In this document: positions 1 through 64,000 of the stretch, in pieces
Numbering within the stretch: the stretch's first letter is position 1
How the letters are laid out: the number at the start of each line of letters is the position of its first letter
Source of the DNA: Pecten maximus
Lineage: Eukaryota
Assembly: GCF_902652985.1 (NCBI RefSeq)
Contig: NC_047031.1
Coordinates: forward strand, 12,710,001 to 12,774,000
Length of the DNA: 64,000 bases
Direction: 5' to 3'
Position numbers and translations under genes: made by a program
Notes under the pieces: generated by a model
Database searches by the model: none
Told to the model about the DNA's origin: nothing
The model's input: only the letters and a program-made list of their open reading frames with translations

Positions 1-179
1 CTTTGGACAGTATTGTGACCTCAGAACCCCGTTCCGGAAGATGGTTTGGAATCAACATGTGTGCTCTCCCCCCTCACCTACGTCAAAATCAAACGGAGTA
101 TAACGACAGACAAATTGTTAACAGCACATTGCTCCTTTCCGTTCTTGGTACTTATTTGTTGATTTTATGAACCATAATA

Positions 180-655
180 AAGAGACGGAATTTGCCTACA
201 CAAATGGTGTCATTCTTTCTCCACACAGAACCACGTTAAAAATTATCCCGACCCTACTTACTGCAAAGCACACAGTCGACATCTAAAATGTATTCGAAAA
301 AGAGCAAAGAGTCCCAATACTTAGATCCGAAGAACTGGCAGGCATCGAAAACGCAAAAGTTAGATGATTCTAAACAACCCTGTGTAAGTAGGGCAAGCCA
401 TCCTAGACCTTTCGAAGAGTGTAATGTATGAATTTTATTACAAATACCTCAAGTCTAAATATGGAGACGAAATTAAACTTTTGTTTACCGATATGGACAG
501 TTTTTGTTGTGGCGTTCAAACACAAGATATTTATTTAGATATGTTTAGAGATAAACAGTTTTTTTGATTTTTCCAACTGTCCCCCAAATAATTTTGTGTT
601 ATGACACTACAAACAAGAAAGTTCCAGATTACTTTAAAGATGAGACCGCTGGTGA
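180..655 (+). pseudogene. Polinton/Maverick-type protein-primed DNA polymerase B, C-terminal relic
   Basis: Translates to NNPV*VGQAILDLSKSVMYEFYYKYLKSKYGDEIKLLFTDMDSF...FDFSN...DTTNKKVPDYFKDE, the region around the pPolB YTDTDS motif; contains stops and frameshifts. Confidence 0.8.
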
Positions 656-1022
656 GCTGGAAAGGTTGCAGTTCTTCTAAACCAGAGAGGATGGAAACTA
701 GAGACGAATTTAACGTCTAAAGTATTTTTTTTTTCTTTTTTTCGTTTTTTCTTTTTTTGCAGAATTTATTTTATGTACAAGTTTATATGTCTTTCTCTTT
801 TTTATGCTTTTAACTTTACTTTATTTATATAAACACACTCATATTAGGACATGTATTTTCAATGTTTTTTATTATTTTTTTAATATATTTGTTTAGTTTT
901 CAAACGGTATAGTGTTAAACTTGAGAGTTTTTGTTTTTACTGTGCAGTATTCCTACATCCTTGTAATTTTCAAAATTATATATTTGTAAACATGACTACT
1001 TTAGCTTTAGTTTTTTTTTTTA

Positions 1023-1190
1023 ATGAAGGTTGATGTAACCAAATTTACGGCTGGGAATGGCGAAAAATATATACATATAAGCAGAAATGGACAGACTTTA
1101 AGTTTGCATTACGAAGAGTACGAGGAAGTATGCCTCGTTAAAGAGGCTATTGGTTTGCAACTTCATATCTATATATATATATATCTGGAC
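1023..1190 (+). CDS. Possible PC4-like small ssDNA-binding ORF of a Polinton-like element, disrupted downstream by the Tc1 insertion
   Basis: VDVTKFTAGNGEKYIHISRNGQTLSLHYEEY resembles the PC4 beta-strand/helix pattern; lies just downstream of the pPolB relic. Confidence 0.3.
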
Positions 1191-1264
1191 GAGGTAATGA
1201 AAAAAAAAACCCTATCCAAAAATATTTTAATGCATCATTTTGTTTGTGTTGATAATTTAATATA

Positions 1265-2804
1265 TACTGAAACGAAAAAGAAACGCAACATGGAAAATTG
1301 TGATTAATTTTGTATTAAATATACATATCTGTATAAAAATCGCGGAAATAAACATGCACCCTGCCTAACACCCATACCAATCTTCAAAATCACCCAAGTG
1401 TGACTAGAGACCTATGCACTTCCGGCGCGGTAAAAACATCAAAAACCGTGCCTGTACAAACATATGCGTTCTTTTTTCATTCAAACCAGTATCAATTCAT
1501 CACTAACATTGAGCCACATCATCGCCAATACTTTTGCAAACAATAATTCCTTTTACAATTATGCCACGGTTATCAAAGGTTGATAGAGGACGTGCTATAG
1601 CGATGCTTCTGGCAGGGAACACGCAACTTCACGTCGCTCGACAATTCAGAGTTCACAAATCGACTATTAGTCGATTAGTTTCACGTCTTAACGCAACAGG
1701 AAGAGTCGATGACCAGCCGAGATCAGGACGTCCACGCGTAACGTCGCGACGTCAAGACCGGGTTCTTAGGTTGGCACACCTGCGTAACAGGAGATTAACG
1801 GCCGCTGAAACGGCAAGGAATACGATTGGTAATCATAACCGTCGAATTCATCCCCAAACAGTGATCAACAGACTGCGTGAGGCTAATTTGCGTGCAAGGC
1901 GACAGTACGTTGGTTTACCACTAACACCGCAACGTCGAGCACGTCGTATGCAATGGGCAACGGCACATATGCCCAGACGTTTTCCTATGAGACGTTGGAG
2001 GTCTATGCTCTTCACCGATGAATCTCGATTCACGTTATTTCGAGCAGATGGCCGTCAACGTGTGTACCGGCGTCGAGGCGAACGTTTTGCTGACGCCTGT
2101 GTTTTGGAACACGACCGATTTGGGGGTGGATCAGTTATGGTTTGGGCGGGAATCTCCCATGGTTTGAAGACGCCTTTGGTGATAGTCAATGGGAATTTAA
2201 CGGCCGTACGCTATCGGGATGAGATCCTTAGGCCCCATGTTGTGCCGTTTGTTAGGCAGCATCATCTAACCTTTCAGCAAGATAACGCGAGACCACACGT
2301 TGCAAGAGTCTGTAGAGACTTTCTTGCGACACAGAACATTGTTCCTATAGATTGGCCTCCATATAGCCCCGACCTGTCCCCAATCGAGCATTTGTGGGAT
2401 GAATTAGACAGAAGAATTCGAAATCGCCGTAACCCCCCAAATACCCTCCCTCAGTTAGCAAATGCACTCGTCCAAGAATGGAATAACAGTCCAATACGGA
2501 AAGTCAATGCCCTGATGAACTCAATGCAACAAAGAATTAGAGATGTGATAACTGTTCGAGGAGGACACACACGATATTAGGGCACGGTTTCAAAACTGCT
2601 GCCATTTCAACTTGGATTCACGTAGGGTACTACCAATCATGACCTTCTAGCAAAGTGACCTGTTCTTAAAAATCTCTAAACATTTAAAGGATGTTACATC
2701 AATATTCAATATTAACTATTACATATGAAATTTAAACATAATGCTCACAAGTATTATTTTATTAAACCTACAATTTGAAGTTGCGTTTCTTTTTCGTTTC
2801 AGTA
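1265..2804 (+). mobile_element. Complete Tc1/mariner DNA transposon
   Basis: Perfect TIRs tactgaaacgaaaaagaaacgcaac (1265) and gttgcgtttctttttcgtttcagta (ends 2804), set in TA context, around an intact transposase. Confidence 0.95.
1561..2580 (+). CDS. Tc1-family DD34E transposase (intact)
   Basis: Paired-like HTH with GRPR; catalytic FTDE, QQDNA and SPDLSPIE with 34 residues between the second D and E; ATG at 1561. Confidence 0.95.
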   Translation: MPRLSKVDRGRAIAMLLAGNTQLHVARQFRVHKSTISRLVSRLNATGRVDDQPRSGRPRVTSRRQDRVLRLAHLRNRRLTAAETARNTIGNHNRRIHPQTVINRLREANLRARRQYVGLPLTPQRRARRMQWATAHMPRRFPMRRWRSMLFTDESRFTLFRADGRQRVYRRRGERFADACVLEHDRFGGGSVMVWAGISHGLKTPLVIVNGNLTAVRYRDEILRPHVVPFVRQHHLTFQQDNARPHVARVCRDFLATQNIVPIDWPPYSPDLSPIEHLWDELDRRIRNRRNPPNTLPQLANALVQEWNNSPIRKVNALMNSMQQRIRDVITVRGGHTRY

Positions 2805-3699
2805 TATATATTCCATCTTCAGCCTGTGCCCGAGTTTACCAGAGCTACTTCGACTTGTACCGATTCGCCGGCATCTAAACCTGCATCACCGGTACCTATA
2901 CCTGCGCAGATTCCAGCTCAGAATGTACATTGTAACGTTACAATTGACACCTGTAGAGAGGATCCTGTATGGGTCTTATCCCTGTATAAACTTGGCAGAT
3001 AGAGGAGGGCCACCACCGTCCTATCTGGCATCGATACCACCCATACAAACATAACAAGCAGTAACTGCTCAATTCTACCTATGCAGTATTTAATTTTTTT
3101 CAAAACTAGTTCAAAACTAATTGGAAAACTATCTAAACCTTTAGAAATAGTTTCAATTTATTAACATATCGCATAGATAAGATTGGATGTTTTCTGCTAA
3201 ATGTATCGTAGATATACGAGGACGTATTATCAACCATGATAGAAAATGTATACCCACTAGTTTAATATCTTTTTTAGTATTTTTTGTAACATTAATTATA
3301 AACGCTTCCTTAATTTGTAAAATGTACAATATATAATCAAAAAGCTTGCATTTCGACAAGCATGTACAGCAATTAGTATGAAGTATTTTTAACATTAATT
3401 ATCGATAGGAAAACAATCAGTAAACTTGTAAAATGTACAATAAAAGCTTGTATTTCGACAAGGTGTGCTCGTAAACTTTATGATGGAGATCGAGGCAAGT
3501 TTTAGCAGTGGATTCAAGATATTGAGAAACGGGCACAAGTCACAAACAACCACGACAAAAAACATATTTTAGCTGTTCAATCTTCGACTGACCCTGTAAG
3601 CGAATACCTCCAAAGGTTTGTACGGGGGGGGGGGGGGGGGGGGGGGAGGGATGAAAATCCCAGGTGGGAAACTTTGAACGAAACAACTTACTTAATGTT

Positions 3700-4490
3700 T
3701 TGTGAATATTCAGGGTCCTTCTCATGCATTTGCCCTTTTAAAACAAATTCGTCAGCGCATTGACGAATCCATTCAACTGTTTGCGCAGCGTATCCTTTCA
3801 CTCGCGGAAAAGGTATATGAAGACACAGACTTATCAAAATCTTGTTATTGCCAGCAACTTTTTTGAGGATGGGTTGGAGTTACCCGATATTCGGTTAAAA
3901 GTTATGCGTGAGGAATTTACAGAATTTGACCGGGCTGTTGCTTGTCCCATGAGAGAAATAAACATTCGCCACGAATTCAATATTAGGTCACAATACACAC
4001 CAGACTTGCTTCCTAACACACACACACACAAAACCTTACACAAATACATTGCAAGAGATAAGTGGAGCCTGTGCAGATTGAAGCGTCGCGTCAGAGGTCT
4101 GTGAACACGTACACACGACACAATCATACACAAACAAACAAATCAAGGAGTCGGCCACCTGAATACCACAACTCTTATTATGCACACAAAAATTATCACA
4201 ACACTACCGTCACCAAACCACACTCTCCAAAATAATGCACAAGGACAATATCCACACAGGTGTACCAAGTCTACATGTCAATATAGTCCTCAAGGCCACA
4301 AGCAAACACGCGACAGACGTCAACAAACACAACACAATAACCGTTATGCAAACAACCATTTCAATACACGCTCAATCAAATCGACTGTCTTACATAACAA
4401 ACATTGTAGGTGGAACTCCTAATTCATGTCAAATTAAGGTAGGAAAACAAAAATATAGGAGTTTACTAGACAGTGGAGCTGATTGTAGCC
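3700..4490 (+). pseudogene. Degenerate Ty3/gypsy gag-protease fragment
   Basis: PSHAFALL..IRQ..ESIQLFAQRILSLAE and FFEDGL..PDIRLKVMRE (gag); GTPNSCQIKVGKQKYRSLLDSGAD (aspartic protease); homologous to gag at 23.7 kb and 52.6 kb. Confidence 0.8.
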
Positions 4491-5167
4491 AACAACAGAC
4501 GACAGCAAGACACAAGAATCATACAAAGCAGTACTAGAACAAATGTTGAATACACAAAACACTTTACAAAATAAACCAAATAAACTAAAGCAACATAACA
4601 TAATTTAAATTATATTCTTCTTACTAACTAAACATAGTATTTTCTTCCCTATTACAGAAACCACAGCAAGTCACAATGTTGTTTTATTTCATTGATCGTT
4701 GGTATTAAAATAAAAGAAAATGTTATTGTTCTACAAAATCAAGACGGATAATTACTTATTCCGTCAATTATCACGATTATGAAACTTCTTTTTTTTATTA
4801 TTTCTATGATGAAATCTTAAATGCTTATACACCAATAGAAGTTCCTAATACAACACAAACGATGCCCCAAAAATTCTGGAAGAAGCAATTATGCACATAC
4901 CAAATTTAAAACTTAAACTCAATATGCTTTCATTAAATTATCGTTCTCCAATCAAAATTTCGCCATCTCAACTTAGACAAATACTGTTAGGCATTCAAAA
5001 TTCACACTCACGTACACTTGCTCTACCTACTGATCCAAACAAAAATCTTTGCCGATACTATCAATATTATTTTTATTCCTGTACTTTTGAACGAAGATGA
5101 TATTCGTTCTTGTACCAACCCGTTTTATAATAAGTGTTAATTGACTTCCCCTTTTTACTCTTATTAT

Positions 5168-5458
5168 TTTGTTTATGTTTTACGGCCCATCGAAAACTAG
5201 GGTCATTTAGGGCCAAACAATATACTATCGTTTTTATTAGCTCACTTGTCCTAAAGTATTGAATGGATTTTCACAAAATTTGGTCAGGAACATCCTTGGG
5301 GGAAGGGGAACAGAGTTCGTATACATTTTTACTCTGAACCCCCAGGGGCCTGAGGGGCGGGGCCAAATAGGGGAAATAGCTACTTCGGAACGAATGAGTA
5401 GGATATGTGTGTCCGGTACGGAGCCGAGAGAGGACTATTTCCTCTCTACGATCCTTCT
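5168..5458 (-). mobile_element. LINE 3' end + HINE/satellite fragment + LINE ORF2 fragment patchwork
   Basis: 5168-5238 matches the LINE 3' end; 5239-5380 is the reverse complement of the element at 43.2-46.2 kb; 5387-5458 matches LINE 25557-25628. Confidence 0.85.
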
Positions 5459-5459
5459 G

Positions 5460-5590
5460 CGTTGCTGATAATGAACTAAACCACTATACGATCATGAACT
5501 TTAATAAAACTTTTAAGAAATGTCGTTTTGTACCAAACAGCTTTTCTGGTGCCGTGACCAGGATTTCCACGAAAACCACCACAATGACAA
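5460..5590 (+). mobile_element. Gypsy LTR end with tRNA-His primer binding site
   Basis: AATAAA followed by tggtgccgtgaccaggat at 5547, complementary to the tRNA-His 3' end; same PBS at 23357 and 53654-53670. Confidence 0.65.
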
Positions 5591-5720
5591 TTTTGTTTGT
5601 TTTACGGCCCATCGACAACTAGGGTCATTTAGGGCCAAACAATGGACCCATAGTCGAGTTTTGAACGAATAAGTGCCCTATAAAGGCGCAAGAGCATTTC
5701 ACGGTCCGCACCCCAGTCGG
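5591..5720 (-). mobile_element. Chimeric LINE piece (3' end joined to an internal RT segment) at the left edge of the viral island
   Basis: 5591-5643 is the LINE tail; 5644-5720 matches LINE 26626-26701. Confidence 0.85.
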
Positions 5721-5909
5721 CAAACAATTAGTTATTTGGTGGCGAAAAGTATATAAAGGGATAGACTAGTTATAAACTTGCTTATGGTTAACCTATCACC
5801 GCGGAACTCTTTTTTGGAATATTAGTTATACGTGTGTGAAACATGAAGAAGGCCATAAACTATCATCATCATTGAGGGACGATCAACTCAACAGACTAAA
5901 AAATCAGGT

Positions 5910-6278
5910 ATGTCTCCACCGATTATGAATGCTTTATCGGATAAGCGATCAAAGAAAAAAAATAATACTCTTAGCGAAGAGAGAAAAAAATTGAAACAAA
6001 AGCAAGTAAAGAAACGTAAGCAAGATACTAACATGTTCGAATACATCGAAATCAAAAAAACGTTGGGAACATACGAGGAACAGTGGAATGCGGAAAAGAA
6101 TAAATTAGACGATCTTAAATTTCAACACGAAACTAAGATGTTGCAGACGAATATCCAAGAGAGTAAAAAGAAAGTGGTTAACCTCGGAAGACTCATAAAA
6201 AGCTTAAAGACTCTCGCTAATCGTAAGGATCCAAATAAAGACGAAGGTTTGACTGTACATCAGGTAGCAGAAGAATAA
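5910..6278 (+). CDS. Basic coiled-coil hypothetical viral protein
   Basis: Intact 122-aa Lys-rich helical ORF; TATA (gtatataaag, ~5749) upstream and AATAAA at ~6326. Confidence 0.6.
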   Translation: MSPPIMNALSDKRSKKKNNTLSEERKKLKQKQVKKRKQDTNMFEYIEIKKTLGTYEEQWNAEKNKLDDLKFQHETKMLQTNIQESKKKVVNLGRLIKSLKTLANRKDPNKDEGLTVHQVAEE

Positions 6279-6359
6279 CGATTGTAAATATTTGTTTGTT
6301 TTATAATTGACAATTTTTAGATTGAAATAAATCTTTTTTGCATATATTCTTGAACAAAA

Positions 6360-7508
6360 ATGTTTTCTCTTGTTGTTGCCACGATTTTATCATTGGCTTC
6401 TGCCGAAACGGTACTTAGAGCTCAAGATGTGAGTAATTTCGATTCTATCAATATAGACGGTCAGAATGTATACGTTGGCGAATATTACATCAACGTCAAT
6501 GCCTTGACTTACGATTTTACGATAGTCAATGCGTCGAGTGTCGAGTATACGATAGGTACGAAGAGTGGTGTCGAAAGCGTACTGTTGGGTGAAGGCGCGA
6601 CATTTACCGTTCCTTCGAACGAATTGATTGACACGTTGTACGTAAAAACCGAAAACATGGACGATAATACGGTCGATTTGTGGTACATTCAAGCCATACG
6701 ATTTGTCTTGACTGTCGATCAATGCGAATCTGATATTCTAAAGTTTCAATTGACTTCTACACTGAAACAGTCGTATCCCATTATGGGTCGCGTCGAATTA
6801 TTGAATACCAATGATATAAATATGTGTTCTAGCACATCTTTGGTCGGTCCCATTTCTTTTAACAAACCGGCTTGCGGTATAGAATACGAAAAACCCGAAT
6901 TGGTGTTGTTTAGCACAAACGACGTATTTTTGACATTTCAAACTAGTCAGATGTTTAACGTGACTTGTATACAAGATTTCACTATGACTAGTGTAGATCA
7001 CGACGTTTCAGAAGTGACTGTCGAAGTCGACGAGATTCAAAACATTTACGACAGTGCGTATCTCGTAGATTTGAAAATTGTCGATCCTGAAACCGATTCG
7101 CTCGTGTCCGATGTATACGTAGGCGAAAGTGTAAAAATGGTTGTGAGTTTGGGATCGTTGTTTAGAAGAGATTTCGATATTAGAATAGACGAATGTAAAT
7201 TGAGCGATGTAACCATATACGAACACGGTACAGGTCCAACAACCGGATTGTTTACCGATTTTACAGAGACAACCGACGACGTGTTTGAATCAACATTCGA
7301 TGTATTTAGAGTGAATACGAATGCGAAAGCTTCTCAATTGGTTTACGAATGTACTGTAACCACTTGCTTGGGAGAGTGTCCTCCCATGGGCGGCGGTGGT
7401 GAATTGAGAAAGAAACGTAGTGTCGTGTCTTCTTTACTACCTTCCATCGAAGTGGGTCGAGTGAAATCATACAGAACTCTTGCGTTTTTGGAAAATGTCG
7501 AATACTAA
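6360..7508 (+). CDS. Secreted zona pellucida (ZP) module protein
   Basis: Signal peptide; four-Cys ZP-N pattern (CESD...C...ACGI...FNVTC); ZP-C (VYVGESVKMVV, IRIDEC, FDVFR, YECTVTTCLGECP) followed by furin site RKKR; no introns. Confidence 0.8.
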   Translation: MFSLVVATILSLASAETVLRAQDVSNFDSINIDGQNVYVGEYYINVNALTYDFTIVNASSVEYTIGTKSGVESVLLGEGATFTVPSNELIDTLYVKTENMDDNTVDLWYIQAIRFVLTVDQCESDILKFQLTSTLKQSYPIMGRVELLNTNDINMCSSTSLVGPISFNKPACGIEYEKPELVLFSTNDVFLTFQTSQMFNVTCIQDFTMTSVDHDVSEVTVEVDEIQNIYDSAYLVDLKIVDPETDSLVSDVYVGESVKMVVSLGSLFRRDFDIRIDECKLSDVTIYEHGTGPTTGLFTDFTETTDDVFESTFDVFRVNTNAKASQLVYECTVTTCLGECPPMGGGGELRKKRSVVSSLLPSIEVGRVKSYRTLAFLENVEY

Positions 7509-8031
7509 ATTGATAACCGCTGCGAAAAATTTAGAAAGCTCTATATCTATGATGTTTGCTCATTCGGATAGAAAAACCGTCGATAACATTGTAAAAAATG
7601 AACCGAACAATCTCGTCAATAGACAATTGAAACTCGATAGTATAATGTACACTCACGAGATAACCAATAGATTTGTGGAACAATTACACGAAAATGCCAA
7701 GTGTATGAAAAAGTTGGTGATGGACACGAAACGTTTATCTAGGATAAATCTGATAAACGACAAACAATCTGATGATATTGTAAACCGCGTCGAAAAAATC
7801 ACCGCAAATATTGATAATTCTCAACTATTGATGCAAGAAATAATTACTAGCGTTGATTATTTGAAGGTTCACGTCGACAGATCCATTGTGGATGATGACG
7901 AAGATGACGAAGATAGCGGAGATCTTGTTGTGAGAAAGAAAAAACCACCTCCACCGACAACTACGATTTTACCAGACGTACCCACGACATCTCCGTCATG
8001 TTCCGACACGTCTATGACTCATTATTCTTAG
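7495..8031 (+). CDS. Helical protein, possibly a divergent Snf7/ESCRT-III (CHMP4/6/7-like) homologue
   Basis: NRFVEQLHENAKCMKKL..IVNRVEKITANIDNSQLLMQEIITSVD..DDDEDDED..LPDVPT parallels Snf7 helices 3-5, the acidic tract and a MIM2-like LPxVP motif. Confidence 0.5.
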   Translation: MSNTKLITAAKNLESSISMMFAHSDRKTVDNIVKNEPNNLVNRQLKLDSIMYTHEITNRFVEQLHENAKCMKKLVMDTKRLSRINLINDKQSDDIVNRVEKITANIDNSQLLMQEIITSVDYLKVHVDRSIVDDDEDDEDSGDLVVRKKKPPPPTTTILPDVPTTSPSCSDTSMTHYS

Positions 8032-9836
8032 TGTGTACCATTACGGTCGTTGCTGCATTTTATAACGCAGACGACGGAGAATGGTTTAGACCGTGTTACC
8101 ACACCGGTAACGAGGCTGAACATGGATTGACTATTGTTACGCCGTACGTATCTGATATATACGATACCGGTAACATGACAGACCAACAATTTTTAGCTAC
8201 GAGTGGATTACCTGTCTGTCTGATAATGCTCCCCAGTAACGAAACGACGACCTTGGCAAAGTATAATTTTTACAGACTTTATCGCAACATGCCTACATTG
8301 TCTAGTGAAGAATACAGGAAACAGATGAGTGCTGTAGTTCGTCTGATGAATTATGATCTCGTGGAAGAAGGAGTGGCGTTTGGTTACAAGAAATGGTTCG
8401 GTAGACAAGATAATCGTGTAAAGGGTGGAGTTGTTCCACCGGAAGTGACAACGACCCTATATTATACGGACAAATACGAATTGTTTTTTTATTACGACGG
8501 TCTACCTAACGAGAAGGAAAGGAGAAAGATCGACCAAAAAGGTTGCATAGATGGTGGTGTGAGATACGGCGATTACAAGTGTCTGTTTTTAACAAAATTT
8601 TACGGTCATCCTTGGAACGACTGTGCTGGAAAAAACGGTGCCGAATTGTTCGACGTAGACGATACTGTGGTGTCTAGTTTGGAAGACTATTTTAGAATAA
8701 ACAGAAATGAGACTAAGGATCTATTTGTGGTGGGACAAGTGCGCGGCGATGGTGGTCACATAGGAGGCTACAATAGAATATTTCGTAAGGGTGTTAAAAA
8801 CAGAAATTATTACAACGGATATACCGTCGGTGATCCATTGACCATGTCGTTTCACGAATCTAGTCCGGTGCTTCACGACTACGATTTAAGTATACCTCGT
8901 TACGTGGTTTGTACAGAGACTGCATATAACGAGCGTGCCATGGTTAAATGCTCACAAGATAGGAAATACAGTTTCGAGCACGATTGGTGTAGACAATTCA
9001 TGTTTCCTGATTCGGAATACGAAAAGATGCTCGAATCTATACGAAACGCCGATAGAATTAAAAACTCGAACTTTACACATCTCGTATACGTTGTGAATGA
9101 AGAACCGTCTACAACTACAACAATTCCTACAACGACCACAACGACGACCACAACAATTCCAACGACTACAAAAATTCCAACAACGACGACAATAATTCCA
9201 ACAACAACAACCACAACAATTCCCACAACGACAACGACGACAACAATTCCTACAACGACGACAACGACGACCACAACAATTCCAACGACAACAATAATTC
9301 CTACAACGAATACCTCCACAATAATTCCTACAACGAATACCTCCACAATAATTCCTACAACGAATACCTCCACAATAATTCCTACAACAACGACCTCCAC
9401 AATAATTCCTACATTTACAACAATTCCTACAACGACCACCACGACTACGACAATTCCTACAACAACGACCACCACGACTACACCTACAACAACGACCACC
9501 ACGACGACTACTACGTTAATGAAATCCACGACGACGTCGATTATTGCAAATTCTTTTACAGACTATTTTCTGCATTGGGGTAATAGAGCATTAACGACAT
9601 CCACACCTACGACAACAGAAAATTTGACCGAAAGTGGTGAATTTATGTCTATGGCAGATACGCGATCGGATGATTATATTAGACGATTCGTGTTAATTAC
9701 GGCTGGAATAACGGCTGGCTGTTTAGTGTTTTTCATCGCTGTGACATTTGTCGGCATATGGAGTTGTAAAAAATGGAATACGAATTATTGCGATCAAGAC
9801 AAGACTGTAAAATATTCAGGCGTTTCGAGAATTTGA
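7998..9836 (+). CDS. Type I membrane glycoprotein: C-type-lectin-like domain + Thr-rich mucin stalk + TM
   Basis: Signal peptide; CIDGGVRYGDYKCLF...WNDCAGKNGAELF...YVVC CTLD-like pattern; (IPTTTT)n stalk at 9110-9515; TM FVLITAGITAGCLVFFIAVTFVGIW. Confidence 0.8.
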   Translation: MFRHVYDSLFLVCTITVVAAFYNADDGEWFRPCYHTGNEAEHGLTIVTPYVSDIYDTGNMTDQQFLATSGLPVCLIMLPSNETTTLAKYNFYRLYRNMPTLSSEEYRKQMSAVVRLMNYDLVEEGVAFGYKKWFGRQDNRVKGGVVPPEVTTTLYYTDKYELFFYYDGLPNEKERRKIDQKGCIDGGVRYGDYKCLFLTKFYGHPWNDCAGKNGAELFDVDDTVVSSLEDYFRINRNETKDLFVVGQVRGDGGHIGGYNRIFRKGVKNRNYYNGYTVGDPLTMSFHESSPVLHDYDLSIPRYVVCTETAYNERAMVKCSQDRKYSFEHDWCRQFMFPDSEYEKMLESIRNADRIKNSNFTHLVYVVNEEPSTTTTIPTTTTTTTTTIPTTTKIPTTTTIIPTTTTTTIPTTTTTTTIPTTTTTTTTTIPTTTIIPTTNTSTIIPTTNTSTIIPTTNTSTIIPTTTTSTIIPTFTTIPTTTTTTTTIPTTTTTTTTPTTTTTTTTTTLMKSTTTSIIANSFTDYFLHWGNRALTTSTPTTTENLTESGEFMSMADTRSDDYIRRFVLITAGITAGCLVFFIAVTFVGIWSCKKWNTNYCDQDKTVKYSGVSRI

Positions 9837-10381
9837 TGTTGTTGAACGATTTATGTCGTGCCGTGCCTAAAGAAGTGGTGGCGAGTGTTTGTGGTGGATT
9901 GTACGAACATATCAAAGATGTTACGACGAGGCGGCTACCGTCGACATTTTTTCAATTTTTAAAACATTGTGCTTTATTGATGTTGAAAAATACACTAGAA
10001 GAAAATTTTGATGATGTGACAACTGTTAATGATGTGATTAATTTGAACAATCTCGAAATAGATCGTTATTGGAACAATGTCGATTCGTTTAAGAATGCAG
10101 ACGAGGCAAGATGCATCATAAACGATTTGTTAATCAAACAATGTAGTATTTTATCGAGAAAATTGTACGACAATATTGGTGATAATCATCCTCGGTGTAG
10201 TGCGTGTATCATTGATGCAATCACTATGGGTACCGGTAGACAAGATGATATTTGTGATAATATGATGAAACGTAAGAGTACTTCTTTTACCGATACGTCT
10301 GTATACGATAACACTTGTTATCATGTCTTACTTAAATCTTGTGGTAAATACGATAAATTAATCAAGAAAAATATGCAATGA
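9836..10381 (+). CDS. Cys-rich hypothetical viral protein
   Basis: Intact ORF; likely start ATG overlaps the previous stop (TGATG, 9834-9838); alternative start at 9773. Confidence 0.65.
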   Translation: MLLNDLCRAVPKEVVASVCGGLYEHIKDVTTRRLPSTFFQFLKHCALLMLKNTLEENFDDVTTVNDVINLNNLEIDRYWNNVDSFKNADEARCIINDLLIKQCSILSRKLYDNIGDNHPRCSACIIDAITMGTGRQDDICDNMMKRKSTSFTDTSVYDNTCYHVLLKSCGKYDKLIKKNMQ

Positions 10382-10601
10382 CTCTTGCCCTCCTCTTTTT
10401 TCCTCCTCTGGTTAGACAATTTTTGGTTGTCTTTTTATATAAAAAAAATATATATATCGTTGCAAGCCGTTTTTTATGTCTTGAGCAAAGTTTTGTTCGT
10501 TCTTTTTGCTGCCAATCGTGGCTGTAATTAGTACTGGGTCTTGATGATTCTTACGGCTGATAGCCAAGGCGTTTTCTGTCTCACACTTATGTTGTACATT
10601 C

Positions 10602-10955
10602 TCAACTCAGTGATTTAAGTATCAATCTCTCCACTGTTTCTGTGGGGCGTCTTGGGATGTATTGTGTTTCATTCCATTTTCCTATGTTGTTTGAGCTGCG
10701 CTCTTTTTGCAATAAATAAAAAAAACGTATATAAATTACACATATCTCATGGTTTTTATTCGTCTTCCTTCTACATTTACATCGTTTGTACGACCAAAAT
10801 CCACACATGGAACCGAGACAACTACAACAAAATATCAAAGATACGAATGTCAATAAGACTATGATGATGATCGGATAATATTCCAAGACGAGACCGTGTG
10901 CGACATCGTTTATGGTTTTCGATAAGAGATCAAAATCAATGTCGATGTTTATCAT
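10602..10955 (-). CDS. Small single-pass membrane protein with juxtamembrane Cys cluster
   Basis: TM IIIIVLLTFVSLIF followed by CCSCLGSMCGFWSYKRCKCRRK; divergent from PolB across a TATA-containing spacer; 3' end uncertain. Confidence 0.55.
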   Translation of the reverse strand: MINIDIDFDLLSKTINDVAHGLVLEYYPIIIIVLLTFVSLIFCCSCLGSMCGFWSYKRCKCRRKTNKNHEICVIYIRFFYLLQKERSSNNIGKWNETQYIPRRPTETVERLILKSLS

Positions 10956-11089
10956 CGTGAAACAATAAGTTGTTCCGTTTTTTCAAACAATGTATTGTTT
11001 TAAGACAAAAAAGGTCTAAACACTGTATTGTTTTTAGAAAAGGTATATATTAAACCGGTCTCTTCTATAGTGTTAGTCGACACGCCGTT

Positions 11090-13300
11090 ATGGATTGGCT
11101 ACAGTCTACGTTAGGAGTTATTCGAACTAGGAAATTAGAAAGAATAAAAAATGAATGTTCTAACGAAAAGATCGTAAAAGACACGATACGTTATTGTAAC
11201 GAAAACGGTTTGCCGAACGTACGATTGGTCGATGACGACGTTTACGATGCTTTGTTTGTCGATTCTTACGACAATTGTCGACGATACGATTGCACGGTTT
11301 TTGAAGTGTCGAAATTTAAAGAACCTGATTTCCAGGGTAAATACTTGATATCGTGTGTGTTTGATATAGAAACTGTCAACCGTTTTCAAAATAGCGAAAT
11401 AAACGACAAAATTGTTTACATCGTAATGGATACTTGCATAGCAAATAAATTACCGCCCGTCGATACGGTCTGTCTGTGTGTCACGAATCCGCTAGTAAAA
11501 ACGTACAAACGAGTGGAGAATAGGCGTTATAAATTGAACGAGTTTTCGAAACGATATGCTCACATGATCACCGATCAATATTTCGACGAAAAAACTGAAA
11601 GATATTACAATGTAGTTTATTGTCACGAAAGCGAAAAGAAATTAGTCTTATCGTTTTTAGAGATGTTGAATCGTATAAGACCACACAATCTAGTGACGTT
11701 TAACGGCGAAACATTCGACATTCCTTACTTGATAAGAGCTTGTTATACTCACGACAAAGATATGGCCAACGAATTATCGTTGATTAAACCGGGCATTTGC
11801 AAACATAGCGGGTCTCGATCCATACAGATGAATAAAAAACGTTTACCGAATCGAGGATTCATAAACAAATCCGTTTTAGATCTACAACACGATTGTTTTC
11901 AAGCATTCATACATACAGATCTGTCTAAATATAATAAGGGATCTCTAGACGAAGTGTGTACGAAACAGTTGGGGGCGAAAAAAGTGAATCTATCGTATAC
12001 AGAAATACCACACCTTGTCGAAAGTAGACACGAAAAATTGTTGATTTACAACATAAGAGACACGGAGTTGACAACTAGACTTTTCATGAAGGATTATTTC
12101 ATGACGATAGGATATTACACCACGTTAGAAAAAATCAATTCCGTCTTGTGGGATGTTTCTAGTAGCATGAAAAGATCGGTTCCGGCGTATCAAGCTAATT
12201 ATTCTACGAACGAACGACACGATTTCGTTCAGCCTAGCGTGTTGAAACCGCGCAAGAAACAAGTATGGGTGGTGTACAGAGAAATGATATCCTATTTTGT
12301 GAAACACAGGCAGCAACAGAACCTAGACGAAATGAAATACGCAGACGCTAAACAAGCGTTAGTCGAGTATCACAACGGTAACGTCTCGATGAAAGATCAA
12401 CAGAAATGGTATCGATTGAAAAAAAACGTGACTTCGGCAGATGCCATCGGTCTTTTGGAACGACAAATGAGAGACGTACATAAATACACTACGTTTGATT
12501 TATTGAATTACTTGTCGTACTTGTCGAACGTTTGCACACAATTTACGCCTTTTCTGATGTTGTTCAATAATAAATTTCTACGCACCTATTCTTTCGACAA
12601 ACCAGACCGTATCGCGAAAGAACGCGAAAAGTTTATGGAATTTGCGTATTATCTAACGACGGTGAGAAGATTCATATCTCCTTTCGATACAGCGAAGATA
12701 TGTTGGGCTAGTTATGCCGAATACTACAACACTCACACCAACGTTCGCATACTGAAACAGTTTTTCGACGACCATTTCACGAATCGCAAGACCGGCACGA
12801 TAACTCGAGAATTATACGATGTAGTCGTCGAATGCCAACGAAATAATACACATCGACGTATATTTCAAAATCCAGACAAGATAGTCGACGATATAATGGA
12901 AAGTTTATTGGCCAATTACAAAGAGTTGGTCATAAAAACGACGTACGATGGCGCATTCATCGCCGATCCTGTATCGGGAATCAATTGTGAATTTCCCGTA
13001 GTTGTCGTCGACATAGCATCGCAGTATCCGTCTTGTATAAGAGCTTTGAATCTGAGTGCTCAGACAGAAATCTCGTTGGAATACATAGAAAGAAATCGTC
13101 CGAAGCGCGGAACTGATTTTTACGCCGTCAATTTACGACGATGCGACGATTTGATTGAGTACGAGGTCTATCTAGAGTTAGGCATGAGAGAATACGTTAA
13201 CGATATCGATTATGTTAAAAATATTGTATACAACAAATTCATGTCAAAACGTAACGAAAATACTATAAACGTTAGCGGGTTCCTCGTGTTTGCCGCATGA
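11090..13300 (+). CDS. polB: Family B DNA polymerase, N-terminal part (3'-5' exonuclease + motif A only)
   Basis: ExoI VFDIET, ExoII TFNGETFDIPYL, ExoIII YNIRD, YDGAFIADP..G and VVVVDIASQYPS; no KxxxNSxYG or YGDTDS before the stop. Confidence 0.92.
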   Translation: MDWLQSTLGVIRTRKLERIKNECSNEKIVKDTIRYCNENGLPNVRLVDDDVYDALFVDSYDNCRRYDCTVFEVSKFKEPDFQGKYLISCVFDIETVNRFQNSEINDKIVYIVMDTCIANKLPPVDTVCLCVTNPLVKTYKRVENRRYKLNEFSKRYAHMITDQYFDEKTERYYNVVYCHESEKKLVLSFLEMLNRIRPHNLVTFNGETFDIPYLIRACYTHDKDMANELSLIKPGICKHSGSRSIQMNKKRLPNRGFINKSVLDLQHDCFQAFIHTDLSKYNKGSLDEVCTKQLGAKKVNLSYTEIPHLVESRHEKLLIYNIRDTELTTRLFMKDYFMTIGYYTTLEKINSVLWDVSSSMKRSVPAYQANYSTNERHDFVQPSVLKPRKKQVWVVYREMISYFVKHRQQQNLDEMKYADAKQALVEYHNGNVSMKDQQKWYRLKKNVTSADAIGLLERQMRDVHKYTTFDLLNYLSYLSNVCTQFTPFLMLFNNKFLRTYSFDKPDRIAKEREKFMEFAYYLTTVRRFISPFDTAKICWASYAEYYNTHTNVRILKQFFDDHFTNRKTGTITRELYDVVVECQRNNTHRRIFQNPDKIVDDIMESLLANYKELVIKTTYDGAFIADPVSGINCEFPVVVVDIASQYPSCIRALNLSAQTEISLEYIERNRPKRGTDFYAVNLRRCDDLIEYEVYLELGMREYVNDIDYVKNIVYNKFMSKRNENTINVSGFLVFAA

Positions 13301-13331
13301 ATAAAACAAAACAAACAAAAAAGGATGTTTT

Positions 13332-13901
13332 TTATTTTTTTATTTTCTTTCTATGAAAAATGTGACCGCAACTGACAAGACATTTTTTGTCTTCGCATAT
13401 TGAAGGGTTTGTATAACTGATAGTTATTCTTTTCAAATTGTTAGACTTTATTATCAAATCGATTTTTTTTTTCCCCGTTAACATATATCCCATTCCGGAA
13501 ATTGAAAATGATTCTATTTCTTTATGTACACTAGGGCTTACGATTAAATTATAAAGATTGCCCATCGCACTGTAATTCGTCCACTGTATCAAATATGGTA
13601 ATGTTTCTTCTTCTTTCGATGTTTCAAAAGCCTTTTCCCAATCTTTTCGAACGTTCATCCAATGATTTACACTTGCACAATTTTCTTTTTTCATAACAAT
13701 CCCATACGTTTCGTGTACTGGATTAGACCATCTTGCACAAGTCAAAGCGAGGTTGATTTTTTCTGCGTCTCCTAAAAATTCGTTTATACGATCTGTAACC
13801 AAACGAGGTAGTCTATCGAATATAGAATCTGTTACAGAATCGCTATCGATACCTAATGATTCATTTGTTAAAAGGAAAACTTCCATATCCGGCTGAAACA
13901 T
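13332..13901 (-). CDS. F-box-like protein
   Basis: IFDRLPRLVTDRINEFLGDAEKINLALTCARW fits the F-box consensus; ATG at 13901 with TATA at ~13981. Confidence 0.65.
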   Translation of the reverse strand: MFQPDMEVFLLTNESLGIDSDSVTDSIFDRLPRLVTDRINEFLGDAEKINLALTCARWSNPVHETYGIVMKKENCASVNHWMNVRKDWEKAFETSKEEETLPYLIQWTNYSAMGNLYNLIVSPSVHKEIESFSISGMGYMLTGKKKIDLIIKSNNLKRITISYTNPSICEDKKCLVSCGHIFHRKKIKK

Positions 13902-14016
13902 TTTTTCGATGGGTAGATAACTCTGTAAAGATATACAGGAGATCCACTTCTGATGGCTGTTGTAGGATTGAATGGCGGAATATATATAACAACGGGTGGT
14001 TAATCTAATTTTAAAA

Positions 14017-14210
14017 CAGAACAATAAGTTATTCTGACTCTGAGAGAATAATTAATTATTCTCCATCAGAACAATAAGTTATTCTGACTCTGAGAATAAT
14101 AAGTTATTCTCTTATTTATTGTCGAATAATAAGTTATTCTCCTTTTGGATAATACCTCTCTCCTCCCCCTTTTACCATCAGTCTGCTATAGTACGTGGTA
14201 GAGATAGGAT
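14017..14210. repeat. hr-like palindrome cluster 1 (5 copies)
   Basis: Imperfect palindrome GAGAATAA-TAAG-TTATTCTC repeated, followed by the atcagtctg...gtacgtggt.gaga motif shared with cluster 2. Confidence 0.85.
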
Positions 14211-14233
14211 GTATTGTTTACATACTCTACAGT

Positions 14234-14500
14234 ATGGGAGGTATTGATTTTTATTATGGTGATAATCAGTGTAGTTGCTCAGCGTGTGAACATTACAAGA
14301 TTTACTCATGCGATATTGACACACTAATACGTCTTGAAGGTTGGTCTTACATCAATGGTGAAGAAATAAAAAATGAACATGTCGGCGAACTCGTCAAGAT
14401 ATTGTATAGACTATGGAAAAAAGACAAATCTATCGACAGTGATTATATGAGATTGTTATTTATGTTCAGTGAACACATAGGTACAGAAATATCTTCATAG
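14234..14500 (+). CDS. Small hypothetical viral protein (CxCxxC motif)
   Basis: Intact 88-aa ORF from ATG 14234 with composition like neighbouring island genes. Confidence 0.5.
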   Translation: MGGIDFYYGDNQCSCSACEHYKIYSCDIDTLIRLEGWSYINGEEIKNEHVGELVKILYRLWKKDKSIDSDYMRLLFMFSEHIGTEISS

Positions 14501-14549
14501 ACTATTGTCTAGCTTACGCACAGGATGTGTGGAGCTAACCAGGAATAAC

Positions 14550-15900
14550 TACCGCGGGTTTTTTTAAAAAAAAAACTATTTCGCGGGTTTTTTTTAAACA
14601 TTTCCCGCGTTAGACTTGTCACATGATTTTCATAAATTGCAGACGTGGACATCTGCTAAGTCGGTCACAGCGGTTTTTAAAAAGTGAACTTTATACTCAA
14701 AGTTCAGGTAAACATCTGCCAAGTGGGTCAGCTGGAACTTTGCACTTTAAACAAAGGAATCACGTGTTATTTTTCGACAGATGTCGAGGTCGCACGTGGA
14801 AATAATAATACATTTTGACGTCAGTCGCTTGTAGGTTAAACCTTTTAACACGTGTTGAAAGATTTAAGTGGTTTAAAAATATGATCTTTGTTTGTTAAGG
14901 GGGTCAGTGAGAGGCCGCAAGAGGTTTTTCCCCACAAAACAAAGTGTCAGTGAGAGGCCACAAGGGGTTTTCAGGTGTCAGTGATTGTTTTCCCAGACTT
15001 TTTGGCACCAAGCCACTTGGGAGGTTAAGTGTTTTAAAATGTTCTTTGTTTGCCAAGGAGGTTAAGTGGGTTTACAAACATGTTCTTTGTTTGCAAAGGG
15101 GGTCAGTGAAAGGCCGCAAGAGGTTTTCCCCACAAAAAAAGTGTGAAGGACGTCTCTCGACCAATGAAAGCGTTTGTCTCTTTGACCAATGAAAAAGTAG
15201 GTCTCTTTCGACCAATGAAAGAGTTGTATTTGATCACGTGGTGACGCGGTTGCTAAAGAGAGAACTGTTTTGTTAGTCAATAGTCCACAATATCTCGGAG
15301 AGAGAGGACGTATGTTTGAGCCAGTGGAGAATATAGAAAACTTCAAGCAGAGAGAAACAGGGTTTATATTAACGTAAAAAGGTGAGTGTTTTTTTTTTAT
15401 ATATTTTGGTGTGTGTATAAAGATTTTACATCCAGAATATCCAGTAAAATAGCCGGCAATTCAGTATATAAACACATAGAGTTAGAGAGAAACAGGGTTA
15501 ACGTTGTGGTTTTATAAAAAATTTGGTGTTACAAAGCCGGTAAATGGTTATTAGCCCTACGAGAAATCTTGAACAGGAGAAAAATTGTAAATGATGGTAA
15601 AATAAACGACATAACTTCACCATGGCTGTTTTATTTTTTCAAATATGAAGTTTATAACCCTACATAACTCGGCTCCGGCATCGTGACCGACGTTATTTCG
15701 TGATAACTCAGTTTGAAAATGAGTACAAGTCAACTAACCTATTTTCGGTTTCGGTCTGCGTGACGTCAGTCTCGTTGTTGTGTATATATACACACTGGAG
15801 GTGGTGTATTATATATACACTGGAGGTGGTGTGTTATACCGAACAATTAGTTGAACAATTAAGTTATCAAACAATTAATTATCGAACAATTACCGAACAA
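14550..15900 (+). promoter_or_regulatory. Non-coding enhancer/promoter-like block
   Basis: Three gaccaatgaaa CCAAT boxes at 25-26 bp spacing (15161, 15186, 15212), E2F-like cgcggg/tttcccgcg, CACGTG, TGACGTCA (~15761), duplicated ~40-bp units at 14900 and 15100. Confidence 0.45.
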
Positions 15901-15987
15901 TTGATTGTTTTACCACATTTCAAAAATACAATATATTGTTTTGCAATTCAATTAAAATTTCATTTCTTTTTTTTTCCAGAAACAAAT

Positions 15988-16379
15988 ATGTGGTTTAAGT
16001 ACAGCCCTAAAGGTACAAGGCCTCCTTCCACGTACGACGCTTCAGAATGGCTGGAATTATTGAGGAACAAAGGTTACGTGGACAACACCAACCTGGACGA
16101 CGGTCGCCTGACAACAATGAAATTATTTTCATTAACGAGCAACAAACTTCATCACCGTCCAGATGATACTGCAACAATCGTATCAGAAATTACACAATAC
16201 CTAATTGGTAAAGGAGAGGATACAACAGACATCTTGAAACAAATGGAAGTAATTACAAAATGGAAGAGCATCTATCACAAGACACCCAAGGCTCCCAATG
16301 AACACAGTTATCCACAGCGCTATAGAATCTGGGATTTACGGAAAGTGGGTGTGAATGAAAACATGGCACTGGATTGTTT
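15988..16379 (+). CDS. Hypothetical protein with a possible DED-like segment, running into the assembly gap
   Basis: YDASEWLELLRNKGYVDNTNLD resembles DED helices 4-5; ATG preceded by a polypyrimidine-CAG acceptor. Confidence 0.45.
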
Positions 16380-17088
16380 NNNNNNNNNNNNNNNNNNNNN
16401 NNNNNNNNNNNNNNNNNNNNNNNNNNNNNNNNNNNNNNNNNNNNNNNNNNNNNNNNNNNNNNNNNNNNNNNNNNNNNNNNNNNNNNNNNNNNNNNNNNNN
16501 NNNNNNNNNNNNNNNNNNNNNNNNNNNNNNNNNNNNNNNNNNNNNNNNNNNNNNNNNNNNNNNNNNNNNNNNNNNNNNNNNNNNNNNNNNNNNNNNNNNN
16601 NNNNNNNNNNNNNNNNNNNNNNNNNNNNNNNNNNNNNNNNNNNNNNNNNNNNNNNNNNNNNNNNNNNNNNNNNNNNNNNNNNNNNNNNNNNNNNNNNNNN
16701 NNNNNNNNNNNNNNNNNNNNNNNNNNNNNNNNNNNNNNNNNNNNNNNNNNNNNNNNNNNNNNNNNNNNNNNNNNNNNNNNNNNNNNNNNNNNNNNNNNNN
16801 NNNNNNNNNNNNNNNNNNNNNNNNNNNNNNNNNNNNNNNNNNNNNNNNNNNNNNNNNNNNNNNNNNNNNNNNNNNNNNNATCAGCCACAGCAATTCTTGT
16901 GGGAAAAAACAACAACATTCATCTAATAAGTCTTGATTCTGCTTCAACACTTCTAAATCTTGTACAGAAGACATCCGAGAGAAGATACACCTGAACAACA
17001 CCTGAACAAACAATGATTATGATGTTCCATCGTTGGTATATATACGCACAACACACCACCCACACACACGAACAATACATTGTTCCGC

Positions 17089-17853
17089 CTAAGAACAAGT
17101 TATTGTTTTGTCTGCCGTCATCACCTTTTCTATTGGTCCTCCGGCGTCTTCAATCCATGCATTGATTTCTTCAAAAGATATAGGAGGATAATACATACAC
17201 ACCGATATCAATTTATTGTAGTCGATATCTAATCCGAGCTTGATGATGCTCGATATCACTGTTTCGCACGATGTAGTATTATTGCGCAGCAAATCATGCA
17301 TTGTTACACAATAATGTAATGTGTATTCTTTATAATCCACATCCTGTAGGTCGTATTTATGGATCAACCCTACCGCAATACAGGATTCTGATGCACCTAA
17401 AACTCTACACAATCTTCTCAAGTCTCTATCTTTTTCAATACTATTGGCTATACAAAACAATTGAATTCCCGTCACTTCTTGTTTCAACTTGTTCAATCCC
17501 ATAGCAACCGAACACACGTTGTTCGAAAAACCGAGATTTTCTAGACAGGTTGCCATAATAAATATCACATCATCGGCAGGGTTTGCTCGTATATTCAAAA
17601 CCCATTTATGTATCAACCGATAATTTATCTCGTAGTCGTCATCACCGCTGTTGATGCAATCTCTTACAAAAATACTGATTGTTTGTTTCGTTTGTTCTCC
17701 AATATCATAGTTGTCTCCTGACACTAATTGATGGACATCTTTTGTAGTTAGAGTCAAAGCTAGATGATCAATCAGTGTGTTCCAGTTTACGTCATCTAAT
17801 ATCTGGTCCATTAGCCTAGAAACAGCATCGTATACGTGGTACGGAAAAACCAT
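17089..17853 (-). CDS. Tandem death-domain-like protein
   Basis: VTGIQLFCIANSI..DLRRLCRVLGASESCI...ETVISSIIKLGL matches the death domain pattern; the N-half (NWNTLIDHL...YRLIHKW...MATCLENLG) looks like a second copy. Confidence 0.65.
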   Translation of the reverse strand: MVFPYHVYDAVSRLMDQILDDVNWNTLIDHLALTLTTKDVHQLVSGDNYDIGEQTKQTISIFVRDCINSGDDDYEINYRLIHKWVLNIRANPADDVIFIMATCLENLGFSNNVCSVAMGLNKLKQEVTGIQLFCIANSIEKDRDLRRLCRVLGASESCIAVGLIHKYDLQDVDYKEYTLHYCVTMHDLLRNNTTSCETVISSIIKLGLDIDYNKLISVCMYYPPISFEEINAWIEDAGGPIEKVMTADKTITCS

Positions 17854-18041
17854 CTTCTTGCTTTTCTATTCTGATATTTTTACAACGTTTTATATATATC
17901 TACTGGTTAAACTGAAACAATGTATTGATCTGTTTATGGTCGATAAATTTCCGGTTTTTTGTTTCTTTCAACTGTCATAGTTAGAAAACTATTAGTGAAT
18001 TACAAAAAAAAAATAATTTACAAAACACAAAAAAAAAAACA

Positions 18042-18440
18042 ATGAGAGGGTTAGTTACATTACTGGTAGTAGTAGCAGTGACGTTATTAAAACATGGTGA
18101 CGCATCAAAAGTATTTATGTCGCAACCGGTCAATCCTTGGGTTCAAGAACAACCCCGAACCGTTTTTCACGTGCAAGTACCAGAAGATGTCCCATTTTGT
18201 GGTAACGAATATTCACATCATTTAGCTTGTATGTACTGTGTTGGATCATCGTGTGATGGTCAGGATATTGAAGGAAACGAGATATTAGTACATTTTAAAG
18301 ACGACGACAAAGTTTGTATCAATCGTTTAAAAATTGTAACTGATCCTTTCCCCGATGGTATGTGTGGTCCGTGGATCGATAGTCATACTATGATCGCCGA
18401 TAATTTTCCGAGACGACGTCCTAATCCTCCCAGCAAATAA
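18042..18440 (+). CDS. Secreted six-Cys protein of unknown function
   Basis: Signal peptide, 6 Cys, AATAAA overlapping the stop. Confidence 0.7.
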   Translation: MRGLVTLLVVVAVTLLKHGDASKVFMSQPVNPWVQEQPRTVFHVQVPEDVPFCGNEYSHHLACMYCVGSSCDGQDIEGNEILVHFKDDDKVCINRLKIVTDPFPDGMCGPWIDSHTMIADNFPRRRPNPPSK

Positions 18441-18516
18441 AACAATTTATTGATTTAGACTCACTTATATATATATATATATATGTAATATAGTGCAATG
18501 TGTCATCACAACAACA

Positions 18517-19338
18517 ATGGTTGCGCTTGTACTACTCGTTAGTAATCGAGATTTTAAAAACAAGTCAGAACGTCCACAAAGATTTGGTGCTCTTAGAGAT
18601 GCAAAAACACTCAGAAGATGTTTTTCAAAATATCCAGGTATCAAATTTATGGAAAAATATGATGACGAGAGTCGAGAATTTAACGACGTGGAACACATTC
18701 ACATCAATTTAACAGAGAAAGATCTGTTAGAAACATTAAAACGAGCGGCTATACGTATCGAAGAGTCTGAATTCGAAAGTTTTATATGCGTAATATCCTC
18801 TTATGGATCGGGATCAAAAATGGTAATGTGTCCTGGGGAAGGCAGAGTCTTCGGAAGCCCAGTGACTGGATTGTTTAAAAACGGAAAATTAGTCGGAAGC
18901 CGCTATCTTGGATCCGAAGAAAAGGACAGTATCGTTAGAGTGCAAGATATTATCGACATTTTTAACAAAACAAAAAAAATTCCAAAGTTTTTCTTCATCC
19001 AGAACGATTGTCCATACGAAATAACCCATTCGGGAAAGAACCACGTCACTCCAGTACCAGAATGGGTTGTTAACCAACAACAACCGACGTTATTATGCGA
19101 CAACGTATTGATACATTCGATGCCCCAAGATATAGAGTCGTGTTGGGGATGGTTTCGAAACAGAGGACGAGGTTTGTCTCATTACACACAAGCATTGTGT
19201 AGAGCATTGACCGATTACAACAACACAGATGATTTCATTTCGCTATTGAATAAAATATTCAAGGACGATGATAAAGAAGAACCCACAACGTTATCTACAT
19301 TATTAGGTAACAATAATTCATTGTTTGTCCATGCTTGA
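18517..19338 (+). CDS. Caspase-fold (peptidase C14A) protein with altered catalytic residues (cFLIP-like pseudocaspase)
   Basis: LLVSNRDF..RFGALRDAKTL, NLTEKDL, SFICVISSYG (normally SHG), KIPKFFFIQND (normally QACRG), RNRGRGLSHYTQALC, PTTLSTL. Confidence 0.85.
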   Translation: MVALVLLVSNRDFKNKSERPQRFGALRDAKTLRRCFSKYPGIKFMEKYDDESREFNDVEHIHINLTEKDLLETLKRAAIRIEESEFESFICVISSYGSGSKMVMCPGEGRVFGSPVTGLFKNGKLVGSRYLGSEEKDSIVRVQDIIDIFNKTKKIPKFFFIQNDCPYEITHSGKNHVTPVPEWVVNQQQPTLLCDNVLIHSMPQDIESCWGWFRNRGRGLSHYTQALCRALTDYNNTDDFISLLNKIFKDDDKEEPTTLSTLLGNNNSLFVHA

Positions 19339-19393
19339 CAATAAATTGTTTTATATATATATATAAGTTGTGTGTGTGTGAAAAGAGATAACC

Positions 19394-19705
19394 ATGGTGG
19401 ACTTAGGTCGACCCATAACAGGGCGTGTATCGGATGTTAGGGTGGAATCTACAATGATTATCGAATTGGATGCACCACCCAGTCAATCTCTAGCTCCATA
19501 CCTAGGAATACGGACAGACGCTTATGAAGTAATCCACGCACTATATGATAAAAACATCATCGGTTTTGAACACTACCAAGTTCTCGCTGAATCTTTGAGA
19601 GAGTCGGCCAACGTAATCGACAAAATTAAAATCAACCTAATCGGCGAGAGGACTTCTCTAAAGAAGAAAACCACAAAAAAAGGAAAAGGACTTCAAACAG
19701 AGTGA
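19394..19705 (+). CDS. Small protein with a DED-like segment
   Basis: RTDAYEVIHALYDKNIIGFEHYQVLAESL resembles the DED C-terminal half; own TATA (19351) and AATAAA (19751). Confidence 0.5.
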   Translation: MVDLGRPITGRVSDVRVESTMIIELDAPPSQSLAPYLGIRTDAYEVIHALYDKNIIGFEHYQVLAESLRESANVIDKIKINLIGERTSLKKKTTKKGKGLQTE

Positions 19706-19829
19706 AGCGTCTCAGGAAAAGAATGAACAATACATTGTTGTAAAAAAAACAATAAATTGTTTATACATTATATATATAAAAGTGTTTTTTTTTTTTTTTT
19801 TTGGAAAACTTCCAAAAATGGAAAGTAAC

Positions 19830-20120
19830 ATGAAAAAACTCGAACGTTTGTTGGCCACTATGTCATTTGAAGATGCATACTAGAAAAATACGAAGAAAAT
19901 ATGGAGCTTGGAAATGACAATGATCATCGATGCAGCAATCGACGTTGTGGCGAATTCTCTATCTCCATACCTAGGAGGAGGATTACAGTAGACATTTTTG
20001 AAGTAGTTAGTGCGTTATAAAAACCTCATCTGTTTTGGAAATTACATCGAAGAATCTTTGATGATGGAGGATGTTGAGCGACATAATCGTCAATTACACA
20101 AGAAAAATGAAAGATTTTAA
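19830..20120 (+). pseudogene. Degenerate tandem paralogue of ORF 19394-19705
   Basis: 19955-20060 (tctctatctccatacctagga...gaagta...aaaacctcatc...gaatctttg) aligns with 19487-19598; stops and frameshifts present. Confidence 0.7.
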
Positions 20121-20164
20121 TGAACTCAACATAATGGACATATTCCGACCACAAAAAGAAGTTC

Positions 20165-20440
20165 AAAACGTCTAAAGAACATTAAAAAAGTCTGATTAAA
20201 GGACCCGATGAGGGGTCCTATGGCCGTTCGTACGAAGAACATCCGTGATTCTGTCACCAGAAACGGAGCATCACCCGGGGGGGTCCACATGAATTATTGG
20301 AGCCGGAAAGATGTGTTCCTGTGATATCGCGGGGACATGTCACTTTAAAAAACGCCCTCTTTCCGTTGTGGACTTGTGACACCGCCCTAATCCAGTACAC
20401 TCAATTCATGTGTAACAAACACCTCAGACGTTTTTTTTTT
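20165..20440 (+). ncRNA. Candidate structured non-coding RNA
   Basis: GC-rich island with six or more nested stems, G-U pairs on the + strand, pairing ends and a terminal T10 run. Confidence 0.45.
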
Positions 20441-20576
20441 AAAAATAAAAAATTTATATAAATTATGGGTTTTTTTTGTTATGTTTTTAAAAAAAACAAC
20501 TATTTTTGTGTGTTGGAGTTATCTGCCCTAATTACCTCCCTTTGAAAAAAAGACAAGTAGCTTCACGAAAAAAAAG

Positions 20577-21084
20577 TTTCTCAGTAACAAGTTGTCAATC
20601 AGTTAAAAATTTGAGCATAGGTTCGTTTCGTAAATCACATAATGTATATATCCTAGGAAAAATGTTAAAATGGTTGTACAATGTATGATGTTTTTATACA
20701 ACGTAATAAGTGTTGTATCAAGTGTTTTACGGTCACGAAAAATTTGAGCATAGGTTCGTTTCGTAAATCACATAATGTATATATCCTAGGAAAAATGTTA
20801 AAAAATGGTTATACAAATGTTTTTATACAACGTAATAAGTGTTGTAGCAAGTGTTTTTATACAACGTAATAAGTGTTGTAGCAAGTATATACATCACGAA
20901 AAATTTGAGCATAGGTCCGTTTCGTAAATCACATAATGTATATATCCTAGGAAAAATGGTTATACAATGTATGATGTTTTATACAACGTAATAAATGTTA
21001 TAACATTGTAGGAAGTGTTTTACAATGTAATAAGTGTTTATACATTGTAAGATAAATCAGTTTTTTTTCTCAGTAACAAGTTGT
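20577..21084. repeat. Three ~133-160 bp tandem units bracketed by a 19-bp direct repeat
   Basis: aaaaatttgagcatagg at 20605, 20738 and 20899; tttctcagtaacaagttgt at 20577 and 21066. Confidence 0.9.
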
Positions 21085-21151
21085 TGTCTTTCCCCTGTAA
21101 CATTATATATTACCTCCTCACAAAAACCTTTGCTTGAATAACCCTACAGCA

Positions 21152-21805
21152 TGTCCTCTCTCCACCACGTACGATAACAGACTGATCCTGTCTATTGACT
21201 TTAGACTAATAAATAACGAATAACTTATTATTCTCCATCAGAATAACTTATTATTCTCATAGACAGAATAACTTATTATTCTCATAGACAGAACAATTTG
21301 TTATTCTCCATAAGTCAGAATAACTTATTATTCTCCTTTTGACAATTGAGAATAACTTATTATTCTCCTTCGAGAAATTCGACAAATAAGAGAGAATAAC
21401 TTATTATTCGACAATCTTATGACGATGTACCCACAATCTTATATAATCGCGTCCCACGACACAACCCAACACGACGTTCTCTCTCTCCCACCACGTACAG
21501 ACTGATCCTGTCTAATGACTCTCTAGACTAATAAATAACGTATTATTCTGACAATTGAGAACAATTTATTATTCTCCTTTTGACGATTGAGAATAACTTA
21601 TTATTCTCCTTCGAGAATAACTTATTATTCTCCTTTTTGAGAATAACTTATTATTCTCACAATTGAGAACAATTTATTATTCTCCTTCGACAGAACAACT
21701 TGTTATTCTGACAATTGAGAATAACTTATTATTCTTCGACAGAACAATTTATTATTCTTCGAACAACACACATTGGATCAGTCTGTACGTGGTGGAGAGA
21801 GGACA
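21152..21805. repeat. hr-like palindrome cluster 2 (~16 copies) inside ~30-bp inverted flanks
   Basis: GAGAATAA-CTTA-TTATTCTC variants; 21152-21188 is inverted to 21775-21805. Confidence 0.9.
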
Positions 21806-22019
21806 CGATGGCCAGGTAAAGGGGGGGGGGGGGGGGGGTAAAAAAAGACACCCCTCCCCCCCTTATTTTTACAAAATTTTTATAAGGAAAAACAATTTTC
21901 ATATGCATCATTACAGGTGTTTTTTTTCCACACATATACTTTTTTGTTTTTTTTTTAAGACTCTCTCTCTTCATAACCAAAAGTAACATTGGGTGTCGCA
22001 TTTTTTTTTCTTTTCTGAT

Positions 22020-22893
22020 AACGTCGAGCACGTCGTATGCAATGGGCAACGGCACATATGCCCAGACGTTTTCCTATGAGACGTTGGAGGTCTATGCTCT
22101 TCACCGATGAATCTCGATTCACGTTATTTCGAGCAGATGGCCGTCAACGTGTGTACCGGCGTCGAGGCGAACGTTTTGCTGACGCCTGTGTTTTGGAACA
22201 CGACCGATTTGGGGGTGGATCAGTTATGGTTTGGGCGGGAATCTCCCATGGTTTGAAGACGCCTTTGGTGATAGTCAATGGGAATTTAACGGCCGTACGC
22301 TATCGGGATGAGATCCTTAGGCCCCATGTTGTGCCGTTTGTTAGGCAGCATCATCTAACCTTTCAGCAAGATAACGCGAGACCACACGTTGCAAGAGTCT
22401 GTAGAGACTTTCTTGCGACACAGAACATTGTTCCTATAGATTGGCCTCCATATAGCCCCGACCTGTCCCCAATCGAGCATTTGTGGGATGAATTAGACAG
22501 AAGAATTCGAAATCGCCGTAACCCCCCAAATACCCTCCCTCAGTTAGCAAATGCACTCGTCCAAGAATGGAATAACATTCCAATACGGAAAGTCAATGCC
22601 CTGATGAACTCAATGCAACAAAGAATTAGAGATGTGATAACTGTTCGAGGAGGACACGCACGATATTAGGGCACGGTTTCAAAACTGCTGCCATTTCAAC
22701 TTGGATTCACGTAGGGTACTACCAATCATGACCTTCTAGCAAAGTGACCTGTTCTTAAAAATCTCTAAACATTTAAAGGATGTTACATCAATATTCAATA
22801 TTAACTATTACATATGAAATTTAAACATAATGCTCACAAGTATTATTTTATTAAACCTACAATTTGAAGTTGCGTTTCTTTTTCTTTTCAGTA
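22020..22893 (+). mobile_element. 5'-truncated Tc1 copy, near-identical to 1931-2804
   Basis: Direct match with a few substitutions; right TIR present, left TIR and DNA-binding region absent. Confidence 0.95.
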
Positions 22894-22899
22894 TATATA

Positions 22900-24844
22900 T
22901 ATGAATGTCCACGTGTTTGTTGTCATACTGGTCAAGAGGTGTATGAGACCTATTTTACCTGTCCGTACATAAAACTGTCCGAAGTGATGTCGTATATTTA
23001 CATTGAGGCAATGGGAAGGCCAAAGTAATGGCAGTTATTGGTATATGTGATTTGGCCAAGAAGTTAGTACTCTGTAGGCATAAAAGAGCCAACGCATTAC
23101 TGGCTACCAACACACTTTGAGTTGACCAGCCAACAAGCTAGTCGAATCATTTCGAAGTCCCTGTTCCGGGGTTACGAATATATGACATCACTTTGCGTCC
23201 CTGTATTTCCACATTCATTTTTGGACATTTTTAACTTTTGGAACTTGTATAGTTGATGTACGTTTTGGACACGGAATAGTAATAAAACGAAAGGAATCAA
23301 GAACTGTCAATTAATTAAGTTCATGTAGTCACCTCAAGTGTTACATGGCTTATTAATGGTGCCGTGACCAGGATTTATTATTTCAAAAAAAAACCAAACA
23401 AACATCAAATGGACAATCAAAAACAGACAACCAGAACCGTAAAGATTGTGTACCTGCCAATGATCATCGTGGAAATTAAGCCAGAGCCCGCTGTTGTAAA
23501 ACCACCGACATTTAAGGAGATTAGGGAGCGACTAAATATACCCTTGGCAGAACCAAAACTGATCGACGGAGTAGTCCCGGCCGGATACGAGGAGAGACCA
23601 TTGTAAAGTACTGGGTAAGTGGCTTACTGATTTTGTTGTTTTTATACCTTTGTATTTTTAATCAAACATGGTCGACCAGGCAGGGTTTAAAGAGGTTTTC
23701 GATGCACTTTGCGATCAAGTGGGGGTATTTGGGGCTTCCGTAGCGATCTAAGGGGCGGGGGCCAACATTAAAACATTCGAAGGGGATTCCAAACAGTTTA
23801 AAAGTTGGTTGCGTTCTGTCGACCGTTACGCCATAGCGACTCAAATACCTGATGGAATGCGACATTATTATGTCGCATTAGTCAGCTGGTGGCGTGGTGG
23901 CTGACTTTATGCAGCGGTACTTGAACGAGCACCCTGGGGTGGCATGGGCGGCGTTTAAGGCCGAACTAGAGCTAAGGTTTGCGGAAATTGTCGACCCGCA
24001 ACATGCGCTCGACGTTTTAGAGACAGTTAAACAAAAGAGTGGCGAGAACGTTGAAGTCTTTGCAGAAAGACTTACAGACATAGGGAAAGACTCATTCGGC
24101 CAGGACCTGAGTAACGACCTCATCCAACGTCAGTTGGTGGGGTACTTCACAAAGGGACTACACAATCCGGAAATTAGGATGAAACTAATCAGGGAAAACC
24201 CCGATAAGTTAGAAAGTGCCCTTAAAATAGCTAGGGATGAACAAAATGTAAGGCGTTGGTTTGCGTTGCACTCTCTCTCACCTAGACATTCAGATGGTGC
24301 TTCTGGGGTGAGGCAAGACGTAGAAATAGATCACTATCGAAATCGACAGTTTGTTTGTTTGTTTATGTTTTACGGCCCATCCACAACTAATCGAAATCGA
24401 CAGTGTTACAAATGTGGGAAGCAGGCCACATAGCAAAAAAATGTAGGTCAGGTGCGAAACAAATTAAAGCCTATAAACAGCATCAGGGTAATCAACAAAA
24501 TCAGGGTAACGGACAATAGAATGTTGGCATTGTGGGGGTCCCCAATTAAACGGTAACAATCGAAAAAACTAGGAAACTCCTGTCATGTCAAGGCCGATGC
24601 CAGGAGAAGAAAAGCGTAAATTCCAAATAAATTTGGCAGGAAATCCAAATTCAATTTTAGTTAAAATAAATAAACGAAAATTTAGGGCTCTAGTAAATTC
24701 AGGAGCAGAAGTATCGCTTATTCATAGCAGGGTGTATCGATGTTGAAAGATCCTCCGAAGCTGACAAATCAAAGTTTACTTACAATCTGTAAACGGTAGT
24801 TCACTGACTACTGACGGGGCGACAACTCTAAACTTTCAAGTGGG
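22900..24844 (+). mobile_element. Gypsy element 5' part: LTR remnant, tRNA-His PBS, small uORF, decayed gag-protease
   Basis: LTR end aagtgttaca at 23345, PBS at 23357, gag VADFMQRYL...CYKCG, protease FRALVNSGAE; closely related to 52.1-53.7 kb. Confidence 0.9.
24351..24389 (-). mobile_element. 39-bp LINE tail insertion with 15-bp TSD
   Basis: atcgaaatcgacagt duplicated at 24336 and 24390. Confidence 0.9.
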
Positions 24845-27197
24845 TTTGTTTGTTTGTTTATGTTTTACGGCCCATCGACAACTAGGGTCATTTAGGGCCA
24901 AACAATATACTATCATGTTTTATTTTTAAAGTTAAAATCAGATAAAATTCGTCATTTTTTAAAAGCATCCGTATTGTATATTTACATCATTATAATAAAA
25001 GGTGGTTAAAAAATGGTAAAATACATATATGTACGAATAGATTATGTGAAATAATATGTACGAATAGATTATGTGAACTTTGTTATAAATAGAACAAATC
25101 AAAGACTTTGTTTGTTGATGTTTTACGGCCCATCGACAACTAGGGTCATTTAGGGCCAAACAATATACGAACATGTTTTATTTTGTAAGTTAAAATCTGA
25201 TAAAATTTGTCATTTTTAAAAGCATCCGTATTGTATATTTAGATCATTATCATAAAAAAAGTTGGTTAAAAATGGTAAAATATGTATATGTACGAATAGA
25301 TTATTTGAACTTTGTTATATAAATAGAACGTCAAAGACAGTAACGTAAAAGACATCAAAGTCTATAAAATAGATCGATTTCTTTCAAGTAGCTAAATATT
25401 GTTTTCGAATCCACGGAACTGAAAAGGGTTTTCATATCCGGACTCGAAAGTATTTATCACGAATGTGCTTGAAATCGGAACATTCTATTAAAAAATGCTC
25501 CACTGTGAATTGAGCATCACATGCATAACACACCGGTGGATCCTCTCGTTTCAAAAGGAACGAATGAGTAGGATATGTGTGCCCGGTGCGGAGCCGAGAG
25601 AGGACTATTTCCTCTCTACGATCCTTCCGACTTGGTTTTGATGTTTTAAGTTTTGGTTGTACTTTAAAAAGTTTGTTGCTCGTCTCAAGAGACCAGCATT
25701 GCTGCCATTTACTGTGAATGGCAGAACTAATTACAGGTTTGAAATCTGTATATGGTATTTTAATATTTGTTTGTTGCAGATTTAGAGCAAGTTTTGCTTG
25801 GCGGTCAACATGTTCGTTGCCTTTAATTCCGACATGGCTCGGAATCAAAAGTAGTGTTATTTTGCATTTTTTTAAGATACGAGATATTCGTAAAACAAGG
25901 TTTTGTATGAGTATATTCTTTGGATCTCGTGAATGTAAATTCTGAAGGACAGATAGAGAGTCGGAACAAATGATTACCTTTCTAATGCGTTGTTCTTCGA
26001 TATGGTCGAGGGCCAAATCGATGGCACATGCTTCCGCAGAGAAGATAGAGGCACCATCTGGTAAGCGGATTGAAGAGTAATGGTGATCGGAATAGCATGC
26101 TGCGGAGACCTTTACTCCATCTTTTGAGCCATCAGTGTAGATCTGAACGTGATCGGGAAAATCTTTAATGCATTCCCGAAAGGAGGATTTGTGTTCTTCG
26201 GGTAATACACTCGATTTTGCCCTCACGTGTAGAGTAAGGTTAATATCAGGTGTTTCGACAAGCCATGGCGGTACATCCGATACGGTGTATTCGCCTATGT
26301 TGTCTAAGCTTATGTTAAGTTCATGAAGAAAATTCGAAATTCTAATGCCAAATGTTGGTAATAGTTTTTGGTTTTGAGTAAATATGTTTTGGTATTGCGG
26401 ATTGACAACAAGGTCAAGAGCCGGATTTTTCGGGTTGGATTTCAATTGGACGGCATATTGAAGAGAAAGTTTTTTCCTTCTGTCATTTAAAGATGGTTCA
26501 TTGCCTCTACATAAAGGCTCTGCACTGGTGTTGTTCGGAAAGCACCAAGTGCTAGACGTAATCCTTGATTATGGATAGGATCCAACATTTGCAGGTAAGA
26601 ATTCCGTGCCGATCCATAAACGATGGACCCATAGTCGAGTTTTAATCGAATAAGTGCCCTATAAATGCGCAAGAGCATTTCACGGTCCGCACCCCAGTCG
26701 GTGTGAGATAGTACGCGTAAAATATTCATTGCCTTTGAGCACTTATCCTTTAGGTGTTTAATATGTGGAACAAAGGAGAGTTTTGAATCGAAAATTAGTC
26801 CGAGGAATTTGGTTTGCTCTACAACTGGAATTTTGCTTCCATTTAATGTTAGATCGGGATCATTATGTGGCTTTCGTTTTTGGCAGAAGTGCATGCAGAC
26901 AGTTTTTGATCTGGAAAATTTGCCCAAACATTGTTGAAGTTGTCGTTCTATCGTGTGCATGTTCTTCGACCTACAGCAGATAAAGAAGTCATCAACAAAT
27001 AGAGACCCTTCAGTTGACTTACCGAGACATTTAGTTATACTGTTGATTTTCAGACCGAAAAGAGTTACGGAACAGTTCCCACACTGAGGGACTCCCATTT
27101 CCTGTTTAGATGTTTCAGAATACGTTGAGCCAACGCGAACCTTAAAATGTCTGTCAGATATGTAGTTTGCAATGAATTTTGGGAGATTCCCACGTAC
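24845..27197 (-). mobile_element. I-group (I/Nimb-like) LINE: short copy plus ~2 kb 5'-truncated copy with RT, RNase H and CCHC
   Basis: GVPQ/FVDD RT motifs, IYTDGSK...AEACAI...CSDS RNase H, CYAC...TVEHFLIEC, (AAAC)n tail. Confidence 0.93.
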
Positions 27198-27204
27198 ACC
27201 AATT

Positions 27205-27420
27205 TCAGGGAAAGTTGAAGGTATACAAGAACAAAGTATAGCGTCTGTAAGTAACATCAGCAGGACAAAAGACACAAAAACTACTGACCAAATAGATATG
27301 GTCACTGAACTGTATGTAACACCAGAACATTGAGCTGACATAGCCGATTTAATTTCGGAGAACAACGAACTATTTGCTAAGACGGATTCGGATTTAGGAA
27401 GTACAAAGACTGTAGAAATG
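27205..27420 (+). pseudogene. Gypsy pol fragment continuing the 22.9 kb element
   Basis: GKVEGIQEQ...LFAKTDSDLGSTKTVEM, homologous to pol at 51.5-51.7 kb. Confidence 0.8.
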
Positions 27421-27725
27421 ACTACTGTGTGGCTGTATTTGTACTCGTGTGACTACTGCGTGGCTGTATTTGTACCTGTTGTGACTACTGGGTGGCTGTA
27501 TTTGTACCTGTTTTGACTACTGCGTGGCTGTATTTGTACCCGTTTTGACTACTGTGTGGCTGTATTTGTACCTGTTGTGACTACTGTGTGGCTGTATTTG
27601 TACCTGTTGTGACTACTGTGTGGCTGTATTTGTAGCCGTTTAGACTACTGTGTGGCTGTATTTGTACCTGTTTTGACTACTGTGTGGCTGTATTTGTACC
27701 TGTTTTGACTATTGTGTGGCTGTAT
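27420..27725. repeat. ~32-bp minisatellite (~9.5 copies)
   Basis: (gactactgtgtggctgtatttgtacctgtttt)n. Confidence 0.95.
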
Positions 27726-28229
27726 GTCTCACCTGGAGGATCCTGGTGTAATTAACTGATGGTATTTGGAACCTGGGTTGAACTTTCGTTTATTTAAGCA
27801 CATGTAGACACCTGAACGGATTTTTTTATTCTGGAAAAAGTGATAAAGTCACATCTTTCATGTATTGTGCACAGTTAAGATTCTGGACATCGAGCGATTC
27901 TATCGAAACCGAGCATAGAAAGTGGTCGACAGATTGTGTGTATTTACAAATGACAATGCTGTAACATTGGAATTTTAAAGGCAATCACTGGTTGTTTACG
28001 TTGTTTATATTACGGATTACAATATTGCGATTTTAAGGATCTGATATCGACAGGCTTGTCGCACGCCTGGAATAAAACGAACATATCGTAGAAATAGAGC
28101 TGTTACTCCTTGAAGAGTAATCGGCCCTTGAATGTATATGTTAGTAGAATTATATATACAGAATTATATAGGATACGTTTATCGTGTTAAATGTAGCACT
28201 TAATAGTGTATACTGGTTTAGATTCGCTG

Positions 28230-28309
28230 TTTGTTTGTTTGTTTTACGGCCAATCGACAACTGGGGTCATTTAGGGCCAAACAATATACTATCGTTTTTA
28301 TTTTTAACG
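28230..28309 (-). mobile_element. Short LINE 3' insertion with 12-bp TSD
   Basis: ttagattcgctg at 28218 and 28310. Confidence 0.9.
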
Positions 28310-30798
28310 TTAGATTCGCTGAGTACAGCAGATAAAGAATCTGACTTAATTCGGTTAGTGAATTATTACAAGTGCTGCGTAGGAAAAGGAGCATTTCACA
28401 CGATAACTAGTGGCATATGGTTCTTAAGTGAGTAAGCAGTAAGCTCTCTTCTTTATACAAAAAAGATAGCCGCGCGTGCTACCCAACAATGTATTCAATG
28501 GACTGTCTGAACTGACACCAGCTTTCATGAATATGTTAGGGATGGTCCTTCATAATGTGTTCACTGGACTATCTACACTTACACATCTACATCTTAACAA
28601 AATGTAAGAACGGAGACTAGACTTGCAACAAGTAATTTTTAAGGGAGTGTTTATCTTAAGGTTTTGGCTTATTATTTTTTAATGTCCTGTCAATAGCTAA
28701 AGTCATTTAAGCCTCCCGTGCGTGCGACACACATGCGTGTGGTGAGTGCGTTTTGGGAGGCTACGTTATCTTGTGCGAAAGTGGATCCAACAACCAACCT
28801 TAAGAAGCTATCTCGGACTACGTACAACAACTTTGTTTAGACATACTAAACATTCGAGCACAATGTCGATTTCCCTAAGTGAAAGGACATGGAAGGTATT
28901 GCTGTGGTCATGATTAGCGATGACAATAATAGATAGGTTACTGGAAGGGCGACCTATGATCAGGTGCATTTGTTGTCGCACGTGTCTTGTTAATTATATT
29001 ACGAAGAAAATAAAGTAAATCATATTGAAAAAGCAATTTCTCAGTTTTGTTGTCCGAGGTAGGCGTTCCGAAGGTATGAAAACGACAGGTAGAGAGTGCG
29101 GACTTTAGATAGAAGCTGCCATTCTACTTGTGCCTTTAACTTATAATTACCTTTCATTGTAGGTGGTCAGAATGGCGTGGCCAGCCTGCCATGATAGTAG
29201 GTAAACGTAGGCCAAGATGACCATCTGCTTCCATCTGCCAGGGTCAGCATTTATTAACTTATATAAAATTTAATGGTTTCATAAGTAGTTTCATAACAAC
29301 CTTCTGTAAAAGGGACAATGTCCATGACTATGGGCAGTGCGGACTCGGGACTCGGATAGTTTAACATCTCGATGTTATACTCAGCACTCATTTTCGGTCG
29401 TACCACTAAAACATCATGATAGAAGTTATTGCCAGTTAGGTACCAGAACTTATTGTTGTAAGGGATCATCATGCCTTCGCCAAAACTGCTCTATCCGCCG
29501 TTAAATTAATTGGTATGAGTACAATGTTTTCTTCTTTTTTGTACAGAATTGTTTTCTGTTCTTTTAGGTCTAGATGAGTGAAGGACCTCTTCCTCACAGA
29601 TTGTATGATTTTATTAACCTAAAATGTTGTCTTAAGTCTCATTTTAATTTTAAGTACAGCACGGACGAATCATCGGGTGCCTGGGTTCGAGAGCAGGATC
29701 CCGAATGTACTGTAATATGTTCAGTAGAAGTTTAATCATATCTACATGTATACATGTTAGCTAATTTGCCAGTAATTAGATAGACCTCGGTTCTCTAAAC
29801 AACTTGGATGTTATCTATACCATGTTCATGTAATACTGGTTGTATCCAATGATCTTCTTGTAGTTCTAATTAATGTGGTGTTTACATGTAGACCTCAGGT
29901 AACGAACCCCATAACCATATTAAGTTGGGGGAAATCTATCTGTCCGGCCGATGCACATCATGATCATTATAAAAGTTTAGCCTTCGATTCATACTAAGGT
30001 CGCTCTTAGCCGTCTGCGAACGGACACATCATATACCTATCTGCATCAATAAACAGAGGAACCACCAATCTACGAATTCGTCATTACTCTACTACTACAA
30101 CTACTACAAATCTACAACCACAAAATACTCAAAAGGATTAGTATATTTTACGAATCTCCGCTCCGGCTAATACACTCGTTTGAGAACGATCACTACCAGG
30201 GTAGGTCAGCTTTTTAATAAACCGGAAGGGCGGTTTTCAGCTAACTCCCTTACCAGGTTAGCCGCCAGTAAAGTGTCCACCCAGTCACGCTTAACTTTTC
30301 GGACTCTATCTGTTCTTATCAAAAATCTTCAACTTCTGGTCTTGTATGTCAGTAGTCGTGGGGGCAGACAGCGGTCCCGTGGTGTATCTGCTCTGTCTCT
30401 TGTAGTCAGGTATCCTACGGACACAGAAATTTTTCGTAGTTGCCCACAATTCTACGCCACGCGTATGCGGAAACCGCACACGGCAATCAGTCCTTCTTCC
30501 TTAACCACTTATATGCCGATGCTACATAGTCTTAATCGAGACAGATACCTTCCTACAGTACCACAAGAGGTGGAAATTTCAAATGCTTTAATACCGCAAC
30601 GAATTCCGCTTGTACTGTAGGCGTTTGCGCACATGCGTTAAAAATTGCTCGTGCCAAGAATGTGCCAAATACAAATATCAATATTTGTTTTTTGACCAGG
30701 TCTCAACCCCTCTGGACGTTCCTGATTACGGTGTATACTATAGTACTATAAGTGTGCATGACCTTGGGGACAAGGTCTCCTCGTCAGGAGGGGAGAAC

Positions 30799-32180
30799 TT
30801 ATTACGAAGAAAATTCGCAACATTAAAAGATAATAAAATATCTTAACACGTAGTTATAGCATTAACTACAGTATAGATCATTCGGGTCGTGTAGTGCATG
30901 AAATACAGAGTTCACCTTAGAAATCAACACCATGGGCAGATTGTTTACCTGACCAAATTCCACTCAAGAGCAGGCTGACCATAGAACAAGCGAAATGCTA
31001 CAGCTTTAAGGGGTCACGACAATGTGGAAGATACCGGCATGCAGGAAGCTGGACAGGAAACCAAATTTGAAAAGTCAAAACCTGGACAAATGATGGCCAT
31101 TGGTCAATGGCAGCCTACATACATGCCTTCACCAAATTTCGTAATTTTGTATAACAAATCGCCGCTAAAACCTTTCGGTCAGTTAGAACCTGAGCAGCCG
31201 TGGAACTGAGTTGACTGTTAGTTCTAATGGCGAGAGCTCTCGAACCTTTTATTATTGTAACGTGTAGTTAATGTAAATAACGAATACAGCAAGTATCTTT
31301 ATCTAGTAAGGATTGTTTAATTATAGTTAATGTACGACTAAATTGTTTAAGCGTTATGCTTATGCTCTAATTGCTGTTATTGATTGTAGACTAATATATA
31401 ATCCACTTTATAAGAGTGTACAACATATTTAGAACATGTGTATTGATATCATGATTGTAATTGTAACAATGAGTATTGTATATAGTAAATCACTTTTACA
31501 AACAACTTTGTGTTAAAACATTTTTATGTTGTGATTAATAAAAGTTAGAACCTGAGCCGTGAAACTGAGTGGACTATTCAATTTAAAGGTACCAACAGCG
31601 GAGGGTAACATTTCGAAATGAGTAATCATGGGATATCCAGTCCCGTGATAAGTGGTGGAGATCCGGCTCCATGAATTGAAGATCCCAACGGGAATACCGT
31701 CCGATCGTACAATTACCCTTCGCAGGCCAGGCTACCTCCTCCCTGTCATCATTACCACCTGCATATCCAGGGTCACCTGTCATACATCAACCGACTGACA
31801 CTTTTCAACGTCACCGAGACACCGATTCAGGCGAAAGGGGCGTGCAGCGGCCACCTAGCGCCGCCAACAACACCGGCACGGACACAAATCAGCAGGACAG
31901 CGACGTCGACAACCCAGGTGGTAACCCCACCCCTCCAACATCGACGTACGGGAAGCAAGAGCCCGCCGACATCAACGGTTGGACATTCTTTTTAATATGC
32001 CTTCAGGGACTATAAATTTAGAAAAATTCAAGGGTGATAGCACCCAAAATCCATTGCCATGGTTAAGAAACTTTTCAGATTGGTATCTTTGCTATGAACT
32101 TAATGACACCAAGAAACGCAACGCATTCCCGTTTCAATTAGAGGGACATGCCAAAGTTTGGTTTGATACTTTAGACTAAA
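30799..32180 (+). mobile_element. Gypsy LTR (TTATTACG...CGTGATAA) + tRNA-Ala-like PBS + gag start
   Basis: Polypurine tract aggaggggagaa before 30799; PBS tggtggagat at 31653; gag LEKFKGD...FPFQLEGHAKVWFDTL. Confidence 0.75.
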
Positions 32181-32191
32181 CTGATAGGGCT

Positions 32192-33743
32192 TTATTACGA
32201 AGAAAATTCGTAAATATAAGTGAAATATAAAATTCTTAAATATAAGTGAAATGGCAAGCAGTATTGACTGTACTACAATAACGGTAATTACTTTACCAGC
32301 CAGCTCATTGAGCGATATAGTGTTTACACTATGTCCGGGAGAAGCTGTTAAGAATATCAGGGTTCGACACTGAAACTACAGTACGAACTAATTACCAACA
32401 AGAGGCCAATTTGGCCGAAATAAATATAGAGACGATTATACAATCGGCTTTCAAAGACTAGCATATCTAACCCAGAAGGTCACGCTGACCAACAGGTGAT
32501 CACGCTGGACTGAGGTGCACACGGCCCCTCCTTGATTCCGGACACAGCTCATGACGTATGTAGCTGCTCCCATCATGGGACCAAATTTGTAAAGCCAGGT
32601 CTCGACTTAAGAAGACGATTGGTCAACCATTTGTATTCCGCAACTTTTCAATCAGTTGGAATGTTGACCGGTTCTCTTTACCCAAATATGTCAACCAGAT
32701 GGAATGCTTGATTTTGGTATATAACGGCGGTGAGCAGACCCCACTCCAGCTAGAACCTGGACGTGCAAAGAGTCTCTTTCATTCTTTTGAAAGGTAAGGC
32801 CATGCCAATGTTAAGTATTATATCTAATGATTAATGTACATAGATAACTTAGCTATTTATCTTAGATTGTTTTATTATCAGTCAATATTGTAACAGTAAT
32901 TCCTTCAGTACCAATCAACACTGTAGAGTAATTGTTTTAGTATCAATTAATATTGTTAGATAAATTGTTCTTATGTAAATCATTAATATAAAGTCGATCG
33001 TTTTGTTACCTTTTACTCAACTGTATAAGCGTTATGCATACGTTTCCTGTCACTATATACTTTATGTTAATGTCAATAAAAGCTAGAACCTGGACGTGCA
33101 AAGAGTCTGTTTCATTCTTTTGAAAGGTGCACAACAGAGGGTAGCGATTTCGAATTGAGAAATCACGGGACCATAGCCCCGTGATAAGTGGTGGAGATCC
33201 GGTCTCGAATGAACCAATACAGAGACAAACTCAGGAGTTCGGATAACTTCCAACCAATTTTTACGCTACCCTCTAGCCAGGCTAGCTCAAACACCTCGAC
33301 ACCACCGGCGTCCCAAGGGACTCCCATAGCCCAGCAACCAGTCGCCAGCCCACCCCGGAGTCAACTGGTGAACGAACCGGACTACGGGAAAAGCCAGCAG
33401 CCACCTAGTGCTGCCAACGACGCCAGTAGTGTCAACCAGCAGCCACCTAGTGCTGCCAGCGACACCAGTAGTGTCACCAACGCCGTCAGCAACCATTCAG
33501 AGACTGCCGCCAACAATCAAGCCGGAAATTTAACCCGGCCACCATCAATAAACGACGAGTCGGAAGGACCCGCAGCAGTCAACGGAATGGTTGGTCCCTG
33601 GATCCTCATCCTGTTACTATCCCAAGTACTTATGGGGTCATCCGTCGCATCCACGGTTCCCACAGAAGTCCAACGACTGAATTATGGGATAACATACCAT
33701 AGAGGTCCAGATCTTCACTTCGCAGCGGATTCATGGTTACACA
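32192..33743 (+). mobile_element. Second related LTR + PBS + gag-N/env-start ORF running into the gap
   Basis: Same termini at 32192 and 33187, PBS at 33189; ORF ends in a signal-like WILILLLSQVLMG and env-like VQRLNYGI. Confidence 0.7.
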
Positions 33744-34243
33744 NNNNNNNNNNNNNNNNNNNNNNNNNNNNNNNNNNNNNNNNNNNNNNNNNNNNNNNNN
33801 NNNNNNNNNNNNNNNNNNNNNNNNNNNNNNNNNNNNNNNNNNNNNNNNNNNNNNNNNNNNNNNNNNNNNNNNNNNNNNNNNNNNNNNNNNNNNNNNNNNN
33901 NNNNNNNNNNNNNNNNNNNNNNNNNNNNNNNNNNNNNNNNNNNNNNNNNNNNNNNNNNNNNNNNNNNNNNNNNNNNNNNNNNNNNNNNNNNNNNNNNNNN
34001 NNNNNNNNNNNNNNNNNNNNNNNNNNNNNNNNNNNNNNNNNNNNNNNNNNNNNNNNNNNNNNNNNNNNNNNNNNNNNNNNNNNNNNNNNNNNNNNNNNNN
34101 NNNNNNNNNNNNNNNNNNNNNNNNNNNNNNNNNNNNNNNNNNNNNNNNNNNNNNNNNNNNNNNNNNNNNNNNNNNNNNNNNNNNNNNNNNNNNNNNNNNN
34201 NNNNNNNNNNNNNNNNNNNNNNNNNNNNNNNNNNNNNNNNNNN

Positions 34244-34940
34244 CTGCAACAAACAAATATTAAAATACCATACACAGATTTCAAACCTGTAATTAGTTCT
34301 GCCATTCAGAGTAAATGGCAGCAACGCTGGTCTCTCGAGACGAGCAACAAACTTTTTGAAGTACAACCAAAACTTAAAACATCAAAACCAAGTCGGAAGG
34401 ATCGTAGAGAGGAAATAGTCCTCTCTCGGCTCCGTACCGGGCACACATATCCTACTCATTCGTTTCTTTTGAAACGAGAGGATCCACCGGTGTGTTATGC
34501 ATGTGATGCTCAATTCACAGTGGAACATTTTTTAATAGAATGTTCCGATTTCAAGCACATTCGTGATAAATACTTTCGAGTCCCGGATATGAAAACCCTT
34601 TTCAGTTCCGTGGATTCGAAAACAATATTTAGCTACTTGAAAGAAATCGATCTATTTTATAGACTTTGATGTCTTTTACGTTACTGTCTTTGACGTTTTA
34701 TTTATATAACAAAGTTCACATAATCTATTCGTACATATACATATTTTACCATTTTTAACCAACTTTTTTATCATAATGATCTAAATATACAATACGGATG
34801 CTTTTAAAAATGACAAATTTTATCTGATTTTAACTTTAAAAATAAAACATGTTAGTATAAAAATAAAACATGTTAGTATATTGTTTGGCCCTAAATGACC
34901 CTAGTTGTCGATGGGCCGTAAAACATAAACAAACAAACAA
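34244..34940 (+). mobile_element. LINE 3' portion (same family)
   Basis: Reverse complement of 25110-25780; ORF2 stop at 34669; (AAAC)n tail. Confidence 0.93.
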
Positions 34941-35239
34941 AAGTCAATGCAATCAGTGTTATTACACCAACACATTTCACTATTGATGTGTAGGGAGTAT
35001 CTCGCGTTCAGAGAATGCAAATAAGATATCAAACTGTCTGCAGGTTTCATGCTAGGATCTCCGTCGACGGAGCTCATCCTGGAGATCGTTACTCGTCTTA
35101 ATGTTCTCACATAGTGACGATTAACTAAAGAAAAGTCTTTTTATACCCTAACTGAATAGGAATGTTTCGGTATTGTCAATTTTCTCCACGCATGTCTTTG
35201 TTTTACCACAATAATGTCGTTTTACATAGTTTCCGTCTC

Positions 35240-36490
35240 GTAAACGAACTGATGTAACAATTTTGAAGGAATATTTTTTCGTAGAGGTTGATATGAAGAC
35301 ATTTTTGTTCGGGACGAAATAATTTCCTGCTTTAATTTCGGAATGTTAACGTTGTCTGTTTCGTCTAAATAAATTCTGAATAACATTTTGGTTTTCTGTT
35401 TTAATTTTTGAAATTTCAGCAAAACTATTAAAATGTGATATTTTCATCTTGCATTAACCGATGTAACAATTTTGAAGGAATATATTTTCGTACAGAGGTT
35501 TATATGAAGTCATTTTTCTTCGGGACGAAATAATTTCCTGCTTTAATTTCGGAATGTTAACGTTGTCTGTTTTGTCTAAATAAATTCTGAATAACATTTT
35601 GGTTTTCTGTTTTAATTTTTGAAATTTCAGCAAAACTATTAAAATGTGATATTTTCATCTTGCATTAACTGATGTAACAATTTTGAAGGAATATATTTTC
35701 GTACAGAGGTTTATATGAAGTCATTTTTCTTCGGGACGAAATAATTTCCTGCTTTAATTTCGGAATGTTAACGTTGTCTGTTTCGTCTAAATAAATTCTG
35801 AATAACATTTTGGTTTTCTGTTTTAATTTTTGAAATTTCAGCAAAACTATTAAAATGTGATATTTTCATCTTGCATTAACTGATGTAACAATTTGAAGGA
35901 ATATATTTTCGTACAGAGGTTTATATGAAGTCATTTTTCTTCGGGACGAAATAATTTCCTGCTTTAATTTCGGAATGTTAACGTTGTCTGTTTCGTCTAA
36001 ATAAATTCTGAATAACATTTTGGTTTTCTGTTTTAATTTTTGAAATTTCAGCAAAACTATTAAAATGTGATATTTTCATCTTGCATTAACTGATGTAACA
36101 ATTTTGAAGGAATATATTTTCGTACAGAGGTTTATATGAAGTCATTTTTCTTCGGGACGAAATAATTTCCTGCTTTAATTTCGGAATGTTAACGTTGTCT
36201 GTTTCGTCTAAATAAATTCTGAATAACATTTTGGTTTTCTGTTTTAATTTTTGAAATTTCAGCAAAACTATTAAAATGTGATATTTTCATCTTGCATTAA
36301 CTGATGTAACAATTTTGAAGGAATATATTTTCATACAGAGGTTTATATGAAGTCATTTTTCTTCGGGACGAAATAATTTCCTGCTTTAATTTCGGAATGT
36401 TAACGTTGTCTGTTTCGTCTAAATAAATTCTGAATAACATTTTGGTTTTCTGTTATAATTTTTGAAATTTCAGCAGAACTATTAAAATAT
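35240..36490. repeat. ~211-bp tandem satellite, 6 near-identical copies
   Basis: gatgtaacaattttgaagg at 35250, 35460, 35671, 35882, 36092 and 36303. Confidence 0.95.
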
Positions 36491-36574
36491 GATATGTGTG
36501 TTGAAATTTTGCATGTGGGGCAAATAAGCGTTTTACAATTTTGGCACAAGAAAAACACGTCATTGTCTTTGATC

Positions 36575-36783
36575 TATATATATCACAAAGTTCACATAAT
36601 CTATACATTTTTATCATTTTTTAACCAACTTTTTTATCATAATGATCTAAATATACAATACGAATGCTTTTAAAAATGACAAATTTTATCTGTTTTTAAC
36701 ATTAAAAATAAAAACGATAGTATACTAGTATAAATGACTCTAGTTGTCGATGGGCCGTAAAACAAACAAACAAACAAACAAAC
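36575..36783 (+). mobile_element. LINE 3' end
   Basis: Matches the LINE 3' UTR and (AAAC)n tail. Confidence 0.85.
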
Positions 36784-37111
36784 CATTTGATACAGAGAAT
36801 GTTACTATCAGTTCCATTGTTGTACACTTGTTGTGGGAAGAGGTATAACAGGAATCACTGTCGTTAATTGACTAGTATTCACAGTGGTAGGAATACTGGT
36901 TGATTACATCGCAGTAGTGACCCGGGATATGCACTCTCCATTCACAGCACAACACATATATGAAATACAAAAAAACTGATCATGTCCTTCAGATGTCAAT
37001 GCTTGTGAAATATTGACCCGGCCGATGTTTATGTAATGTTGTCCATAGCCCATTTGCTCCTGCATTGTTTGTAGACTCCTTTACTTTTAATGACGAGTAA
37101 TGTATATTCGT

Positions 37112-38185
37112 CTATCGTGTAGCGTTATCTACCCCTTCCGGATTTACCGACATCATCTCTTCGTCAGATGAATTTGTGACCTTGGGATCTGACTTACTCA
37201 ATAACGAATATATCTTATCTTTTAATCCACTTTTCAAAATTAACATGACGAATACGCCAATCCTTACAATAACTGACAGCCCAATACATACAACGACCCA
37301 TTCTGACCACTGTTTACTCGTAGGTATTTCATACAGGCCTTTAATTTCTCTGATAAGTTCGTTCATTGGGATTCGATCAATTTCTTTTAATCGGTTTGGT
37401 ATTTCGACGGCCTTAAACTTCGGAAGAACCCTTTTGAATTGTTTCCATTGATTGAGATTTAGAAAAGAATCATTGTATGACAACTTAATTCCTTCGGTAA
37501 GATTATATTTGTTTTAATGAAAGTAGTTAGGGAGTAATATAAGATAATCACTCGATGCAGAAGACATACTCTTCAATTCAACGATCCCCATCGGTGGTTT
37601 TACTATTATTTTGTTATCCCGTACATTGGTGTGTGGACAGACTACAGCAAAGTGCAAGTCAATGTCCGTTACTATAATCTACTTCAATGATATTGATAGC
37701 TCTAGGTAAGATCGACTCAGGAATTACAACTGTTGTACAAATTGTTCAAACTCGAAGATATTGTTTCTCTACAGTTGACGAGACATTTACTTTTTTGACG
37801 TCAAGTTCAAGGACGTTTGTTGTTAGTTGCGTAACCGCTTGCCTATTTTCAGATACCTGAACTCTCTTGACAGTTTTGATTGATAGGCTTTCCGAAACCA
37901 TATGTGCCATATTTCTTTGATGTTTTGCCGGCGTACTTATTTTCTGTGTGATGACGTCAAGATCATCTTCCGATATAGTACCGAACAGAAAGCTACTATT
38001 GGAAGTACACTTCGCGTATGCCTAGTATTCATGGTTTTGTAACCTACGAATCCATCTCACAGAACGATAAATCCCTAGATATTCCAGCTCAAGTTTGAGA
38101 GCAGCTATGGACTCGCGATACTCATCTTTGGTATGAGATGTGAATCGCTGCAGCACGTAATTGTTTATCCGAGTTGCATCTGTAA
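37112..38185 (-). pseudogene. Decayed gypsy env (F-protein-like) fragment
   Basis: TRSVLPIVAFLFGTISEDDLD fusion-peptide region and TM WVVVCIGLSVIV; homologous to env at 46.5-48.3 kb. Confidence 0.75.
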
Positions 38186-38189
38186 CATG

Positions 38190-38425
38190 CAATACGAATG
38201 CTTTTAAAAATGACCAATTTTATCTCATTTTAACGTAAAAAATCAAAATGATAGTATATTGTTTGGCCCTGAATGACCCAAGTTGTCGATGGGTTTGGTT
38301 TGGCTGCGGTATGTTCGTGTTGTCGATGGGCCATAAAACTCCAACAAACAAACATTTGGCCTTTTGTTGAGCGTTCTCCCATCTGAGGAAGGTTTTAGTT
38401 TCTGTCCCTGGCCGAGACATACCGG
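38190..38425. mobile_element. LINE tail / SINE fragment chimera
   Basis: LINE 3' sequence interleaved with SINE pieces matching 61540-61640 and 61795-61885. Confidence 0.7.
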
Positions 38426-38529
38426 AGTATAATATAAAAATGGGCTACACAAAGAGAACCCACAGAAAAATGGGCTACACAACATAAACCCACAGAAAAA
38501 ATGGTGCCCACATAATTGTGGGGTTTCAA

Positions 38530-38985
38530 TACGTGTTTTTTACATTTACTCACATGAACTTGGGCTCCCTGCTAAGTGTATATTACAAATTTTCTCTCCC
38601 AGTGTTTTCATTCATGGGAGAGTTACCTAGATTTTTGCTTTCTATATTTAGGACAGTTCCTCCGGAAGTAGCATTCACATGGCCAACAAACCTGTTCTGT
38701 GCCTATCTCCCTTCTATCTATTCTCCTCCCATGATATTCCCTAGCAATCTGCCCCATCTTCCCACAGTTATGGCACCTTCAGGCAGCCCTACTATGGTCT
38801 ACATCCATTGCAACTACCGCATGACTAGTTTCCATTGGTTCCACATGTCTACTGCCGTTCCTTCCTGATGTATTAGTGCGGAGTTGGAAGCGCTTTCTTT
38901 AATTCTCTTCCTGCATAGCGATATTAACCGCCGCCGTTAGGGGTTTTCGCGTATGACCTTAAACTTAAGGTGGTCCTGACACAAC
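38530..38985 (-). pseudogene. Gypsy gag C-terminus/protease start fragment
   Basis: MDVDHSRAARRCHNCGKMG knuckle and LAGSPSSC. Confidence 0.6.
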
Positions 38986-38988
38986 CTT

Positions 38989-40790
38989 TCAACAAAACAT
39001 CCCGCCAGTTGTCGTTCGACAGTAATTGTTTAATCCTGGAGGATCTATAGCCTTAGGCTGGTATGCTTGGAATGTAGGATGCAGTGTTGTGTTTTTTATA
39101 CCGGGTCGTTGATGATTTGTCTGGATTTGGTTCACATGTGTTAATGGGGCGAACAAAGCTTTCAAAGTCAGCATAAAAGGAACTTTAAGCTGTTTATGAA
39201 TTCGATTGAATTTGACCCATTTCTGTTCTTCTTTTTTCGGGAAGCTTAGTTTCTGAGGACCGGGAGGGGAGCAGTACGGGACATGGTCGTCTAACAGCTG
39301 TTGTGTTGTATAACCATGGAGGCAATAATTACAATAATAAGTTCTACCATTGTGCATGGTGCGATCACCTAACAAACGGCTCAAATTTCTAACGAGACAG
39401 TAGTGTCTGCTTTCGCCTTTGGAGTACAATAGAAGGTTTATATGTCTTACATGTCAAGTGTTACGCAAGTCGGTTACGTGTAGGGGATATATTTCTCCCC
39501 CTTCGAACCCCACAACATTGACGGATATGTCATTTTGGTTTTCAAACTTCGATACTTGGGATAAGGGGATAGGGAAGTCAATGCTTGTCAAGTTCAGTTC
39601 CTTTTCGTACTGTGTATATGTGTAGCGTTTTGGATTGTCTACACGTAATACAAGGTGTATATCTGCGAGAACTGACCACAGGAAACATTTTTGGTCGGTA
39701 TTTTGTATGTTCAGAACAGCCCTTTTCTTTTGAATATTTGGTGGTAAGGGTATGTAGCTACTACCCTCTAACGGTATGTATTCTACGGTGTTGACCTCGA
39801 GTTTTATAATTTTGTCTATCGTCCACCCACTCCCATCCCACTCAAAATTTTGATATGCGTTTTGTAAGTGGCGGAAAGCCTCGGCCAGTTGTTCTAATAT
39901 CTGGGATACGTTCGTACATGCTGAATTGATTGATCTAAATGTTGGTTCGGCATAGATAGCTTTATTGTTTTGGTCATATTTTATGAATTTCACAAAAGGT
40001 GTAAGAAACCATTTCATACCTTTTATCTTGTGTAGTTTTTCTTCTAACATGGCTTTTATTGACTTCTGACTAATTGTAGTACGTCCCACAGGTTCCCAGG
40101 ATTAGAATACAATGTTTCCTTCAAGTGCCTCAATTTTGCCTCCGTGCTGTTGACGAGTTGTCCAGGCTTCACGTCGTGCCAGACATCGATCGCACACATC
40201 TGTCCTCCTGCCGTAAAACCGTTCTGGGTGTGGCCGATGGCACCAGTTACACCCTTCCCTGATCTCCACAGGTTGCGCAAAATTTCTACCCCGGGAGTAG
40301 ATGTTTTATCCGCGAACACCAAATACATTTGCCTTTATTTTCAGCAGTTGTATTGTCAGCTTTTCCATTGTCGCCGCATTTTCCGGTACATTGTCTCTTT
40401 GAAAGGATACTGTCGTCTATTTCATTAACTTTTCTTTTTCTGTTTGGTGGTGTATTTTCCTTGTGTGATTTTATATGGCGATTGAAGTTATCTTTACGGT
40501 AAAAACACATGATGCAATGAGTGCATGTATATTTTGAGTCTCCATGAAATGTTCGGTTATCTCGCATAAGGTGACACTTTTGCTTAAAGACCTTATCGCA
40601 TATTGAACATCTGTTTGTCCTTATTGGCTGTTGTACGGTTGACTAATCAGCAAGTAAGGCAAGACGGCGTAGACTAAGCTCCGTATCCGTGTTGCTTGAT
40701 AAGTGATTTTCTGCCGCCCACGTATCTAACTCCGCTATAGTTTTGATAGAATACATCTTATTTCTATCCATCATCTGCTCTTGACTAGTA
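38989..40790 (-). pseudogene. Polinton-type pPolB N-terminal region with C2H2 zinc fingers
   Basis: CSICDKVF..., CTHC...HIKSH, DGSGW, GSSYIPLP, NIQNTDQKCFLWSVLA, HYCLVRNLSRLL, CNYCLH; frameshifted. Confidence 0.85.
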
Positions 40791-41279
40791 CTGTAAAGTA
40801 ACCCTCAGTTGTACAATTTCGTCCGCTATCGTATACAGTTGTCAGTATTAATATACACACGATGTATACACTTTGCCTGTCTGAGTGATAATGAGACTCC
40901 ACAGGTTAATTTCTGCTCGACTGGTTTCAGTAGTTTTCGCACAATCTGTAAACTGATACGTAATGTAATTGTTACCTTATGTATATATATATGAATTGGA
41001 AAAACCAGGACTGATGTAAAAATTAACGCAATACTGTATTACGCTTACCTAACGTATAACATGTTTGTACTTGTCGGGCTATAAATACACCTGACGTAAA
41101 GTATGTCCCTCATCTCTCACTGCGGTAAAACCTTCTCATTAATATTATAAATTAAAAGGGCATTCTAATTAAAGGTCATGAGGTCTATCCCTTATCCCTC
41201 ACTCATCAATCCCGCCAGGGAGGAATTTACTATAAAGAAGGAGGGATGGGGTGACGCAGAACTCTCATTTCCTATTCAT

Positions 41280-42245
41280 CACTCGGATTCCGACAAATTC
41301 CGCAATGGGTTCGCTCCCGGTTTCATGTTTGAAATATCCGGATATGTTTCTGTTCTTTGTGTCACGGCAGTGATGTTTAATTGGGTAATTGGAGAGATTC
41401 GACAGGTTTCTGTCTCGATACATATCGTCATACACGTCTCGACATTAAACTTAATATATTAAATAGACTGTCCGTATCTGTCATGAGTAATTTTATACCA
41501 TTCTTATATTTGGGTTTTAGGTACTTGTAATAAAACTCGTACATGATACATTTCGATAGATCTAGAATGGTCTGTCTTACATATACGGGTTTGTTCAAAA
41601 CTAACTTGATTTATCGTTTTGAATGACTACTAAGTCTTTGTTTAAGATGGCGAATCTTTGAAATGAAGGTCTTGTCACGTACTTTTTTGAGTTTCGTTTC
41701 TGTGTGAGCCAGCTTGATGGCGACTCTCGATCACACGTTCTCCATGGTCTTACCAAACACGGCATTGTTCATGAGTTTAGAGAAATCTTTCTCAAACTCG
41801 TTCTTACACGGAGGTCTTTTAGACGTGTTAAATTGTATATAAGCACGAAACCAAGCTTGTTTGAATTCTGAAGTGAGAATTTTCGTGATTTTCAAAACTT
41901 CTTTATGCAGTTTCTACCGTGGCAGATGTATTTGGTCTTGTTTTCTAAGGTCGGCATCAGTTTTTCTGTGGGTACGCGTCCGCGTAAATTGTCATCGGTG
42001 TGTTTAGGGTTTGGATGTAACGTTTTCCACATCTCCTTACTGATAGGTGTTAATTCGTGATTTGAGACTTGTGATAATTCGTGATTTGAGACTTGTTTGC
42101 CTTCTGGAGCAAGGGGGTAATCGGAATAATTGTCGTGAAGTTCGTCTGCATAGTCTAGATCTACATTAAACACGTATCCCAAGTCTCCGTCTTTGTTTAT
42201 CTTGTTCAAGTCAAATGTGTACGGGTTTTCGATCCATTGAAACCC
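41280..42245 (-). pseudogene. Polinton-type pPolB catalytic region relic
   Basis: [55 protein letters not shown]. Confidence 0.88.
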
Positions 42246-43178
42246 TGTAACACTTCAGGTGTTTACATGTACTTGTATAAAAGAAAAGTTCAACCGCAGG
42301 TTCTTTAAACTAACTTCTTTAATTAGATGGCCCATGGCGTTTTAACATCTTTTCCCCCAGGCTGGTTAACTGGCAATAACTTCTAATACGAGGCTTTAGT
42401 AACGTGGCCGAAAATGAGTGCTAAGTGCAACATCGAGATGTTGTACTGTCTGCGTCCCGGGTCCGCACTGCACTGTCCGTAGTCGTGGACAGTGTCCCTT
42501 TTATAGTAGGTTGTTATGAAACCATCACGTTTTCAACACGTGAATTAACTTTTACATAAGTTAAGGAATGTTGACCTTGGTCCAAAATAGATGGTCATCC
42601 TGACTTAATGACGTTAAAATAGATGGTCATCCTGACTTAATGACGTTAAAATAGATGGTCATCCTGACTTAATGACGTTAAAATAGATGGTCATCCTGAC
42701 TTAATGACGTTTGCCTAACGTGGCAGGACGTGCCTTATCTCTGAGAACACTATTTCAACATATGTAAACATTCTGACCGCCTTTGACCAACCTGTAGTAT
42801 ATGTATATACATATCATAAAATATCTATGGCAATTACCTTTGACCAACCTGTAGTATATACATATCATAAAATATCTATGGCAATTATAATTAATAATTA
42901 TAATAATAACCTATGAATCTACAAATAAAGTTTAAACACAATTGCTTGCAATTTAGTTTAACACAGTTCCTTGAACATCGACAGAAAACCAATCGTCAAC
43001 ACAAGACTCTTTAGCACAGTTAATATCTTCTCATAAAGCACAGAGTTCCAACTCCACATCATAACATCTTAATATATATCAACAAAGAATTGTCTCTTCA
43101 TTGTTGACCTATCGTCTCGCTGGCCAGCAAGTCTTTCCACGGCCTGACTTTTGAACCTTACACGGTTCTAGTTTATGA

Positions 43179-43738
43179 AACAAGAGGCCCATGGGGCCTG
43201 TATCGCTCACCTGGTTGGATTTGACCAAATGTCAAAATAATGTACATGTTCAATTTGTCAATACATATACAAAAATGTACTCTCTGAAAGACCATATGGA
43301 TTATTTTTACACAATAATGGTGTTTAAAGAAACTAAGTCCCTTAGGGTGGGGAAAACCCTTTGGCCTATTTTTACATAAAAATTGTGTTTATCCCTTAAT
43401 GACCAGCGATATTATACATAGTTATGGGATTGAGGGTCACAGTAACCATTTATGCAAAATCTGTTCCCCCATCACCAGGGATGTTTCTGACCAAATTGGG
43501 TTCAAATCCATTTAAAACTCAAATCTCTATTTCCCCTATTTGGCCCCTCCCTTCAGGCCCCTTGGGGGTCAGAGTCAATATTTATATAAACTCCCTTTCC
43601 CCCTTCCCCTAAGGATATTCCAGACCAAATTTGGTTCAAATCCATTCATAACTTTATGAAAATAACGATTTAAAGGAGTAACCCCTATTTCCCTATTTGG
43701 CCCAGCCCCTCAGGCCCCTCAATATTTATACAAACTCT

Positions 43739-43769
<31 letters not shown>

Positions 43770-46251
43770 TTCCTCTCTGGATGTTCCTGACCAAATTTAG
43801 TTAAAATCCATTCGTAACTTAATAATTAATAGCGATTTAAAGGATTAACCCCTATTTTCCCTATCAGACCCCACTCCTCAGTCCCCTGGAGATTCAGAGT
43901 AAAACATTATACCAACTCGGTTCCCCTTCTCCAATGAATATTCCTGACCATATTTGGTTTAAGTCCATTTAAAACTTGATGACTAGTAGCAATTAAAAGA
44001 CTAATCTCTATTTCCCCTACTTGGCCCCGCCCCTTAGGCCCCTAGGGGTACAGAGTAAAAATTCATATAAACTCTGTTCCCCCTCCCCTCAAGGATGTTC
44101 CTGACCAAATTTGGTGAAAAGCTATTCAATACTTCAGGAGTAGTAGCGATTTAAAGGAGTGACCCTATTTCCCCCCACCCCTCAGGCCCCTGGGGGTTGA
44201 GAATAAAGATTTAAACAAACTCTGTTCCTCTTCCTCCAAGGATGTTCCTGACCAAATCTGGTTCAAATTCATTAATAACTTTATGACTAGTAATGATTTA
44301 AAGGATTAACCCTATTTCCCCTATTTGGCCCTGCCCCTCAGGCCCCTGGGGGGTCAAAGTAAAAATGTATACAAACTCTGTTTCCTTTCTGCCAAGGATG
44401 TTACTGACCAAATTTGGTTCAAATTCATTCATAACTTTATGACTAGTAACGATTTAAATGATTAACCCTATTTCCCCTATTTGGCCCTGCCCCTCAGGCC
44501 CCTGGGGGTTCAAAGTAAAAATTTATACAAACTCTGTTTCCTTTCTGCCAAGGATGTTACTGACTAAATTTGGTTCAAATTCATTCATAACTTTATGACA
44601 AGTAACGATTTAAAGGAATAACTCTATTTCCCCTATTTGGCCCCGCCCCTCAGGCCCCTGCGGGTTCAGAGTAAAAATTTATACAAACTCTGTTCCCTTT
44701 CTGCCAAGGATGTTCCTGACCAAATTTGGTTCAAATTCATTCATAACTTTATGACTAGTAGCGATTTAAAGGAGTAACCCTATTTCCCTATTTGGCCCCG
44801 CCCCTCAGGCCCCTGGGGGTTCAGAGTAAAAATTTATACAAACTCTGTTCCCCTTCTGCCAAGGATGTTCCTGACCAAATCTGGTTCAAATTCATTCATA
44901 ACTTTATGACAAGTAGCGATTTAAAGGAGTAACCCTATTTCCCCTATTTGGCCCCGCCCCTCAGGCCCCTGGGGGTTCAGAGTAAAAATGTATACAAACT
45001 CTGTTCCCCTTCTGCCAAGGATGTTCCTGACCAAATTTTGTTCAAATTCATTCATAACTTGATGACTAGTAGCGATTTAAAGGATTAACCCTATTTCCCC
45101 TATTTGGCCCCGCCCCTCAGGCTCCTGGGGGTTCAGAGTAAAAATGTATACAAACTCTGTTCCCCTTCTGCCAAGAATATTCCTGACTAAATCTAGTTCA
45201 AATTCATTCATAACTTTGACTAGTAGCGATTTAAAGGAGTAACCCTATTTCCCCTATTTGGCCCCGCCCCTCAGGCCCCTGGGGGTTCAGAGTAAAAATG
45301 TATACAAACTCTGTTCCCCTTCTGCCAAGGATGTTCCTGACCAAATCTGGTTCAAATTCATTCATAACTTTATGACTAGTAGCGATTTAAATGATTAACC
45401 CTATTTCCCCTATTTGGCCCTGCCCCTCAGGCCCCTGGGGGTTCAGAGTAAAAATTTATACAAACTCTGTTCCCCTTCTGCCAAGGATGTTCCTGACCAA
45501 ATTTGGTTCAAATTCATTCATAACTTTATGACTAGTAGCGATTTAAAGGAATAACCCTATTTCCCCTATTTGGCCCCGCCCCTCAGGCCCCTGGGGGTTC
45601 AGAGTAAAAATGTATACAAACTCTGTTCCCCTTCTGCCTAGGATATTCCTGACCAAATTTGGTTCAAATTCATTCATAACTTTATGACTAGTAGCGATTT
45701 AAAGGATGAACCCCATTTCCCCTATTTGGACCCGCCCCTCAGGCCCCTGGGGGTTCAGAGTAAAAATGTATACAAACTCTGTTCCCCTTCTGCCAAGGAT
45801 GTTCCTGACCAAATTTTGTTCAAATTCATTCATAACTTTATGACTAGTAGCGATTTAAAGGATTAACCCTATTTCCCCTATTTGGCCCCGCCCCTCAGGC
45901 TCCTGGGGGTTCAGAGTAAAAATGTATACAAACTCTGTTCCCCTTCTGCCAAGAATATTCCTGACTAAATCTAGTTCAAATTCATTCATAACTTTATGAC
46001 TAGTAGCGATTTAAAGGAGTAACCCTATTTCCCCTATTTGGCCCCGCCCCTCAGGCCCCTGGGGGTTCAGAGTAAAAATGTATACAAACTCTGTTCCCCT
46101 TCCCCCAAGGATGTTCCTGACCAAATTTTGTGAAAATCCATTCAATACTTTAGGACTAGTAGCAATTTAAAGAAAAAGTTGACGGACGACGGACGACGGA
46201 CGCTGCACCATGGCATAAGCTCACCGGCCCTTCGGGCCAGGTGAGCTAAAA
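43179..46251 (+). repeat. HINE/pearl-type non-autonomous Helentron carrying ~17 copies of a ~156-bp satellite
   Basis: 5' aacaagaggccc...gctcacctg, tandem units, (gacg)n microsatellite, terminal hairpin agctcacc-ggcccttcgggcc-aggtgagct. Confidence 0.88.
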
Positions 46252-46482
46252 ATTGTCAGGTATGTCCGCTCTCCAACTTGAGTGCCGAAATTAAGCGATC
46301 ACCACGCTCCATCACGGGAGTGTTATCACTTTCCCGAAACGGTCTGATCGGCTGTAAGTTGAAAGGTAGTTGGGTATAAATTCTCCGTTTCTCTCCGTGC
46401 TTCTGATTGGTCTCTCACAGGAGCGCTAGGATTGACGACATCTCTCATAGGTGCTCCTGGTCTGTCGCGTAACATCGCCACC

Positions 46483-48317
46483 TCATAACTGGGTGCAGCT
46501 TTGATTGTCCTTCTTACCATACCTTAACATGGTCAACCAGTGCTTTTTACCCTTTAATCGTTTACAGTAGCAATAGAGAAATATAAATAATCCCAACCCA
46601 ATAGTAATCGCGGCAGTGATAATAACCGTTTTCCATACCGGAAACGGATCATCCGTTTGGACAGGTTGTAATTCGTAGAGAGATTTAATCAACTTATCCA
46701 TTGAAATTTGCTGAACATCTTTCAATGCTTCCGGTATTTTAACGCGACTTAAATTAGGTAACGCTATTTGGAATGGTGTCTATAACTTAACATAAGTTAC
46801 ATTAGCAACTGTTTTGATCAACTGATCGATGGGATTTACAACATTATAAAAACTTTCCTTTTGAAAGAACGGCAATAACGTTATATAATCGTTAGCAGCA
46901 GAACAAGTATTATTTAAACGAACCACTCCCATCGGTTGTTTAACTATAACTGCGCGATCCATAGATTTCGCTACTATGTTATCATCCTTACACACTATTG
47001 TAAAACGAAGCGTAATTTGGGTGGCTACTAGCCATATCCCTTCTGTTAAATACTCTGCTTTCAGCAGAATAGTATTCGGTGCCACTACCTTTCTACAGTT
47101 TTGTTCAATCTTTTCGGTTGATTTAGTAAATAACGCTATTAAACATAATTTGCTCAAATTGGCTGGGTAAACAGGACTTTTAATATTACAATATTTCATA
47201 ACTGGATTAATACAATGATTAGATTCGTCAGAATTTAGTAACGCATAATGAGTATGCCCTGTATTTATTACAAATGTTTCGGCTTCTAATTGATAATTCG
47301 CGACCATACCAGCCGTTTGTATGTCCGGTATGATATTGGATGGGCCTGGTAGAGGTAAGTTATGTATTTGTTATATATCGAATCTACCCGTATGTCTAAG
47401 AGAGGGATGGAGATAATAACTAAAATTTGATTTTCTTCAAACACCGTGGTACATGTGAGAAATTTATAGTAATACCATAAACTATCGTTTGGATCTTCAG
47501 GAAGTTTCAGGGTGCTAGGTAAATTGACTTTAACCGAATGCAATATATTTCTAAGATTCCCAGGTGAGACAGTACTTGGCGACAAGTGTCCCAATGACAA
47601 CATATTTAGTTGTAACCCTAAATGTTCCAAGTAAAACCTAGCCCGTTGCATCATTTGCTTTAGATCCTCAATTATCTAATTGCGTATATAATTGTACAGC
47701 TTTATTCAGACCATTTAGTTCCCTTTCCAAAGTGCTTGACACATTTCTCAAATTTTGATCCAGCTGTGCAACACCTGTAGCTAAGTTATTTATTGCTAAT
47801 CTATTTTCAGATATTTCCCTTCTGGACACATTTAAAATTGACATATTTTCTTCCAAAACATGTGCAATATCTTTTTGATTCTTGCTTAGTACCGCTATGT
47901 TCCTACGTATTGAATCTAAGTCAGCCTCGGACACTGTGCCGAACAGGAAACTCATTGCTTTACCTATAATCGGTAACAGAGCTCTTTTTGATCTAGTTTG
48001 GTGTAACAGTTTATAATCTAAGAAATTGCCCATAACCGTGTTGTGAGTAGTCCTATAAAAAACATTGAGAAAACCAGCCCTTCCTGGCGTGTCGTACTGT
48101 CGTACTGTCGTACCACAGTACTGGCTAAAGTGTTAGCCATTTCTATGTCACTCGTCAAGTGTGACATAAATCTATCATATGGTTCCATGTCTATTACAAA
48201 TGTAACCAACCATTTGGACCTGGTCGTAGTTATCTCATTTACTTTATGAAAAACAACATTTTCTTGAACAATTAAAGCACTGATTAAACCAAGCAGTAAA
48301 GGTAAGATAAGCTTCAT
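46483..48317 (-). pseudogene. env: env, baculovirus F-like fusion glycoprotein (frameshifted)
   Basis: Signal peptide, RSKR followed by ALLPIIGKAMSFLFG fusion peptide, heptads, C-terminal TM. Confidence 0.88.
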
Positions 48318-48388
48318 CTTCCCTGATGATTCTAAAACAACAATAATATATATTTGTCATTCAATAACTATTTACAAATATTCAAGGC

Positions 48389-51300
48389 CTATAGCAGTTC
48401 AGAAATTGTCCTTAACAACTTCTTAACTGATTTACTGCTTGGACTTCTACGTTTCTTACGTTTTAACTGACGTTTTTGACCTACATGATCGATAGATATT
48501 AATTCCTCCTCGTCAGGCTCTGATGAACCGTCATTACTGGAATTCCCATTCAATTGATCATTAGACGTTGAGTCTGTATCATTACTTTTCTCATTATCAC
48601 TATTTATTCTGGCATTACGTCGTCTAATTCTTTTTGCTAATTCCATTAATGGGATATCTTCTTCCTCAGAAGAAGTATCTCGTTCCTTACGGAACCTCTT
48701 AGCTATTTTACTCAGTGGTGTATCGGAGTCAGAATCTGAAGATGCCTCTTTGCTGCTATTGTCACTGTCTTTGTCTGGTACTGCATATGTTGATTGTCTT
48801 AATAATCTATCTCTCCCGGAAGGTATCTCCCAATCATCAATATTTGCTAATCGTATATGTTCCGCGTGTGCTTTAGTCGTGCGCCCGTCAAGTTGATTCT
48901 TAATTATAAATGTCACTGGTGTCGTTTGTTCAGTAATTCTAAAATAAGGTCGCCATTTCCCTTGTAACTTGTTTTTACGCAAATGATTCTTATAAAAGAC
49001 GGGATCACCTACTTTAAATTCTAGTGGTTTGCTATTTTGATCAGCATGTTTTGCCTGGCGTTTTTTTTTTTAGCTTTCTTCAAATGTCTATGTACTAAAC
49101 CAAATGACTTGTGTTGCTGTTCGAGGGCTATTGTATGTTGTTCTTCCCCCATGTATTTTCGTCTTGGGTTTTAATAATGTATCTACCGGAAGTACGACAT
49201 CCCTGTTGTATAACAGAAAGAACGGAGATAATTTTGATGATTCACTTATATTAAACCTTACTGCAGCCAACGTTTGATTCAAGTAGAGGTCCCAAGTCGT
49301 AGATTCATTATCTAATTTCTTAGCCAAAGCATCATGTAAGGTTCTATGGAATCGTTTTTCACTTTGGCATTACTCTGTGGGTGATAGGAGGTCTTAACGT
49401 GACTAATGTTTAGTGTTTCTAACACATGTTTCACTACTCTGTTAACATTTTCTGTCCCATTGTCCGTAATTATTTGTAGTTGTGCCCCGTATCTTGGGAA
49501 TATTTCTTCTATCAATAAATGGGCAATGTTTTCAGCTGATTTGTCAGGTACAGCGAAGGCTTCCGGCCAACCACTGTATACATCTACAAAACTGATGATG
49601 TATTTATTTCCCGATAATGTTTTTGGATAAGGACCCGATAGATCTAGTCCGATTTTTGCAAAGGGATAAGGTGGTATGTCTGTTTCCTGTAACGGAGGCT
49701 TTCTCCTCTTTAAACTACGTGTTTGGCAAGTAACACAACTACTTACATAATCATATAATTGCTTGTAAAGGTTTGGCCAAAAATATTTCTGTTTAATTGA
49801 GTCAAATGTTTTATCTATACCCATTTGACCATTGTCCTCGTGGTATTGTGTCACTACCTTCCATCTAACATGCTCAGGTACATACAGTCTCAGTACAGGT
49901 TCATCGTCTGGGTCAGATATATAATATACTTCATCCTCAACGACCATATAATGCCTTTGTACATGACTTGTAGCTTTTCCTTCCTCTAGTTGCTGTTTAA
50001 TCTCTAATATCCCTTTATCTTTCATTTGTTCTGTCAAAATGTCAAATTCCTGCCAATTCATTGTAGGTTTCTCTGGTGTGTCAGGGGTGTCTAGTGTACT
50101 ACTTGCAAATTCTTTAGGATTAAATTGATTAGAATTCAGTGTACTAATTTCAAAAGCCTTGTCACTAATGGCTGGTTCATAATCTTTGTCTTCTCTATCC
50201 GATACTTCAGTACTTTGTGGAGTACGCGACAATAAATCTGCGCAACTGTTTTCTGGACCTGCTATATATTCAATCTTACAGTTATAACCCGCTATGCTTA
50301 GCGCCCAAAGTTGTATCTTTTTATTCGGCATTGGGGAATCTAACAAGTATTTCAAAGGTTTGTGATAAGTTTTTATGATGAACTCAGCCCCGTGTAAATA
50401 ATGATCTAATTTTTGTAATGCGTAGTGAATCGCAAATGCTTCTTTCTCTACTGTAGCTCATGTAGTCTGCGTGTTTGATAATCTGTGAGATAAATAGTAT
50501 ACTGGTCTTTCTTCACCATCACAAGTTTGAGTAAGACAGGCACCTACACATGTGTCGCTAGTATCGGTATATAAAGTATACCGCTTATTAACATCTGGAT
50601 ATGCCAGGACAGGTACTACCGTCAAACTCTCTTTCAAGAAATTAAAGGCCTCTTCGCACTCAGGGGTCCATTTAAATTTCGCGAATTTCTTTGTCAAATT
50701 TATCAATGGCTGTGCTATTTTAGAGAAATTTGGTATAAACCGTCGATAATAACTACCCATACCTATAAATCCACGTACTTCTCTTACTGTCTTTGGCGCT
50801 GTCATTGATCGTATAGCTTTGACTTTATCAGGATCTGGTTTAACTCCTACCCTATCTATTACAAACCCTAAGTACTTTGTCTCTGTTTGGGCGAAGTAAC
50901 ATTTCTTTAACTGAAGTTTGAGATCATGCTTTCTTAACCTTTCAAATGTCTGTTGTATGTGACTCAAATGTTCTGAAATGAAGGGCGAGAATATCAGAAT
51001 ATCATCTAAATAAGTAATTGCAAAACCTTCTAACCCCTGCAATACCCTGGACATTAATTCTTGGAACACCGCTGGAGCATTAGCTAATCCAAATGGCATC
51101 ACATTGAATTCAAATAATCCCCTATGGCATGAAAAACTTGTCAATTCTTTCGATTTTGGATCCATTGCAACTTGCCAATATCCCAATTTCAAATCTAATG
51201 TTGTAAAATATTTTGCTTTGCCTAATAACGCCAAAATACCACCTATAAGTGGTAAGGGATATGAATTGATTTTTGTTATCTTATTTAACTGCCTAAAATC

Positions 51301-52350
51301 TACACAAAATCTTTTTGACCCATCTTTTTTATCAACTATTACCACTGGAAAACTCCAGGGTGATGTTGACCTACTGATAACCTTAGCTTCAAGCATTTCA
51401 TCTACAGCTTTATCAATAACGTTCCTTTTGTAAAGCGGGGTTCTATAGGGTCTCATTTTTATTGGAGGGTGGTTACCCGTGTCAATCTTCATTTTCACTG
51501 TGTTTGCACAACCTAAATCAGAATCAGTTTTAGCAAAGATATCTTGATTTCTTTTGACCAAATTGACAAAGGCTGAATGATGTTCAGTTGTCACTTGTAT
51601 TTCCTTCTCAAAATCGTCTGACGTAACACTACTGATGTCTTTTGTTACCTTGGTCTGATCTATTGTCACTACATTTTGTTCCGGTACTCCCGAAACCTTA
51701 CCTAGTGTACATCCTCTCCTCAGTTTTATTGTCTTATTGGTGTTATTAACAATCATTACTGGGAGTCTGAGAATATTGTCGGCTTTAGCTATAGAATTCG
51801 TGACCGTTACACCTGGTTCATTATACACATAATAATGTAGTAATGTAATAATGTAGTGTTTTTAAGATATTCTCTGTCCTTGACCTTACCTTCACATACT
51901 GTGGCGGTCTGTGGTTTTAAAATAACTTCCTTGTGAACTCTAACAAGTGAAGAAATATGAATATCTTCTTCTAATGGTACTGGTACATAGGCTTTACGTA
52001 ATCTGAAACAACGTAAATCAAAATAAACTCTAACACCATTGTCTTGTAACCAGTCTTTGCCTAAAATGATATTTCTGTTCATGTTCTTAACAACAATAAA
52101 CTGATGTGTCAGTGTTTCATTACCCACTCGAAAGTCTAGAGTTGTCGCCCCGTCAATAGTCAATGAGCTACCGTTTACAGATTGTAAGTAAACGTTGTGT
52201 TTTTTTCAGCTTCGGAGGATCTTTTAACATCCGATACACCCTGCTATGAATAAGTGACACTTCTGCTCCTGAATCTACTAGAGCTCTAAATTTTTTGTTT
52301 ATTTATCTTAATTAGAATTGAATTAGGATTTCCTGCCAAATTTATTGTAA
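48389..52350 (-). pseudogene. pol: pol (PR-RT-RNase H-IN) with several frameshifts and stops
   Basis: LVDSGAE, RFCVDFR, MPFGL, YLDD, ADLLSR, H-x-C-C region, GLDLSGP, TDNG, GPY/F-like KWRPYF. Confidence 0.93.
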
Positions 52351-52407
52351 ATTTACGTTTCTTCTTTTCTTTACTCCTGGCATCGGCCTTATCATGACAG
52401 GAGTTTC

Positions 52408-53293
52408 TTAGTTTTTTCGACCACTACTTTGTAACCGAGGACAATCGCGTCTAATATGGGGACCCCCACAATGCCAACATTATAATCCTGGCCTACCCTG
52501 TTGCTCATTACCCTGCCTTTGATAGGCATTTACTTGCCTTGGCGCCCCTGTCCTCTTATTTTGTTTTGCTATATGGCCCTGTTTCCCGCATTTGTAGCAA
52601 TTCTTATTCCTATAGTGATCTACATTGTATTTCCATGGGCTCATCCATTCTTTCTGTACTATCAGAATGTCGTAGTGTTAAAGAATGTAAAGCGAACCTA
52701 CGCCAAAGGTTTTGTTCTCTTCTGGCTATTTCTAGCGCGGCTTTCAAAGTTTCTGGACTCTCGCGCATCAGTTTCATTCTTACAGCCGAATTACCCAATC
52801 CCTTTATAAAGTATCCGACCAATTGTCTTTGTATTAATTCATTTTTTAGATGATTACCAAATGAATCGCGCGCGATGTCAGTGAGGCGCTCCGCATATAC
52901 CTCAACATTTTCATTATGCATTTGTTTGATGGTAGCCAGAACATCCAATGCGTGGTGTAGATCCACGATTTCGGCGAACCTTAACTGTAATTCAGTTTTA
53001 AAGTTTTCCCACTTAACCCCCTCATGCTCTTCCAAATATCGCTGCATAAAATCAGCAACCGACCCTCGGGCTGATTGTAATGCGACATATTGGCGCATTT
53101 ATTCAGGTACTTGGGTAGAAACCGAGTACCTTTCTACGGCCTTCACCCATTGCTTGAATTCTTTAGCATCCCCCTCAAAAGGCTTTATATTGGTCCCCGC
53201 CCCTAGAATAGCTACCGAGGCCCCAAACACCCCAACTTGGTTACTAAGAGTTTCAAATACTTTTTTAATCGTCGCTACCGCTGGTTCGACCAT
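52408..53293 (-). pseudogene. gag: gag with zinc knuckles (one internal stop and frameshift)
   Basis: IKPFEGDAKEFKQW, ADFMQRYL, CYKCGKQGH, CWHCGGPH..RDC. Confidence 0.88.
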
Positions 53294-54350
53294 GATTATT
53301 AGGTATAGTAAGTTAAGACGATCAAAACTACTTACCCCGAAATTGGTCTGAATTTACAGTAGAAAACCGTCGTCGCTACCGCTGTCCTCTGCCCCAGCTG
53401 GGATGACGTTCAACGGTGTGTTGTTATTGGACGTCTGCAGCTCTGGCTCGGCTCTCTTTATGTCGGTAAATGTCACAATTGGCCTAACCACACCTATTGG
53501 CTTCTGTTTTCCTTTTTTGTCGATACTTGGGTGTTTTTTTTCTAAATTCATGAGCCGTTGCAACATCAAAAGTGCCTCTGTAGCGGCTGTCCCGGGGTAA
53601 TTCTGCCAATGACCTTGCCGATTCCCAATTGCGACCTTCAGCCATCTAAATAACCCTGGTCACGGCACCAAAAATAAGGCATGTAACACTTCAGGTGTTT
53701 ACATGTACTTATATAAAAGAAAAGTTCAACCGCAGGTTCTTTAAGCTAACTTCTTTAATTAGATGGGTCATGGCGTTTTAACATCTTTTCCCCCCAGGCT
53801 GGTCAACTGGCAATAACTTCTAATATGAGGCTTTAGTTACGTGGCCAAAATTGAGTGCTAAGTACTACATCTCGGTACTGTCATCGAGATGTTGTACTGT
53901 CTGCGTCCCTGGTCCGCACTGCACTGTCCGTAGTCGTGGACATTGTCCCTTTTATAGTAGGTTGTTATGAAACCACTTATGAAACCATCACGTTTTCAAC
54001 ACGTGAATTAACTTTTACATAAGTTAAGGAATGCTGACCTTGGTCCAAAATAGATGGTCATCCTGACTTAATAACGTTTGCCTAACGTGGCAGGACGTGC
54101 CTTATCTCTGAGAACACTATTTCAACATATGTAAACATTCAGTCCGCCTTTGACCAACCTGTAGTACATGTATATACATATCATAAAATATCTATGGCAA
54201 TTACCTTTGACCAACCTGTAGTATATACATATCATAAAATATCTATGGCAATTATAATTAATAATTATAATTAACAACATTTATCAATTACGTAATAATA
54301 TTACGTCATCAAGTCCATTGTGTTACATCCCTTCAACATGTAATGACTCT

Positions 54351-54420
54351 TGTAACACCTGAGGTGTTTACATGAAACTTATATAAATATTATTGAAAAG
54401 TTCAACTCCAGGTTCGTCTT
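54351..54420 (-). mobile_element. Fragment of a related LTR end
   Basis: tgtaacacctgaggtgtttacatg resembles 53682 onward. Confidence 0.6.
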
Positions 54421-55577
54421 TCTTCCTCTATTTTATTTAATCACTTACAAGCATATACAAACAAGGTGTCGTATACCTGTCAGAATTTGGGGACTCGCTA
54501 TGTGTGGGTTGAGGTTATGAATGATGGCAGGCAACGAAAACAATGTCTTCCTTCATTTTATTTCTAGTCATCTCTTTTTCTTTCTCCTTTCTGGAGAGTT
54601 CCACAAACAAAAATATACAATAATACAATAGGAGTTGTCTCCCTTCTATTACCCGTTTACCCTGATACAGAACATCCGCCGCCCCCCCCCCCCCCCCCCC
54701 CCCCTAATTAAATTAAATTTTACCATGGGTTTTTGAAGTGAGACAACGATGTAGAACAATCAGAACCGATAACAAAAAGAAGAAAAAAAATATACATATA
54801 CATATATGAACTTACAGATATCCTTTCTAACGCAATTTGCTAATGAACATTATAACTCTAAATATCTACGGATTAGTATTTGAATACAAAATATCTTCAT
54901 CGTGTATAGGGTTTGCATTGCTTATTCATTACAGTACTCCATGACAAATTGGCCATAAGATTGCGTACAATAACACATGCAGGCTATATCGATTGTCATT
55001 TGTATACTGATAGTTACACATCTCCATATGTTGCTTATACATATACAACACAGTCATGATCTATGTTATCTAGTACCAATATTCATAACATTTGCGCTGC
55101 AAAACATATTAAAGTGCATTATGTTGTTTGTGCAGCTTGTTAACTTGTAGGCACATGTATTTATCTGTCGGTTAATACATATAATATGATGAAAAGGGTA
55201 AAACAAAGAGAAATCATGATCCTCGAAAGCATTTCCAAAATACAGGTATTTAGCAACATTAATCCTGACGTATTGCATCTAACAATTCAAAACAAAACTT
55301 CTATTTGCAGAAACTGGGAACTAACATTTTGAAAATAACATTTCTTTCTAAGAAAATAAAACAAGGTTATCCTCATACAGTCTGGATTTAAATCAGCACC
55401 AATCGATACACATCTTTATAAAAACCTAACACAATGTGACTTAGATCAACACACAAATGATAATACATGACGGTATTGAAAATCAATGGTGAAGGAAGAC
55501 ATATCATTTAAAACATGAAGATCATACAAAAATGTTTCCATAAAGTCGTTGTACTATTGCGTAATATCAGTCATTTA

Positions 55578-56060
55578 TTACACTAGAGGAGGTGGGCGCT
55601 TTGCGATACTGGCTCGAGTCTTTGGATCTAACTTGTCCAAAGTCACCCATATGGCATATTTGGCAGGTTCCCCTCTATGATGAATTAGGTATTGATAACC
55701 CTGTTTGGAATGTCTGCGCGCCAAAACACGTTGAACTCGACAGAATCCTGATCTACTTCCGGATAATGTTAACTCAGCAGGATCAATATGATGGACTTCG
55801 CGAAACCGAATGGGTTTTCGATTAGTTCTTTGAGGTCGAGATCTATTTGCCTGGTTTTCCTTATTGACATTTAAATCGACATCAACAGGCCTTCGTACAC
55901 TCTCAGACTGCCGATGAGAGCTTTGATGCTTCACAGATAAGTCCTGGACAAAACGTGGTATCTGCGAAGGTCGCGTTGGTCGCGTCGCGCACTTAGATGT
56001 GTCTGTTCCAGACGATGATTTGGAAGAATCCTCGGTGATATTCCTAAAGATAGGGCCTGA
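55578..56060 (-). pseudogene. Gypsy integrase C-terminus with chromodomain-like tail
   Basis: RSRPQRTNRKPIRF followed by RVQRVLARR...YQYLIHHRGEPAKYAIWV. Confidence 0.6.
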
Positions 56061-56099
56061 TTGATGTGAACGCGTACAAGTTTCAAAAGGGGTTTCTCG

Positions 56100-56335
56100 T
56101 TGACGTTCTATTTATATCACAAAGTTCACATAATCTATCCGTACATATATCTATTTTACCATTTTTAACCAACTTTTTTTATCATAATGATCTAAATATA
56201 CAATACGAATGCTTTTAAAAATGACAAATTTTATCTGATTTTAACTTTAAAAATAAAACATGATAGTATATTGTTTGGCCCTAAATGACCCTAGTTGTCG
56301 ATGGGCCGTAAAACATAAACAAACAAACAAAACAA
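56100..56335 (+). mobile_element. LINE 3' end
   Basis: Matches the LINE 3' UTR and tail. Confidence 0.9.
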
Positions 56336-56749
56336 ATTCTCCTTCTAGAAAGTCGGCAATCTAATTTATCTTCACCCTGATTTTCCTGTCCTGTTTTACT
56401 GGAATTTTCTGAGGAAGTTTTTCATTTTTCTTAGCAACAAAATCAAACTTCCCTTTAAGAATAATATTTTCTTTAAGTAACTTATCTTTTTCTGCTTCAG
56501 CCTTTCTCAACTCTTCATCCAACGCATGTCTATTCAGAGAACAATCTAATTTGAAATGAAGTTTTTCTAGAGATTTCAAATATTTATTATATTGCCTTCC
56601 ACCCTTTTTCAATTCTCTCTTACCTTTGATCCTAAGTTTGTATAGCTCTTTTTTGAGCTGATTCTCATGTTTTTGGTTGAAGAGAAATTTCAAACTCAAG
56701 TGATCCTCTAAGCTAGATTTATAGCTATCAAAACAGTTAGTTAAACATT

Positions 56750-57337
56750 CAATATTAAAATACCATATACAGATTTCAAACCTATAATTAATTCTGCCAT
56801 TCAGAGTAAATGGCAGCAACGCTGGTCTCTCGAGACGAGCAACAAACTTTTTAAAGTACAACCAAAACTTAAAACATCAAAACCAAGTCGGAAGGATCGT
56901 AGAGAGGAAATAGTCCTCTCTCGCCTCCGTACCGGGCACACATATCCTACTCATTCGTTCCTTTTGAAACGAGAGGATCCACCGGTGTGTTATGCATGTG
57001 ATGCTTAATTCACAGTGGAACATTTTTTAATAGAATGTTCCGATTTCAAGCACATTCGTGATAAATACTTTCGAGTCCCGGATATGAAAACCCTTTTCAG
57101 TTCCGTGGATTCGAAAACAATATTTAGCTACTTGAAAGAAATCGATCTATTTTATAGACTTTGATGTCTTTTACGTTACGTCATAATGATCTAAATATAC
57201 AATACGGATGCTTTTAAAAATGACAAATTTTATCTGATTTTAACTTACAAAATAAAACCTGTTAGTATATTGTTTGGCCCTAAATGACCCTAGTTGTCGA
57301 TGGGCCGTAAAACATAAACAAACAAACAAACAAACAA
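56750..57337 (+). mobile_element. LINE 3' portion
   Basis: Matches 34256-34940 with a small deletion. Confidence 0.92.
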
Positions 57338-58384
57338 AAGTTAAACATTCAGTCCAGTAGTTCTCTTTCAATATTGAAAAAAATAGACTTCTGTATAAGC
57401 ATAGTGAAGCAGTACAATAAATCACTCAAACATAAATTAGTGACAAAGACGACGGAAATCGCTCACGTGGTGTTCAAATTTGATGACAAACCTCTGTTTG
57501 ATAAGAGCCTAATATCAACATCATAATAATATAGTTATAAACTTTGAGACATTACAAAAGGTTCCAGTTAAGGAATTTCGGATAATCTTGGGCATTTCCT
57601 GGTGAGATTACAAAAGCCATCACCAAACTAAAACCACGGCACATTACTGATTCTTCAACATGATCTGGGAAAACAACGAAATCGAAACCCATAGGCGGAA
57701 TGTTGTTGTTTTGATGAAGTAGTTGTCCCCATGGCAATTAATAACTCTATAATCCCTGGCCAAGGACAGGGCCAAGGTCTCTCCTAGTGTTGATGCTGTA
57801 GACTTTCCTTCTCCGTGTAAGTTTTTTTCTCTCTATAGGAATCCTTAGGTAAATCAATGAATCTTTGTGTCCGCAAAGAGCTTCCTTCAATTGGACCTTA
57901 AGTAATAAAAGCATTTTATAATTGAAATTGTAGATTGTCGAAATAAAAAGCATAAATTTTTTTTCATTTTTTTACATATATTTATCAGGTTTTTCTTGTT
58001 AGTTACTATAAGACAATATTTGAGAGAAGCGTAAAAAAACAAACATGGATTACTCATTTTTTCTCATCAACAAGTGTTTTTAAATTACCAAATCTAGTAT
58101 ATCTATTATACAGTATCCATGTGCAACAAATTCAGCATGTTAGATAAAGGCTGATAATAACCAAAATCAAGGTTTCTCAGAAACAGCATTGCTGAAGTGT
58201 ATAATGTGATGCAAAAAATTTACCATTAATATTGATGTAGTTACAATGAAACCTGTTAAATCTAACACAATTGGGGAGTGACTGTTTTGGTCGGAATAGA
58301 CAGGGTGTCGGAAAGATCAGGTGTTGGATTAGACAGGATTTGCTGTACTTATTAGGATGACAATGAAACCCTTTAATATATATA

Positions 58385-60000
58385 CCTGCACTAGTCTTTT
58401 TAAATGCCACTGGCACTGCTCAGGCTCTGCTGATTGTAAAGGAACTCTTGATCTGCTGACTGAAAATGGATAAATAAAATGTGTATTATAATCAATGAAC
58501 TCAATCACAGGATAGTACCCTCACTGCAACATACAAATCAGAAAGGGGAATATACTGAAAATGAAAAACAATACCCAAGAAATTGGGCAAGCAGATTCCA
58601 GTATACTACAGAGCTCCTATATGTGGGACATATAAAGACATTTTCAGCAATGAAATTTACAATGGAACCTCATTATTTCAAAGTCCACAGGACCCAGATA
58701 AAACCTCAAGTTAACAGAGTATTCAAGTTAGGTGAGGTTGATTGTTTAGTTTGTCTAGACCAACGGAATTCTTTGAATTAAACAGGGTTATATAGTCATA
58801 TGACATGAGTTAACAAAGTTCAACTGTATACTGCAGATACATGGTTCTCAAAGTTCTTCTCAGCATTACATCACATGACATGTAGACTAAGTAGAAGAGG
58901 CTGGTACTTCTTATTTAATACAGCCATATTAGTTTAACCTTAATCTTGAAGTCACTACACATTATATTCCCTTGATATGTTTATTTAATATCCTGTCAAA
59001 TAGGTGTATAATTTAAACCATAAGATATGTATGTCTATATATATATATAGAAAGGAGGAACTTAGACTGACAAGCATGGTTTCAATGAATATATATTACC
59101 TGTTGAGCAGGATTCTCTTGGTAATTGCAGATTAAGCATGTCACTGAAATATAACAAACTCAAATAAACTGACAGAAGAAATATGAATTAGTAAACAGTT
59201 AACTTATTAATCAGTGAGTATAAATACAGAATATTAGAAAGGCCTCGACACACAATGGTACATCTACATGTACAAATGTCAAGTTCATTTTATTGGCAAT
59301 GTGCACAGTTCCCTTTAATATCACATTATTTTATTTAAATGAAACATTTAAGAGTTGAATAGGAAAAATGGTAAATGGCCCCAGTCTTTCCTTACCACTG
59401 TAAGTATCATAAGTATACAAATGAACATTTTCCCGTTAAAAAAACTACAAACAAATAATTACAAGGTGGTGTATATGTATCTATCTCCCATAGCGCTGCA
59501 CAATTATATCCAGTGTGCTCAAAAAGTTTCATTCCACACTTGCAAAATTCCGAAGGTGGTGGACTAGGGCATTTGCTGTATGCCAATCTCATGTCAGGCA
59601 GGGATATACTTTTCCTGAATGGCTGCTGTTGCTGTACACATGGAACATGCGTAATATGTGCCTTTGTTGGTGACGATGCATACGAGTGTCTGTTGCCAAT
59701 ATCAGAACACGTTAACTCATATGTATATTTGTTTTGTGGATCTGAATATATCGGGTTCATAAATCCAGGTCCCGAGAAAGTAGATCTATGCCTTCCCCCA
59801 AAAACATACGAGGCAGAACATGGCATATCGTGCGTAAAGTCCGACACCCTACTATCGCTAGTCCTACAGGATTCCAACTTAGAAGAAGAGTCGATTGACT
59901 GAATTTGTTTCGACTTAAACTGCTCCTCCGATTTCAAAGTAGTCTGATCGAAAAAGGAAAATGGCAATGTTGAGTTTGATCGCGACATATTATATAAAAT
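58385..60000 (-). other. Probable spliced host transcript (large Ser-rich ORF exon plus two small exons)
   Basis: ORF 59407-59988; donor near 59395; AG/GT-bounded exons at ~59100-59144 and ~58386-58459. Confidence 0.4.
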
Positions 60001-60179
60001 GTATAAAATAAGACTATACACGTGGTCTTTAATTGGGGTTAAATTTCCGTCAGCACCGTAACACAACACGCGTGGTCAGTAAAATTCGATATTGAAAACG
60101 AATTTAGTTCATTTCACAATGTTCAGTCACATATACAATTCAATGCATTAGTAAAACACACAATAATGAATATGTTTTT

Positions 60180-61335
60180 AAAGCTTATCGGTAGTTACTG
60201 ACCTTTCTAGGTCTCAACTGGTGATCTTTTGCAGCCATCTTCTCTAAAAATAATTCCGCGGGTACTGTTTTCTAACTTCTACCGGAGAGTTCATATCAAA
60301 GGGAGGTAACTCAATCTATGACAAAAAGTTCGCCACATGTGTTCCAGACCCTACACCACCTTCTTATAGCTGGACACCTGTTATGTCCTTGTGTACGAGC
60401 ACAACGAGTACATGTACCCCTTTCACTGTGTGAATGTTGATTATAGTGTTTACTATGTGACTGTCTTTGGGCTTGCTGGTAATGTGTTGACGGGTTGCTT
60501 TTCTTTTTTAATTGTCTCCCCTTTCTCACCTCTTCAACATGTTTGTGACCCCTTGGTCCTTAATCTGTGACTTAACAAGCTCCGCCTGCCTAGCTGTTTG
60601 GATAGCTGTTTCCAATGTCAAATCAGCTTTCATCTGTTATTTCTCAGATATGTTCCGTTCAGCAATTCCTATTACTATTCTGTCCCTAACAAACTCGTCC
60701 TGATTAGTGAATTCATAATATTCAGCTATTTTATGCAACGCCCGGACAAATTCTTCTACCGATTCGCCGGGTGCCCGACACCTCTGATGAAACCGGGCCC
60801 TCTCATGTATGTTTCTCTTTGGAATAAAATAATTAGTGAATTTTTCCATCACTTAAACAAAATAAACCAAACCAAACCATCACTTTCTCATATTTCGCCT
60901 CATCGCCGGCGACATCGAACACTAAAGTCTAAAAGACATGCTCTGCTTGACTGCCAATAGCGTAAATCAATGCACTTATCTGTACCGCATCCTCATCCTT
61001 GTGCAGTTTCGTTGCGGTCCGATAGCGCGAGAAGCTCGTGCTCCAATCCTGCCAACCGGTAAGACGAATTTCTCTGGGGCCTGGAACTTCGCCATCTGTA
61101 CTAATCGATGTTAACAGCTCCTCTAAATCACCAGGAATTCGATGAATTTAATGGTTCTAACTTCTGACACCATGTTTCGTATTAAATACCACGAGAAGAT
61201 ATGTACTGTCTAAACTCCACATGTTTATTAACCGCCATCTTGACCGAAACCCCTACACAACACTTAGTGACGTAATATGCAATGTACACATAAAACTCAA
61301 GGGAGATAACTCTGTAAGTTGTGACGCACTTAACA
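60180..61335 (-). mobile_element. Internally deleted Mag-like gypsy element (short LTR, tRNA-Leu PBS, gag)
   Basis: PBS tggtgtcagaagt (61160-61172); MAKFQAPE..., YFIPKRNIHERARF, CTRCA..H.RCPA. Confidence 0.8.
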
Positions 61336-61409
61336 TTTTATGGTTTTAATAACAATTAAAATTGCTATGGAATAGTGATCACTACTTGTTCATTATCTGT
61401 CATCATAGA

Positions 61410-61886
61410 CAGGGCGTAAGAATTGTACCTGCTGCCTCCATTGCACGATCGTAGAAGGCGACTTAATTTGGGATCTTATCTTTTCTCTTCTTTCTGAACA
61501 ACTTTCTTCTTCCAAATGTCTACCTTGACAATGCCTCACTTTTGGCCTTTAGTTGAGCGTTCGGCGCTGTTAGGTAGGTTTTGGGTTCTGTCCCTAGGTT
61601 TTGGGTTCTGTCCCATAGCAGAGACATACCAGAGTCTTTAAAAATGGTAGTTACTACTCCTGCTTAGCGCTCAGCATACAAGGAGTGGGACGACTGGTTT
61701 TCCCGTTGTCAGTATAATTTCACCGGGTGAGGTGTGCTTCATCAGAGAGGTAGCACTATCAATCGGCAAAAGTTCCGGCCTATCACAAGGAGACTTAACA
61801 CGAACATACCGCAGCCTCCAAAAACATTCGTTGCTTTAATAACGCATCAGAACTTTCAGCTAAACAAAATAAACCAAACCAAACCT
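61410..61886 (+). mobile_element. tRNA-derived core-type SINE
   Basis: Shares a long stretch with 62372-62616; ends in an aaaataaaccaaaccaaacc tail also seen inserted at 60855 with TSD ccatcactt. Confidence 0.7.
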
Positions 61887-62371
61887 TCAGCTAGTGTACT
61901 ATTCCATGATGATCTACTTCCTTCCTATGGAGCCTGTGTAACATCTTCCAGTATCTTATCAACTTTTGTACGGGGAGCCTCCAAAACAAGTTTTTGACTA
62001 CTGAGATCTCCTTCACTTTCTATTGCATGAGTTCGAGCCAAAAAACACTTGAATTCTTCGCAAATTTCATTAAAATGCTTGAACACTGTTTTCAGTTCTT
62101 TTGTTTTTTTGAAGGTTGTATGGATCCACCATTTAATTGTTCTCTAATTGTCCCAAATAATATACTGATATTCTCCTTCACCTTTAAGCGTTTACTTGTG
62201 TAATGTTGTTTGTTCATGATAAAAACTTTCGCCTTTTTCGTTCAGAGTTCTTAATCTTTTGTAAGCAACAGCGTTTACCTGTGTCAGATTCATATTTCTC
62301 TTTCTGTTCTGAGGTATTTCTAGAAGACTAGTGGCTCCCGACAGATAACCGTACATCGTTCACTGCAGGTA

Positions 62372-62616
62372 GGGCGCGTAAGAATTGTACCTGCTACCCC
62401 CATTGCATAATCGTAAGAGGCGACTAAATTTGGGATCTTGTCTTTTCTCTTCTTTCTTTACAACTTTCTTCTTCCTAGCGTCTCCCTTGACACTGCCTCA
62501 ATTTTGGCCTTTAGTTGAGCGTTCGCCCCTGTGAGAAAGGCTTTGGGTTCTGTCCCCTTGCCGAGACATACCAAAGTCTTTAAAAATGGTAGTTGCTGCT
62601 CCTGCTTAGCGCTCAG
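62372..62616 (+). mobile_element. Second SINE copy, cut by an LTR insertion
   Basis: Aligns with 61410-61675 up to gctcag, then tgtt begins the LTR. Confidence 0.7.
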
Positions 62617-64000
62617 TGTTAATGATATATGCGTTCCGCATTGTCGGATTTGTAAATTAATACAACCGATTCTGTATTTTTGTATTACCCGCTTCCCATG
62701 ATGCTTTGTGTATTAAATATGGCTGCCTGACAGACAAGCCTCGTGTTATGAATGCACACACATGCACAGAACCCACGAATCAACATGGTGGCAGCGTCTT
62801 GGACGATGATTTGTTAAAATCTAGGTGGTATTCCGCTACTGATTGACTCTGATTTACTGTATTTTGTCGCCCTGTTAGGTGATAACGTTCGTCATGGACT
62901 CTCCGAGTCGCGCCCCTGCTCCGGCTATGGCCCCAACCCAAGTCAATAACGCATACAGTACCTCGTTACGTCTGCCCCCACAGCTCGATATAACTTCAGG
63001 AAATGTATCAGAGAATTTCAAACGCTGGAAGCGTGAAGTTGAGATATATTTAGCTGCATCGGGTGCAGGTGAACGTAACCAGCGAATTCAAACAGCAATC
63101 ATATTGAATTGCGCGGGATCACATGTTTTAGAGATCTATGACAGATCACGTGGGAAGAGGAAGGGGACAAGGACGACCCCAATAAAGTATTGCAAGCTCT
63201 TGAGAAATATTGCAATCCCCGCGACAACGAGGTATTAGAATCACATAGGTTTTGGAACCTACCCTATCAAGAACCTTTTGATAAATTCCTGACTGAAATG
63301 AAAACCAGAGTGTCTGCATGTAACTTTCAGGAAAAAGAGAGAATGATGCGCGATAAAATAGTGTTCACAGTAACAGGAAAGTTACAGGAACTCTTGTTGA
63401 GGGAAGATAAACTCACCCTTGAGAAAGCTGTCAAGGTTTGTAGGGCATTTGAACAATCAAATAAGCAAGTAAGAGAACTTCGTGACACTAACCCCACATC
63501 GAGAGTGAACAAAGTCGCTAGTAACTATAACCAGAAACCAAACTCGAAGGGGAGGAAACCGTTCGTGAAACCTCAAAGTCAACAGAAACCCTCGAGACCG
63601 TCGCGTACCAATACCAGTTCTAGTAAAGGACCTGAATGTACTTTTTGTGGTTATCAGCATGCTCGACAAAAGGAGAAATGCCCAGCATGGGGTGCTACCT
63701 GTGATTTTTGTACAGGACGAAACCATTTCAAAGCAAAATGTAAGAAGGTACACGCAGTGTCACTCGCAAATGAGGACACATGTCTTGATGATGAAGATGG
63801 AGCATGGCTCATGGCAGTTGATTCCGGCAAACAACGAATACATGCGTCTTTGACTGTAAATGACAATTCTGTGAAATTTCAGCTTGACAGTGCTGCTGAT
63901 GTTAATACTATTTGTCAAAAACATGTGAGAAAGCCCCAAGTAACGCCCACAAAAGTGAAGTTAAATATGTGGAACAAGACTAACGTGGAACCTCTTGGGC
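62617..64000 (+). mobile_element. Gypsy element 5' end (LTR 62617-62785, tRNA-Leu PBS, gag-protease), continuing beyond the window
   Basis: TG...CA LTR, PBS tggtggcagcg, GNVSENFKRWK, CTFCG..H..CPAWGATCDFC...H, FQLDSAAD. Confidence 0.88.

Follow-up and report, generated by a model that had tools for sequence, protein, structure and literature searches.

Organization of the locus

The window analysed here, a stretch of 64,000 nucleotides from Pecten maximus, carries transposon remnants, a viral insert and two assembly gaps (16380–16879 and 33744–34243), the second of which coincides with a switch in element polarity and is presumed to be the centre of the locus. At the left edge, the + strand holds a protein-primed PolB (pPolB, Polinton-type) scrap (364–564), 68% identical to a pPolB piece at 41431–41610, a recent Tc1/mariner element (1257–2811) with an open 355-aa transposase at 1513–2580 (DDE_3 and HTH_Tnp_Tc3_2 matches) and copies 98–100% identical elsewhere, and decayed gypsy gag, protease and env scraps (3500–5094), recognised by tblastn to env, by blastn to gypsy copies of another hot spot and by ORF reading. 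On the − strand, 5168–5721 comprises two I-type LINE 3′ tails (5168–5238 and 5592–5643), fragments of LINE RT/RNase H and 136 bp from a 156-bp repeat. Beyond a + strand block of endogenous large-DNA-virus origin, with approximate limits 5720–21800, lie the 3′ half of the Tc1 at 1257–2811 (22020–22902, +, 99.7% identical) and gypsy copy A (22893–27816, +), with gag at 23882–24433 (Ty3_capsid), protease and the start of pol, which is broken by three LINE insertions. The − strand carries here a 35-nt LINE tail within the gypsy gag (24354–24389), with a 15-bp target-site duplication, and a tail at 24849–25050 adjoining a 2.3-kb 5′-truncated LINE with its tail at 25107 (24849–27452; RVT_1 and RNase_H). 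An 88-nt tail (28230–28312, −), with a 12-bp target-site duplication, is the final outward tail of the left arm, and + strand LTR-like pieces (29.2–29.4 and 29.7–30.1 kb) with gypsy gag/env-type remnants (29198–33743) reach the gap.

The right arm opens with the 3′ part and tail of a LINE (34244–34937, +), its first outward tail, followed by two + tails (36564–36774 and 38184–38352) flanking an env remnant (37.1–38.0 kb, −). A decayed pPolB (Polinton-type) element (38992–42254, −) was recognised from its ORFs and from a DNA_pol_B_2 match below the cut-off (E 6e-4). Next to it, a single env-bearing gypsy (42246–54271, −; RVT_1, rve, Integrase_H2C2, Ty3_capsid and Baculo_F-like matches) has paired LTR-like ends 89–98% alike and a nested element of 156-bp units at 43.2–46.3 kb. 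The chromodomain end of another LTR element (55581–56111, −; Chromo, E 1e-4) precedes the last two LINE tails of the arm (56097–56327 and 56751–57326, +), and a gag-like remnant (60640–61147, −) was identified by eye, with no Pfam match. Outside the last tail lies a young gypsy copy, B (62615–64000, +), whose co-oriented twin, 98.3% identical, is found another 17.6 kb to the right.

The LINE belongs to the I group (APE-RT-RNase H), an assignment made to the group and not to the exact clade (I, Nimb or Ingi): ORF2 contains APE, RT and RNase H, and copies show 5′ truncation, a short-repeat tail and short target-site duplications. Roughly 300 dispersed copies of it exist in the genome. Such duplications, of 8–15 bp and at no fixed target, were found in 26 of 104 LINE tails. 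A LINE of the R1/R2/TRAS kind with a fixed target was rejected, the 26 duplications being unrelated in sequence and the 3′ flanks varied.

The viral block encloses the first of the two gaps (16380–16879), and its ORFs are dense and intronless, 11 of 14 being on + and three on the opposite strand. The PolB of the block (11054–13300) ends at about residue 750, versus 1170–1250 in its relatives, and other ORFs are ZP/VERL-like, mucin-like or caspase-like. Palindromic AT-rich repeats occur at 14.0 and 21.2–21.8 kb; the block is single copy in the assembly and has a CpG o/e of 1.39. The closest PolBs are 36–47% identical, and 40 proteins match at E ≤ 1e-30. Among 26 representative relatives looked up, two bear an organism name, both from Elysia sea-slug assemblies, and none a virus name; no match to a named member of Malacoherpesviridae, Nimaviridae, Iridoviridae or other families emerged. 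Judged by its polymerase sequence, the 16-kb insert is best placed in an unnamed large-DNA-virus polymerase clade. No capsid or terminase gene was recognised within the block and no relatives were found in viral or metagenome contigs, while searches of the PDB returned only distant PolBs and those of the Atlas only generic PolB and caspase clusters. Four sequencing runs (three guessed to be RNA and one of unspecified kind, two of them likely one data set) cover 30, 30, 14 and 11 of 30 bins over 5.7–21 kb; their contigs are mostly 99% alike, of low depth and free of splice joints, and are not counted as evidence.

Opposed polarity of LINEs and other elements

The initial annotation had assigned the gypsy, pPolB and Tc1 pieces left of the 33.7-kb gap to +, along with the majority of the viral genes, and six LINE tails to −, with gypsy, env and pPolB pieces on − and all LINE tails on + to the right, and both halves of this description hold when elements are counted instead of fragments. 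To the left of the gap every LINE 3′ tail, six in all (5168, 5592, 24354, 24849, 25107 and 28230), is on −, and to its right every one (34684, 36564, 38184/38319, 56097 and 57183) is on +. Non-LINE elements lie on + in 7/7 cases in the left arm (pPolB scrap, Tc1, gypsy/env scraps, viral block, half Tc1, gypsy A copy and the gypsy/env copy at the gap) and on − in five of six in the right arm (env remnant, pPolB element, env-bearing gypsy, chromodomain end and the gag remnant seen by eye). The lone exception, already singled out in that annotation, is the + gypsy at 62.6–64.7 kb, which sits beyond the last LINE tail. With the gap as split point, Fisher tests gave p=0.002 for LINE tails and p=0.005 for non-LINE elements. 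Many apparent pieces collapse into single elements in this count, the 42.2–54.3 kb interval being one gypsy and the virus one event, whereas LINE tails represent separate insertions, because four left-arm tails, two of them within the window, have target-site duplications. The 156-bp-unit element flips here too, although with the reverse of the polarity that it usually has at the other loci, and was rejected as a polarity marker for its inconsistency between loci.

Young insertions are enriched over the genome, as expected of a piRNA cluster: the exact 32-nt LINE tail motif occurs six times in the window against 0.031 expected from 441 copies per 918 Mb, and coding transposon matches are dense in the locus and sparse in its flanks. 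Two further − tails precede the window, at distances of 10.9 and 4.3 kb, and the start of the locus is placed about 11 kb before the window's left edge; the rest of the 464 kb scanned contained two full LINE tails (both +, 172–186 kb left) and one weak 37-nt match. The biased stretch thus runs from about −11 to +61 kb (~70 kb), and 400 kb of flank are mixed in orientation. Loss of the bias on inclusion of the flanks had been proposed as a refutation; the flanks are indeed mixed, and the outcome therefore delimits the locus and does not refute the bias.

Recurrence of the layout across the genome

Using an unbiased list of LINE copies from which duplicates and the window had been removed, 39 of the 56 pairs of neighbours within 100 kb were co-oriented (p=0.005), and opposed neighbours at up to 100 kb were arranged as − then + in 16 cases and as + then − in one (p=3e-4); pairs more than 500 kb apart split 22 versus 32. 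Ten other hot spots (nine plus one) switch from − to + without an N gap, C17:7.41–7.49 Mb being a gap-free twin of the window. LINE tails point outward in 76 of 77 cases at the ten loci and the window together. At the ten loci, LTR elements are inward in 17/17 cases (13/13 by hand count without four that lie inside tail-free centres), as are Polinton (4/4), DDE (3/3) and Helitron (2/2) elements, and DIRS (5/7), Harbinger (3/6), Crypton (2/3) and Penelope (2/3) show no clear bias. Four fetched loci were kept out of these tallies, namely C8 (gapped and multi-unit) and C9, C19 and C6 (mostly duplicated copies), and the C14 stretch was counted without its initial 52 kb, which are mixed. The ten loci were chosen as hot spots from lists, several of them for a visible −/+ switch, and the position of each centre was itself derived from the tails; hence the 16:1 and 39/56 neighbour counts constitute the only unbiased test. 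Chance acting on non-independent fragments is excluded by the genome-wide counts as the cause.

The polarity of SINEs is that of the LINE, with 108 of 146 outward within loci, and SINEs in the flanks showed no run structure and no polarity domains. None of the LINE inserts measuring 70 nt or less contains the AATAAA located 75 nt from the end, and 13/13 of them were outward. Because the SINE shares the polarity and these short inserts obey it, LINE polarity likely arises at insertion.

Discussion

The polarity, enrichment, recurrence and independent insertions established here are best read as placing the window among the many two-armed transposon traps of this genome. The initial annotation had proposed a piRNA-cluster-like locus of the flamenco type with one opposed LINE family. 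The trap layout fits that proposal; its one-strand form does not, since the Gypsy bias does not extend over the whole locus and switches at the centre both here and at ten gap-free loci. A sharp switch between mirror-image arms, typical of bidirectional clusters, is what element orientation displays, in the window inside an unbridged gap.

On balance we lean towards a trap whose arms are transcribed outward from the centre as piRNA precursor, with LTR, Polinton, Tc1 and viral genes inward and the LINE outward. Under this model, each arm would likely be read from a central promoter, which in the window may be hidden in the gap. Gypsy, pPolB, Tc1 and viral insertions, which on this model run antisense to the precursor, would yield silencing piRNAs without ending the transcript and would hence be retained. 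LINE and SINE, likely carried by related machinery, may enter open germ-line loci often and in precursor sense, through integration, for instance by nicking of the transcribed strand, rather than through later selection; inserts of 35–70 nt obeying the rule argue for integration. Human L1 is mostly antisense in transcribed regions, contrary to the sense entry needed here.

Indicators of transcription direction gave little signal. Residual skew on the outward strand is about 0, whereas dynein gene bodies had G>C and T>A in 12/12 stretches. Private C>T/G>A substitutions numbered 54/44 in outward SINEs and 19/8 in inward ones, a non-significant lean opposite to outward transcription; 120 kb of dynein genes contained only three SINE scraps, too few for comparison. 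The centres show no CpG peak, the CpG profile and CpG decay are null, and no shared sequence, motif or 9-mers were found among them.

Several features of these loci have counterparts in known piRNA systems. Unistrand flamenco and flam-like clusters of Drosophila are described as likewise dense in co-oriented, antisense Gypsy, env-bearing copies included, and detectable from DNA alone (PMC10643416, PMC10495008). In the account given of D. simulans flamenco, R1 LINEs lie in sense, opposed as the LINE is here, but in tandem (PMC10495008), whereas ours are dispersed 5′-truncated insertions; there are here, moreover, two mirror-image arms, a bias shared by Polinton, Tc1 and a DNA virus, and at least ten further loci. 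Mammalian bidirectional pachytene clusters are portrayed with a similar central strand switch and family-specific polarity, but as conserved and driven by MYB-factor promoters (PMC4105748), while the arms described here are almost all repeat-derived and share no centre motif. Bidirectional mapping is also on record for pearl oyster and marmoset. Of the clusters described for oyster and snail, those of oyster are presented as enriched in young Gypsy and Polinton, as here (PMC6128900), and planarian seed clusters as antisense to LTR elements, a content resembling that proposed here (bioRxiv 2026.01.28.702291). The available text of these sources reports no two-armed layout with LINE opposed to LTR, and within open-access coverage the literature contained no such report for molluscs, a matter on which supplementary cluster strand tables may bear.

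Replication offers a different, rather unlikely, account, in which the hot spots are no piRNA sources and owe their polarity to replication forks: the LINE would cut the lagging-strand template, the centre would be a fixed fork-termination point, and inward genes would survive as co-directional with forks. The polarity of very short inserts and SINEs, pointing to an integration mechanism, agrees with such an origin, as does the lack of a promoter mark at the centres. L1 is described as cleaving the lagging-strand template (PMC7426637), in which case outward LINEs would need a terminus at the centre. The switches are nonetheless sharp, a few kb wide in several loci, flanking SINEs lack polarity domains, and decayed, silent gypsy and viral pieces would give head-on selection little to act on. 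The fork bias of L1 is modest, and the outward bias of LINE tails is far stronger than that.

We give slightly less credit to inward transcription of the arms, for example from trapped LTRs or outer promoters, with LINE and SINE antisense like L1 in mammalian genes, piRNAs hitting the active LINE, and gypsy, Polinton and virus in sense. An AATAAA near the end of the LINE sense strand would suit this arrangement, although inserts devoid of it are equally biased; the weak substitution lean and the family-specific sense and antisense biases described for marmoset clusters are compatible with it as well. It would, however, require two units to meet head-to-head at at least ten loci with no shared cause for the centre, and sense gypsy conflicts with what is described for fly and planarian clusters.

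A mis-oriented contig had been put forward beside a bidirectional arrangement to explain the flip, and the latter is now strongly favoured. Reversal of the 41-kb contig right of the gap (34244–75662) in the scaffold, which would make the locus one-stranded, is improbable. The switch does fall exactly at the gap, whose right edge lies inside a young repeat, and no contig from four DNA runs, made on two samples of which one may be the source, bridges 33744–34243; in one sample, two short-read runs gave contigs that lead from 33743 back to 30220 without a change of strand, and a search of the scallop's own genome from the left gap edge found no continuation. The 156-bp element, reversed from its usual polarity in both arms, is unexplained either way. 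Reversal would, on the other hand, set ~18 kb of tail-free DNA (57.3–75.7 kb) in the middle of a hot spot, and the gypsy B twins flanking the 75.7-kb gap are co-oriented, a weak argument against it. Since the same switch occurs at ten gap-free loci and prevails 16:1 genome-wide, misassembly is an unlikely cause of the flip. Chance, to which single elements split into many pieces and duplicated neighbours elsewhere could contribute, is highly implausible given that the pattern survives element counting and duplicate removal and that target-site duplications are separate.

Returning to the outward-transcribed trap, a bolder and more tentative extension is that bidirectional piRNA clusters are what the I-type LINE homes to, and that its integration there is almost exclusively in precursor sense, so that it might exploit the trap without arming it, or else supply slicing sites that start piRNA phasing. 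The same loci could preserve sequence of gypsy, Polinton and large DNA viruses in antisense, as an immune memory passed to offspring, and LINE tails would then map the clusters of this bivalve and their promoters from DNA alone. The layout suggests a way for a retrotransposon to sit in clusters unsilenced, and the near-absolute opposition of LINE/SINE to LTR/Polinton bears on whether orientation in piRNA clusters originates in integration or selection. It also allows two-armed trap loci to be recognised, as a class spread over a mollusc genome, by a signature in the DNA alone, and supplies centres for testing, the gap-free ones among them lying at C17:7.448–7.457, C18:32.224–32.228, C14:7.156–7.169 and C17:28.842–28.866 Mb.

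Viral DNA amid LTR elements in a cluster-like locus has a parallel in the Aedes piRNA clusters, whose endogenous viral elements are described as RNA-virus fragments (PMC8048955), whereas the scallop insert spans 16 kb and several genes of a large DNA virus, with three of 14 ORFs on the opposite strand. Antiviral memory may reside at this locus, and the block offers a way of testing, in animals that are farmed, whether small-RNA memory of a DNA virus is inherited, as well as a record of a virus lineage without a name.

Results and discussion

The window covers 12,710,001-12,774,000 of C17, one of the chromosome-sized contigs of the 918-Mb assembly, and contains two 500-N gaps starting at 16380 and 33744; from the second gap rightward, the contig runs to a further gap at window coordinate 75663. 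The LINE, an I-type family with RT and RNase H domains in the window, an APE domain seen in a complete copy outside it and (AAAC)n tails at its 3' ends, has six tails on the minus strand left of the gap at 33744-34243 and five on the plus strand right of it. Counted as elements, with the viral block entered as a single event, the non-LINE elements run the other way, 7/7 being plus on the left and 5/6 minus on the right (Fisher p=0.005). The strand bias proposed in the initial annotation is thereby confirmed, as is its exception, the gypsy at 62.6 kb, which lies past the last LINE tail and is matched at 80 kb by a 98.3% identical twin. Two further minus tails lie up to 11 kb left of the window, and the remainder of the 464 kb holds two full tails and one weak match; a 32-nt tail motif occurs in six exact copies in the window versus 0.031 expected. 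The bias holds within a locus of about -11 to +61 kb, but not in the flanks, where LTR elements and SINEs have mixed orientation.

The same minus-to-plus switch was found in gap-free sequence in 10 of the 14 other LINE-dense hot spots examined, one of the ten, C17:7.41-7.49 Mb, being the window's gap-free counterpart. These ten loci were chosen partly for their visible pattern and their centres were fitted, so that the following tallies describe a layout and constitute no independent test; they leave out C8 (gapped, multi-unit), C9, C19, C6 (mostly duplicates) and the opening 52 kb of the C14 stretch, where orientations are mixed. Together with the window, the ten loci have 76/77 LINE tails pointing outward, away from the centre; so do all 13 tails of 70 nt or less, which lack the AATAAA found 75 nt from the end. 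Other LINE matches in the ten loci, many of them parts of the same family, are outward in 19/22 cases. Inward orientation was counted for LTR elements (17/17, a count not fitted on the same data as the centres, or 13/13 by hand count without four elements in tail-free centres), Polinton (4/4), DDE (3/3), Helitron (2/2), DIRS (5/7), Harbinger (3/6), Crypton (2/3) and Penelope (2/3). At the C8 hot spot LINEs are mostly plus, and Polinton and most DNA elements minus.

Genome-wide, LINE strands are balanced (216 plus vs 225 minus). The neighbour test drew on 222 listed positions, namely all of C1-C8, part of C9 and about half of C10-C19, the last picked via flank letters independently of strand; nine duplicates and four copies from the window locus were dropped beforehand. 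Neighbours within 100 kb shared a strand in 39/56 pairs, and opposed pairs were minus then plus in 16 cases and plus then minus in one (p=3e-4), as compared with 16 vs 5 within 200 kb and, for distances above 500 kb, 22 vs 32. The polarity is genuine and extends genome-wide. C13 and C17 carry 73 of the 122 listed copies of C10-C19, and trap-like loci are therefore concentrated there.

Target-site duplications of 8-15 bp and unrelated sequence accompany 26/104 tails, which are therefore separate insertions; a fixed target was rejected on the same grounds. An abundant 540-bp SINE with a tail similar to that of the LINE is outward in 108/146 copies in the loci. It is nearly missing from the window locus (-6 to 61 kb) and common in the flanks and other hot spots, an example being 9126-9664 of flanking stretch L031 (window coordinates 73126-73664). 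Selection can hardly account for dozens of short inserts that are redundant with one another, so the orientation and enrichment of LINE and SINE were likely set during integration. The inward classes would instead point to selection tied to a transcribed strand, because an integration bias common to symmetric integrases and the viral block is hard to envisage. LINE copies in stretches L125-L126, L136 and L145 carry short inverted segments at the 5' end, such as twin priming would produce; at C19:13.37-13.38 Mb (L096-L097) one insertion appears as a perfect inverted duplicate inside a 13-bp satellite, possibly an assembly artefact.

The viral block at about 5.7-21.8 kb (5720-21800), with densely packed, intronless ORFs (11/14 plus), is an endogenous piece of a large DNA virus. 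Its CpG o/e is 1.39 vs 0.63 in the flanks; it is single-copy in the assembly and also occurs in DNA runs from two samples, of which one may be the source. Its PolB stops near residue 750, relatives being 1170-1250 long. The closest PolBs are 36-47% identical to it. A PolB profile search returned 40 proteins at E<=1e-30; none of the 26 representatives looked up bore a virus name, and the two with an organism name were both Elysia assemblies. One relative has its PolB on a 213-kb contig (P0003), which may represent a complete viral genome. The block also contains a caspase-like ORF, a ZP/VERL-like ORF and palindromic AT-rich repeats; by eye, and without Pfam match, we take ORFs 9770, 17089 and 19382 to resemble death-fold domains and ORF 13332 an F-box.

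By content and polarity the window locus is a candidate piRNA cluster. Excerpts of earlier reports describe oyster clusters with an abundance of young Gypsy and Polinton elements (PMC6128900), bidirectional mapping in pearl oyster (PMC6342924) and marmoset (PMC4105748), and R1 LINEs in sense within D. simulans flamenco (PMC10495008; general background in parts of PMC11067994, PMC12479628 and PMC10030826). Flamenco is one-strand, whereas the window locus has two arms of opposite polarity; the piRNA-cluster-like locus first proposed keeps its likeness in content and polarity but does not fit flamenco's single strand. A bidirectional piRNA-cluster-like trap centred in the gap is the most likely reading, somewhat more probable than not. 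Outward transcription is preferred, since one central promoter would account for a centre and since Gypsy lies antisense in flam-like loci (PMC10643416, in part) and in planarian seed clusters (bioRxiv 2026.01.28.702291, in part).

A replication-polarity hot spot, suggested by the L1 fork rule (excerpt of PMC7426637), seems rather unlikely. Inward transcription of the arms, towards which private substitutions lean non-significantly, is slightly less probable still. In 12/12 stretches of dynein gene bodies the sense strand shows G>C and T>A; no such skew was seen in the arms, which offer little unmasked DNA, nor was a CpG peak or shared motif found at the centres. A mis-oriented contig right of the gap, the other origin initially considered for the flip, is improbable: no short-read contig bridges the gap, but the ten gap-free switches and the 16:1 pairs favour a bidirectional arrangement.

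Short-read contigs connect the gap's left edge (33743) back to 30220 and read depth is 2-3x higher at 32.0-33.5 kb, so a collapsed tandem duplication inside the gap is likely. An element of 156-bp units (window 43179-46300 and 5244-5379; stretches L030-L029), presumably Helentron-like, has a polarity in other loci that is reversed in both arms of the window locus; SINEs and 156-bp repeats of this kind occur in bivalves, which, with the roughly 19 chromosome-sized contigs of the assembly, suggests a bivalve host. Two unannotated minus-strand ORFs, one of 222 aa (59407-60075) and one coiled-coil (56361-56750), lack a convincing Pfam match, and the C8 hot spot holds an ORF similar by eye to the latter. 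Directly right of the gap, a CpG-rich 211-bp tandem array (35247-36495; units 98% alike) is the assembled non-LINE sequence nearest the presumed centre.

Follow-up and report, generated by a model that had tools for sequence, protein, structure and literature searches.

A probable young germ-line fragment of a large nuclear double-stranded DNA virus in the genome of Pecten maximus

Gene content and borders of the virus-like segment

The window analyzed here is a stretch of 64,000 nucleotides from C17 of the Pecten maximus assembly (contig NC_047031.1, positions 12,710,001 to 12,774,000), and all positions given below refer to it. A segment of ~16 kb (5721-22019) carries 14 intronless, ATG-started ORFs of 88 to 736 aa, which span 5910-19705 and leave 19706-22019 free of any of them. 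The coding fraction is 0.92 at 5721-13901, 0.81 at 16881-19705, and 0.66 over the whole segment, and ORFs of at least 100 aa cover 0.62 of the segment versus 0.23 of each flank. The CpG o/e ratio is 1.67 in the left arm and 0.78-0.99 in the flanks. The features of the locus are as follows:

5154-5720, no strand: left host flank, a patchwork of 50-140 bp pieces drawn from several host repeats (LTRs, one monomer of a 156-bp satellite, and, at 5637-5720, part of a LINE RT)
5721-22019, no strand: the inserted element, a probable piece of a large dsDNA virus, endogenised and rearranged
5910-6278, plus: 122-aa basic ORF without a family match
6360-7508, plus: 382-aa secreted ZP-like protein (Pfam VERL_C at E 9e-4, which misses the curated cut-off); hydrophobic N-terminus and, close to the C-terminus, RKKR, which we take to be a furin site
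7495-8031, plus: 178-aa ORF without a family match
7998-9836, plus: 612-aa mucin-like type I membrane protein with a Cys-rich ectodomain, a Thr-rich stalk, and a TM segment at aa 561-591
9773-10381, plus: 202-aa Cys-rich ORF without a family match
10602-10955, minus: 117-aa small membrane protein, hydrophobic at aa 17-55
11090-13300, plus: family-B DNA polymerase (PolB), C-terminally truncated (Pfam exo domain, E 5.5e-8)
13332-13901, minus: 189-aa ORF without a Pfam match even at E 10; by eye its N-terminal part presumably resembles an F-box
13999-14205, no strand: palindrome array 1, hr- or ori-like, five sites plus a flanking motif, oriented opposite to the arrays on the right
14234-14500, plus: 88-aa ORF, its DNA 81-88% identical to six genomic copies elsewhere
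14501-15987, plus: noncoding, putatively regulatory region with three CCAAT boxes at 15161-15212, two TGACGTCA, and four CACGTG
15264-16379, no strand: first part of the two-copy arm, matching the end of contig C3953 at 99.8% identity
15988-16379, plus: ORF entering the assembly gap
16380-16879, no strand: scaffold gap of 500 N, within which read contigs reveal more sequence
17089-17853, minus: 254-aa orphan, mostly helical
18042-18440, plus: 132-aa small secreted Cys-containing protein
18517-19338, plus: 273-aa pseudo-caspase (Pfam Peptidase_C14, E 2.5e-10), catalytic dyad not in place
19394-19705, plus: 103-aa ORF without a Pfam match, presumably DED-like as judged by eye
20190-20458, no strand: noncoding stretch, 73-93% identical to multi-copy host elements
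20599-21052, no strand: tandem repeats of 161 bp and shorter, with a 52-60 bp unit common to a virus-like segment on C10 (82-96%)
21140-21810, no strand: palindrome arrays 2 and 3 (seven and eight sites), with an inverted flanking motif on both sides
22020-22900, plus: right host flank, a 5'-truncated Tc1/mariner element 99.7% identical to a full copy at about 1300-2811

Both junctions (5720/5721 and 22019/22020) are sharp: a host LINE fragment stops at 5720 and the truncated Tc1 begins at 22020. Neither terminal inverted repeats nor a target-site duplication were found at the borders, and the core of the segment is single-copy in the genome. A diagnostic 24-mer of the flanking Tc1/mariner has 353 exact copies in the assembly. 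The left-flank patchwork possibly represents templated insertions at a repair junction. The first-pass annotation had placed the borders at these positions and had described about 14 intronless, tightly packed ORFs, and on both counts it was correct. Its description of the ORFs as almost all intact is an overstatement, given that the PolB homology stops near aa 705 and that a 337-aa ORF, complete on contig C3953, is reduced to its last ~40 codons at 15255-15377. Nor are the neighboring elements all degraded, as had been suggested for the retroelements, since a 339-aa Tc1 ORF and Gypsy frames of 432 and 339 aa are open.

Twelve ORFs are orphans for which Pfam returned nothing credible even at E 10, and PHROGs gave a match for only one of 17 proteins, to a family of unknown function. 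The 382-aa ZP-like ORF has no other match in the genome at E ≤ 0.01. The 612-aa mucin-like protein has neither a family nor a PDB match, and its layout makes it a candidate envelope or cell-surface glycoprotein. The pseudo-caspase gene is intronless, and its relative is an intron-split host pseudo-caspase gene on C15; based on this homology, the protein is probably a FLIP-like decoy against apoptosis. For the 254-aa ORF, no homologue was present among 295 candidates and a single-sequence model (pLDDT 39.6) had no fold match; Death-domain rows in the ESM Atlas (0.81-0.84) give a weak lead toward a death-fold. A decayed paralogue of the 103-aa ORF may lie at about 19900-20120 (tblastn E 0.78).

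The PolB gene and its relatives

The divergent PolB noted in the first-pass annotation is indeed present. The ORF retains the exonuclease, the insertion domain, and motif A; its homology ends ahead of motifs B and C, which are missing together with the thumb, and the last ~30 aa are nonhomologous. The missing part was sought in the genome and not found. A naturally split PolB was also considered, and because the genome holds no second half, truncation is preferred.

Among 1.84 billion representatives, 35 relatives were found at E ≤ 1e-30. A tree was built that also included 30 further PolBs, some with Pol-delta-like motifs, and no named viral reference; in it, the window PolB and 23 members group as a single clade at support 1.0, on a long stem. 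Inteins were matched in three members, and members sit on ENA contigs of 136, 152, 214, 247, and 306 kb as well as in the sea-slug assemblies of Elysia marginata and E. chlorotica (two proteins, RUS71492.1 and GFS16413.1). Among the ENA contigs, one of 213,672 bp encodes P0003 and those of 247,071 and 306,209 bp encode P0054/P0189; P0043 and P0041 are likewise encoded on ENA contigs. Two previously described sea-slug elements look like different entities: the asfarvirus-like regions of E. marginata (available text of PMC10640383; the ASFV PolB ranks 21 in the structural search below) and the E. chlorotica retrovirus (available text of PMC13673630).

Looking up 23 of the clade's clusters turned up no named virus, and no named malacoherpesvirus appeared in these clusters, in the P0052 search, or in the named rows of the best 50 BFVD matches. 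By this indirect comparison, the PolB is not close to those of OsHV-1 and HaHV-1. Structural searching with Foldseek (BFVD) placed the HSV-1 polymerase first (E 6.9e-23, 13% identity), with hytrosavirus, dinoflagellate-virus, granulovirus, and other polymerases among the further matches at E 3.6e-20 to 8e-20. Within the best 50 rows, 12 of which are unnamed and none malaco-named, hytrosavirus ranks 4, granulovirus 6, nudiviruses 40 and 48, and alloherpesviruses 44 and 50; the named viral polymerases are roughly equidistant, with 10–19% structural identity. A PDB profile search ranked Pol delta first, followed by one archaeal PolB and then HSV UL30, and the ESM Atlas placed P0036 just among generic PolBs. 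When viral and metagenome contigs were scanned with P0003, P0050, and alignment A1, no confirmed relative emerged; the phage collection gave no match, and no description of this clade was found in the literature searched, which covered subscription journals only in small part.

A grouping with cellular Pol alpha, delta, or zeta was not observed; such a grouping with delta or zeta, combined with intron-containing host orthologues of the ORFs in synteny, had been named at the outset as a finding that would speak against a viral origin. The window PolB stands apart in the tree. The PolB genes of the host itself are intron-split and lie on other chromosomes; the host RNR-small genes are likewise intron-split and located elsewhere. 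The lineage of this PolB is widespread and, across the databases searched, corresponds to no named virus family; the element is not an orphan but a member of a sizeable unnamed PolB clade.

Repeats, regulatory signals, and sequence shared with mobile elements

All 20 sites of an 18-bp imperfect palindrome lie within the element: five at 14018-14140 and, in the opposite orientation, 15 at 21217-21758. Exact genome-wide matches to the motif all fall in this element (9 of 9; one match for a reversed-pattern control), and arrays 2 and 3 have an ssDNA fold z of −15.8 against 20 shuffles. One motif family thus lies on both sides of the gap, as the first-pass annotation had seen, in three arrays rather than two. 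Another piece of the tandem repeats at 20599-21052 is common to a host array on C4.

A poly(A) signal is found at six of 13 stops (11.6% expected, p about 0.002) and a TATA motif upstream of six of 14 ORFs (16% expected), at about −35 to −50, whereas DTAAG precedes just four of 14. A candidate GT..AG intron of about 600 nt lies immediately upstream of the ORF at 15988; promoter and intron roles in 14501-15987 are suggested by these motifs. Both kinds of signal suggest the use of host RNA polymerase II and hence nuclear replication, as read from motifs in AT-rich DNA.

Two short stretches are shared with Polinton-like elements. One copy of the 88-aa ORF, viewed with 10 kb of context, adjoins a BIR gene and an integrase in such an element, and homologues of 20190-20458 at two loci with 10 kb of context lie in the intergenic region of Polinton-like elements. 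The related virus-like fragment on C10 lies between a Tc1 and a Polinton, and the C10 and C17 fragments both touch the same Tc1 family.

Rearrangement and inheritance of the segment

The arm starting at 15264 occurs twice, inverted, each copy having a different unique neighbor, and its contig depth is about twice that of the left arm (about 1:2 in two individuals). On contig C3953, a copy of part of the element, rearranged in another way, joins host DNA at a second virus-host junction. The host portion of this contig is a haplotig of C17:12.85 Mb, and C3954 carries the same host sequence without the virus. Two different virus-host junctions thus lie within about 130 kb of one chromosome, in an arrangement that may be partly mis-scaffolded, as the local assembly is tangled (three haplotigs and an inversion). 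Read contigs extend about 1,570 and 1,066 nt into the 500-N gap, so the gap conceals additional sequence.

In the presumed source run (X1), contig depth is 7-9 for the left arm, 18-21 for the right arm, and 11-13 for host allele contigs, values that are taken from contigs and hence are not copy numbers. One contig of this run covers 5691-9320 with zero differences. The left junction is covered in reads by 30 host letters, one short of our 31-letter rule, and no read contig among the matches listed bridges 22019/22020. Long-range joints from 5083 to 17996 and from 21957 to 5601 were set aside because they fall in repeats or homopolymers.

The stretch is present in 10 of 24 runs among the matches listed, from six studies, where P3 and P4 are possibly one data set filed twice. 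Run X4 carries other flank alleles (six differences plus a gap in 0.83 kb), while its element shows no differences in five listed contigs (about 4.1 kb) and one in a sixth. No RNA run stands among the listed runs that contain the stretch. Runs X5 and X9, which are only guessed to be RNA, show no differences in nine element contigs among the matches listed, X9 being without cover over 12796-21427, a lack to which no weight is given. Three other studies of the species carry the element almost without differences while the flanks vary. Host-like depth and near-identity in other studies with variable flanks indicate that this is most likely a young, inherited insertion; it is probably hemizygous. 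The read-depth comparison suggested in the first-pass annotation therefore came out in favor of integration.

Origin of the segment

Taken together, we interpret the segment, with a probability of roughly 0.8, as a young, germ-line-inherited, replication-dead fragment of a nuclear large dsDNA virus of invertebrates, probably of molluscs, with a PolB lineage that has no named member in the databases searched. Depth, independent samples, the PolB clade, and the intron-split host PolBs support the earlier view that a large nuclear dsDNA virus integrated recently, with the correction that the element is a rearranged, defective fragment and not an orphan. The viral assignment draws on the PolB lineage and the architecture because, as the first-pass annotation had said and the Pfam search of the fragment's ORFs bears out, no capsid, terminase, or PIF gene is visible in the fragment, and for the same reason the family cannot be assigned.

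Under this interpretation, the free virus would be transcribed by host RNA polymerase II, as its TATA boxes and poly(A) signals suggest, and would replicate with its own PolB from the palindrome arrays as hr- or ori-like elements. It would carry genes acquired from host mRNA, including the pseudo-caspase, and the shared sequence suggests that virus and resident Polinton-like elements exchanged DNA, in either direction. Nonhomologous repair of a broken germ-line chromosome would have captured viral DNA. The observed breaks could go back to one complex event that produced the truncated PolB, the cut ORF, the patchwork junctions, and the nearby second, inverted arm copy. The insertion, seen in several samples, would by now be a passively segregating haplotype, probably hemizygous and possibly with weak transcription.

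The same integration could stem from a deep-branching member of the Herpesvirales, with the arm from 15264 as a viral inverted repeat; we consider this possible, though rather unlikely. It is compatible with the main explanation, from which it differs in taxonomy alone. The HSV-1 polymerase as best structural match, the rank of UL30 in the PDB search, the Pol II signals, the 136-306 kb contigs of the relatives, and an inverted arm with two unique neighbors at about 1:2 depth all agree with this idea, as do divergent herpes-related lineages reported for starfish and ribbon-worm genomes in the accessible part of 10.1101/2025.04.19.649669. Yet the HSV-1 match is barely ahead of the hytrosavirus and others, alloherpesviruses rank low, no malaco-named row appears among the best 50 (12 being unnamed), and none of the 23 clade clusters is named as a herpesvirus, even though malacoherpesvirus PolBs match one another at E 1e-98 or better, according to the available text of PMC5552708. 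Pfam found no terminase ATPase, HK97-type major capsid protein, or portal in the fragment; genome searches with PF02500 and PF04631 were empty, but controls were equally silent. We regard it as improbable that the virus belongs to the Naldaviricetes (nudi-, nima-, or hytrosa-like), in which case the palindrome arrays would be homologous regions. The element's imperfect palindromes, dispersed over three arrays, agree with this class; palindromic homologous regions are not exclusive to it. The hytrosavirus and granulovirus PolBs rank high in the structural search, and endogenous nimaviruses are common in crustaceans (PMC10871703, as far as available), but the fragment contains no PIF gene, DTAAG is scarce, nudiviruses rank low, and none of the 23 clusters is a named member. 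Pfam found no Nucleocytoviricota double jelly-roll capsid, A32 ATPase, or viral RNA polymerase in the fragment, and the Pol II-type signals would argue against that phylum. As for Mirusviricota, with their HK97 capsid module and unicellular known hosts, the fragment has no capsid gene; according to the available texts, the nuclear orders mostly lack PolB (PMC12768974) and the host survey excluded Metazoa (PMC10827195).

That the segment is instead a giant cargo-carrying mobile element, either an enlarged Polinton or a Tc1-bounded composite with an acquired PolB and host cDNAs, seems very unlikely. The two stretches shared with Polinton-like elements, the position of the C10 relative, and the common Tc1 family fit such an origin, but these stretches are short, the single-copy core lacks TIRs and a target-site duplication, and the segment contains no integrase, protein-primed PolB, or capsid. 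Moreover, the clade's PolBs are intein-bearing, of the exonuclease type, and located on 200-300 kb contigs, which to our knowledge is not a Polinton trait. Hardly any weight attaches to a co-assembled exogenous or persistent virus with no chromosomal insertion. The N gap within the element, repeats at both borders, the second arrangement on an unplaced contig, and the right junction, unbridged among the matches listed, could be read in this way; however, depth is host-like in two DNA runs, near-identity extends across samples from 2017-2021, two virus-host junctions lie close together, no second part of the truncated PolB was found, and the searches made recovered no further viral genes.

On the preferred reading, an integrated viral fragment, the segment is a fossil of an ordinary kind, left by a virus lineage that apparently has yet to be described. 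A wider proposal, to which we give slightly less than even odds, is that the PolB clade marks a group of nuclear DNA viruses of 150-300 kb, of family or order rank and as yet undescribed, that infect molluscs and other invertebrates and fall neither in Malacoherpesviridae nor in any named family of Naldaviricetes. These viruses would have entered germ lines repeatedly, perhaps via Tc1 breaks, traded DNA with Polintons, and used the pseudo-caspase, standing alone, to block apoptosis, as a form of viral FLIP that lacks tandem DEDs. The germ-line entries cited for the clade are at least two related fragments in this genome, the two Elysia assemblies, and a fixed truncated copy behind cluster P0001. 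Within the literature examined, in the parts available, the known large nuclear DNA viruses of molluscs are malacoherpesviruses. The segment gives a host link to a PolB lineage that would otherwise be seen only in unnamed proteins from metagenomes and sequencing runs, and several clade contigs are long enough for whole genomes, so that classification could proceed by annotating existing contigs. It also supplies markers with which samples from unexplained shellfish disease could be surveyed, as well as a dated example of genes passing between host, Polintons, and a large virus.

Comparison with known systems

The systems compared here are described as in the available parts of the sources cited. 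Like the malacoherpes-like BelcheriHV-1 of lancelets (PMC12373286), the Pecten segment is repeat-flanked DNA of a large dsDNA virus in an invertebrate chromosome, present in one or two copies, with far fewer SNPs than the host and dispensable among individuals. BelcheriHV-1 is 150 kb long with 27 malacoherpesvirus homologues, whereas the Pecten segment is 16 kb long and rearranged, with a truncated polymerase, and its PolB clusters looked up include no named malacoherpesvirus relative. The Herpesvirales-related regions of starfish and ribbon worms (10.1101/2025.04.19.649669) are likewise divergent, PolB-bearing viral DNA in invertebrate genomes outside named families; they were required to have at least three matches to known herpesviral families, while in the Pecten segment PolB alone matches any viral family.

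Endogenous nimaviruses (PMC10871703) share the presence of nuclear large dsDNA invertebrate viruses in host genomes and host-like anti-apoptotic cargo, but they are multi-copy, complete, and inserted site-specifically via tyrosine recombinases, in contrast to the low-copy, broken Pecten segment, which has no match to a recombinase or nimaviral core gene. As in Teratorn, the piggyBac-alloherpesvirus fusion (PMC10175614), a young cut-and-paste transposon abuts viral DNA at both Pecten loci, a likeness based on n = 2 loci in transposon-rich regions; unlike in Teratorn, the Tc1 is truncated at the C17 junction, its termini do not bound both ends, and the virus is incomplete. Finally, c-FLIP and v-FLIPs (PMC13233873) resemble the Pecten pseudo-caspase in that it is a host-derived, catalytically dead caspase homologue, located beside ORFs with weak death-fold likeness. 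Whereas v-FLIPs are defined by tandem DEDs, the Pecten protein is a stand-alone caspase-like domain with putative death-folds in its neighbors.

The element at 5721..22019

We consider, with a probability of about 0.82, that the ~16-kb element at 5721..22019 is an inherited piece of some large nuclear virus that has no named relative in these searches. The window covers 12,710,001-12,774,000 of contig C17 (33.9 Mb; assembly, 918 Mb). As reported in the first-pass annotation, the element carries 14 ORFs without introns, all within 5910-19705. The coding fraction is 0.92 in the left arm (5721-13901), 0.27 at 13902-16379, 0.81 at 16881-19705, and 0 at 19706-22019; under a single rule (ORFs of at least 100 aa), the element reaches 0.62 versus 0.23 in each flank. 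Its GC content resembles that of the host, and the CpG observed/expected ratio is 1.67 in the left arm versus 0.78-0.99 outside the element, with only 0.88 in the middle part and only 1.09 in the right part. On the left, the border comes directly after a patchwork of repeat pieces, each 50-140 bp long, of which the last is an 84-bp LINE fragment with its end at 5720, and on the right the element passes into a Tc1 copy at a position internal to Tc1. Neither a target-site duplication nor a terminal repeat was seen at these borders. The left patchwork also holds a 136-bp piece of a 156-bp satellite unit (98.5% to 46025-46160). Surrounding features are the following:

1300-2811, 22020-22900: Tc1/mariner family, very young, intact 339-aa transposase, copies 99.7% alike
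43434-46201, 35247-36495, 27419-27725, 42584-42711: host satellites, repeat periods 156, 211, and 32 bp
33209-34669, plus strand: 486-aa intronless ORF without a Pfam match, overlapping an LTR-like repeat

Two runs, tentatively taken as RNA, cover 3500-5197 in the host flank to a depth of 30-75, and this region beside the insertion is possibly transcribed.

An 18-bp imperfect palindrome (at most two mismatches) occurs at 20 sites, every one within the element, grouped in three arrays rather than the two described initially. All nine exact matches in the genome lie within the element (control, 1), and the fold of the right-hand arrays has a z of -15.8 versus 20 shuffles. A G-run, an A-run, and a C-run at 21810-21900, near the right end, may resemble herpesvirus packaging signals.

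The PolB lineage

Close relatives of the window PolB show 38-47% identity, and a four-sequence profile run against 1.84 billion representatives retrieved 35 at E<=1e-30. A phylogeny against named viral groups had been proposed earlier; in our FastTree tree of 54 proteins (the window PolB, 23 selected clade members, mostly near full length, and 30 selected others; 658 columns), which included no named viral reference, the window PolB and its 23 relatives formed one clade apart from the 30 others (support 1.0, stem 0.89). Among the 23 clade clusters looked up, two are Elysia proteins (GFS16413.1 and RUS71492.1) and none is a named virus, the remaining names being "hypothetical", one of them given to an 88-aa fragment with an E. 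coli label. Several members are encoded on ENA contigs 136-306 kb long, taken here to be viral genomes, and intein models match three members. In protein P0041, a RING finger is inserted in PolB. Cluster P0001, with 11 members on ~7.2-kb contigs, 7 of which share an end residue just after motif C while 4 are shorter pieces, is likely another endogenous copy.

A good model of clade member P0036 (pLDDT 82), searched against the viral structure database BFVD, matched herpes-, hytrosa-, baculo-, nudi-, nucleocyto-, and bacterial virus polymerases equally well, with identities of 10-19% and a best E of 6.9e-23; among the best 50 matches, 12 are unnamed. Pol delta, an archaeal PolB, and HSV UL30 topped the PDB profile ranking, all covering the catalytic core only, and the host PolB genes, on C5, C10, C14, and C3522, are intron-split. 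The clade, the structural and PDB matches, and the split host genes together indicate a lineage that is neither cellular, the alternative raised in the first-pass annotation, nor near any named family reached. An indirect test did not place the window PolB in Malacoherpesviridae. Because the fragment has no virion gene by which to weigh Herpesvirales, Naldaviricetes, or Mirusviricota, the lineage is left without a class, and that it represents a new family or higher group is a tentative proposal, to which we give slightly less than even odds. No account of the clade was found in the literature searched, which lay mostly outside subscription journals and whose supplements may bear on it.

A broken fragment, partly present twice

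The element is a broken fragment. The ORFs had been described as almost all intact, which is too strong: PolB and a 337-aa ORF are truncated. The window PolB can be aligned to its relatives as far as ~aa 705, with motif A present and motifs B and C absent; its last ~30 residues are unrelated, and a poly(A) signal lies at its stop. A genome search with a full-length relative found the window locus alone (one match of three candidates). The start of contig C3953 matches window 15264-16105 at 99.8%. This stretch is preceded by the 337-aa ORF, complete here but reduced in the window to its last ~40 codons; next come a PolB piece of 88 bp and then host DNA. C3953:1-1963 is a second virus-host junction, and its 337-aa ORF is coiled-coil-like. 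The host side of C3953 is a haplotig of C17:12.852-12.860 Mb, and contig C3954 has this host sequence free of virus and runs on into window 29699-32193. Hence, the region holds part of the element in two oppositely oriented copies and also has an empty site. Around C17:12.74-12.86 Mb (C3953, C3954, C345) there are three haplotigs and an inversion, so the order described here is provisional.

Inheritance and age

The stretch 9600-14000 was present in 10 of 24 listed runs (6 studies, single organism). Among these, one study is perhaps the source, two perhaps represent a single data set, and one share is too small to be relied on. For 4 of these 10 runs (X1, X4, X5, and X9), listed contigs were compared with the window, with depth read from contigs and thus not a copy number. 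In X1, which may be the source, depth is 7.4-9.5 across the left arm and 18-21 beyond 15264 versus 11-13 in host allele contigs. X4, taken as another individual because its flank alleles differ from the window (e.g., at 3550, 4065, and 4267), has 23-41 and 45-68 in the element versus 38-63 in the flank; depth relative to the flanks, a comparison called for earlier, thus speaks for the insertion. At the junctions, cover of the left one extends over 30 host letters, one short of the tool threshold of 31, and none of the listed contigs bridges the right one.

X4 shows 0 differences from the element in five listed contigs and 1 in a sixth, with one more listed at 15831, and X5 and X9 show 0 in nine listed element contigs, whereas their flank contigs differ at many sites. 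The same near-identity inside and polymorphism outside is described for BelcheriHV-1 (PMC12373286). This pattern marks a young insertion and bears out the recent integration originally proposed; the element is most likely a young, inherited insertion.

A second virus-like fragment and transposon contacts

A further segment was found on another contig:

C10:40,722,460 to about 40,733,000: second virus-like segment, with a complete Tc1 on one side and a Polinton-like element on the other

It starts where a complete copy of the window's Tc1 family ends. Its RNR small subunit gene lacks introns, unlike the intron-split host gene on C4, and it also carries a second pseudo-caspase, 23% identical to that of the window (E 6e-7), several orphans, and a repeat unit in common with window 20599-20954; its CpG observed/expected ratio is 1.2-1.5. 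No PolB of the window's clade was found in it, so we only infer its kinship with the element. Long tandem arrays (units of about 2,194, 617, and 1,395 bp), which include sequence also present in Polinton-like elements, occupy C10:40,690,000-40,721,000 and 40,741,000-40,763,000.

In the window, the 88-aa ORF and 20190-20458 match multi-copy host elements at 73-93% identity. Where these were read with 10 kb of context, at three loci, they were Polinton-like, a label based partly on what we take to be Polinton gene content. This exchange would predate the insertion, given how little the remainder of the element varies. A decayed BIR-like piece at 27815-27971 matches the gene beside the 88-aa ORF in Polinton-like elements. 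A Tc1 24-mer has 353 exact matches in the assembly, and two among about five junctions are virus-Tc1 contacts, which is above the genome-wide rate; both regions are transposon-rich, and the C17 Tc1 copy is broken internally. Tc1-assisted capture of viral DNA at the C17 and C10 fragments, for which Teratorn is the comparison (PMC10175614), may be considered as a lead only.

Transcription signals and probably captured genes

Of 13 stops, 6 have a poly(A) signal (chance expectation 11.6%, p about 0.002), and of 14 starts, 6 have a TATA box upstream (chance expectation 16%), in four cases at -34 to -51. These signals suggest a nuclear cycle with transcription by host Pol II. The caspase-domain protein of 273 aa has Tyr in place of the caspase catalytic His, and its Cys motif is out of register with the caspase motif. 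The same Tyr occurs in a host gene 42-48% identical to it over two exons:

C15:6,394,400-6,395,200: host intron-split pseudo-caspase (c-FLIP-like)

This gene likely represents the donor family of both viral copies. Judged from sequence, the simplest reading is that the pseudo-caspase was captured from host mRNA and would act as a FLIP-like decoy. Unlike the known v-FLIPs, which carry tandem DEDs (PMC13233873), it is a caspase-domain protein. For the adjacent 254-aa and 103-aa ORFs, resemblance to a death fold is no more than a lead. Surface cargo comprises a secreted ZP-like protein, whose ZP match is of VERL type, a mucin-like membrane protein, and two small proteins that are secreted or membrane-bound. 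The VERL-type match and the relatives in Elysia sea slugs make a molluscan host likely.

Comparison with known systems

Endogenous large DNA viruses known in invertebrates include herpes-like genomes in lancelets, nimaviruses, and divergent herpes-related regions in starfish and ribbon worm, and the window element works like these.

Follow-up and report, generated by a model that had tools for sequence, protein, structure and literature searches.

The Pecten maximus genome carries, in the 64,000-nucleotide stretch analysed here (NC_047031.1, 12,710,001 to 12,774,000; hereafter the window, to which all positions refer), a stand-alone, intronless pseudocaspase gene, ORF D (18517-19338, + strand; 273 aa), which is shown by comparison of sequences to descend from a family of caspase-3/7-like mollusc proteins without DEDs, in which the catalytic His had already changed to Tyr, and not from caspase-8 or cFLIP. 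As the best explanation, for which we estimate a probability of about 0.5 as a whole, the region is what is left, after partial decay, of an integrated large-DNA-virus fragment, in which this virus-captured His-less scallop caspase and ORF B, a probable death-domain protein, would be dominant-negative decoys damping host death or immune signalling, with ORFs A, C and E as viral orphans and ORF F as a dead paralog of ORF E. A sequence-only reading of the same genes had proposed a five-part module, a 'split cFLIP' plus death-domain decoy, consisting of three DED-like genes (A, E and F), a double death-domain gene (B) and a pseudocaspase (D); two of these parts stand, ORF D firmly and ORF B probably, and a decoy role for both is plausible.

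ORF D matched the PF00656 profile over residues 4-247 with an E-value of 2.5e-10 and 40.9 bits (cut-off, 21.4), a p20 plus p10 caspase domain (Peptidase C14A) being present by profile, and its top PDB match was the ancestral caspase-3/6/7. The His/Cys catalytic dyad is absent: SYG replaces SHG, with Tyr96 at the place of His, and IQNDCP stands for the QACRG-type motif, with Asp164 at the place of Cys in ungapped register and a Cys one residue on. The stand-alone pseudocaspase that had been claimed was thus borne out. The S1-pocket Arg (R22) and Gln are retained, and the C-terminal P-x-x-x-S-x-L segment is conserved, S260 being invariant in the alignment of 16 rows. TATAWA is located 39-51 nt upstream of ORF D, and AATAAA immediately 3' of its stop codon. 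By word search, none of 489 candidates turned out to be a relative of ORF D.

As to its origin, ORF D is 35-37% identical to four scallop-clade SYG proteins (193 columns) and 13-19% identical to DED-linked caspase-8-like genes. In a caspase tree of 26 rows and 243 columns, from which vertebrate cFLIP was absent and in which long end branches were flagged by the tool, ORF D and a second viral copy on contig C10 both fell inside the scallop SYG clade with support of 97/99, and the AU test rejected the grouping of ORF D with two DED-linked host caspase-8-like genes (p=0.0004). A shorter core-only tree, from which the paracaspase row L084 (unused in the 26-row tree) was dropped, left the placement undecided, with p=0.17 for ORF D together with caspase-8-like genes. 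Like the scallop protein XP_033762013.1 and its mollusc relatives, ORF D has SYG, C-x-G after SYG, PYEI and GW-R-R-RGLS; unlike the host gene, which has introns, a long disordered N-terminus, the Cys kept and PF00656 as its sole Pfam domain, ORF D is intronless, consists of the caspase domain only, and carries a 26-aa insert and an altered Cys motif. At 37% identity to the host gene, it is far more diverged than the scallop orthologs are among themselves. As judged from sequence, the dead-looking site of ORF D is inherited from the host and not virus-made. The His-to-Tyr change is also described, in the accessible text of PMC7836458, for the oyster caspase-3/7-like protein Cg3A, which is compared here by this change alone, orthology to the scallop SYG clade not being implied.

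The C10 copy, a divergent, intronless SYG pseudocaspase on a virus-like fragment, has lost the Cys motif altogether, and is accompanied by ribonucleotide reductase (RNR) R2 and by a repeat of about 55 bases (20599..20954 in the window) that is common only to this insert and the C10 fragment. The C10 pseudocaspase has no ORF B-like neighbour. The C10 fragment has Polinton-like genes in its vicinity, and Tc1 copies abut both virus-like fragments.

The viral context was supported by a family-B DNA polymerase (PolB) and a dense intronless gene block; host repeats lie on both sides. The PolB gene (11090..13300, + strand), a marker of large DNA viruses, is truncated to 736 aa, against 823-1248 aa for its relatives where these are long; six relatives are 36-47% identical, and one of them sits on a contig of 213,672 bases. 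The surrounding block (5910..13901), 94% coding, also contains a ZP/VERL_C-like protein (6360-7508), a mucin-stalk membrane protein (7998-9836) and an F-box-like ORF (13332-13901). Coding densities of 94% and 86% form part of the evidence for the viral context, and the orphan genes of the insert have GC and promoter style in common. The PolB block continues gap-free into host Tc1, Ty3 and LINE sequence on both outer sides, so that a viral hallmark gene is contiguous with host sequence, the mark of an endogenous viral element. The PolB-block insert was also found in a second DNA sample, in which ORFs B to E are open and letter-identical; the insert block is near-identical across several samples. 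No capsid gene was found in the insert, a search with the terminase profile PF02499 gave no match and was silent in the controls too, and no relative of PolB or ORF D appeared in the viral and metagenome contigs or phage records searched. The right end of the insert is abutted by the 3' piece (22020..22900, + strand) of a host Tc1 transposon from a young family of high copy number, a full copy of which lies at about 1262-2811. With about 400 candidate copies of this family in the genome, Tc1 adjacency to the fragments needs no link, and a Teratorn-like Tc1-virus fusion was set aside because the family is young and so numerous.

ORF B (17089-17853, - strand; 254 aa, intronless, TATAWA 41-45 nt upstream) had been taken for a double death-domain gene. 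As predicted from structural models, its C-terminal half (about aa 125-225) is probably a death fold, and the N-terminal half, with a weaker likeness, is possibly a second death domain. The five top query TM-scores among 43 Foldseek rows belong to death domains, and vFLIP chains occur among the weak structure matches. In hhalign, the two halves reached probabilities of 1.9% and 8.8% against the host death-domain profile, with 0 of 25 shuffles as high in each case; z values against the death domain profile were 2.3 and 2.0, and atlas scores 0.84 and 0.81. The host profiles cover 24 of 30 death-domain loci and 20 of 25 DED loci, 6 and 5 near-duplicates, respectively, being omitted. No clean repeat emerged when one half was aligned with the other. 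No relative of ORF B was found at E<=0.001 among 1.84 billion representative proteins; it is single-copy in the genome, and ORF E is likewise without relative elsewhere in the genome.

The five claimed genes are found where they had been placed, but ORF A lies across an N run, and ORF C, a sixth unrelated ORF that interrupts the cluster, had been overlooked. ORF A (15988..16379, + strand) is readable for 130 aa and is then cut by a run of 500 N (16380..16879), a probable scaffolding gap that parts it from the remaining cluster; the adjacency of ORFs A and B is therefore only putative. A polypyrimidine stretch plus AG directly upstream suggests a 5' intron of ORF A, the start of which is also borne by contig C3953 behind a different upstream ORF. 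ORF C (18042-18440, + strand; 132 aa), an orphan with a hydrophobic, signal-peptide-like N-terminus, six Cys and AATAAA at 18436, is probably secreted, and on present evidence is not a death-pathway gene. ORF E (19394-19705, + strand; 103 aa) has a basic C-terminal tail and a very weak likeness to DED helices 4-5. Its broken paralog, ORF F (19818-20120, + strand), is similar to ORF E over two frames and has in-frame stops at 19881, 19989 and 20004; runs X4 and X5 gave contigs with identical letters, and therefore the stops are no error of this assembly. Each gene had further been credited with its own TATA and/or AATAAA. TATAWA was found 34-51 nt before ATG in four of the five named genes (vs 51 of 306 background windows), and AWTAAA 3' of the stop in three of the four with a known stop (vs 62 of 306), the exceptions being ORF A (no TATAWA within 120 nt) and ORF B, respectively.

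The full 'split cFLIP', in which A, E and F as DED mimics would block, together with B and D, the FADD/caspase-8 platform in a cFLIP-like manner, is quite unlikely, even though ORF E ranked third among 679 frames against the host DED profile (E 1.1), none of 25 shuffles reached ORFs E and A in hhalign over the DED helix 4-5 stretch (probability 3.1% for E; score 12.4 and probability 0.4% for A), both neighbour a real pseudocaspase, and FADD-like and DED-caspase genes exist in the host. The DED scores of E and A, 8.5 and 4.7, stay below the 27-68 of 20 genuine host DEDs and are matched by two control ORFs, and in the DED shuffle test 8 and 23 of 120 shuffles scored as high (z 1.5 and 0.8). No significant DED match and no Pfam, PDB or atlas match was obtained for A, E or the pieces of F, and RxDL is absent from E and the readable part of A, a weak test in that only 6 of the 20 trimmed host DEDs show RxDL in their last 25 residues. 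With A beyond the gap, F broken, C interposed and a caspase-8 kinship of ORF D rejected by the AU test, neither the three DED-like genes nor the 'split cFLIP' could be upheld. It is also unlikely that ORF D is the only death-pathway gene; ORF B would then be a helical orphan of no kinship to the pathway, and the cluster a pattern read into small viral ORFs that happen to be helical. ORF B has no Pfam or PDB sequence match, reaches only E about 1 against host death domains, gave a low-confidence full-length AlphaFold model (pLDDT 39.6), lacks in its C-half the helix-4 Trp invariant in 23 host death domains, and has no counterpart beside the C10 copy; against this, four different methods indicate a death fold and no other family, and death folds make up 26 of the best 50 structure matches among 48,161 chains, far above their presumed share of that set.

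It appears fairly unlikely that ORF D, instead of inhibiting, carries on the role of the host SYG protein or a redirected form of it, as a scaffold, an allosteric activator or a trap for substrates, perhaps promoting death for virus spread. The inherited dead-looking site and the kept S1-pocket residues would fit such a role, viral caspases promoting or remodelling cell death are described in the available part of PMC10583209, and, as far as the accessible text of PMC3591282 goes, the anti-apoptotic role of the site-less C. elegans caspase CSP-3 could not be reproduced in one study; yet the catalytic Cys is further lost or displaced, with the C10 copy devoid of the motif, the host protein's long N-terminal part is gone, and mollusc viruses are known to carry apoptosis inhibitors, the BIR proteins (PMC5552708, in part). 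Host retrocopies, other mobile-element cargo (Polinton-like or Tc1-flanked) or a fossil that the host has put to use are highly improbable sources of these genes. The Tc1 copies at both fragments, the Polinton-like genes near C10, the missing capsid and terminase genes (the terminase profile being silent in controls too) and the near-identity of the block in several samples might point that way, but are opposed by the density of the intronless block, its PolB gene, which has a relative on a 213-kb contig, RNR R2 beside the C10 copy, the shared GC and promoter style, the dispensable Tc1 link, and the divergence of ORF D from the host gene, well beyond that among scallop orthologs.

Under the preferred decoy reading, a viral ancestor would have captured a scallop caspase-3/7-like gene already without the catalytic histidine. 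ORF D may still fold as a caspase, down to the C-terminal strand through which caspases dimerise, and could pair with host caspase zymogens into unproductive dimers, or trap substrates, while ORF B could cap death-domain assemblies of the FADD, MyD88, RIPK1 or caspase-8B type, the two acting as separate decoys and not as halves of one cFLIP. Viral death-pathway decoys in the literature consulted in part are DED-only FLIPs, receptor mimics, Bcl-2-like and BIR proteins, the FLIPs (MC159/MC160, KSHV K13 and other gammaherpesvirus vFLIPs) being defined by two DEDs in the accessible parts of PMC7823800 and PMC13233873. Like these, ORFs B and D would be virus-borne mimics presumed to jam signalling platforms; unlike these, no DED is demonstrated here, ORF B is nearer to death domains, and the dead caspase domain is separate. 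With cellular cFLIP-L, ORF D shares an inactive caspase-like domain and, presumably, heterodimerisation, but differs in having no fused DEDs and in its ancestry in the caspase-3/7-like SYG clade. Ascovirus caspases and giant-virus metacaspases are likewise caspase-family genes of large DNA viruses, but are described in the available part of PMC10583209 as proteases aiding infection, whereas ORF D, of host-pseudoenzyme descent, is without the catalytic His. The insert also resembles the endogenous herpes-like elements (BelcheriHV-1, Capitella and Branchiostoma) as large dsDNA virus fragments in marine invertebrate genomes (PMC12373286, PMC5552708 and bioRxiv 10.1101/2025.04.19.649669, each in part), a comparison that rests on PolB and RNR and does not imply membership of Herpesvirales. 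In the accessible portions, the known malacoherpesvirus anti-apoptotic genes are BIR proteins (PMC5552708), and the word 'caspase' is absent from the main text of that paper and of the bioRxiv survey.

A dead caspase whose gene is intact in two virus-like inserts of divergent sequence would represent an inhibitor design different from those described; it also bears on what the His-less caspases of bivalves do in mollusc immunity, and on how caspase activation is tuned in animals for which no FLIP is known; no FLIP homolog has been identified in bivalves according to the accessible text of PMC7836458. More doubtfully, an undescribed scallop large-DNA-virus lineage, marked by a PolB without named relative among its matches, might have taken the His-less host caspase, perhaps twice, and made of it a new class of cell-death inhibitor, a pseudocaspase decoy encoded by a gene of its own. 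Together with a tandem death-domain decoy and single-DED mimics of high divergence encoded beside it, this decoy would then act on the extrinsic pathway of molluscs at the levels of adaptor, initiator and executioner.

The 240-base element at 20190-20432, considered as a gene, proved to be a dispersed repeat, and C4:7.286-7.291 Mb was rejected as a related locus, the match being simple satellite only. A second run of 500 N (33744-34243) joins unrelated repeats. Contigs of three runs, taken by guess to be RNA, overlap parts of ORFs B to F.

The stand-alone pseudocaspase proposed by the sequence-only reading was confirmed for ORF D (18517-19338, 273 aa), of which residues 4-247 match PF00656 (E 2.5e-10) and which carries Tyr96 at the position of the catalytic His, the SYG form of the caspase SHG motif. 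The Cys motif of D, IQNDCP, places Asp at the Cys position when aligned ungapped with host IQGCTP, while another alignment brought the Cys of D into register by means of a gap. The closest genome match of D is an intron-containing gene, likewise with SYG (G000:C15:6387483-6396511, XP_033762013.1), of which the protein is identical to the database record caspase-7-like of Pecten maximus; one intron of this gene contains transposon-like sequence. The profile search for relatives of D collected 15 proteins with PF00656 as the sole Pfam domain, 13 of which, from sources including scallops and abalones, have SYG. In a tree of 26 rows and 243 columns, in which the viral branches are long, several rows are partial and vertebrate cFLIP is not among the rows, D and a second viral copy group with four scallop-clade SYG proteins (97/99), and the constraint of D with two DED-linked caspase-8-like host genes was rejected (AU p=0.0004); the same constraint gave p=0.17 in a 59-column core tree. 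The identity of D is 35-37% to the scallop-clade SYG proteins against 13-19% to the DED-linked genes. A caspase-8-like ancestry of D fails on the AU test and on its position in the tree; judged by sequence, D is a pseudocaspase of host and not of cFLIP origin. An already His-less host caspase was captured and then lost its introns and long N-terminal region; in D the Cys motif was further changed, and the gene was kept open with promoter and polyA signals. According to the accessible part of PMC7836458, the His-to-Tyr change has been described for oyster Cg3A, and FLIP is not known in bivalves.

The second viral copy, an intronless caspase domain (G000:C10:40726456-40727154, XP_033753212.1), was found in the genome search for the caspase family (53 matches). 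SYG is present and the Cys motif absent; the copy shares 24% identity with D and 33-37% with the scallop proteins. Only 39% of bootstrap trees unite the two viral copies, so that either one capture or two may have taken place. The copy lies within a second virus-like fragment (G000:C10:40722650-40730617), adjoining a gene for the ribonucleotide reductase small subunit (RNR R2) and orphan ORFs, and near a repeat of about 55 bases found elsewhere only at window 20599-20954. An acidic repeat ORF nearby gave a weak CARD_2 match under cut-off (E 0.0034), and host-built profiles detected no DD or DED gene in 90 kb around the copy. The pseudocaspase recurs in the second fragment; the cassette does not. 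This fragment is preceded by a full Tc1 copy, adjoined by a long array in which units of about 617 bases, each with a 98-codon ORF, are repeated in tandem (C10:40699785-40720639), and followed by Polinton-like polymerase and ATPase genes (C10:40734736-40740825).

The five neighbouring genes claimed for 15988-20120 exist as ORFs, but six are present, ORF C having gone unmentioned, A lies beyond a run of N and F is broken. ORF A starts at 15988 and enters a 500-N run (16380-16879), followed by B (17089-17853 (-), 254 aa), C (18042-18440, 132 aa, with a signal-peptide-like start and six Cys), D, E (19394-19705, 103 aa) and F (19818-20120), an E paralog (by tblastn, E 0.002 in one frame and 0.039 in another, plus two short blastn matches) with three in-frame stops. 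The claim that each has its own TATA and/or AATAAA holds in part: TATAWA stands 34-51 nt 5' of ATG in B, D, E and F (51/306 background windows) but not for A, and AWTAAA stands 3' of the stops in C, D, E and F (62/306) and is absent for B. Contigs from a DNA run of separate sample and study (X4) span 16894-20180 with one letter changed and slightly different intergenic lengths, and F is letter-for-letter the same in these and in a contig of another run (X5), so that neither the open frames of B-E nor the broken one of F is peculiar to the present assembly. The unplaced contig C3953 (G000:C3953:10-1963) is a second arrangement of the insert, in which a different, coiled-coil-like 381-aa ORF precedes a stretch that matches window 15264-16105 at 99.8%, with an 88-base PolB scrap. 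As A is across the N run from B and has another upstream ORF in C3953, A-B adjacency is only putative.

The DED-like calls for A and E did not survive. With a 20-sequence host DED profile, E scored 8.5 (8/120 shuffles as high) and A 4.7 (23/120), compared with 27-68 for true DEDs, and two control ORFs were as high as E. Searches of Pfam, PDB and the atlas gave no DED support for either, and RxDL is absent from E and the readable part of A. By hhalign, a 21-28-column match of E and A to DED helices 4-5 exceeded 25/25 shuffles, with probabilities of 3.1% and 0.4%; A and E may be remote or partial DEDs.

Our main reading, with a probability of about 0.5, is that B and D are two independent decoys, at the adaptor and caspase levels, respectively. 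The host encodes a DED+DD FADD-like locus and DED-caspases, and B, a candidate death fold, would cap death-domain assemblies. Caspases work as dimers, the two partners meeting at the final strand of their small subunits. This C-terminal segment is kept in D (S260 invariant and L262 nearly so in 16 rows), and D would thus pair with host zymogens, giving unproductive dimers; alternatively, D might trap substrates through its retained S1 residues. A role of D as scaffold or activator appears unlikely, and it is quite doubtful that D is the only death-related gene. The full 'split cFLIP' cassette, with separate DED, death-domain and dead-caspase genes, includes a pseudocaspase as found but also the DEDs that A and E failed to provide, and is very doubtful; non-viral cargo is the most improbable of these explanations.

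CARD-only and pyrin-only viral decoys exist. Two DEDs define vFLIPs (PMC7823800, PMC13233873, accessible parts), whereas in this span the DED calls were not upheld. The viral caspases described in the accessible part of PMC10583209 are ascovirus caspases and giant-virus metacaspases, and that of PMC5552708 lists BIR proteins for malacoherpesviruses. The literature searched, as far as accessible and with most subscription journals outside its coverage, yielded no description of a viral caspase that is catalytically dead and derives from a host pseudocaspase. The death-pathway decoy reading keeps a real core, but its DED parts were overstated, the insert is decayed and the function is predicted. 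From sequence, the locus would belong with viral death-pathway decoys of putative function, the dead caspase derived from a host pseudocaspase being the apparent new element.

In the window (G000:C17:12710001-12774000, assembly of 918 Mb), intronless, tightly packed ORFs fill about 5.9-21.9 kb, with a coding share of 94% in 5910-13901 and 86% in 17089-20120, amid host Tc1, Ty3 and LINE pieces. The family-B DNA polymerase (PolB, 11090-13300) ends at 736 aa, and its six relatives show 36-47% identity, the long ones being 823-1248 aa. One relative sits on a 213,672-base contig, possibly a whole virus, and some on multi-megabase contigs, probably other endogenous viral elements (EVEs). We interpret the block as a piece of a large DNA virus that has integrated and in part decayed, and that uses host-type TATA and polyA signals. 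The terminase profile PF02499 gave no match, nor did it match any control; 'herpes-like' would be a guess by analogy with published invertebrate EVEs (accessible parts of PMC5552708, PMC12373286 and bioRxiv 10.1101/2025.04.19.649669). The block also contains an ORF with an F-box-like N-terminus (13332-13901 (-); PF12937 E 0.031, under cut-off), possibly a viral ubiquitin-ligase adaptor, and, at 6360-7508 and 7998-9836, a secreted ZP/VERL_C-like protein (E 0.0009, under cut-off) and a membrane protein whose mucin stalk is long and rich in Thr.

Related, inverted AT-rich repeat arrays (72-88% alike) flank the cassette on both sides, at 13999-14209 and 21140-21800, and are possibly origin- or hr-like elements; 21481-21801 is itself palindromic. 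The 240-base element at 20190-20432 occurs at at least 40 other places, frequently in pairs about 320 bases apart, and also within 2.2-kb tandem units on C10. A young Tc1 family with intact transposase (339 aa) is present at 1262-2811 and 22020-22900, with 409 candidates genome-wide, all 40 scored copies being 100% identical over 639 bases. A Ty3/gypsy element with gag, RT, integrase and an envelope F-like ORF in pieces lies at 46780-53098 (-).

What the first reader, a model, noticed from the sequence alone, without database searches (positions are those of the whole stretch)
18517..19338. Prodomain-less viral pseudocaspase with a cFLIP-like QN-x site
All caspase p20/p10 blocks are present, but the catalytic His is replaced (SSYG for SHG) and QACRG reads QNDCP, echoing cFLIP QNYV. 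The S1 arginines (RFG, WFRN) are retained, suggesting a substrate trap or heterodimer inhibitor. A Cys sits one residue off register, so residual activity cannot be excluded.
Basis: partly seen in the sequence, partly recalled or inferred. Interest (0 to 1): 0.75.

Follow-up and report, generated by a model that had tools for sequence, protein, structure and literature searches.

The report
Virus-captured dead caspase from bivalves
A fragment of a large DNA virus in an animal genome carries a catalytically dead copy of a cell-death protease. It was probably taken from a bivalve gene family that had already lost a catalytic residue, and it probably acted as a decoy; it is not related to the vertebrate inhibitor cFLIP.

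Summary
The 273-aa ORF is real and has a caspase fold (Pfam C14 E 2.5e-10; model Z 19.7). Tyr96 sits at the catalytic His and Asp164 at the catalytic Cys. Cys165 occupies the next column, with no indel. Contigs of four samples cover both sites. The gene is intronless and lacks a prodomain. It lies in a ~16-kb compact gene block with a truncated delta/herpes-like PolB, among animal transposons. The cFLIP reading fails. The closest relatives are scallop and oyster 'caspase-3/7-like' proteins (31% identity, E 1e-29) that already carry SYG but keep Cys. His loss was therefore probably inherited from the host, and Cys-to-Asp came later, paralleling Cys-to-Glu in six oyster paralogues. cFLIP has Arg/Tyr and DEDs. 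The p10 S1 arginine is one residue out of register, which weakens the substrate-trap idea. Best reading: a viral pseudocaspase acting as a non-catalytic decoy or dimer partner (identity ~0.85; mechanism ~0.45, untested). Catalytically dead viral caspases are known from ascoviruses; capture of an already His-less bivalve caspase was not found in eight literature searches. New variant of a known kind.

The parts
18517..19338 (+). Pseudocaspase ORF, 273 aa, intronless, no prodomain, single-chain p20+p10
18580..18582 (+). Arg22, p20 S1 arginine, in register
18802..18804 (+). Tyr96 at the catalytic His position (SYG), shared with all 5 bivalve species found
18841..18915 (+). About 25-residue insertion after CPGE, absent from relatives, low model confidence
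19000..19014 (+). QNDCP: Gln162 kept, Asp164 at the catalytic Cys position, Cys165 at the +1 column (hosts QGCVP, QGCTP, HGCTP, QLCPA)
19150..19161 (+). WFRN: Phe213 at the p10 S1 Arg column, Arg one residue later as in scallop W(G/A)R; oyster has WYE
18466..18483 (+). (TA)9 TATA-like tract 39-51 nt upstream of the ATG
19340..19345 (+). AATAAA signal directly after the stop
5900..22019 (.). Virus-like compact gene block (left end uncertain; 500-N gap at 16380-16879; right end abuts a 5'-truncated Tc1 copy at 22020)
11090..13300 (+). Family B DNA polymerase, N-terminal part only (ends after the first polymerase motif); 45-46% identical to an unnamed 1703-aa intein-bearing PolB (P0007)
14010..14205 (.). 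Left array of an imperfect 18-nt palindromic repeat, with a flanking motif inverted relative to the right array
21147..21810 (.). Right array of the same repeat
6360..7508 (+). Secreted-type protein with a weak VERL_C (ZP-like) hit, E 9e-4, below Pfam cut-off
7998..9836 (+). Mucin-like, Thr-rich predicted membrane glycoprotein; no family hit
17089..17853 (-). Helical 254-aa neighbour; death-domain likeness is a weak lead only

Best explanation
A large nuclear DNA virus with a delta/herpes-like polymerase captured, as an intronless copy, a member of the bivalve 'caspase-3/7-like' clade. That clade had already replaced the catalytic His with Tyr. The viral copy lacks the long unstructured N-terminus of the scallop and oyster proteins, has Asp in place of the catalytic Cys, and kept the caspase core. 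A fragment of this virus now lies in an animal assembly. SHOWN: fold, loss of both catalytic residues, affinity to the SYG clade, compact virus-like context. INFERRED: direction host-to-virus; the host is a bivalve; the protein is proteolytically dead and stays single-chain (no Asp between residues 166 and 194). INFERRED, UNTESTED: it works by binding, as a zymogen-like decoy that pairs with a host caspase (an active effector or the host 3/7-like pseudocaspase) or occupies that protein's partners, and so damps caspase activation in infected cells. Odds: identity and origin ~0.85; binding-decoy mechanism ~0.45.
For: phmmer over 1.84 billion representatives gave 1 hit, P0001 (E 2e-21), whose cluster holds Argopecten irradians 'caspase-7-like' XP_069110604.1. 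BLASTP identity is 75/239, E 1e-29. The profile search gave 8 hits: 5 bivalve proteins (4 scallop, 1 oyster), all SYG, and 3 SHG caspases. BLASTP E-values: scallops 1e-24 to 2e-29, oyster 2.5e-7, the six SHG rows 1e-8 to 1e-3. 21 columns are shared with all 4 scallop proteins and none of 3 SHG caspases, against 6 shared with at least 2 SHG and no SYG host. With the active-site columns dropped, the viral protein lies on the SYG side of a 99/99 branch; 4 of 4 placements inside the SHG group are rejected (AU p 0.001-0.033). The oyster relative matches Cg3/7-like of Vogeler 2021 (SYG, QLCPA, GWYED), and paralogues A-F have SYG with Glu at the Cys (6 of 6). Conservation is graded: 21 of 32 universally conserved columns kept, 45 of 93 scallop-only, 37 of 109 variable, consistent with selection on the fold. 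Context: coding fraction 0.91 and 0.84 in the two gene blocks; PolB closest to Pol delta and HSV UL30 among solved structures; a 14-nt intergenic palindrome occurs 7 times, all at 10986-19761 on both sides of the N gap, against 0.21 expected (pattern chosen after seeing it). Contig depth over the gene is of the same order as the low-copy flank and hundreds-fold below Tc1.
Against: No binding partner or activity was tested. The C-terminal dimer strand is degenerate and modelled at pLDDT <50, so dimerisation may be lost. No second viral copy was found, so conservation of Asp164 across viruses is unknown. The viral branch is long (1.6-1.9 changes per column), the tree has only 9-13 rows, and no caspase-8 or cFLIP sequence could be put in it. 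A position as sister to all SYG hosts is not rejected (p 0.34), nor sister to the oyster protein (p 0.13). No capsid, terminase or other hallmark gene was found, so the virus family is unassigned. The PolB is separated from the gene by an assembly gap, and no listed contig spans the block-to-host junction. TATA and AATAAA signals were found for only 5 and 6 of 14 ORFs, against backgrounds of 16% and 23%. The one studied dead viral caspase, HvAV-Casp, does not induce apoptosis and is linked to replication or assembly instead (review passage).
Confidence: 0.55

Rival explanations
1. Same origin, but the role is not anti-apoptotic: a scaffold for replication, assembly or cell remodelling, as reported for ascovirus HvAV-Casp.
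For: HvAV-Casp lacks catalytic residues, does not induce apoptosis, and its silencing lowers capsid protein (PMC12655742 passage; PMC10583209 passage). This protein has a degenerate dimer strand and a private ~25-residue insertion.
Against: The ascovirus protein is a separate capture: ascovirus and entomopoxvirus models match at only 10-16% identity. Nothing here ties this gene to assembly.
Confidence: 0.2
2. Substrate trap: the S1 pocket still binds P1-Asp substrates or inhibitors without cutting them.
For: R22, Q162 and G97 are in register, and an Arg lies at 214.
Against: F213 takes the p10 Arg column; the oyster orthologue has no Arg there (WYED); the linker has no Asp to allow maturation of the pocket. 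An Asp at the nucleophile position could repel a P1 Asp or pair with R22 (inference).
Confidence: 0.1
3. Not a viral gene: a host retrocopy or decaying caspase paralogue that landed in a repeat-rich region or in the viral fragment after integration.
For: Bivalves have many degenerate caspases (PMC7836458, PMC10967218 passages). No viral relative was found, and the PolB lies across an N gap.
Against: The ORF is intact despite 1.6-1.9 changes per column, with graded conservation. It sits in tight gene spacing with TATA and AATAAA, and the block's intergenic palindrome and repeat arrays bracket it on both sides of the gap.
Confidence: 0.08
4. Residual protease using Cys165 or a non-His base.
For: A Cys lies next to the nucleophile position. 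Host relatives keep Cys with Tyr (5 of 5 species), which might point to a non-canonical chemistry in the clade.
Against: Cys165 aligns with Val/Thr/Pro of the hosts and Arg/Gln of active caspases without a gap; there is no His in the SHG loop.
Confidence: 0.05
5. A cFLIP(L)-like regulator of caspase-8, by descent or by mimicry at the DISC.
For: Neighbours at 17089 and 19394 look faintly death-fold-like.
Against: Different replacements (Tyr/Asp against Arg/Tyr) and no DEDs. The 60 best PDB profile hits are all caspase-3/7. For entry 3H11, titled caspase-8:cFLIP, one chain is listed, at Z 18.1, below the top rows. Vogeler 2021 reports no FLIP in bivalves. The neighbours' death folds were not supported.
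Confidence: 0.03

Closest known systems
Bivalve 'caspase-3/7-like' clade (Vogeler et al. 2021, PMC7836458; Cg3/7-like XP_034310204; scallop XP_069110604.1, XP_033762013.1, XP_021375233.1, XP_060082499.1; Saccostrea XP_061179990.1)
   Same: SYG for SHG, CP(G) after it, G-W for S-W, and with scallops SLRDA-like, Q..xP(Y/F)E and WxR...RGLS..QALC motifs
   Different: No N-terminal extension, Asp at the Cys (orthologues keep Cys; oyster paralogues A-F have Glu), a 25-residue insertion, a shortened C-terminus, and an intronless gene in a virus-like block
Ascovirus caspase-like proteins HvAV-Casp (ORF165) and TnAV-Casp2
   Same: Virus-encoded caspase fold lacking catalytic residues (PMC12655742 passage)
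   Different: Insect NCLDV hosts and independent capture; no sequence-level hit; described as derived from caspase-7-like or caspase-2-like genes, with no mention of a His-less donor in the passages read
SfAV-1a executioner caspase; Amsacta moorei entomopoxvirus AMV063; Agrotis segetum NPV-B Asb018
   Same: Viral caspase-fold models matched by Foldseek (E 6e-5, 2e-5, 2e-3)
   Different: 10-16% identity; the SfAV enzyme is active (QSCLG); the active sites of AMV063 and Asb018 were not inspected
Human cFLIP(L)
   Same: Caspase domain with both catalytic residues replaced; a precedent for regulation by heterodimerisation
   Different: Arg/Tyr replacements, tandem DEDs, caspase-8 paralogue; can also activate its partner
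Integrated malacoherpes-like genomes such as BelcheriHV-1 (PMC12373286)
   Same: Compact viral gene block between repeat-rich host DNA
   Different: Only ~16 kb here, polymerase truncated, no herpes hallmark gene found; family unassigned

Membership tests
Caspase fold (Peptidase C14) | Profile match above the curated cut-off | tested here: met
   40.9 bits against 21.4
Caspase fold (Peptidase C14) | Caspase alpha/beta fold | tested here: met
   Model pLDDT 65.6; Foldseek E 1e-9; VIA Z 19.7, rmsd 3.1, 188 aligned
Active caspase | Catalytic His in SHG | tested here: not met
   Tyr96
Active caspase | Catalytic Cys in QxCxG | tested here: not met
   Asp164; Cys165 is in the next column
Active caspase | S1 triad Arg-Gln-Arg | tested here: inconclusive
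   R22 and Q162 in register; third Arg shifted by one, loop pLDDT <50
Active caspase | Asp-specific proteolysis | not testable with these tools
   needs an assay
cFLIP | Tandem N-terminal DEDs | tested here: not met
   Caspase domain begins at the N-terminus; DEDs
cFLIP | Arg and Tyr at the dyad positions | tested here: not met
   Tyr and Asp here; R315/Y360 in FLIP(L)
cFLIP | Descent from caspase-8/10 | tested here: inconclusive
   No caspase-8 or FLIP row could be put in the tree; nearest relatives are effector-type SYG proteins
cFLIP | Heterodimer with an active caspase | not tested
Bivalve caspase-3/7-like clade | SYG replacing SHG | tested here: met
Bivalve caspase-3/7-like clade | Groups with the clade when active-site columns are removed | tested here: met
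   99/99 branch; nesting in SHG rejected 4 of 4; position within or beside the clade unresolved; 9 rows, long branch
Gene of a large DNA virus | Compact intronless block with a viral-type PolB and shared cis-motifs | tested here: met
   linkage to PolB crosses an N gap
Herpesvirales / Malacoherpesviridae | HK97 capsid, terminase, portal or malacoherpes orthologues | tested here: inconclusive
   None among the ORFs scanned; only a fragment is present and the libraries cover these viruses poorly

The most novel reading that the evidence does not exclude
An undescribed herpes-like lineage of bivalve viruses pirated a host pseudoenzyme rather than an enzyme. The bivalve caspase-3/7-like clade would then be an invertebrate regulator of effector caspases, a FLIP analogue at the effector level, and the virus keeps a prodomain-free, constitutive mimic of it. 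The Cys-to-acidic change seen independently in the virus (Asp) and in six oyster paralogues (Glu) would mark a recurrent self-plugged S1 state.
Probability: 0.25. Interest if true: 0.72.

Novelty: new variant of a known kind. Interest (0 to 1): 0.45.

Why it matters
Viral caspase-fold proteins were described from insect and protist NCLDVs; none from a mollusc-associated herpes-like virus came up in the searches run. Viruses tend to keep host genes that matter in conflict, so this capture suggests that the uncharacterised His-less bivalve caspase-3/7-like clade regulates cell death or antiviral defence. It supplies a small single-domain protein with which to test that. It also flags an undescribed large DNA virus lineage (PolB 45-46% identical to one unnamed sequence). 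The limits are a single example, no function shown, and an existing ascovirus precedent.

Tried and rejected
No whole genome is held for the window. A word-based homologue search with the single protein found 0 of 489 candidates. Locus scans found no viral or metagenomic relative of the caspase: (0 of 1, 98 and 130 candidate stretches). PolB scans: one search gave one weak 55-residue hit (L001, 29%, not followed up); and the phage tblastn gave none. These scans use short exact patterns, so blanks are weak. Earlier scan findings: none in three look-ups. Expression: no RNA holder listed; X5 and X7 are only guessed RNA. Depth in X1 over the block (12-18) is about half that of one flank piece (34.7), but that flank is a retroelement, so hemizygosity is not claimed. 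Death-fold neighbours: 17089-17853 gave Atlas scores of 0.81-0.84 to Death clusters with recognition 1823, below 2300, a model at pLDDT 39.6, best Z 5.7 to unrelated helical proteins and no PDB hit. 19394-19705 looks DED-like by eye only, with no Pfam hit and one unrelated PDB hit. Both are rejected as evidence for a split vFLIP. Active-site geometry could not be measured because model coordinates are not exposed. The AU test 'virus with SHG' is the same split as 'sister to all SYG hosts' and does not test nesting; one search does. The first tree had 13 rows; the second dropped 4 near-duplicate rows (P0001, P0019, P0020, P0021). Literature: searches found no paper on this gene or on a mollusc-virus pseudocaspase; (QNYVV) found nothing relevant. 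Subscription journals are not searched. PMC11463336 (passages) had nothing relevant.

Full report
OBSERVATION. Window 18517-19338 (+) is an intact 273-codon ORF; 0 of 300 shuffles of the local 2.8 kb give one this long. It matches Pfam Peptidase_C14 (E 2.5e-10). All ten best named Atlas hits share a family or clan with the top hit, a caspase. An AlphaFold model from a 9-row alignment (pLDDT 65.6, pTM 0.71) matches caspases 3, 7, 6 and 9 (Foldseek E 1e-9; VIA Z 19.7, rmsd 3.1, 188 aligned), starting at residue 1, so there is no prodomain. Tyr96 lies on the catalytic His and Asp164 on the catalytic Cys; Cys165 takes the next column without a gap. Contigs from 4 of 4 runs laid cover both sites; three show no other letter, and X4 shows one other letter and four gaps at unlisted places in 1.7 kb. 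X1 may be the source, and X5 and X7 come from one study. Arg22 and Gln162 are in register, but the p10 S1 column holds Phe213, with Arg one residue later (human caspase-3 reads SWRN). The C-terminal dimer strand is degenerate. Both regions are modelled at pLDDT <50. The intersubunit linker has no Asp between 166 and 194.

ORIGIN. Among 1.84 billion representatives there was one hit, in a cluster with Argopecten irradians 'caspase-7-like' (75 of 239 identical, E 1e-29). A two-row profile found 8 proteins: four scallop and one oyster protein, all with SYG and an in-register Cys, and three conventional SHG caspases. The viral protein shares 21 columns with all four scallop proteins and none of the three SHG proteins, against 6 the other way. 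With active-site columns removed it lies on the SYG side of a 99/99 branch, and four placements within the SHG group are rejected (AU p 0.001-0.033). Its place within or beside the SYG clade is unresolved (p 0.34 and 0.13), the branch is long and the tree small. The oyster hit corresponds to Cg3/7-like of Vogeler et al. 2021 (PMC7836458; passages; supplements 1, 4, 5 searched; the supplement store gave no answer, so the file list may be incomplete). In their alignment Cg3/7-like reads SYG and QLCPA, and paralogues A-F read SYG with Glu at the Cys (6 of 6). Their text says Cg3/7-like keeps the histidine, but the supplement shows Tyr; the Cys is what it keeps. Degenerate dyads are common in bivalves (PMC10967218 passages). 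I infer that His loss was inherited from the donor and that the Cys-to-Asp change came later.

cFLIP. FLIP(L) has Arg315 and Tyr360 at the dyad and tandem DEDs (PMC7586951 passages). All eight caspase-8 rows shown from the supplement keep SHG. The 60 best PDB hits of the family profile are caspase-3 or -7. Vogeler et al. report no FLIP in bivalves. The QN resemblance is a single residue. No caspase-8 or FLIP sequence could be entered in my tree, so descent was tested only indirectly.

CONTEXT. The window is animal-like DNA with Tc1 and gypsy elements and two 500-N gaps. From about 5.9 to 22.0 kb lies a compact block (coding fraction 0.91 and 0.84 in its two gene-rich parts). It holds a family B polymerase, 45-46% identical to an unnamed intein-bearing PolB and closest to Pol delta and HSV UL30 among solved structures. 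The polymerase ends after its first polymerase motif, and its remainder is not in the window. The block also has a ZP-like protein, a mucin-like membrane protein and several orphans. The pseudocaspase has a TATA-like tract upstream and AATAAA right after the stop, though such signals were found for only 5 and 6 of 14 ORFs. An N gap separates it from the polymerase, but a 14-nt palindrome occurs 7 times, only within the block and on both sides of the gap (0.21 expected), and related repeat arrays lie at 14.0-14.2 and 21.1-21.8 kb. Depth is of the order of low-copy flank DNA; no listed contig spans the junction. Viral origin is therefore likely, integration probable, and the family unassigned. 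Integrated herpes-like genomes between repeats are known from lancelet (PMC12373286 passages). That the host is a bivalve is an inference from the relatives.

MECHANISM. Both catalytic residues are gone, so proteolysis is unlikely (established caspase chemistry). The core is kept in a graded way: 21 of 32 universal columns, 45 of 93 scallop-only, 37 of 109 variable. This points to selection on the fold during viral evolution. The most likely use of a dead, uncleaved caspase domain is binding: pairing with a host caspase or with the partners of the host pseudocaspase, and so damping cell death. This step is inferred by analogy (about 0.45). Against it stand the degenerate dimer strand and the ascovirus precedent, where the dead HvAV-Casp does not induce apoptosis and is tied to replication (PMC12655742 and PMC10583209 passages; the primary papers by Asgari and by Bideshi were not read). 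A substrate trap is less likely given the shifted Arg and the uncleavable linker. Residual activity through Cys165 is unlikely.

NOVELTY. Viral caspase-fold proteins are known from ascoviruses, entomopoxviruses, a baculovirus and giant viruses (10-16% identity for the three named insect-virus hits). A bivalve iridovirus carries a host-like CARD-RHIM protein, not a caspase domain, in the passages read (PMC12452177). Eight searches found no report of this gene or of viral capture of a His-less bivalve caspase. Verdict: new variant of a known kind, interest 0.45.

Noticed in passing
window 11090-13300: The PolB ORF is intact for 736 codons but stops after the first polymerase motif with a neat stop plus AATAAA; its last ~25 residues do not match P0007. 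It is truncated, split or spliced; the rest is not in the window.
   Followed up: partly
P0007 (Logan contig, 17,968 bp): An unnamed 1703-aa PolB with an intein-like insertion (Pfam E 0.003) is the closest relative; possibly a second member of an undescribed large DNA virus lineage.
   Followed up: partly
window 10986-19761: An intergenic 14-nt palindrome occurs 7 times, only within the virus-like block; candidate viral cis-element.
   Followed up: partly
window 14010-14205 and 21147-21810: Arrays of an imperfect 18-nt palindrome in inverted arrangement bracket a 7-kb segment; possibly origin-like or terminal repeats. A G-run/T-run at 21820-21870 faintly recalls herpes packaging signals (from memory, untested).
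   Followed up: partly
window 19819-20120: A broken reading frame that by eye resembles the 19394-19705 ORF over ~20 residues; tblastn did not confirm it.
   Followed up: partly
window 18841-18915: The virus-specific insertion was aligned by phmmer to helix 3 of effector caspases, while MAFFT and HHalign place helix 3 later; it may be an internal duplication.
   Followed up: no
window 6360-7508: A ZP-like (VERL_C, E 9e-4) secreted protein in the viral block; perhaps a second capture from a mollusc host.
   Followed up: no
window 1260-2810 and 22020-22898: A complete Tc1/mariner copy with an intact 339-aa transposase lies left of the block, and a nearly identical 5'-truncated copy abuts its right end.
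   Followed up: partly
window 46780-53100: A gypsy element with a baculovirus-F-like env remnant (Pfam Baculo_F E 0.008, below cut-off).
   Followed up: no
PMC7836458 text and supplement 5: The text says Cg3/7-like keeps the catalytic histidine; the supplementary alignment shows SYG with the Cys kept.
   Followed up: yes

Follow-up and report, generated by a model that had tools for sequence, protein, structure and literature searches.

The window, a stretch of 64,000 nt from the scallop Pecten maximus (G000:C17:12710001-12774000), contains between about 5.9 and 22 kb a block of genes and repeats that appears to stem from an unclassified large DNA virus that inserted there and has since decayed (Table 1). 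The polymerase of this block has six relatives at 36-47%, of which one lies on a contig of 213 kb and some lie in scaffolds of megabase size; none was found in viral contigs, and structure and atlas matches were uninformative. The strong divergence of the polymerase suggests an unclassified large-virus lineage. Full-length versions of the polymerase and of the caspase-like gene occur once each in the genome, and the TTTATATAAA motif lies ahead of five of the 12 ORF starts of the block that were examined. Arrays of an imperfect palindrome, AGAATAACTTATTATTCT, occupy 14045-14166 and 21214-21761, resembling baculovirus homologous regions, and another repeat array lies at 20600-21020. Near-identical Tc1/mariner transposases, one of them 5'-truncated, flank the block (1561-2580 and 22020-22669), an arrangement that recalls composite transposon-virus elements of the Teratorn type.

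At the right end of the block lies a 240-nt structured element, closed by the stem P1. A preliminary description of this region had listed eight complementarities and a terminal T10, all of which are present (the latter at 20431-20440), and 20160-20445 indeed folds better than shuffled sequence (z of -2.91 on the plus strand and -2.51 on the minus strand). The element is not coding, as had been proposed, since stops interrupt five of the six frames across it (the exception, plus frame 3, has one stop, at codon 2) and the indels separating its copies are not multiples of three. A search of Rfam returned no match at the gathering score in the 64 kb, and even at E<=10 no match overlapped the element.

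Table 1. Features of the element and its surroundings, in window coordinates.
Feature	Position	Strand	Basis or remark
Structured RNA element	20190..20429	-	Homology, covariation, G-U strand bias
P1, 5' strand GUCUGA, pairs with UCAGAC at 20190-20195	20424..20429	-	Two outer pairs covary, four inner pairs invariant
P2, 5' strand, partner 20286-20295; closes the pseudoknot domain	20403..20412	-	95% paired
P3, long interrupted stem, 5' side	20370..20395	-	Two-sided changes and MFE folds
P3 segments: CUGGAU/20319-20325, GGG/20332-20334, GUGUCAC/20337-20343, GUCC/20354-20357		-	
Loop CGGAAAGA, pseudoknot partner UCUUUCCG at 20304-20311	20358..20365	-	97.9% paired
P4 hairpin, ACCC/GGGU	20273..20284	-	Loop of 2-6 nt depending on copy
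P5 hairpin, GNRA loop (GUGA; GUAA in L177)	20243..20266	-	Alignment model
P6 hairpin, loop GUAC/GUGC	20226..20240	-	69.6% and 86.1% paired; base weakly supported
P7 hairpin	20200..20219	-	3 of 5 pairs covary; lengthened to 7 bp in window copy; loop reads UUCG in certain copies
T6 immediately past P1	20184..20189	-	Can pair with the A-run preceding P1
T10 then AATAAA (A10 ahead of P1 on minus)	20431..20449	+	
Palindromic TTTATATAAA	20453..20462		TATA box 31 nt upstream of element on minus
Broken reading frame (stops, frame changes)	19819..20175	+	Resembles ORF 19394-19705, by eye
Endogenous large-DNA-virus block (putative)	5910..21990		Polymerase, caspase-like and ZP/VERL-like genes, palindromic repeat arrays
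Family B polymerase	11090-13300		736 aa, compared with as many as 1248 aa in relatives; gene here ends early
Caspase-like gene (divergent)	18517-19338		
ZP/VERL-like gene	6360-7508		
Thr-rich membrane protein gene	7998-9836		

Fold and strand of the element

Read on the minus strand, the element forms a junction, closed by P1, of a large domain (P2, P3 and the pseudoknot) and four hairpins. We evaluated this architecture as a 69-pair model on an alignment, A4, of 12 rows that includes the distant subfamilies. Pairing is retained in 94.3% of 824 cells, as compared with 39-45% in slid-partner controls. Two-sided changes occur in 20 of the 69 modelled pairs against 8.4 in shuffles (0/500), a test that draws on three independent subfamilies and on a model partly derived from the same sequences, P3a, b and d having been taken from the folds of the distant copies L204 and L177. 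The minimum free energy folds of these two copies assume the model shape independently of each other and concur on P3, in which two-sided changes affect 4/6 and 5/10 pairs. The structure is real. Among 21 close copies alone, covariation is limited to the terminal stem, and a plus-strand helix (GGG-CCACA/UGUGG-CUU) that was best on those copies fails in L177 and was dropped. MAFFT misplaces the P2 strand of L177, in which P2 carries the variant CAUGAGAAU/AUUCUCAUG.

The preliminary description was right to see a closed, pseudoknotted noncoding RNA within a viral stretch, and several of its stems are supported by the homologues: cacatgaatt/aattcatgtg, aggaccc/gggtcct and ttctg/cagaa are all borne out. 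The gtctga/tcagac pair, for which a superficial likeness to P4 of RNase P had been noted, is a genuine stem, the one that closes the element; the likeness is superficial and the stem is not an RNase P P4. In the proposed crossing arrangement, tgtcac/gtgaca forms a helix that is 100% paired with five two-sided changes, and its counterpart cggaaaga/tctttccg, the pseudoknot helix, is invariant (six of eight pairs never vary and none covaries), so that the crossing topology holds but lacks covariation. Three other proposals lack such support. The aaaacgtct stem at 20165 lies outside the homologous unit, which begins at 20190, and neither tattgga/tccagta nor the G-U-rich hairpin at 20311-20340 shows a two-sided change; both compete with the covarying helix 20390-20395/20319-20325 (four of six pairs).

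The CUGA/UCAG core and the internal loops are invariant. The linker of the pseudoknot is 5-7 nt long and is short for a stem of ~20 bp, so the pseudoknot may represent a second state of the RNA and not a brace. For the window copy, the covariation model lies 4.5 kcal/mol above the free minimum, with the pseudoknot not counted. Between Mavericks, the transposons that carry most copies (see below), identity of the RNA is 84-96% compared with 34-86% for the adjoining non-coding stretches and 79-85% for intact pPolB coding DNA (a coding value of 61% for C19 reflects deletions and was set aside), a pattern that points clearly to selection on the RNA.

The strand on which the RNA is read can be judged from wobble pairs, as A-C on the minus strand corresponds to G-U on the plus strand. 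We counted 22 G-U against seven A-C positions on the minus strand with P6 left out (p 0.008), 26 against 11 with P6 included (p 0.02), and 16 against five within the helices of the preliminary description or their homologues. The conserved loops on the minus strand read GUGA or GUAA (GNRA) in P5 and, in two of 12 rows, UUCG in P7, and more model pairs are kept on that strand in 11 of the 12 copies, with a tie in the window copy. These counts and loops favour the minus strand, which is the sense strand of pPolB, and 20429 to 20190 is the most likely direction of reading for the family. The plus-strand, Pol III reading initially put forward is therefore probably wrong for the family. The T-run on which it drew is not a family feature either: among 26 aligned copies, a run of T4 or more directly follows the stem only in the window copy and in four first copies of one subfamily (T4). 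The plus-strand reading does also fit the window copy taken alone, which folds slightly better on plus (z -3.37) than on minus (-2.67).

Copies in capsid-less Mavericks

A DNA search of the 918-Mb genome yielded at least 44 matches including the window copy, and thus at least 43 others. The matches are confined to query positions 91-333, corresponding to 20190-20432, apart from two that extend into the AT-rich flank, and many copies are paired, 260-330 nt apart. Every one of these copies with a checked context (10 neighbourhoods and eight more loci) sits in a capsid-less Maverick, a setting that the preliminary description did not pick up. Mavericks are relatives of adenoviruses. The carriers are ~9.9 kb long, have TIRs of 290-370 bp that start with AGTAGT, and encode a C2H2 zinc-finger pPolB, an A32 ATPase and an rve integrase. 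One Maverick polymerase of this genome is 100% identical to a protein listed by NCBI for Pecten maximus, the king scallop, and the same pPolB clade is represented in Mizuhopecten (85%), Mytilus (65-68%), Gigantopelta (63%) and Haliotis (60%). The Maverick/Polinton hallmarks (pPolB, rve integrase, TIRs and packaging ATPase) are hence all present, and between the TIRs of intact copies the only ORFs are those for pPolB, ATPase and integrase, with no major capsid gene. Three Maverick subfamilies carry the element at 64-95% identity; L177/L179 are 68% identical to the window copy and L204/L203 64-66%, and there is in addition a decayed copy, L220.

The RNA is found in two of 20 pPolB upstream regions that were fetched. 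In three intact Mavericks whose polymerases are 73-75% identical, it is missing from the interval between TATA box and ATG and, as these are equally close relatives, the RNA is an accessory part. Twelve upstream regions at 45-50% contain no RNA, and three further negatives are truncated and thus uninformative. Model R2 found no RNA homologue in 57 distant Maverick-like loci, viral contigs gave no match to an exact 25-mer, and loose patterns gave only chance matches among the matches listed (80/120 loci scored each). In metagenomes there is one record, NSIT01000661.1, 99% identical to a Maverick of this genome.

Several further observations concern the carriers. Four tandem 2194-bp Maverick-end repeats (L002-L005; G000:C10:40689755-40699883) each contain the RNA pair and promoter, with no polymerase gene between units. 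Three single copies (L025, L018 and L178) combine the 5' flank of one member of a pair with the 3' flank of its partner, as would be expected from recombination between tandem copies, and the sharing of subfamily-specific variants by both pair members suggests gene conversion. A tRNA-like unit with A- and B-box motifs lies upstream of the polymerase promoter on the pPolB strand (L007:2040-2130, G000:C10:8797430-8797515, with like places in L199 and L201); it is 69-81% identical between copies, its B box was found, ARAGORN was negative, and it might be a Pol III RNA or an insulator. The GUGUAC of the element is complementary to the Maverick end, a complementarity that varies between subfamilies. 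The window itself contains a distant Maverick pPolB fragment (44%) at 39454-40050 (G000:C17:12749115-12749717), next to which model R2 found no RNA. Finally, 27 loci in bacterial or archaeal genome bins (L376-L402) encode a Maverick-type pPolB, probably as animal or viral contamination.

In the Mavericks, the element sits between a splice donor motif and an acceptor motif just ahead of the pPolB start codon. We scored splice sites in 13 elements, a set that did not contain L220. A donor of the GT[A/G]AG type lies upstream of the element in 10 of them and is absent in three; in seven Mavericks the donor AG|GTAAGT is 42-50 nt upstream of the element, and in seven a pyrimidine-rich acceptor lies 5 nt ahead of the scored pPolB ATG. 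In L204/L203 the last bases of the element are themselves the predicted acceptor, 11 nt upstream of the ATG, and relatives without the RNA are also without that acceptor. From these motifs we infer that the first, 5'-UTR intron of pPolB would host one RNA or two, in the manner of snoRNA host genes. There are 2-6 AUGs within the element. In the main subfamily the RNA pair lies ~230 nt from the used acceptor and the promoter has been duplicated, which places another TATA box after the RNA and ahead of the ATG, so that pPolB mRNA can arise without the RNA.

The window copy and candidate functions

The window copy is the only one found outside a Maverick, and the RNA is the only match between 5.8-22 kb of the window and ten Maverick neighbourhoods; the likeness to the Maverick copies ends at the closing stem on both sides. 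The copy is nearest to one lineage of Maverick second copies (213/225, path 0.09). As the distant subfamilies fall outside, transfer from Maverick to virus is the simpler direction, although support within the main clade is low and the tree was placed without a root test. We therefore regard it as likely that the element was copied end to end from a Maverick into the virus. About ten change events separate the copy from its nearest Maverick lineage, and in our classification one of these breaks a covarying helix uncompensated, by bulging P3a; the others lie in loops, extend P7 or re-pair P5. Depending on counting, one to four of ten events fall in stems, which take up 61% of the positions (binomial p between 0.001 and 0.14). 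The joint chance of a TATA box at -31 and a T6 after the stem is ~2e-4 in intergenic DNA, a post hoc figure. As the virus block is decayed, the window copy may be dead.

The reading we favour, tentatively, is of a stable RNA derived from a minus-strand intron that acts in trans, diverting as a decoy the double-stranded-RNA sensors of the host, and that was captured whole by the virus. The RNA would be part of the intron predicted in the 5' UTR of the Maverick polymerase gene and, with its ends locked in P1, could outlast splicing as a stable species. Tandem duplication, uncoupling of the promoter, dispensability and capture without a downstream gene all point to action in trans. The nature of the target is the least supported step and would follow from the likeness to adenovirus VA RNA; oysters induce PKR and ADAR upon herpesvirus infection, as described in PMC7460283. 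The large DNA virus would have taken the whole element from a Maverick and would make it as a free RNA.

It is conceivable, if on balance unlikely, that the element instead acts in cis as a switch with two states, either like a riboswitch or with a protein bound, and so governs how the pPolB mRNA is spliced or translated; the binder could be, for instance, the C2H2 fingers that pPolB itself carries, and a formed P1 would hide the acceptor AG. Its position on the sense strand, always immediately upstream of the pPolB ATG, would suit such a role, as would the coincidence of element end and predicted acceptor in L204/L203, the AUGs it contains, the invariant core and internal loops, and the short pseudoknot linker with the two states that it suggests. 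Against this, the main-subfamily pair is far from the used acceptor and is bypassed by the second TATA box, tandem duplication is of little use to a switch, and the virus copy keeps its fold although only an 18-codon frame follows it. A further reading, improbable in our view, supposes that the virus expresses the plus strand of the window copy, either as a Pol III RNA of the VA/EBER type running to T10 or as a structured 3' UTR of the upstream gene. An internal U6 rules out a full-length Pol III transcript of the minus strand, on which the T6 at the end would therefore not terminate cleanly, whereas the plus strand has no internal T4 and ends in T10 followed by AATAAA; insertions unique to the window copy lengthen and strengthen the plus-strand G-U hairpin and tattgga/tccagta, and folding is better on that strand. 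However, the strand of the family is minus, the upstream gene is broken, no GTTCGANNC B box is present within the element in L007 and none was seen in the window copy, which has also lost the B-box-like TCRAC of the Maverick copies.

Two readings seem to us quite improbable. One is a new ribozyme or self-excising mobile intron, the minus strand of the element reading CUGAG|GU...UUUAAUCAG|. The precise termini of the virus copy at P1, movement between unrelated elements, patchy occurrence among close Mavericks, the invariant core and the GNRA loop would all be in keeping with it, but no Rfam ribozyme or group I/II intron matches at E<=10, no RT or homing gene adjoins, and all Mavericks checked have the element at one site rather than at varied sites. 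The other holds that the RNA functions in Mavericks only and that the window copy is a neutral passenger of recombination, now decaying. The block is indeed single-copy and decayed, and many of the window-specific changes resemble slippage duplications, but homology that stops at the stem on both sides, changes that mostly spare or lengthen helices (given the range of p above) and the TATA box at -31, noticed post hoc, argue against mere carriage. A bolder combination, which we consider a long shot, would make the element a new class of catalytic or ligand-sensing RNA among the DNA viruses of animals. As a pseudoknotted ribozyme or switch with two states, it would gate expression of the protein-primed polymerase, and a capsid-less Maverick and a large virus, perhaps its helper, would pass it between them as a cassette with exact ends.

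To our knowledge, very few structured noncoding RNAs are known from invertebrate DNA viruses. The element offers a covariation-supported fold outside Rfam, of a size that suits probing, ribozyme assays and cryo-EM. Should it block double-stranded-RNA sensing, it would provide a handle on mollusc antiviral immunity; should it switch or cleave, it would represent a new RNA class in animals. Its exact transfer would be direct sequence evidence that a capsid-less Maverick and a large DNA virus met in scallop cells, a meeting that is expected if capsid-less Mavericks need a helper virus; in insects, polinton-like satellites and their large helper viruses are reported to exchange genes (PMC11296320).

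Comparison with known RNAs

Several known families were considered and rejected. ARAGORN was negative on the element, which argues against a tRNA or tmRNA. Group I/II introns and small ribozymes gave no Rfam match at E<=10, and by eye neither a P7 G-site nor a domain V was seen in the element. C/D and H/ACA snoRNA boxes are not conserved in A4 by eye, and Rfam was negative for these as well. For the distant copies, Rfam 15 gave no match with L204 or L007 and only a sub-threshold lncRNA fragment with L177 (E 4.7).

The element shares GUCUGAG and UCAGAC with the nuclear RNase P RNA of the host. In the element, however, GUCUGA/UCAGAC is the terminal stem, its outer pairs vary, nothing is conserved outside it, P1-P3 and CR-I are missing, and alignment is no better than with shuffles; the RNase P and MRP RNAs of the host were found at separate single loci. 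The template-pseudoknot domain of animal telomerase RNA is likewise closed by a P1 and has a long interrupted stem and a loop that pairs downstream. It differs (PMC8480181) in its U-rich loop, its H/ACA domain and its length (~400 nt versus 230 nt for the element). GUGUAC occupies the place of the template on the minus strand and there is no single-stranded telomeric template, the plus-strand CCCUAA being paired and not conserved in L177 or L204; no H box, conserved ACA end or equivalent of CR4/5 was seen in A4 by eye.

The element was also compared with adenovirus VA RNA I/II, which suggested a decoy, and with EBV EBER1/2. PMC6599070 describes VA RNA as a stem rich in wobble pairs that is bent and held in place by a pseudoknot, and the element has in common with these RNAs a tandem pair, a closed terminal stem, a long wobble-rich stem, a pseudoknot and a GGGU/ACCC duplex. 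The last, which belongs to the tetrastem of VA RNA, is here a local hairpin (P4) in which one of four pairs is invariant. The element also differs from VA and EBER RNAs in its predicted Pol II intron setting and in having no B box, conserved terminator or Rfam match. The intron setting and the lack of a conserved terminator in the Maverick copies cast doubt on a Pol III origin for the family, and membership of this class was rejected, the B box being absent from the L007 copies and the T-run not conserved; in eight of 12 copies the minus strand contains an internal T4-T6.

Compared with other Maverick/Polinton elements, the carriers have the same TIRs, pPolB, ATPase and integrase and are set apart by their length of ~9.9 kb, with no room for a capsid, and by the structured RNA. 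No such RNA came up in literature listings on Mavericks and Polintons, for which Maverick libraries in supplementary files may also be relevant, and the adintovirus paper PMC8502044 has no occurrence of noncoding, VA RNA or splic. The element represents a genuine and new family of RNAs in scallop Mavericks, common to an unrelated large DNA virus, with a putative function. In its way of working it would be most like the viral stable intronic RNAs, namely the HSV-1 LAT intron, the 5- and 7.2-kb introns of CMV and ebv-sisRNA-1/2, which are likewise structured RNAs in introns of DNA-virus transcripts; by analogy, the element would accumulate after splicing. A hairpin adjoins the predicted acceptor, as it does in LAT (PMC4378190). 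In contrast to these RNAs, the element is a compact, multi-domain RNA of 230 nt whose ends are closed; in most cases it is shorter than the intron around it, and it is often in tandem and borne by Mavericks.
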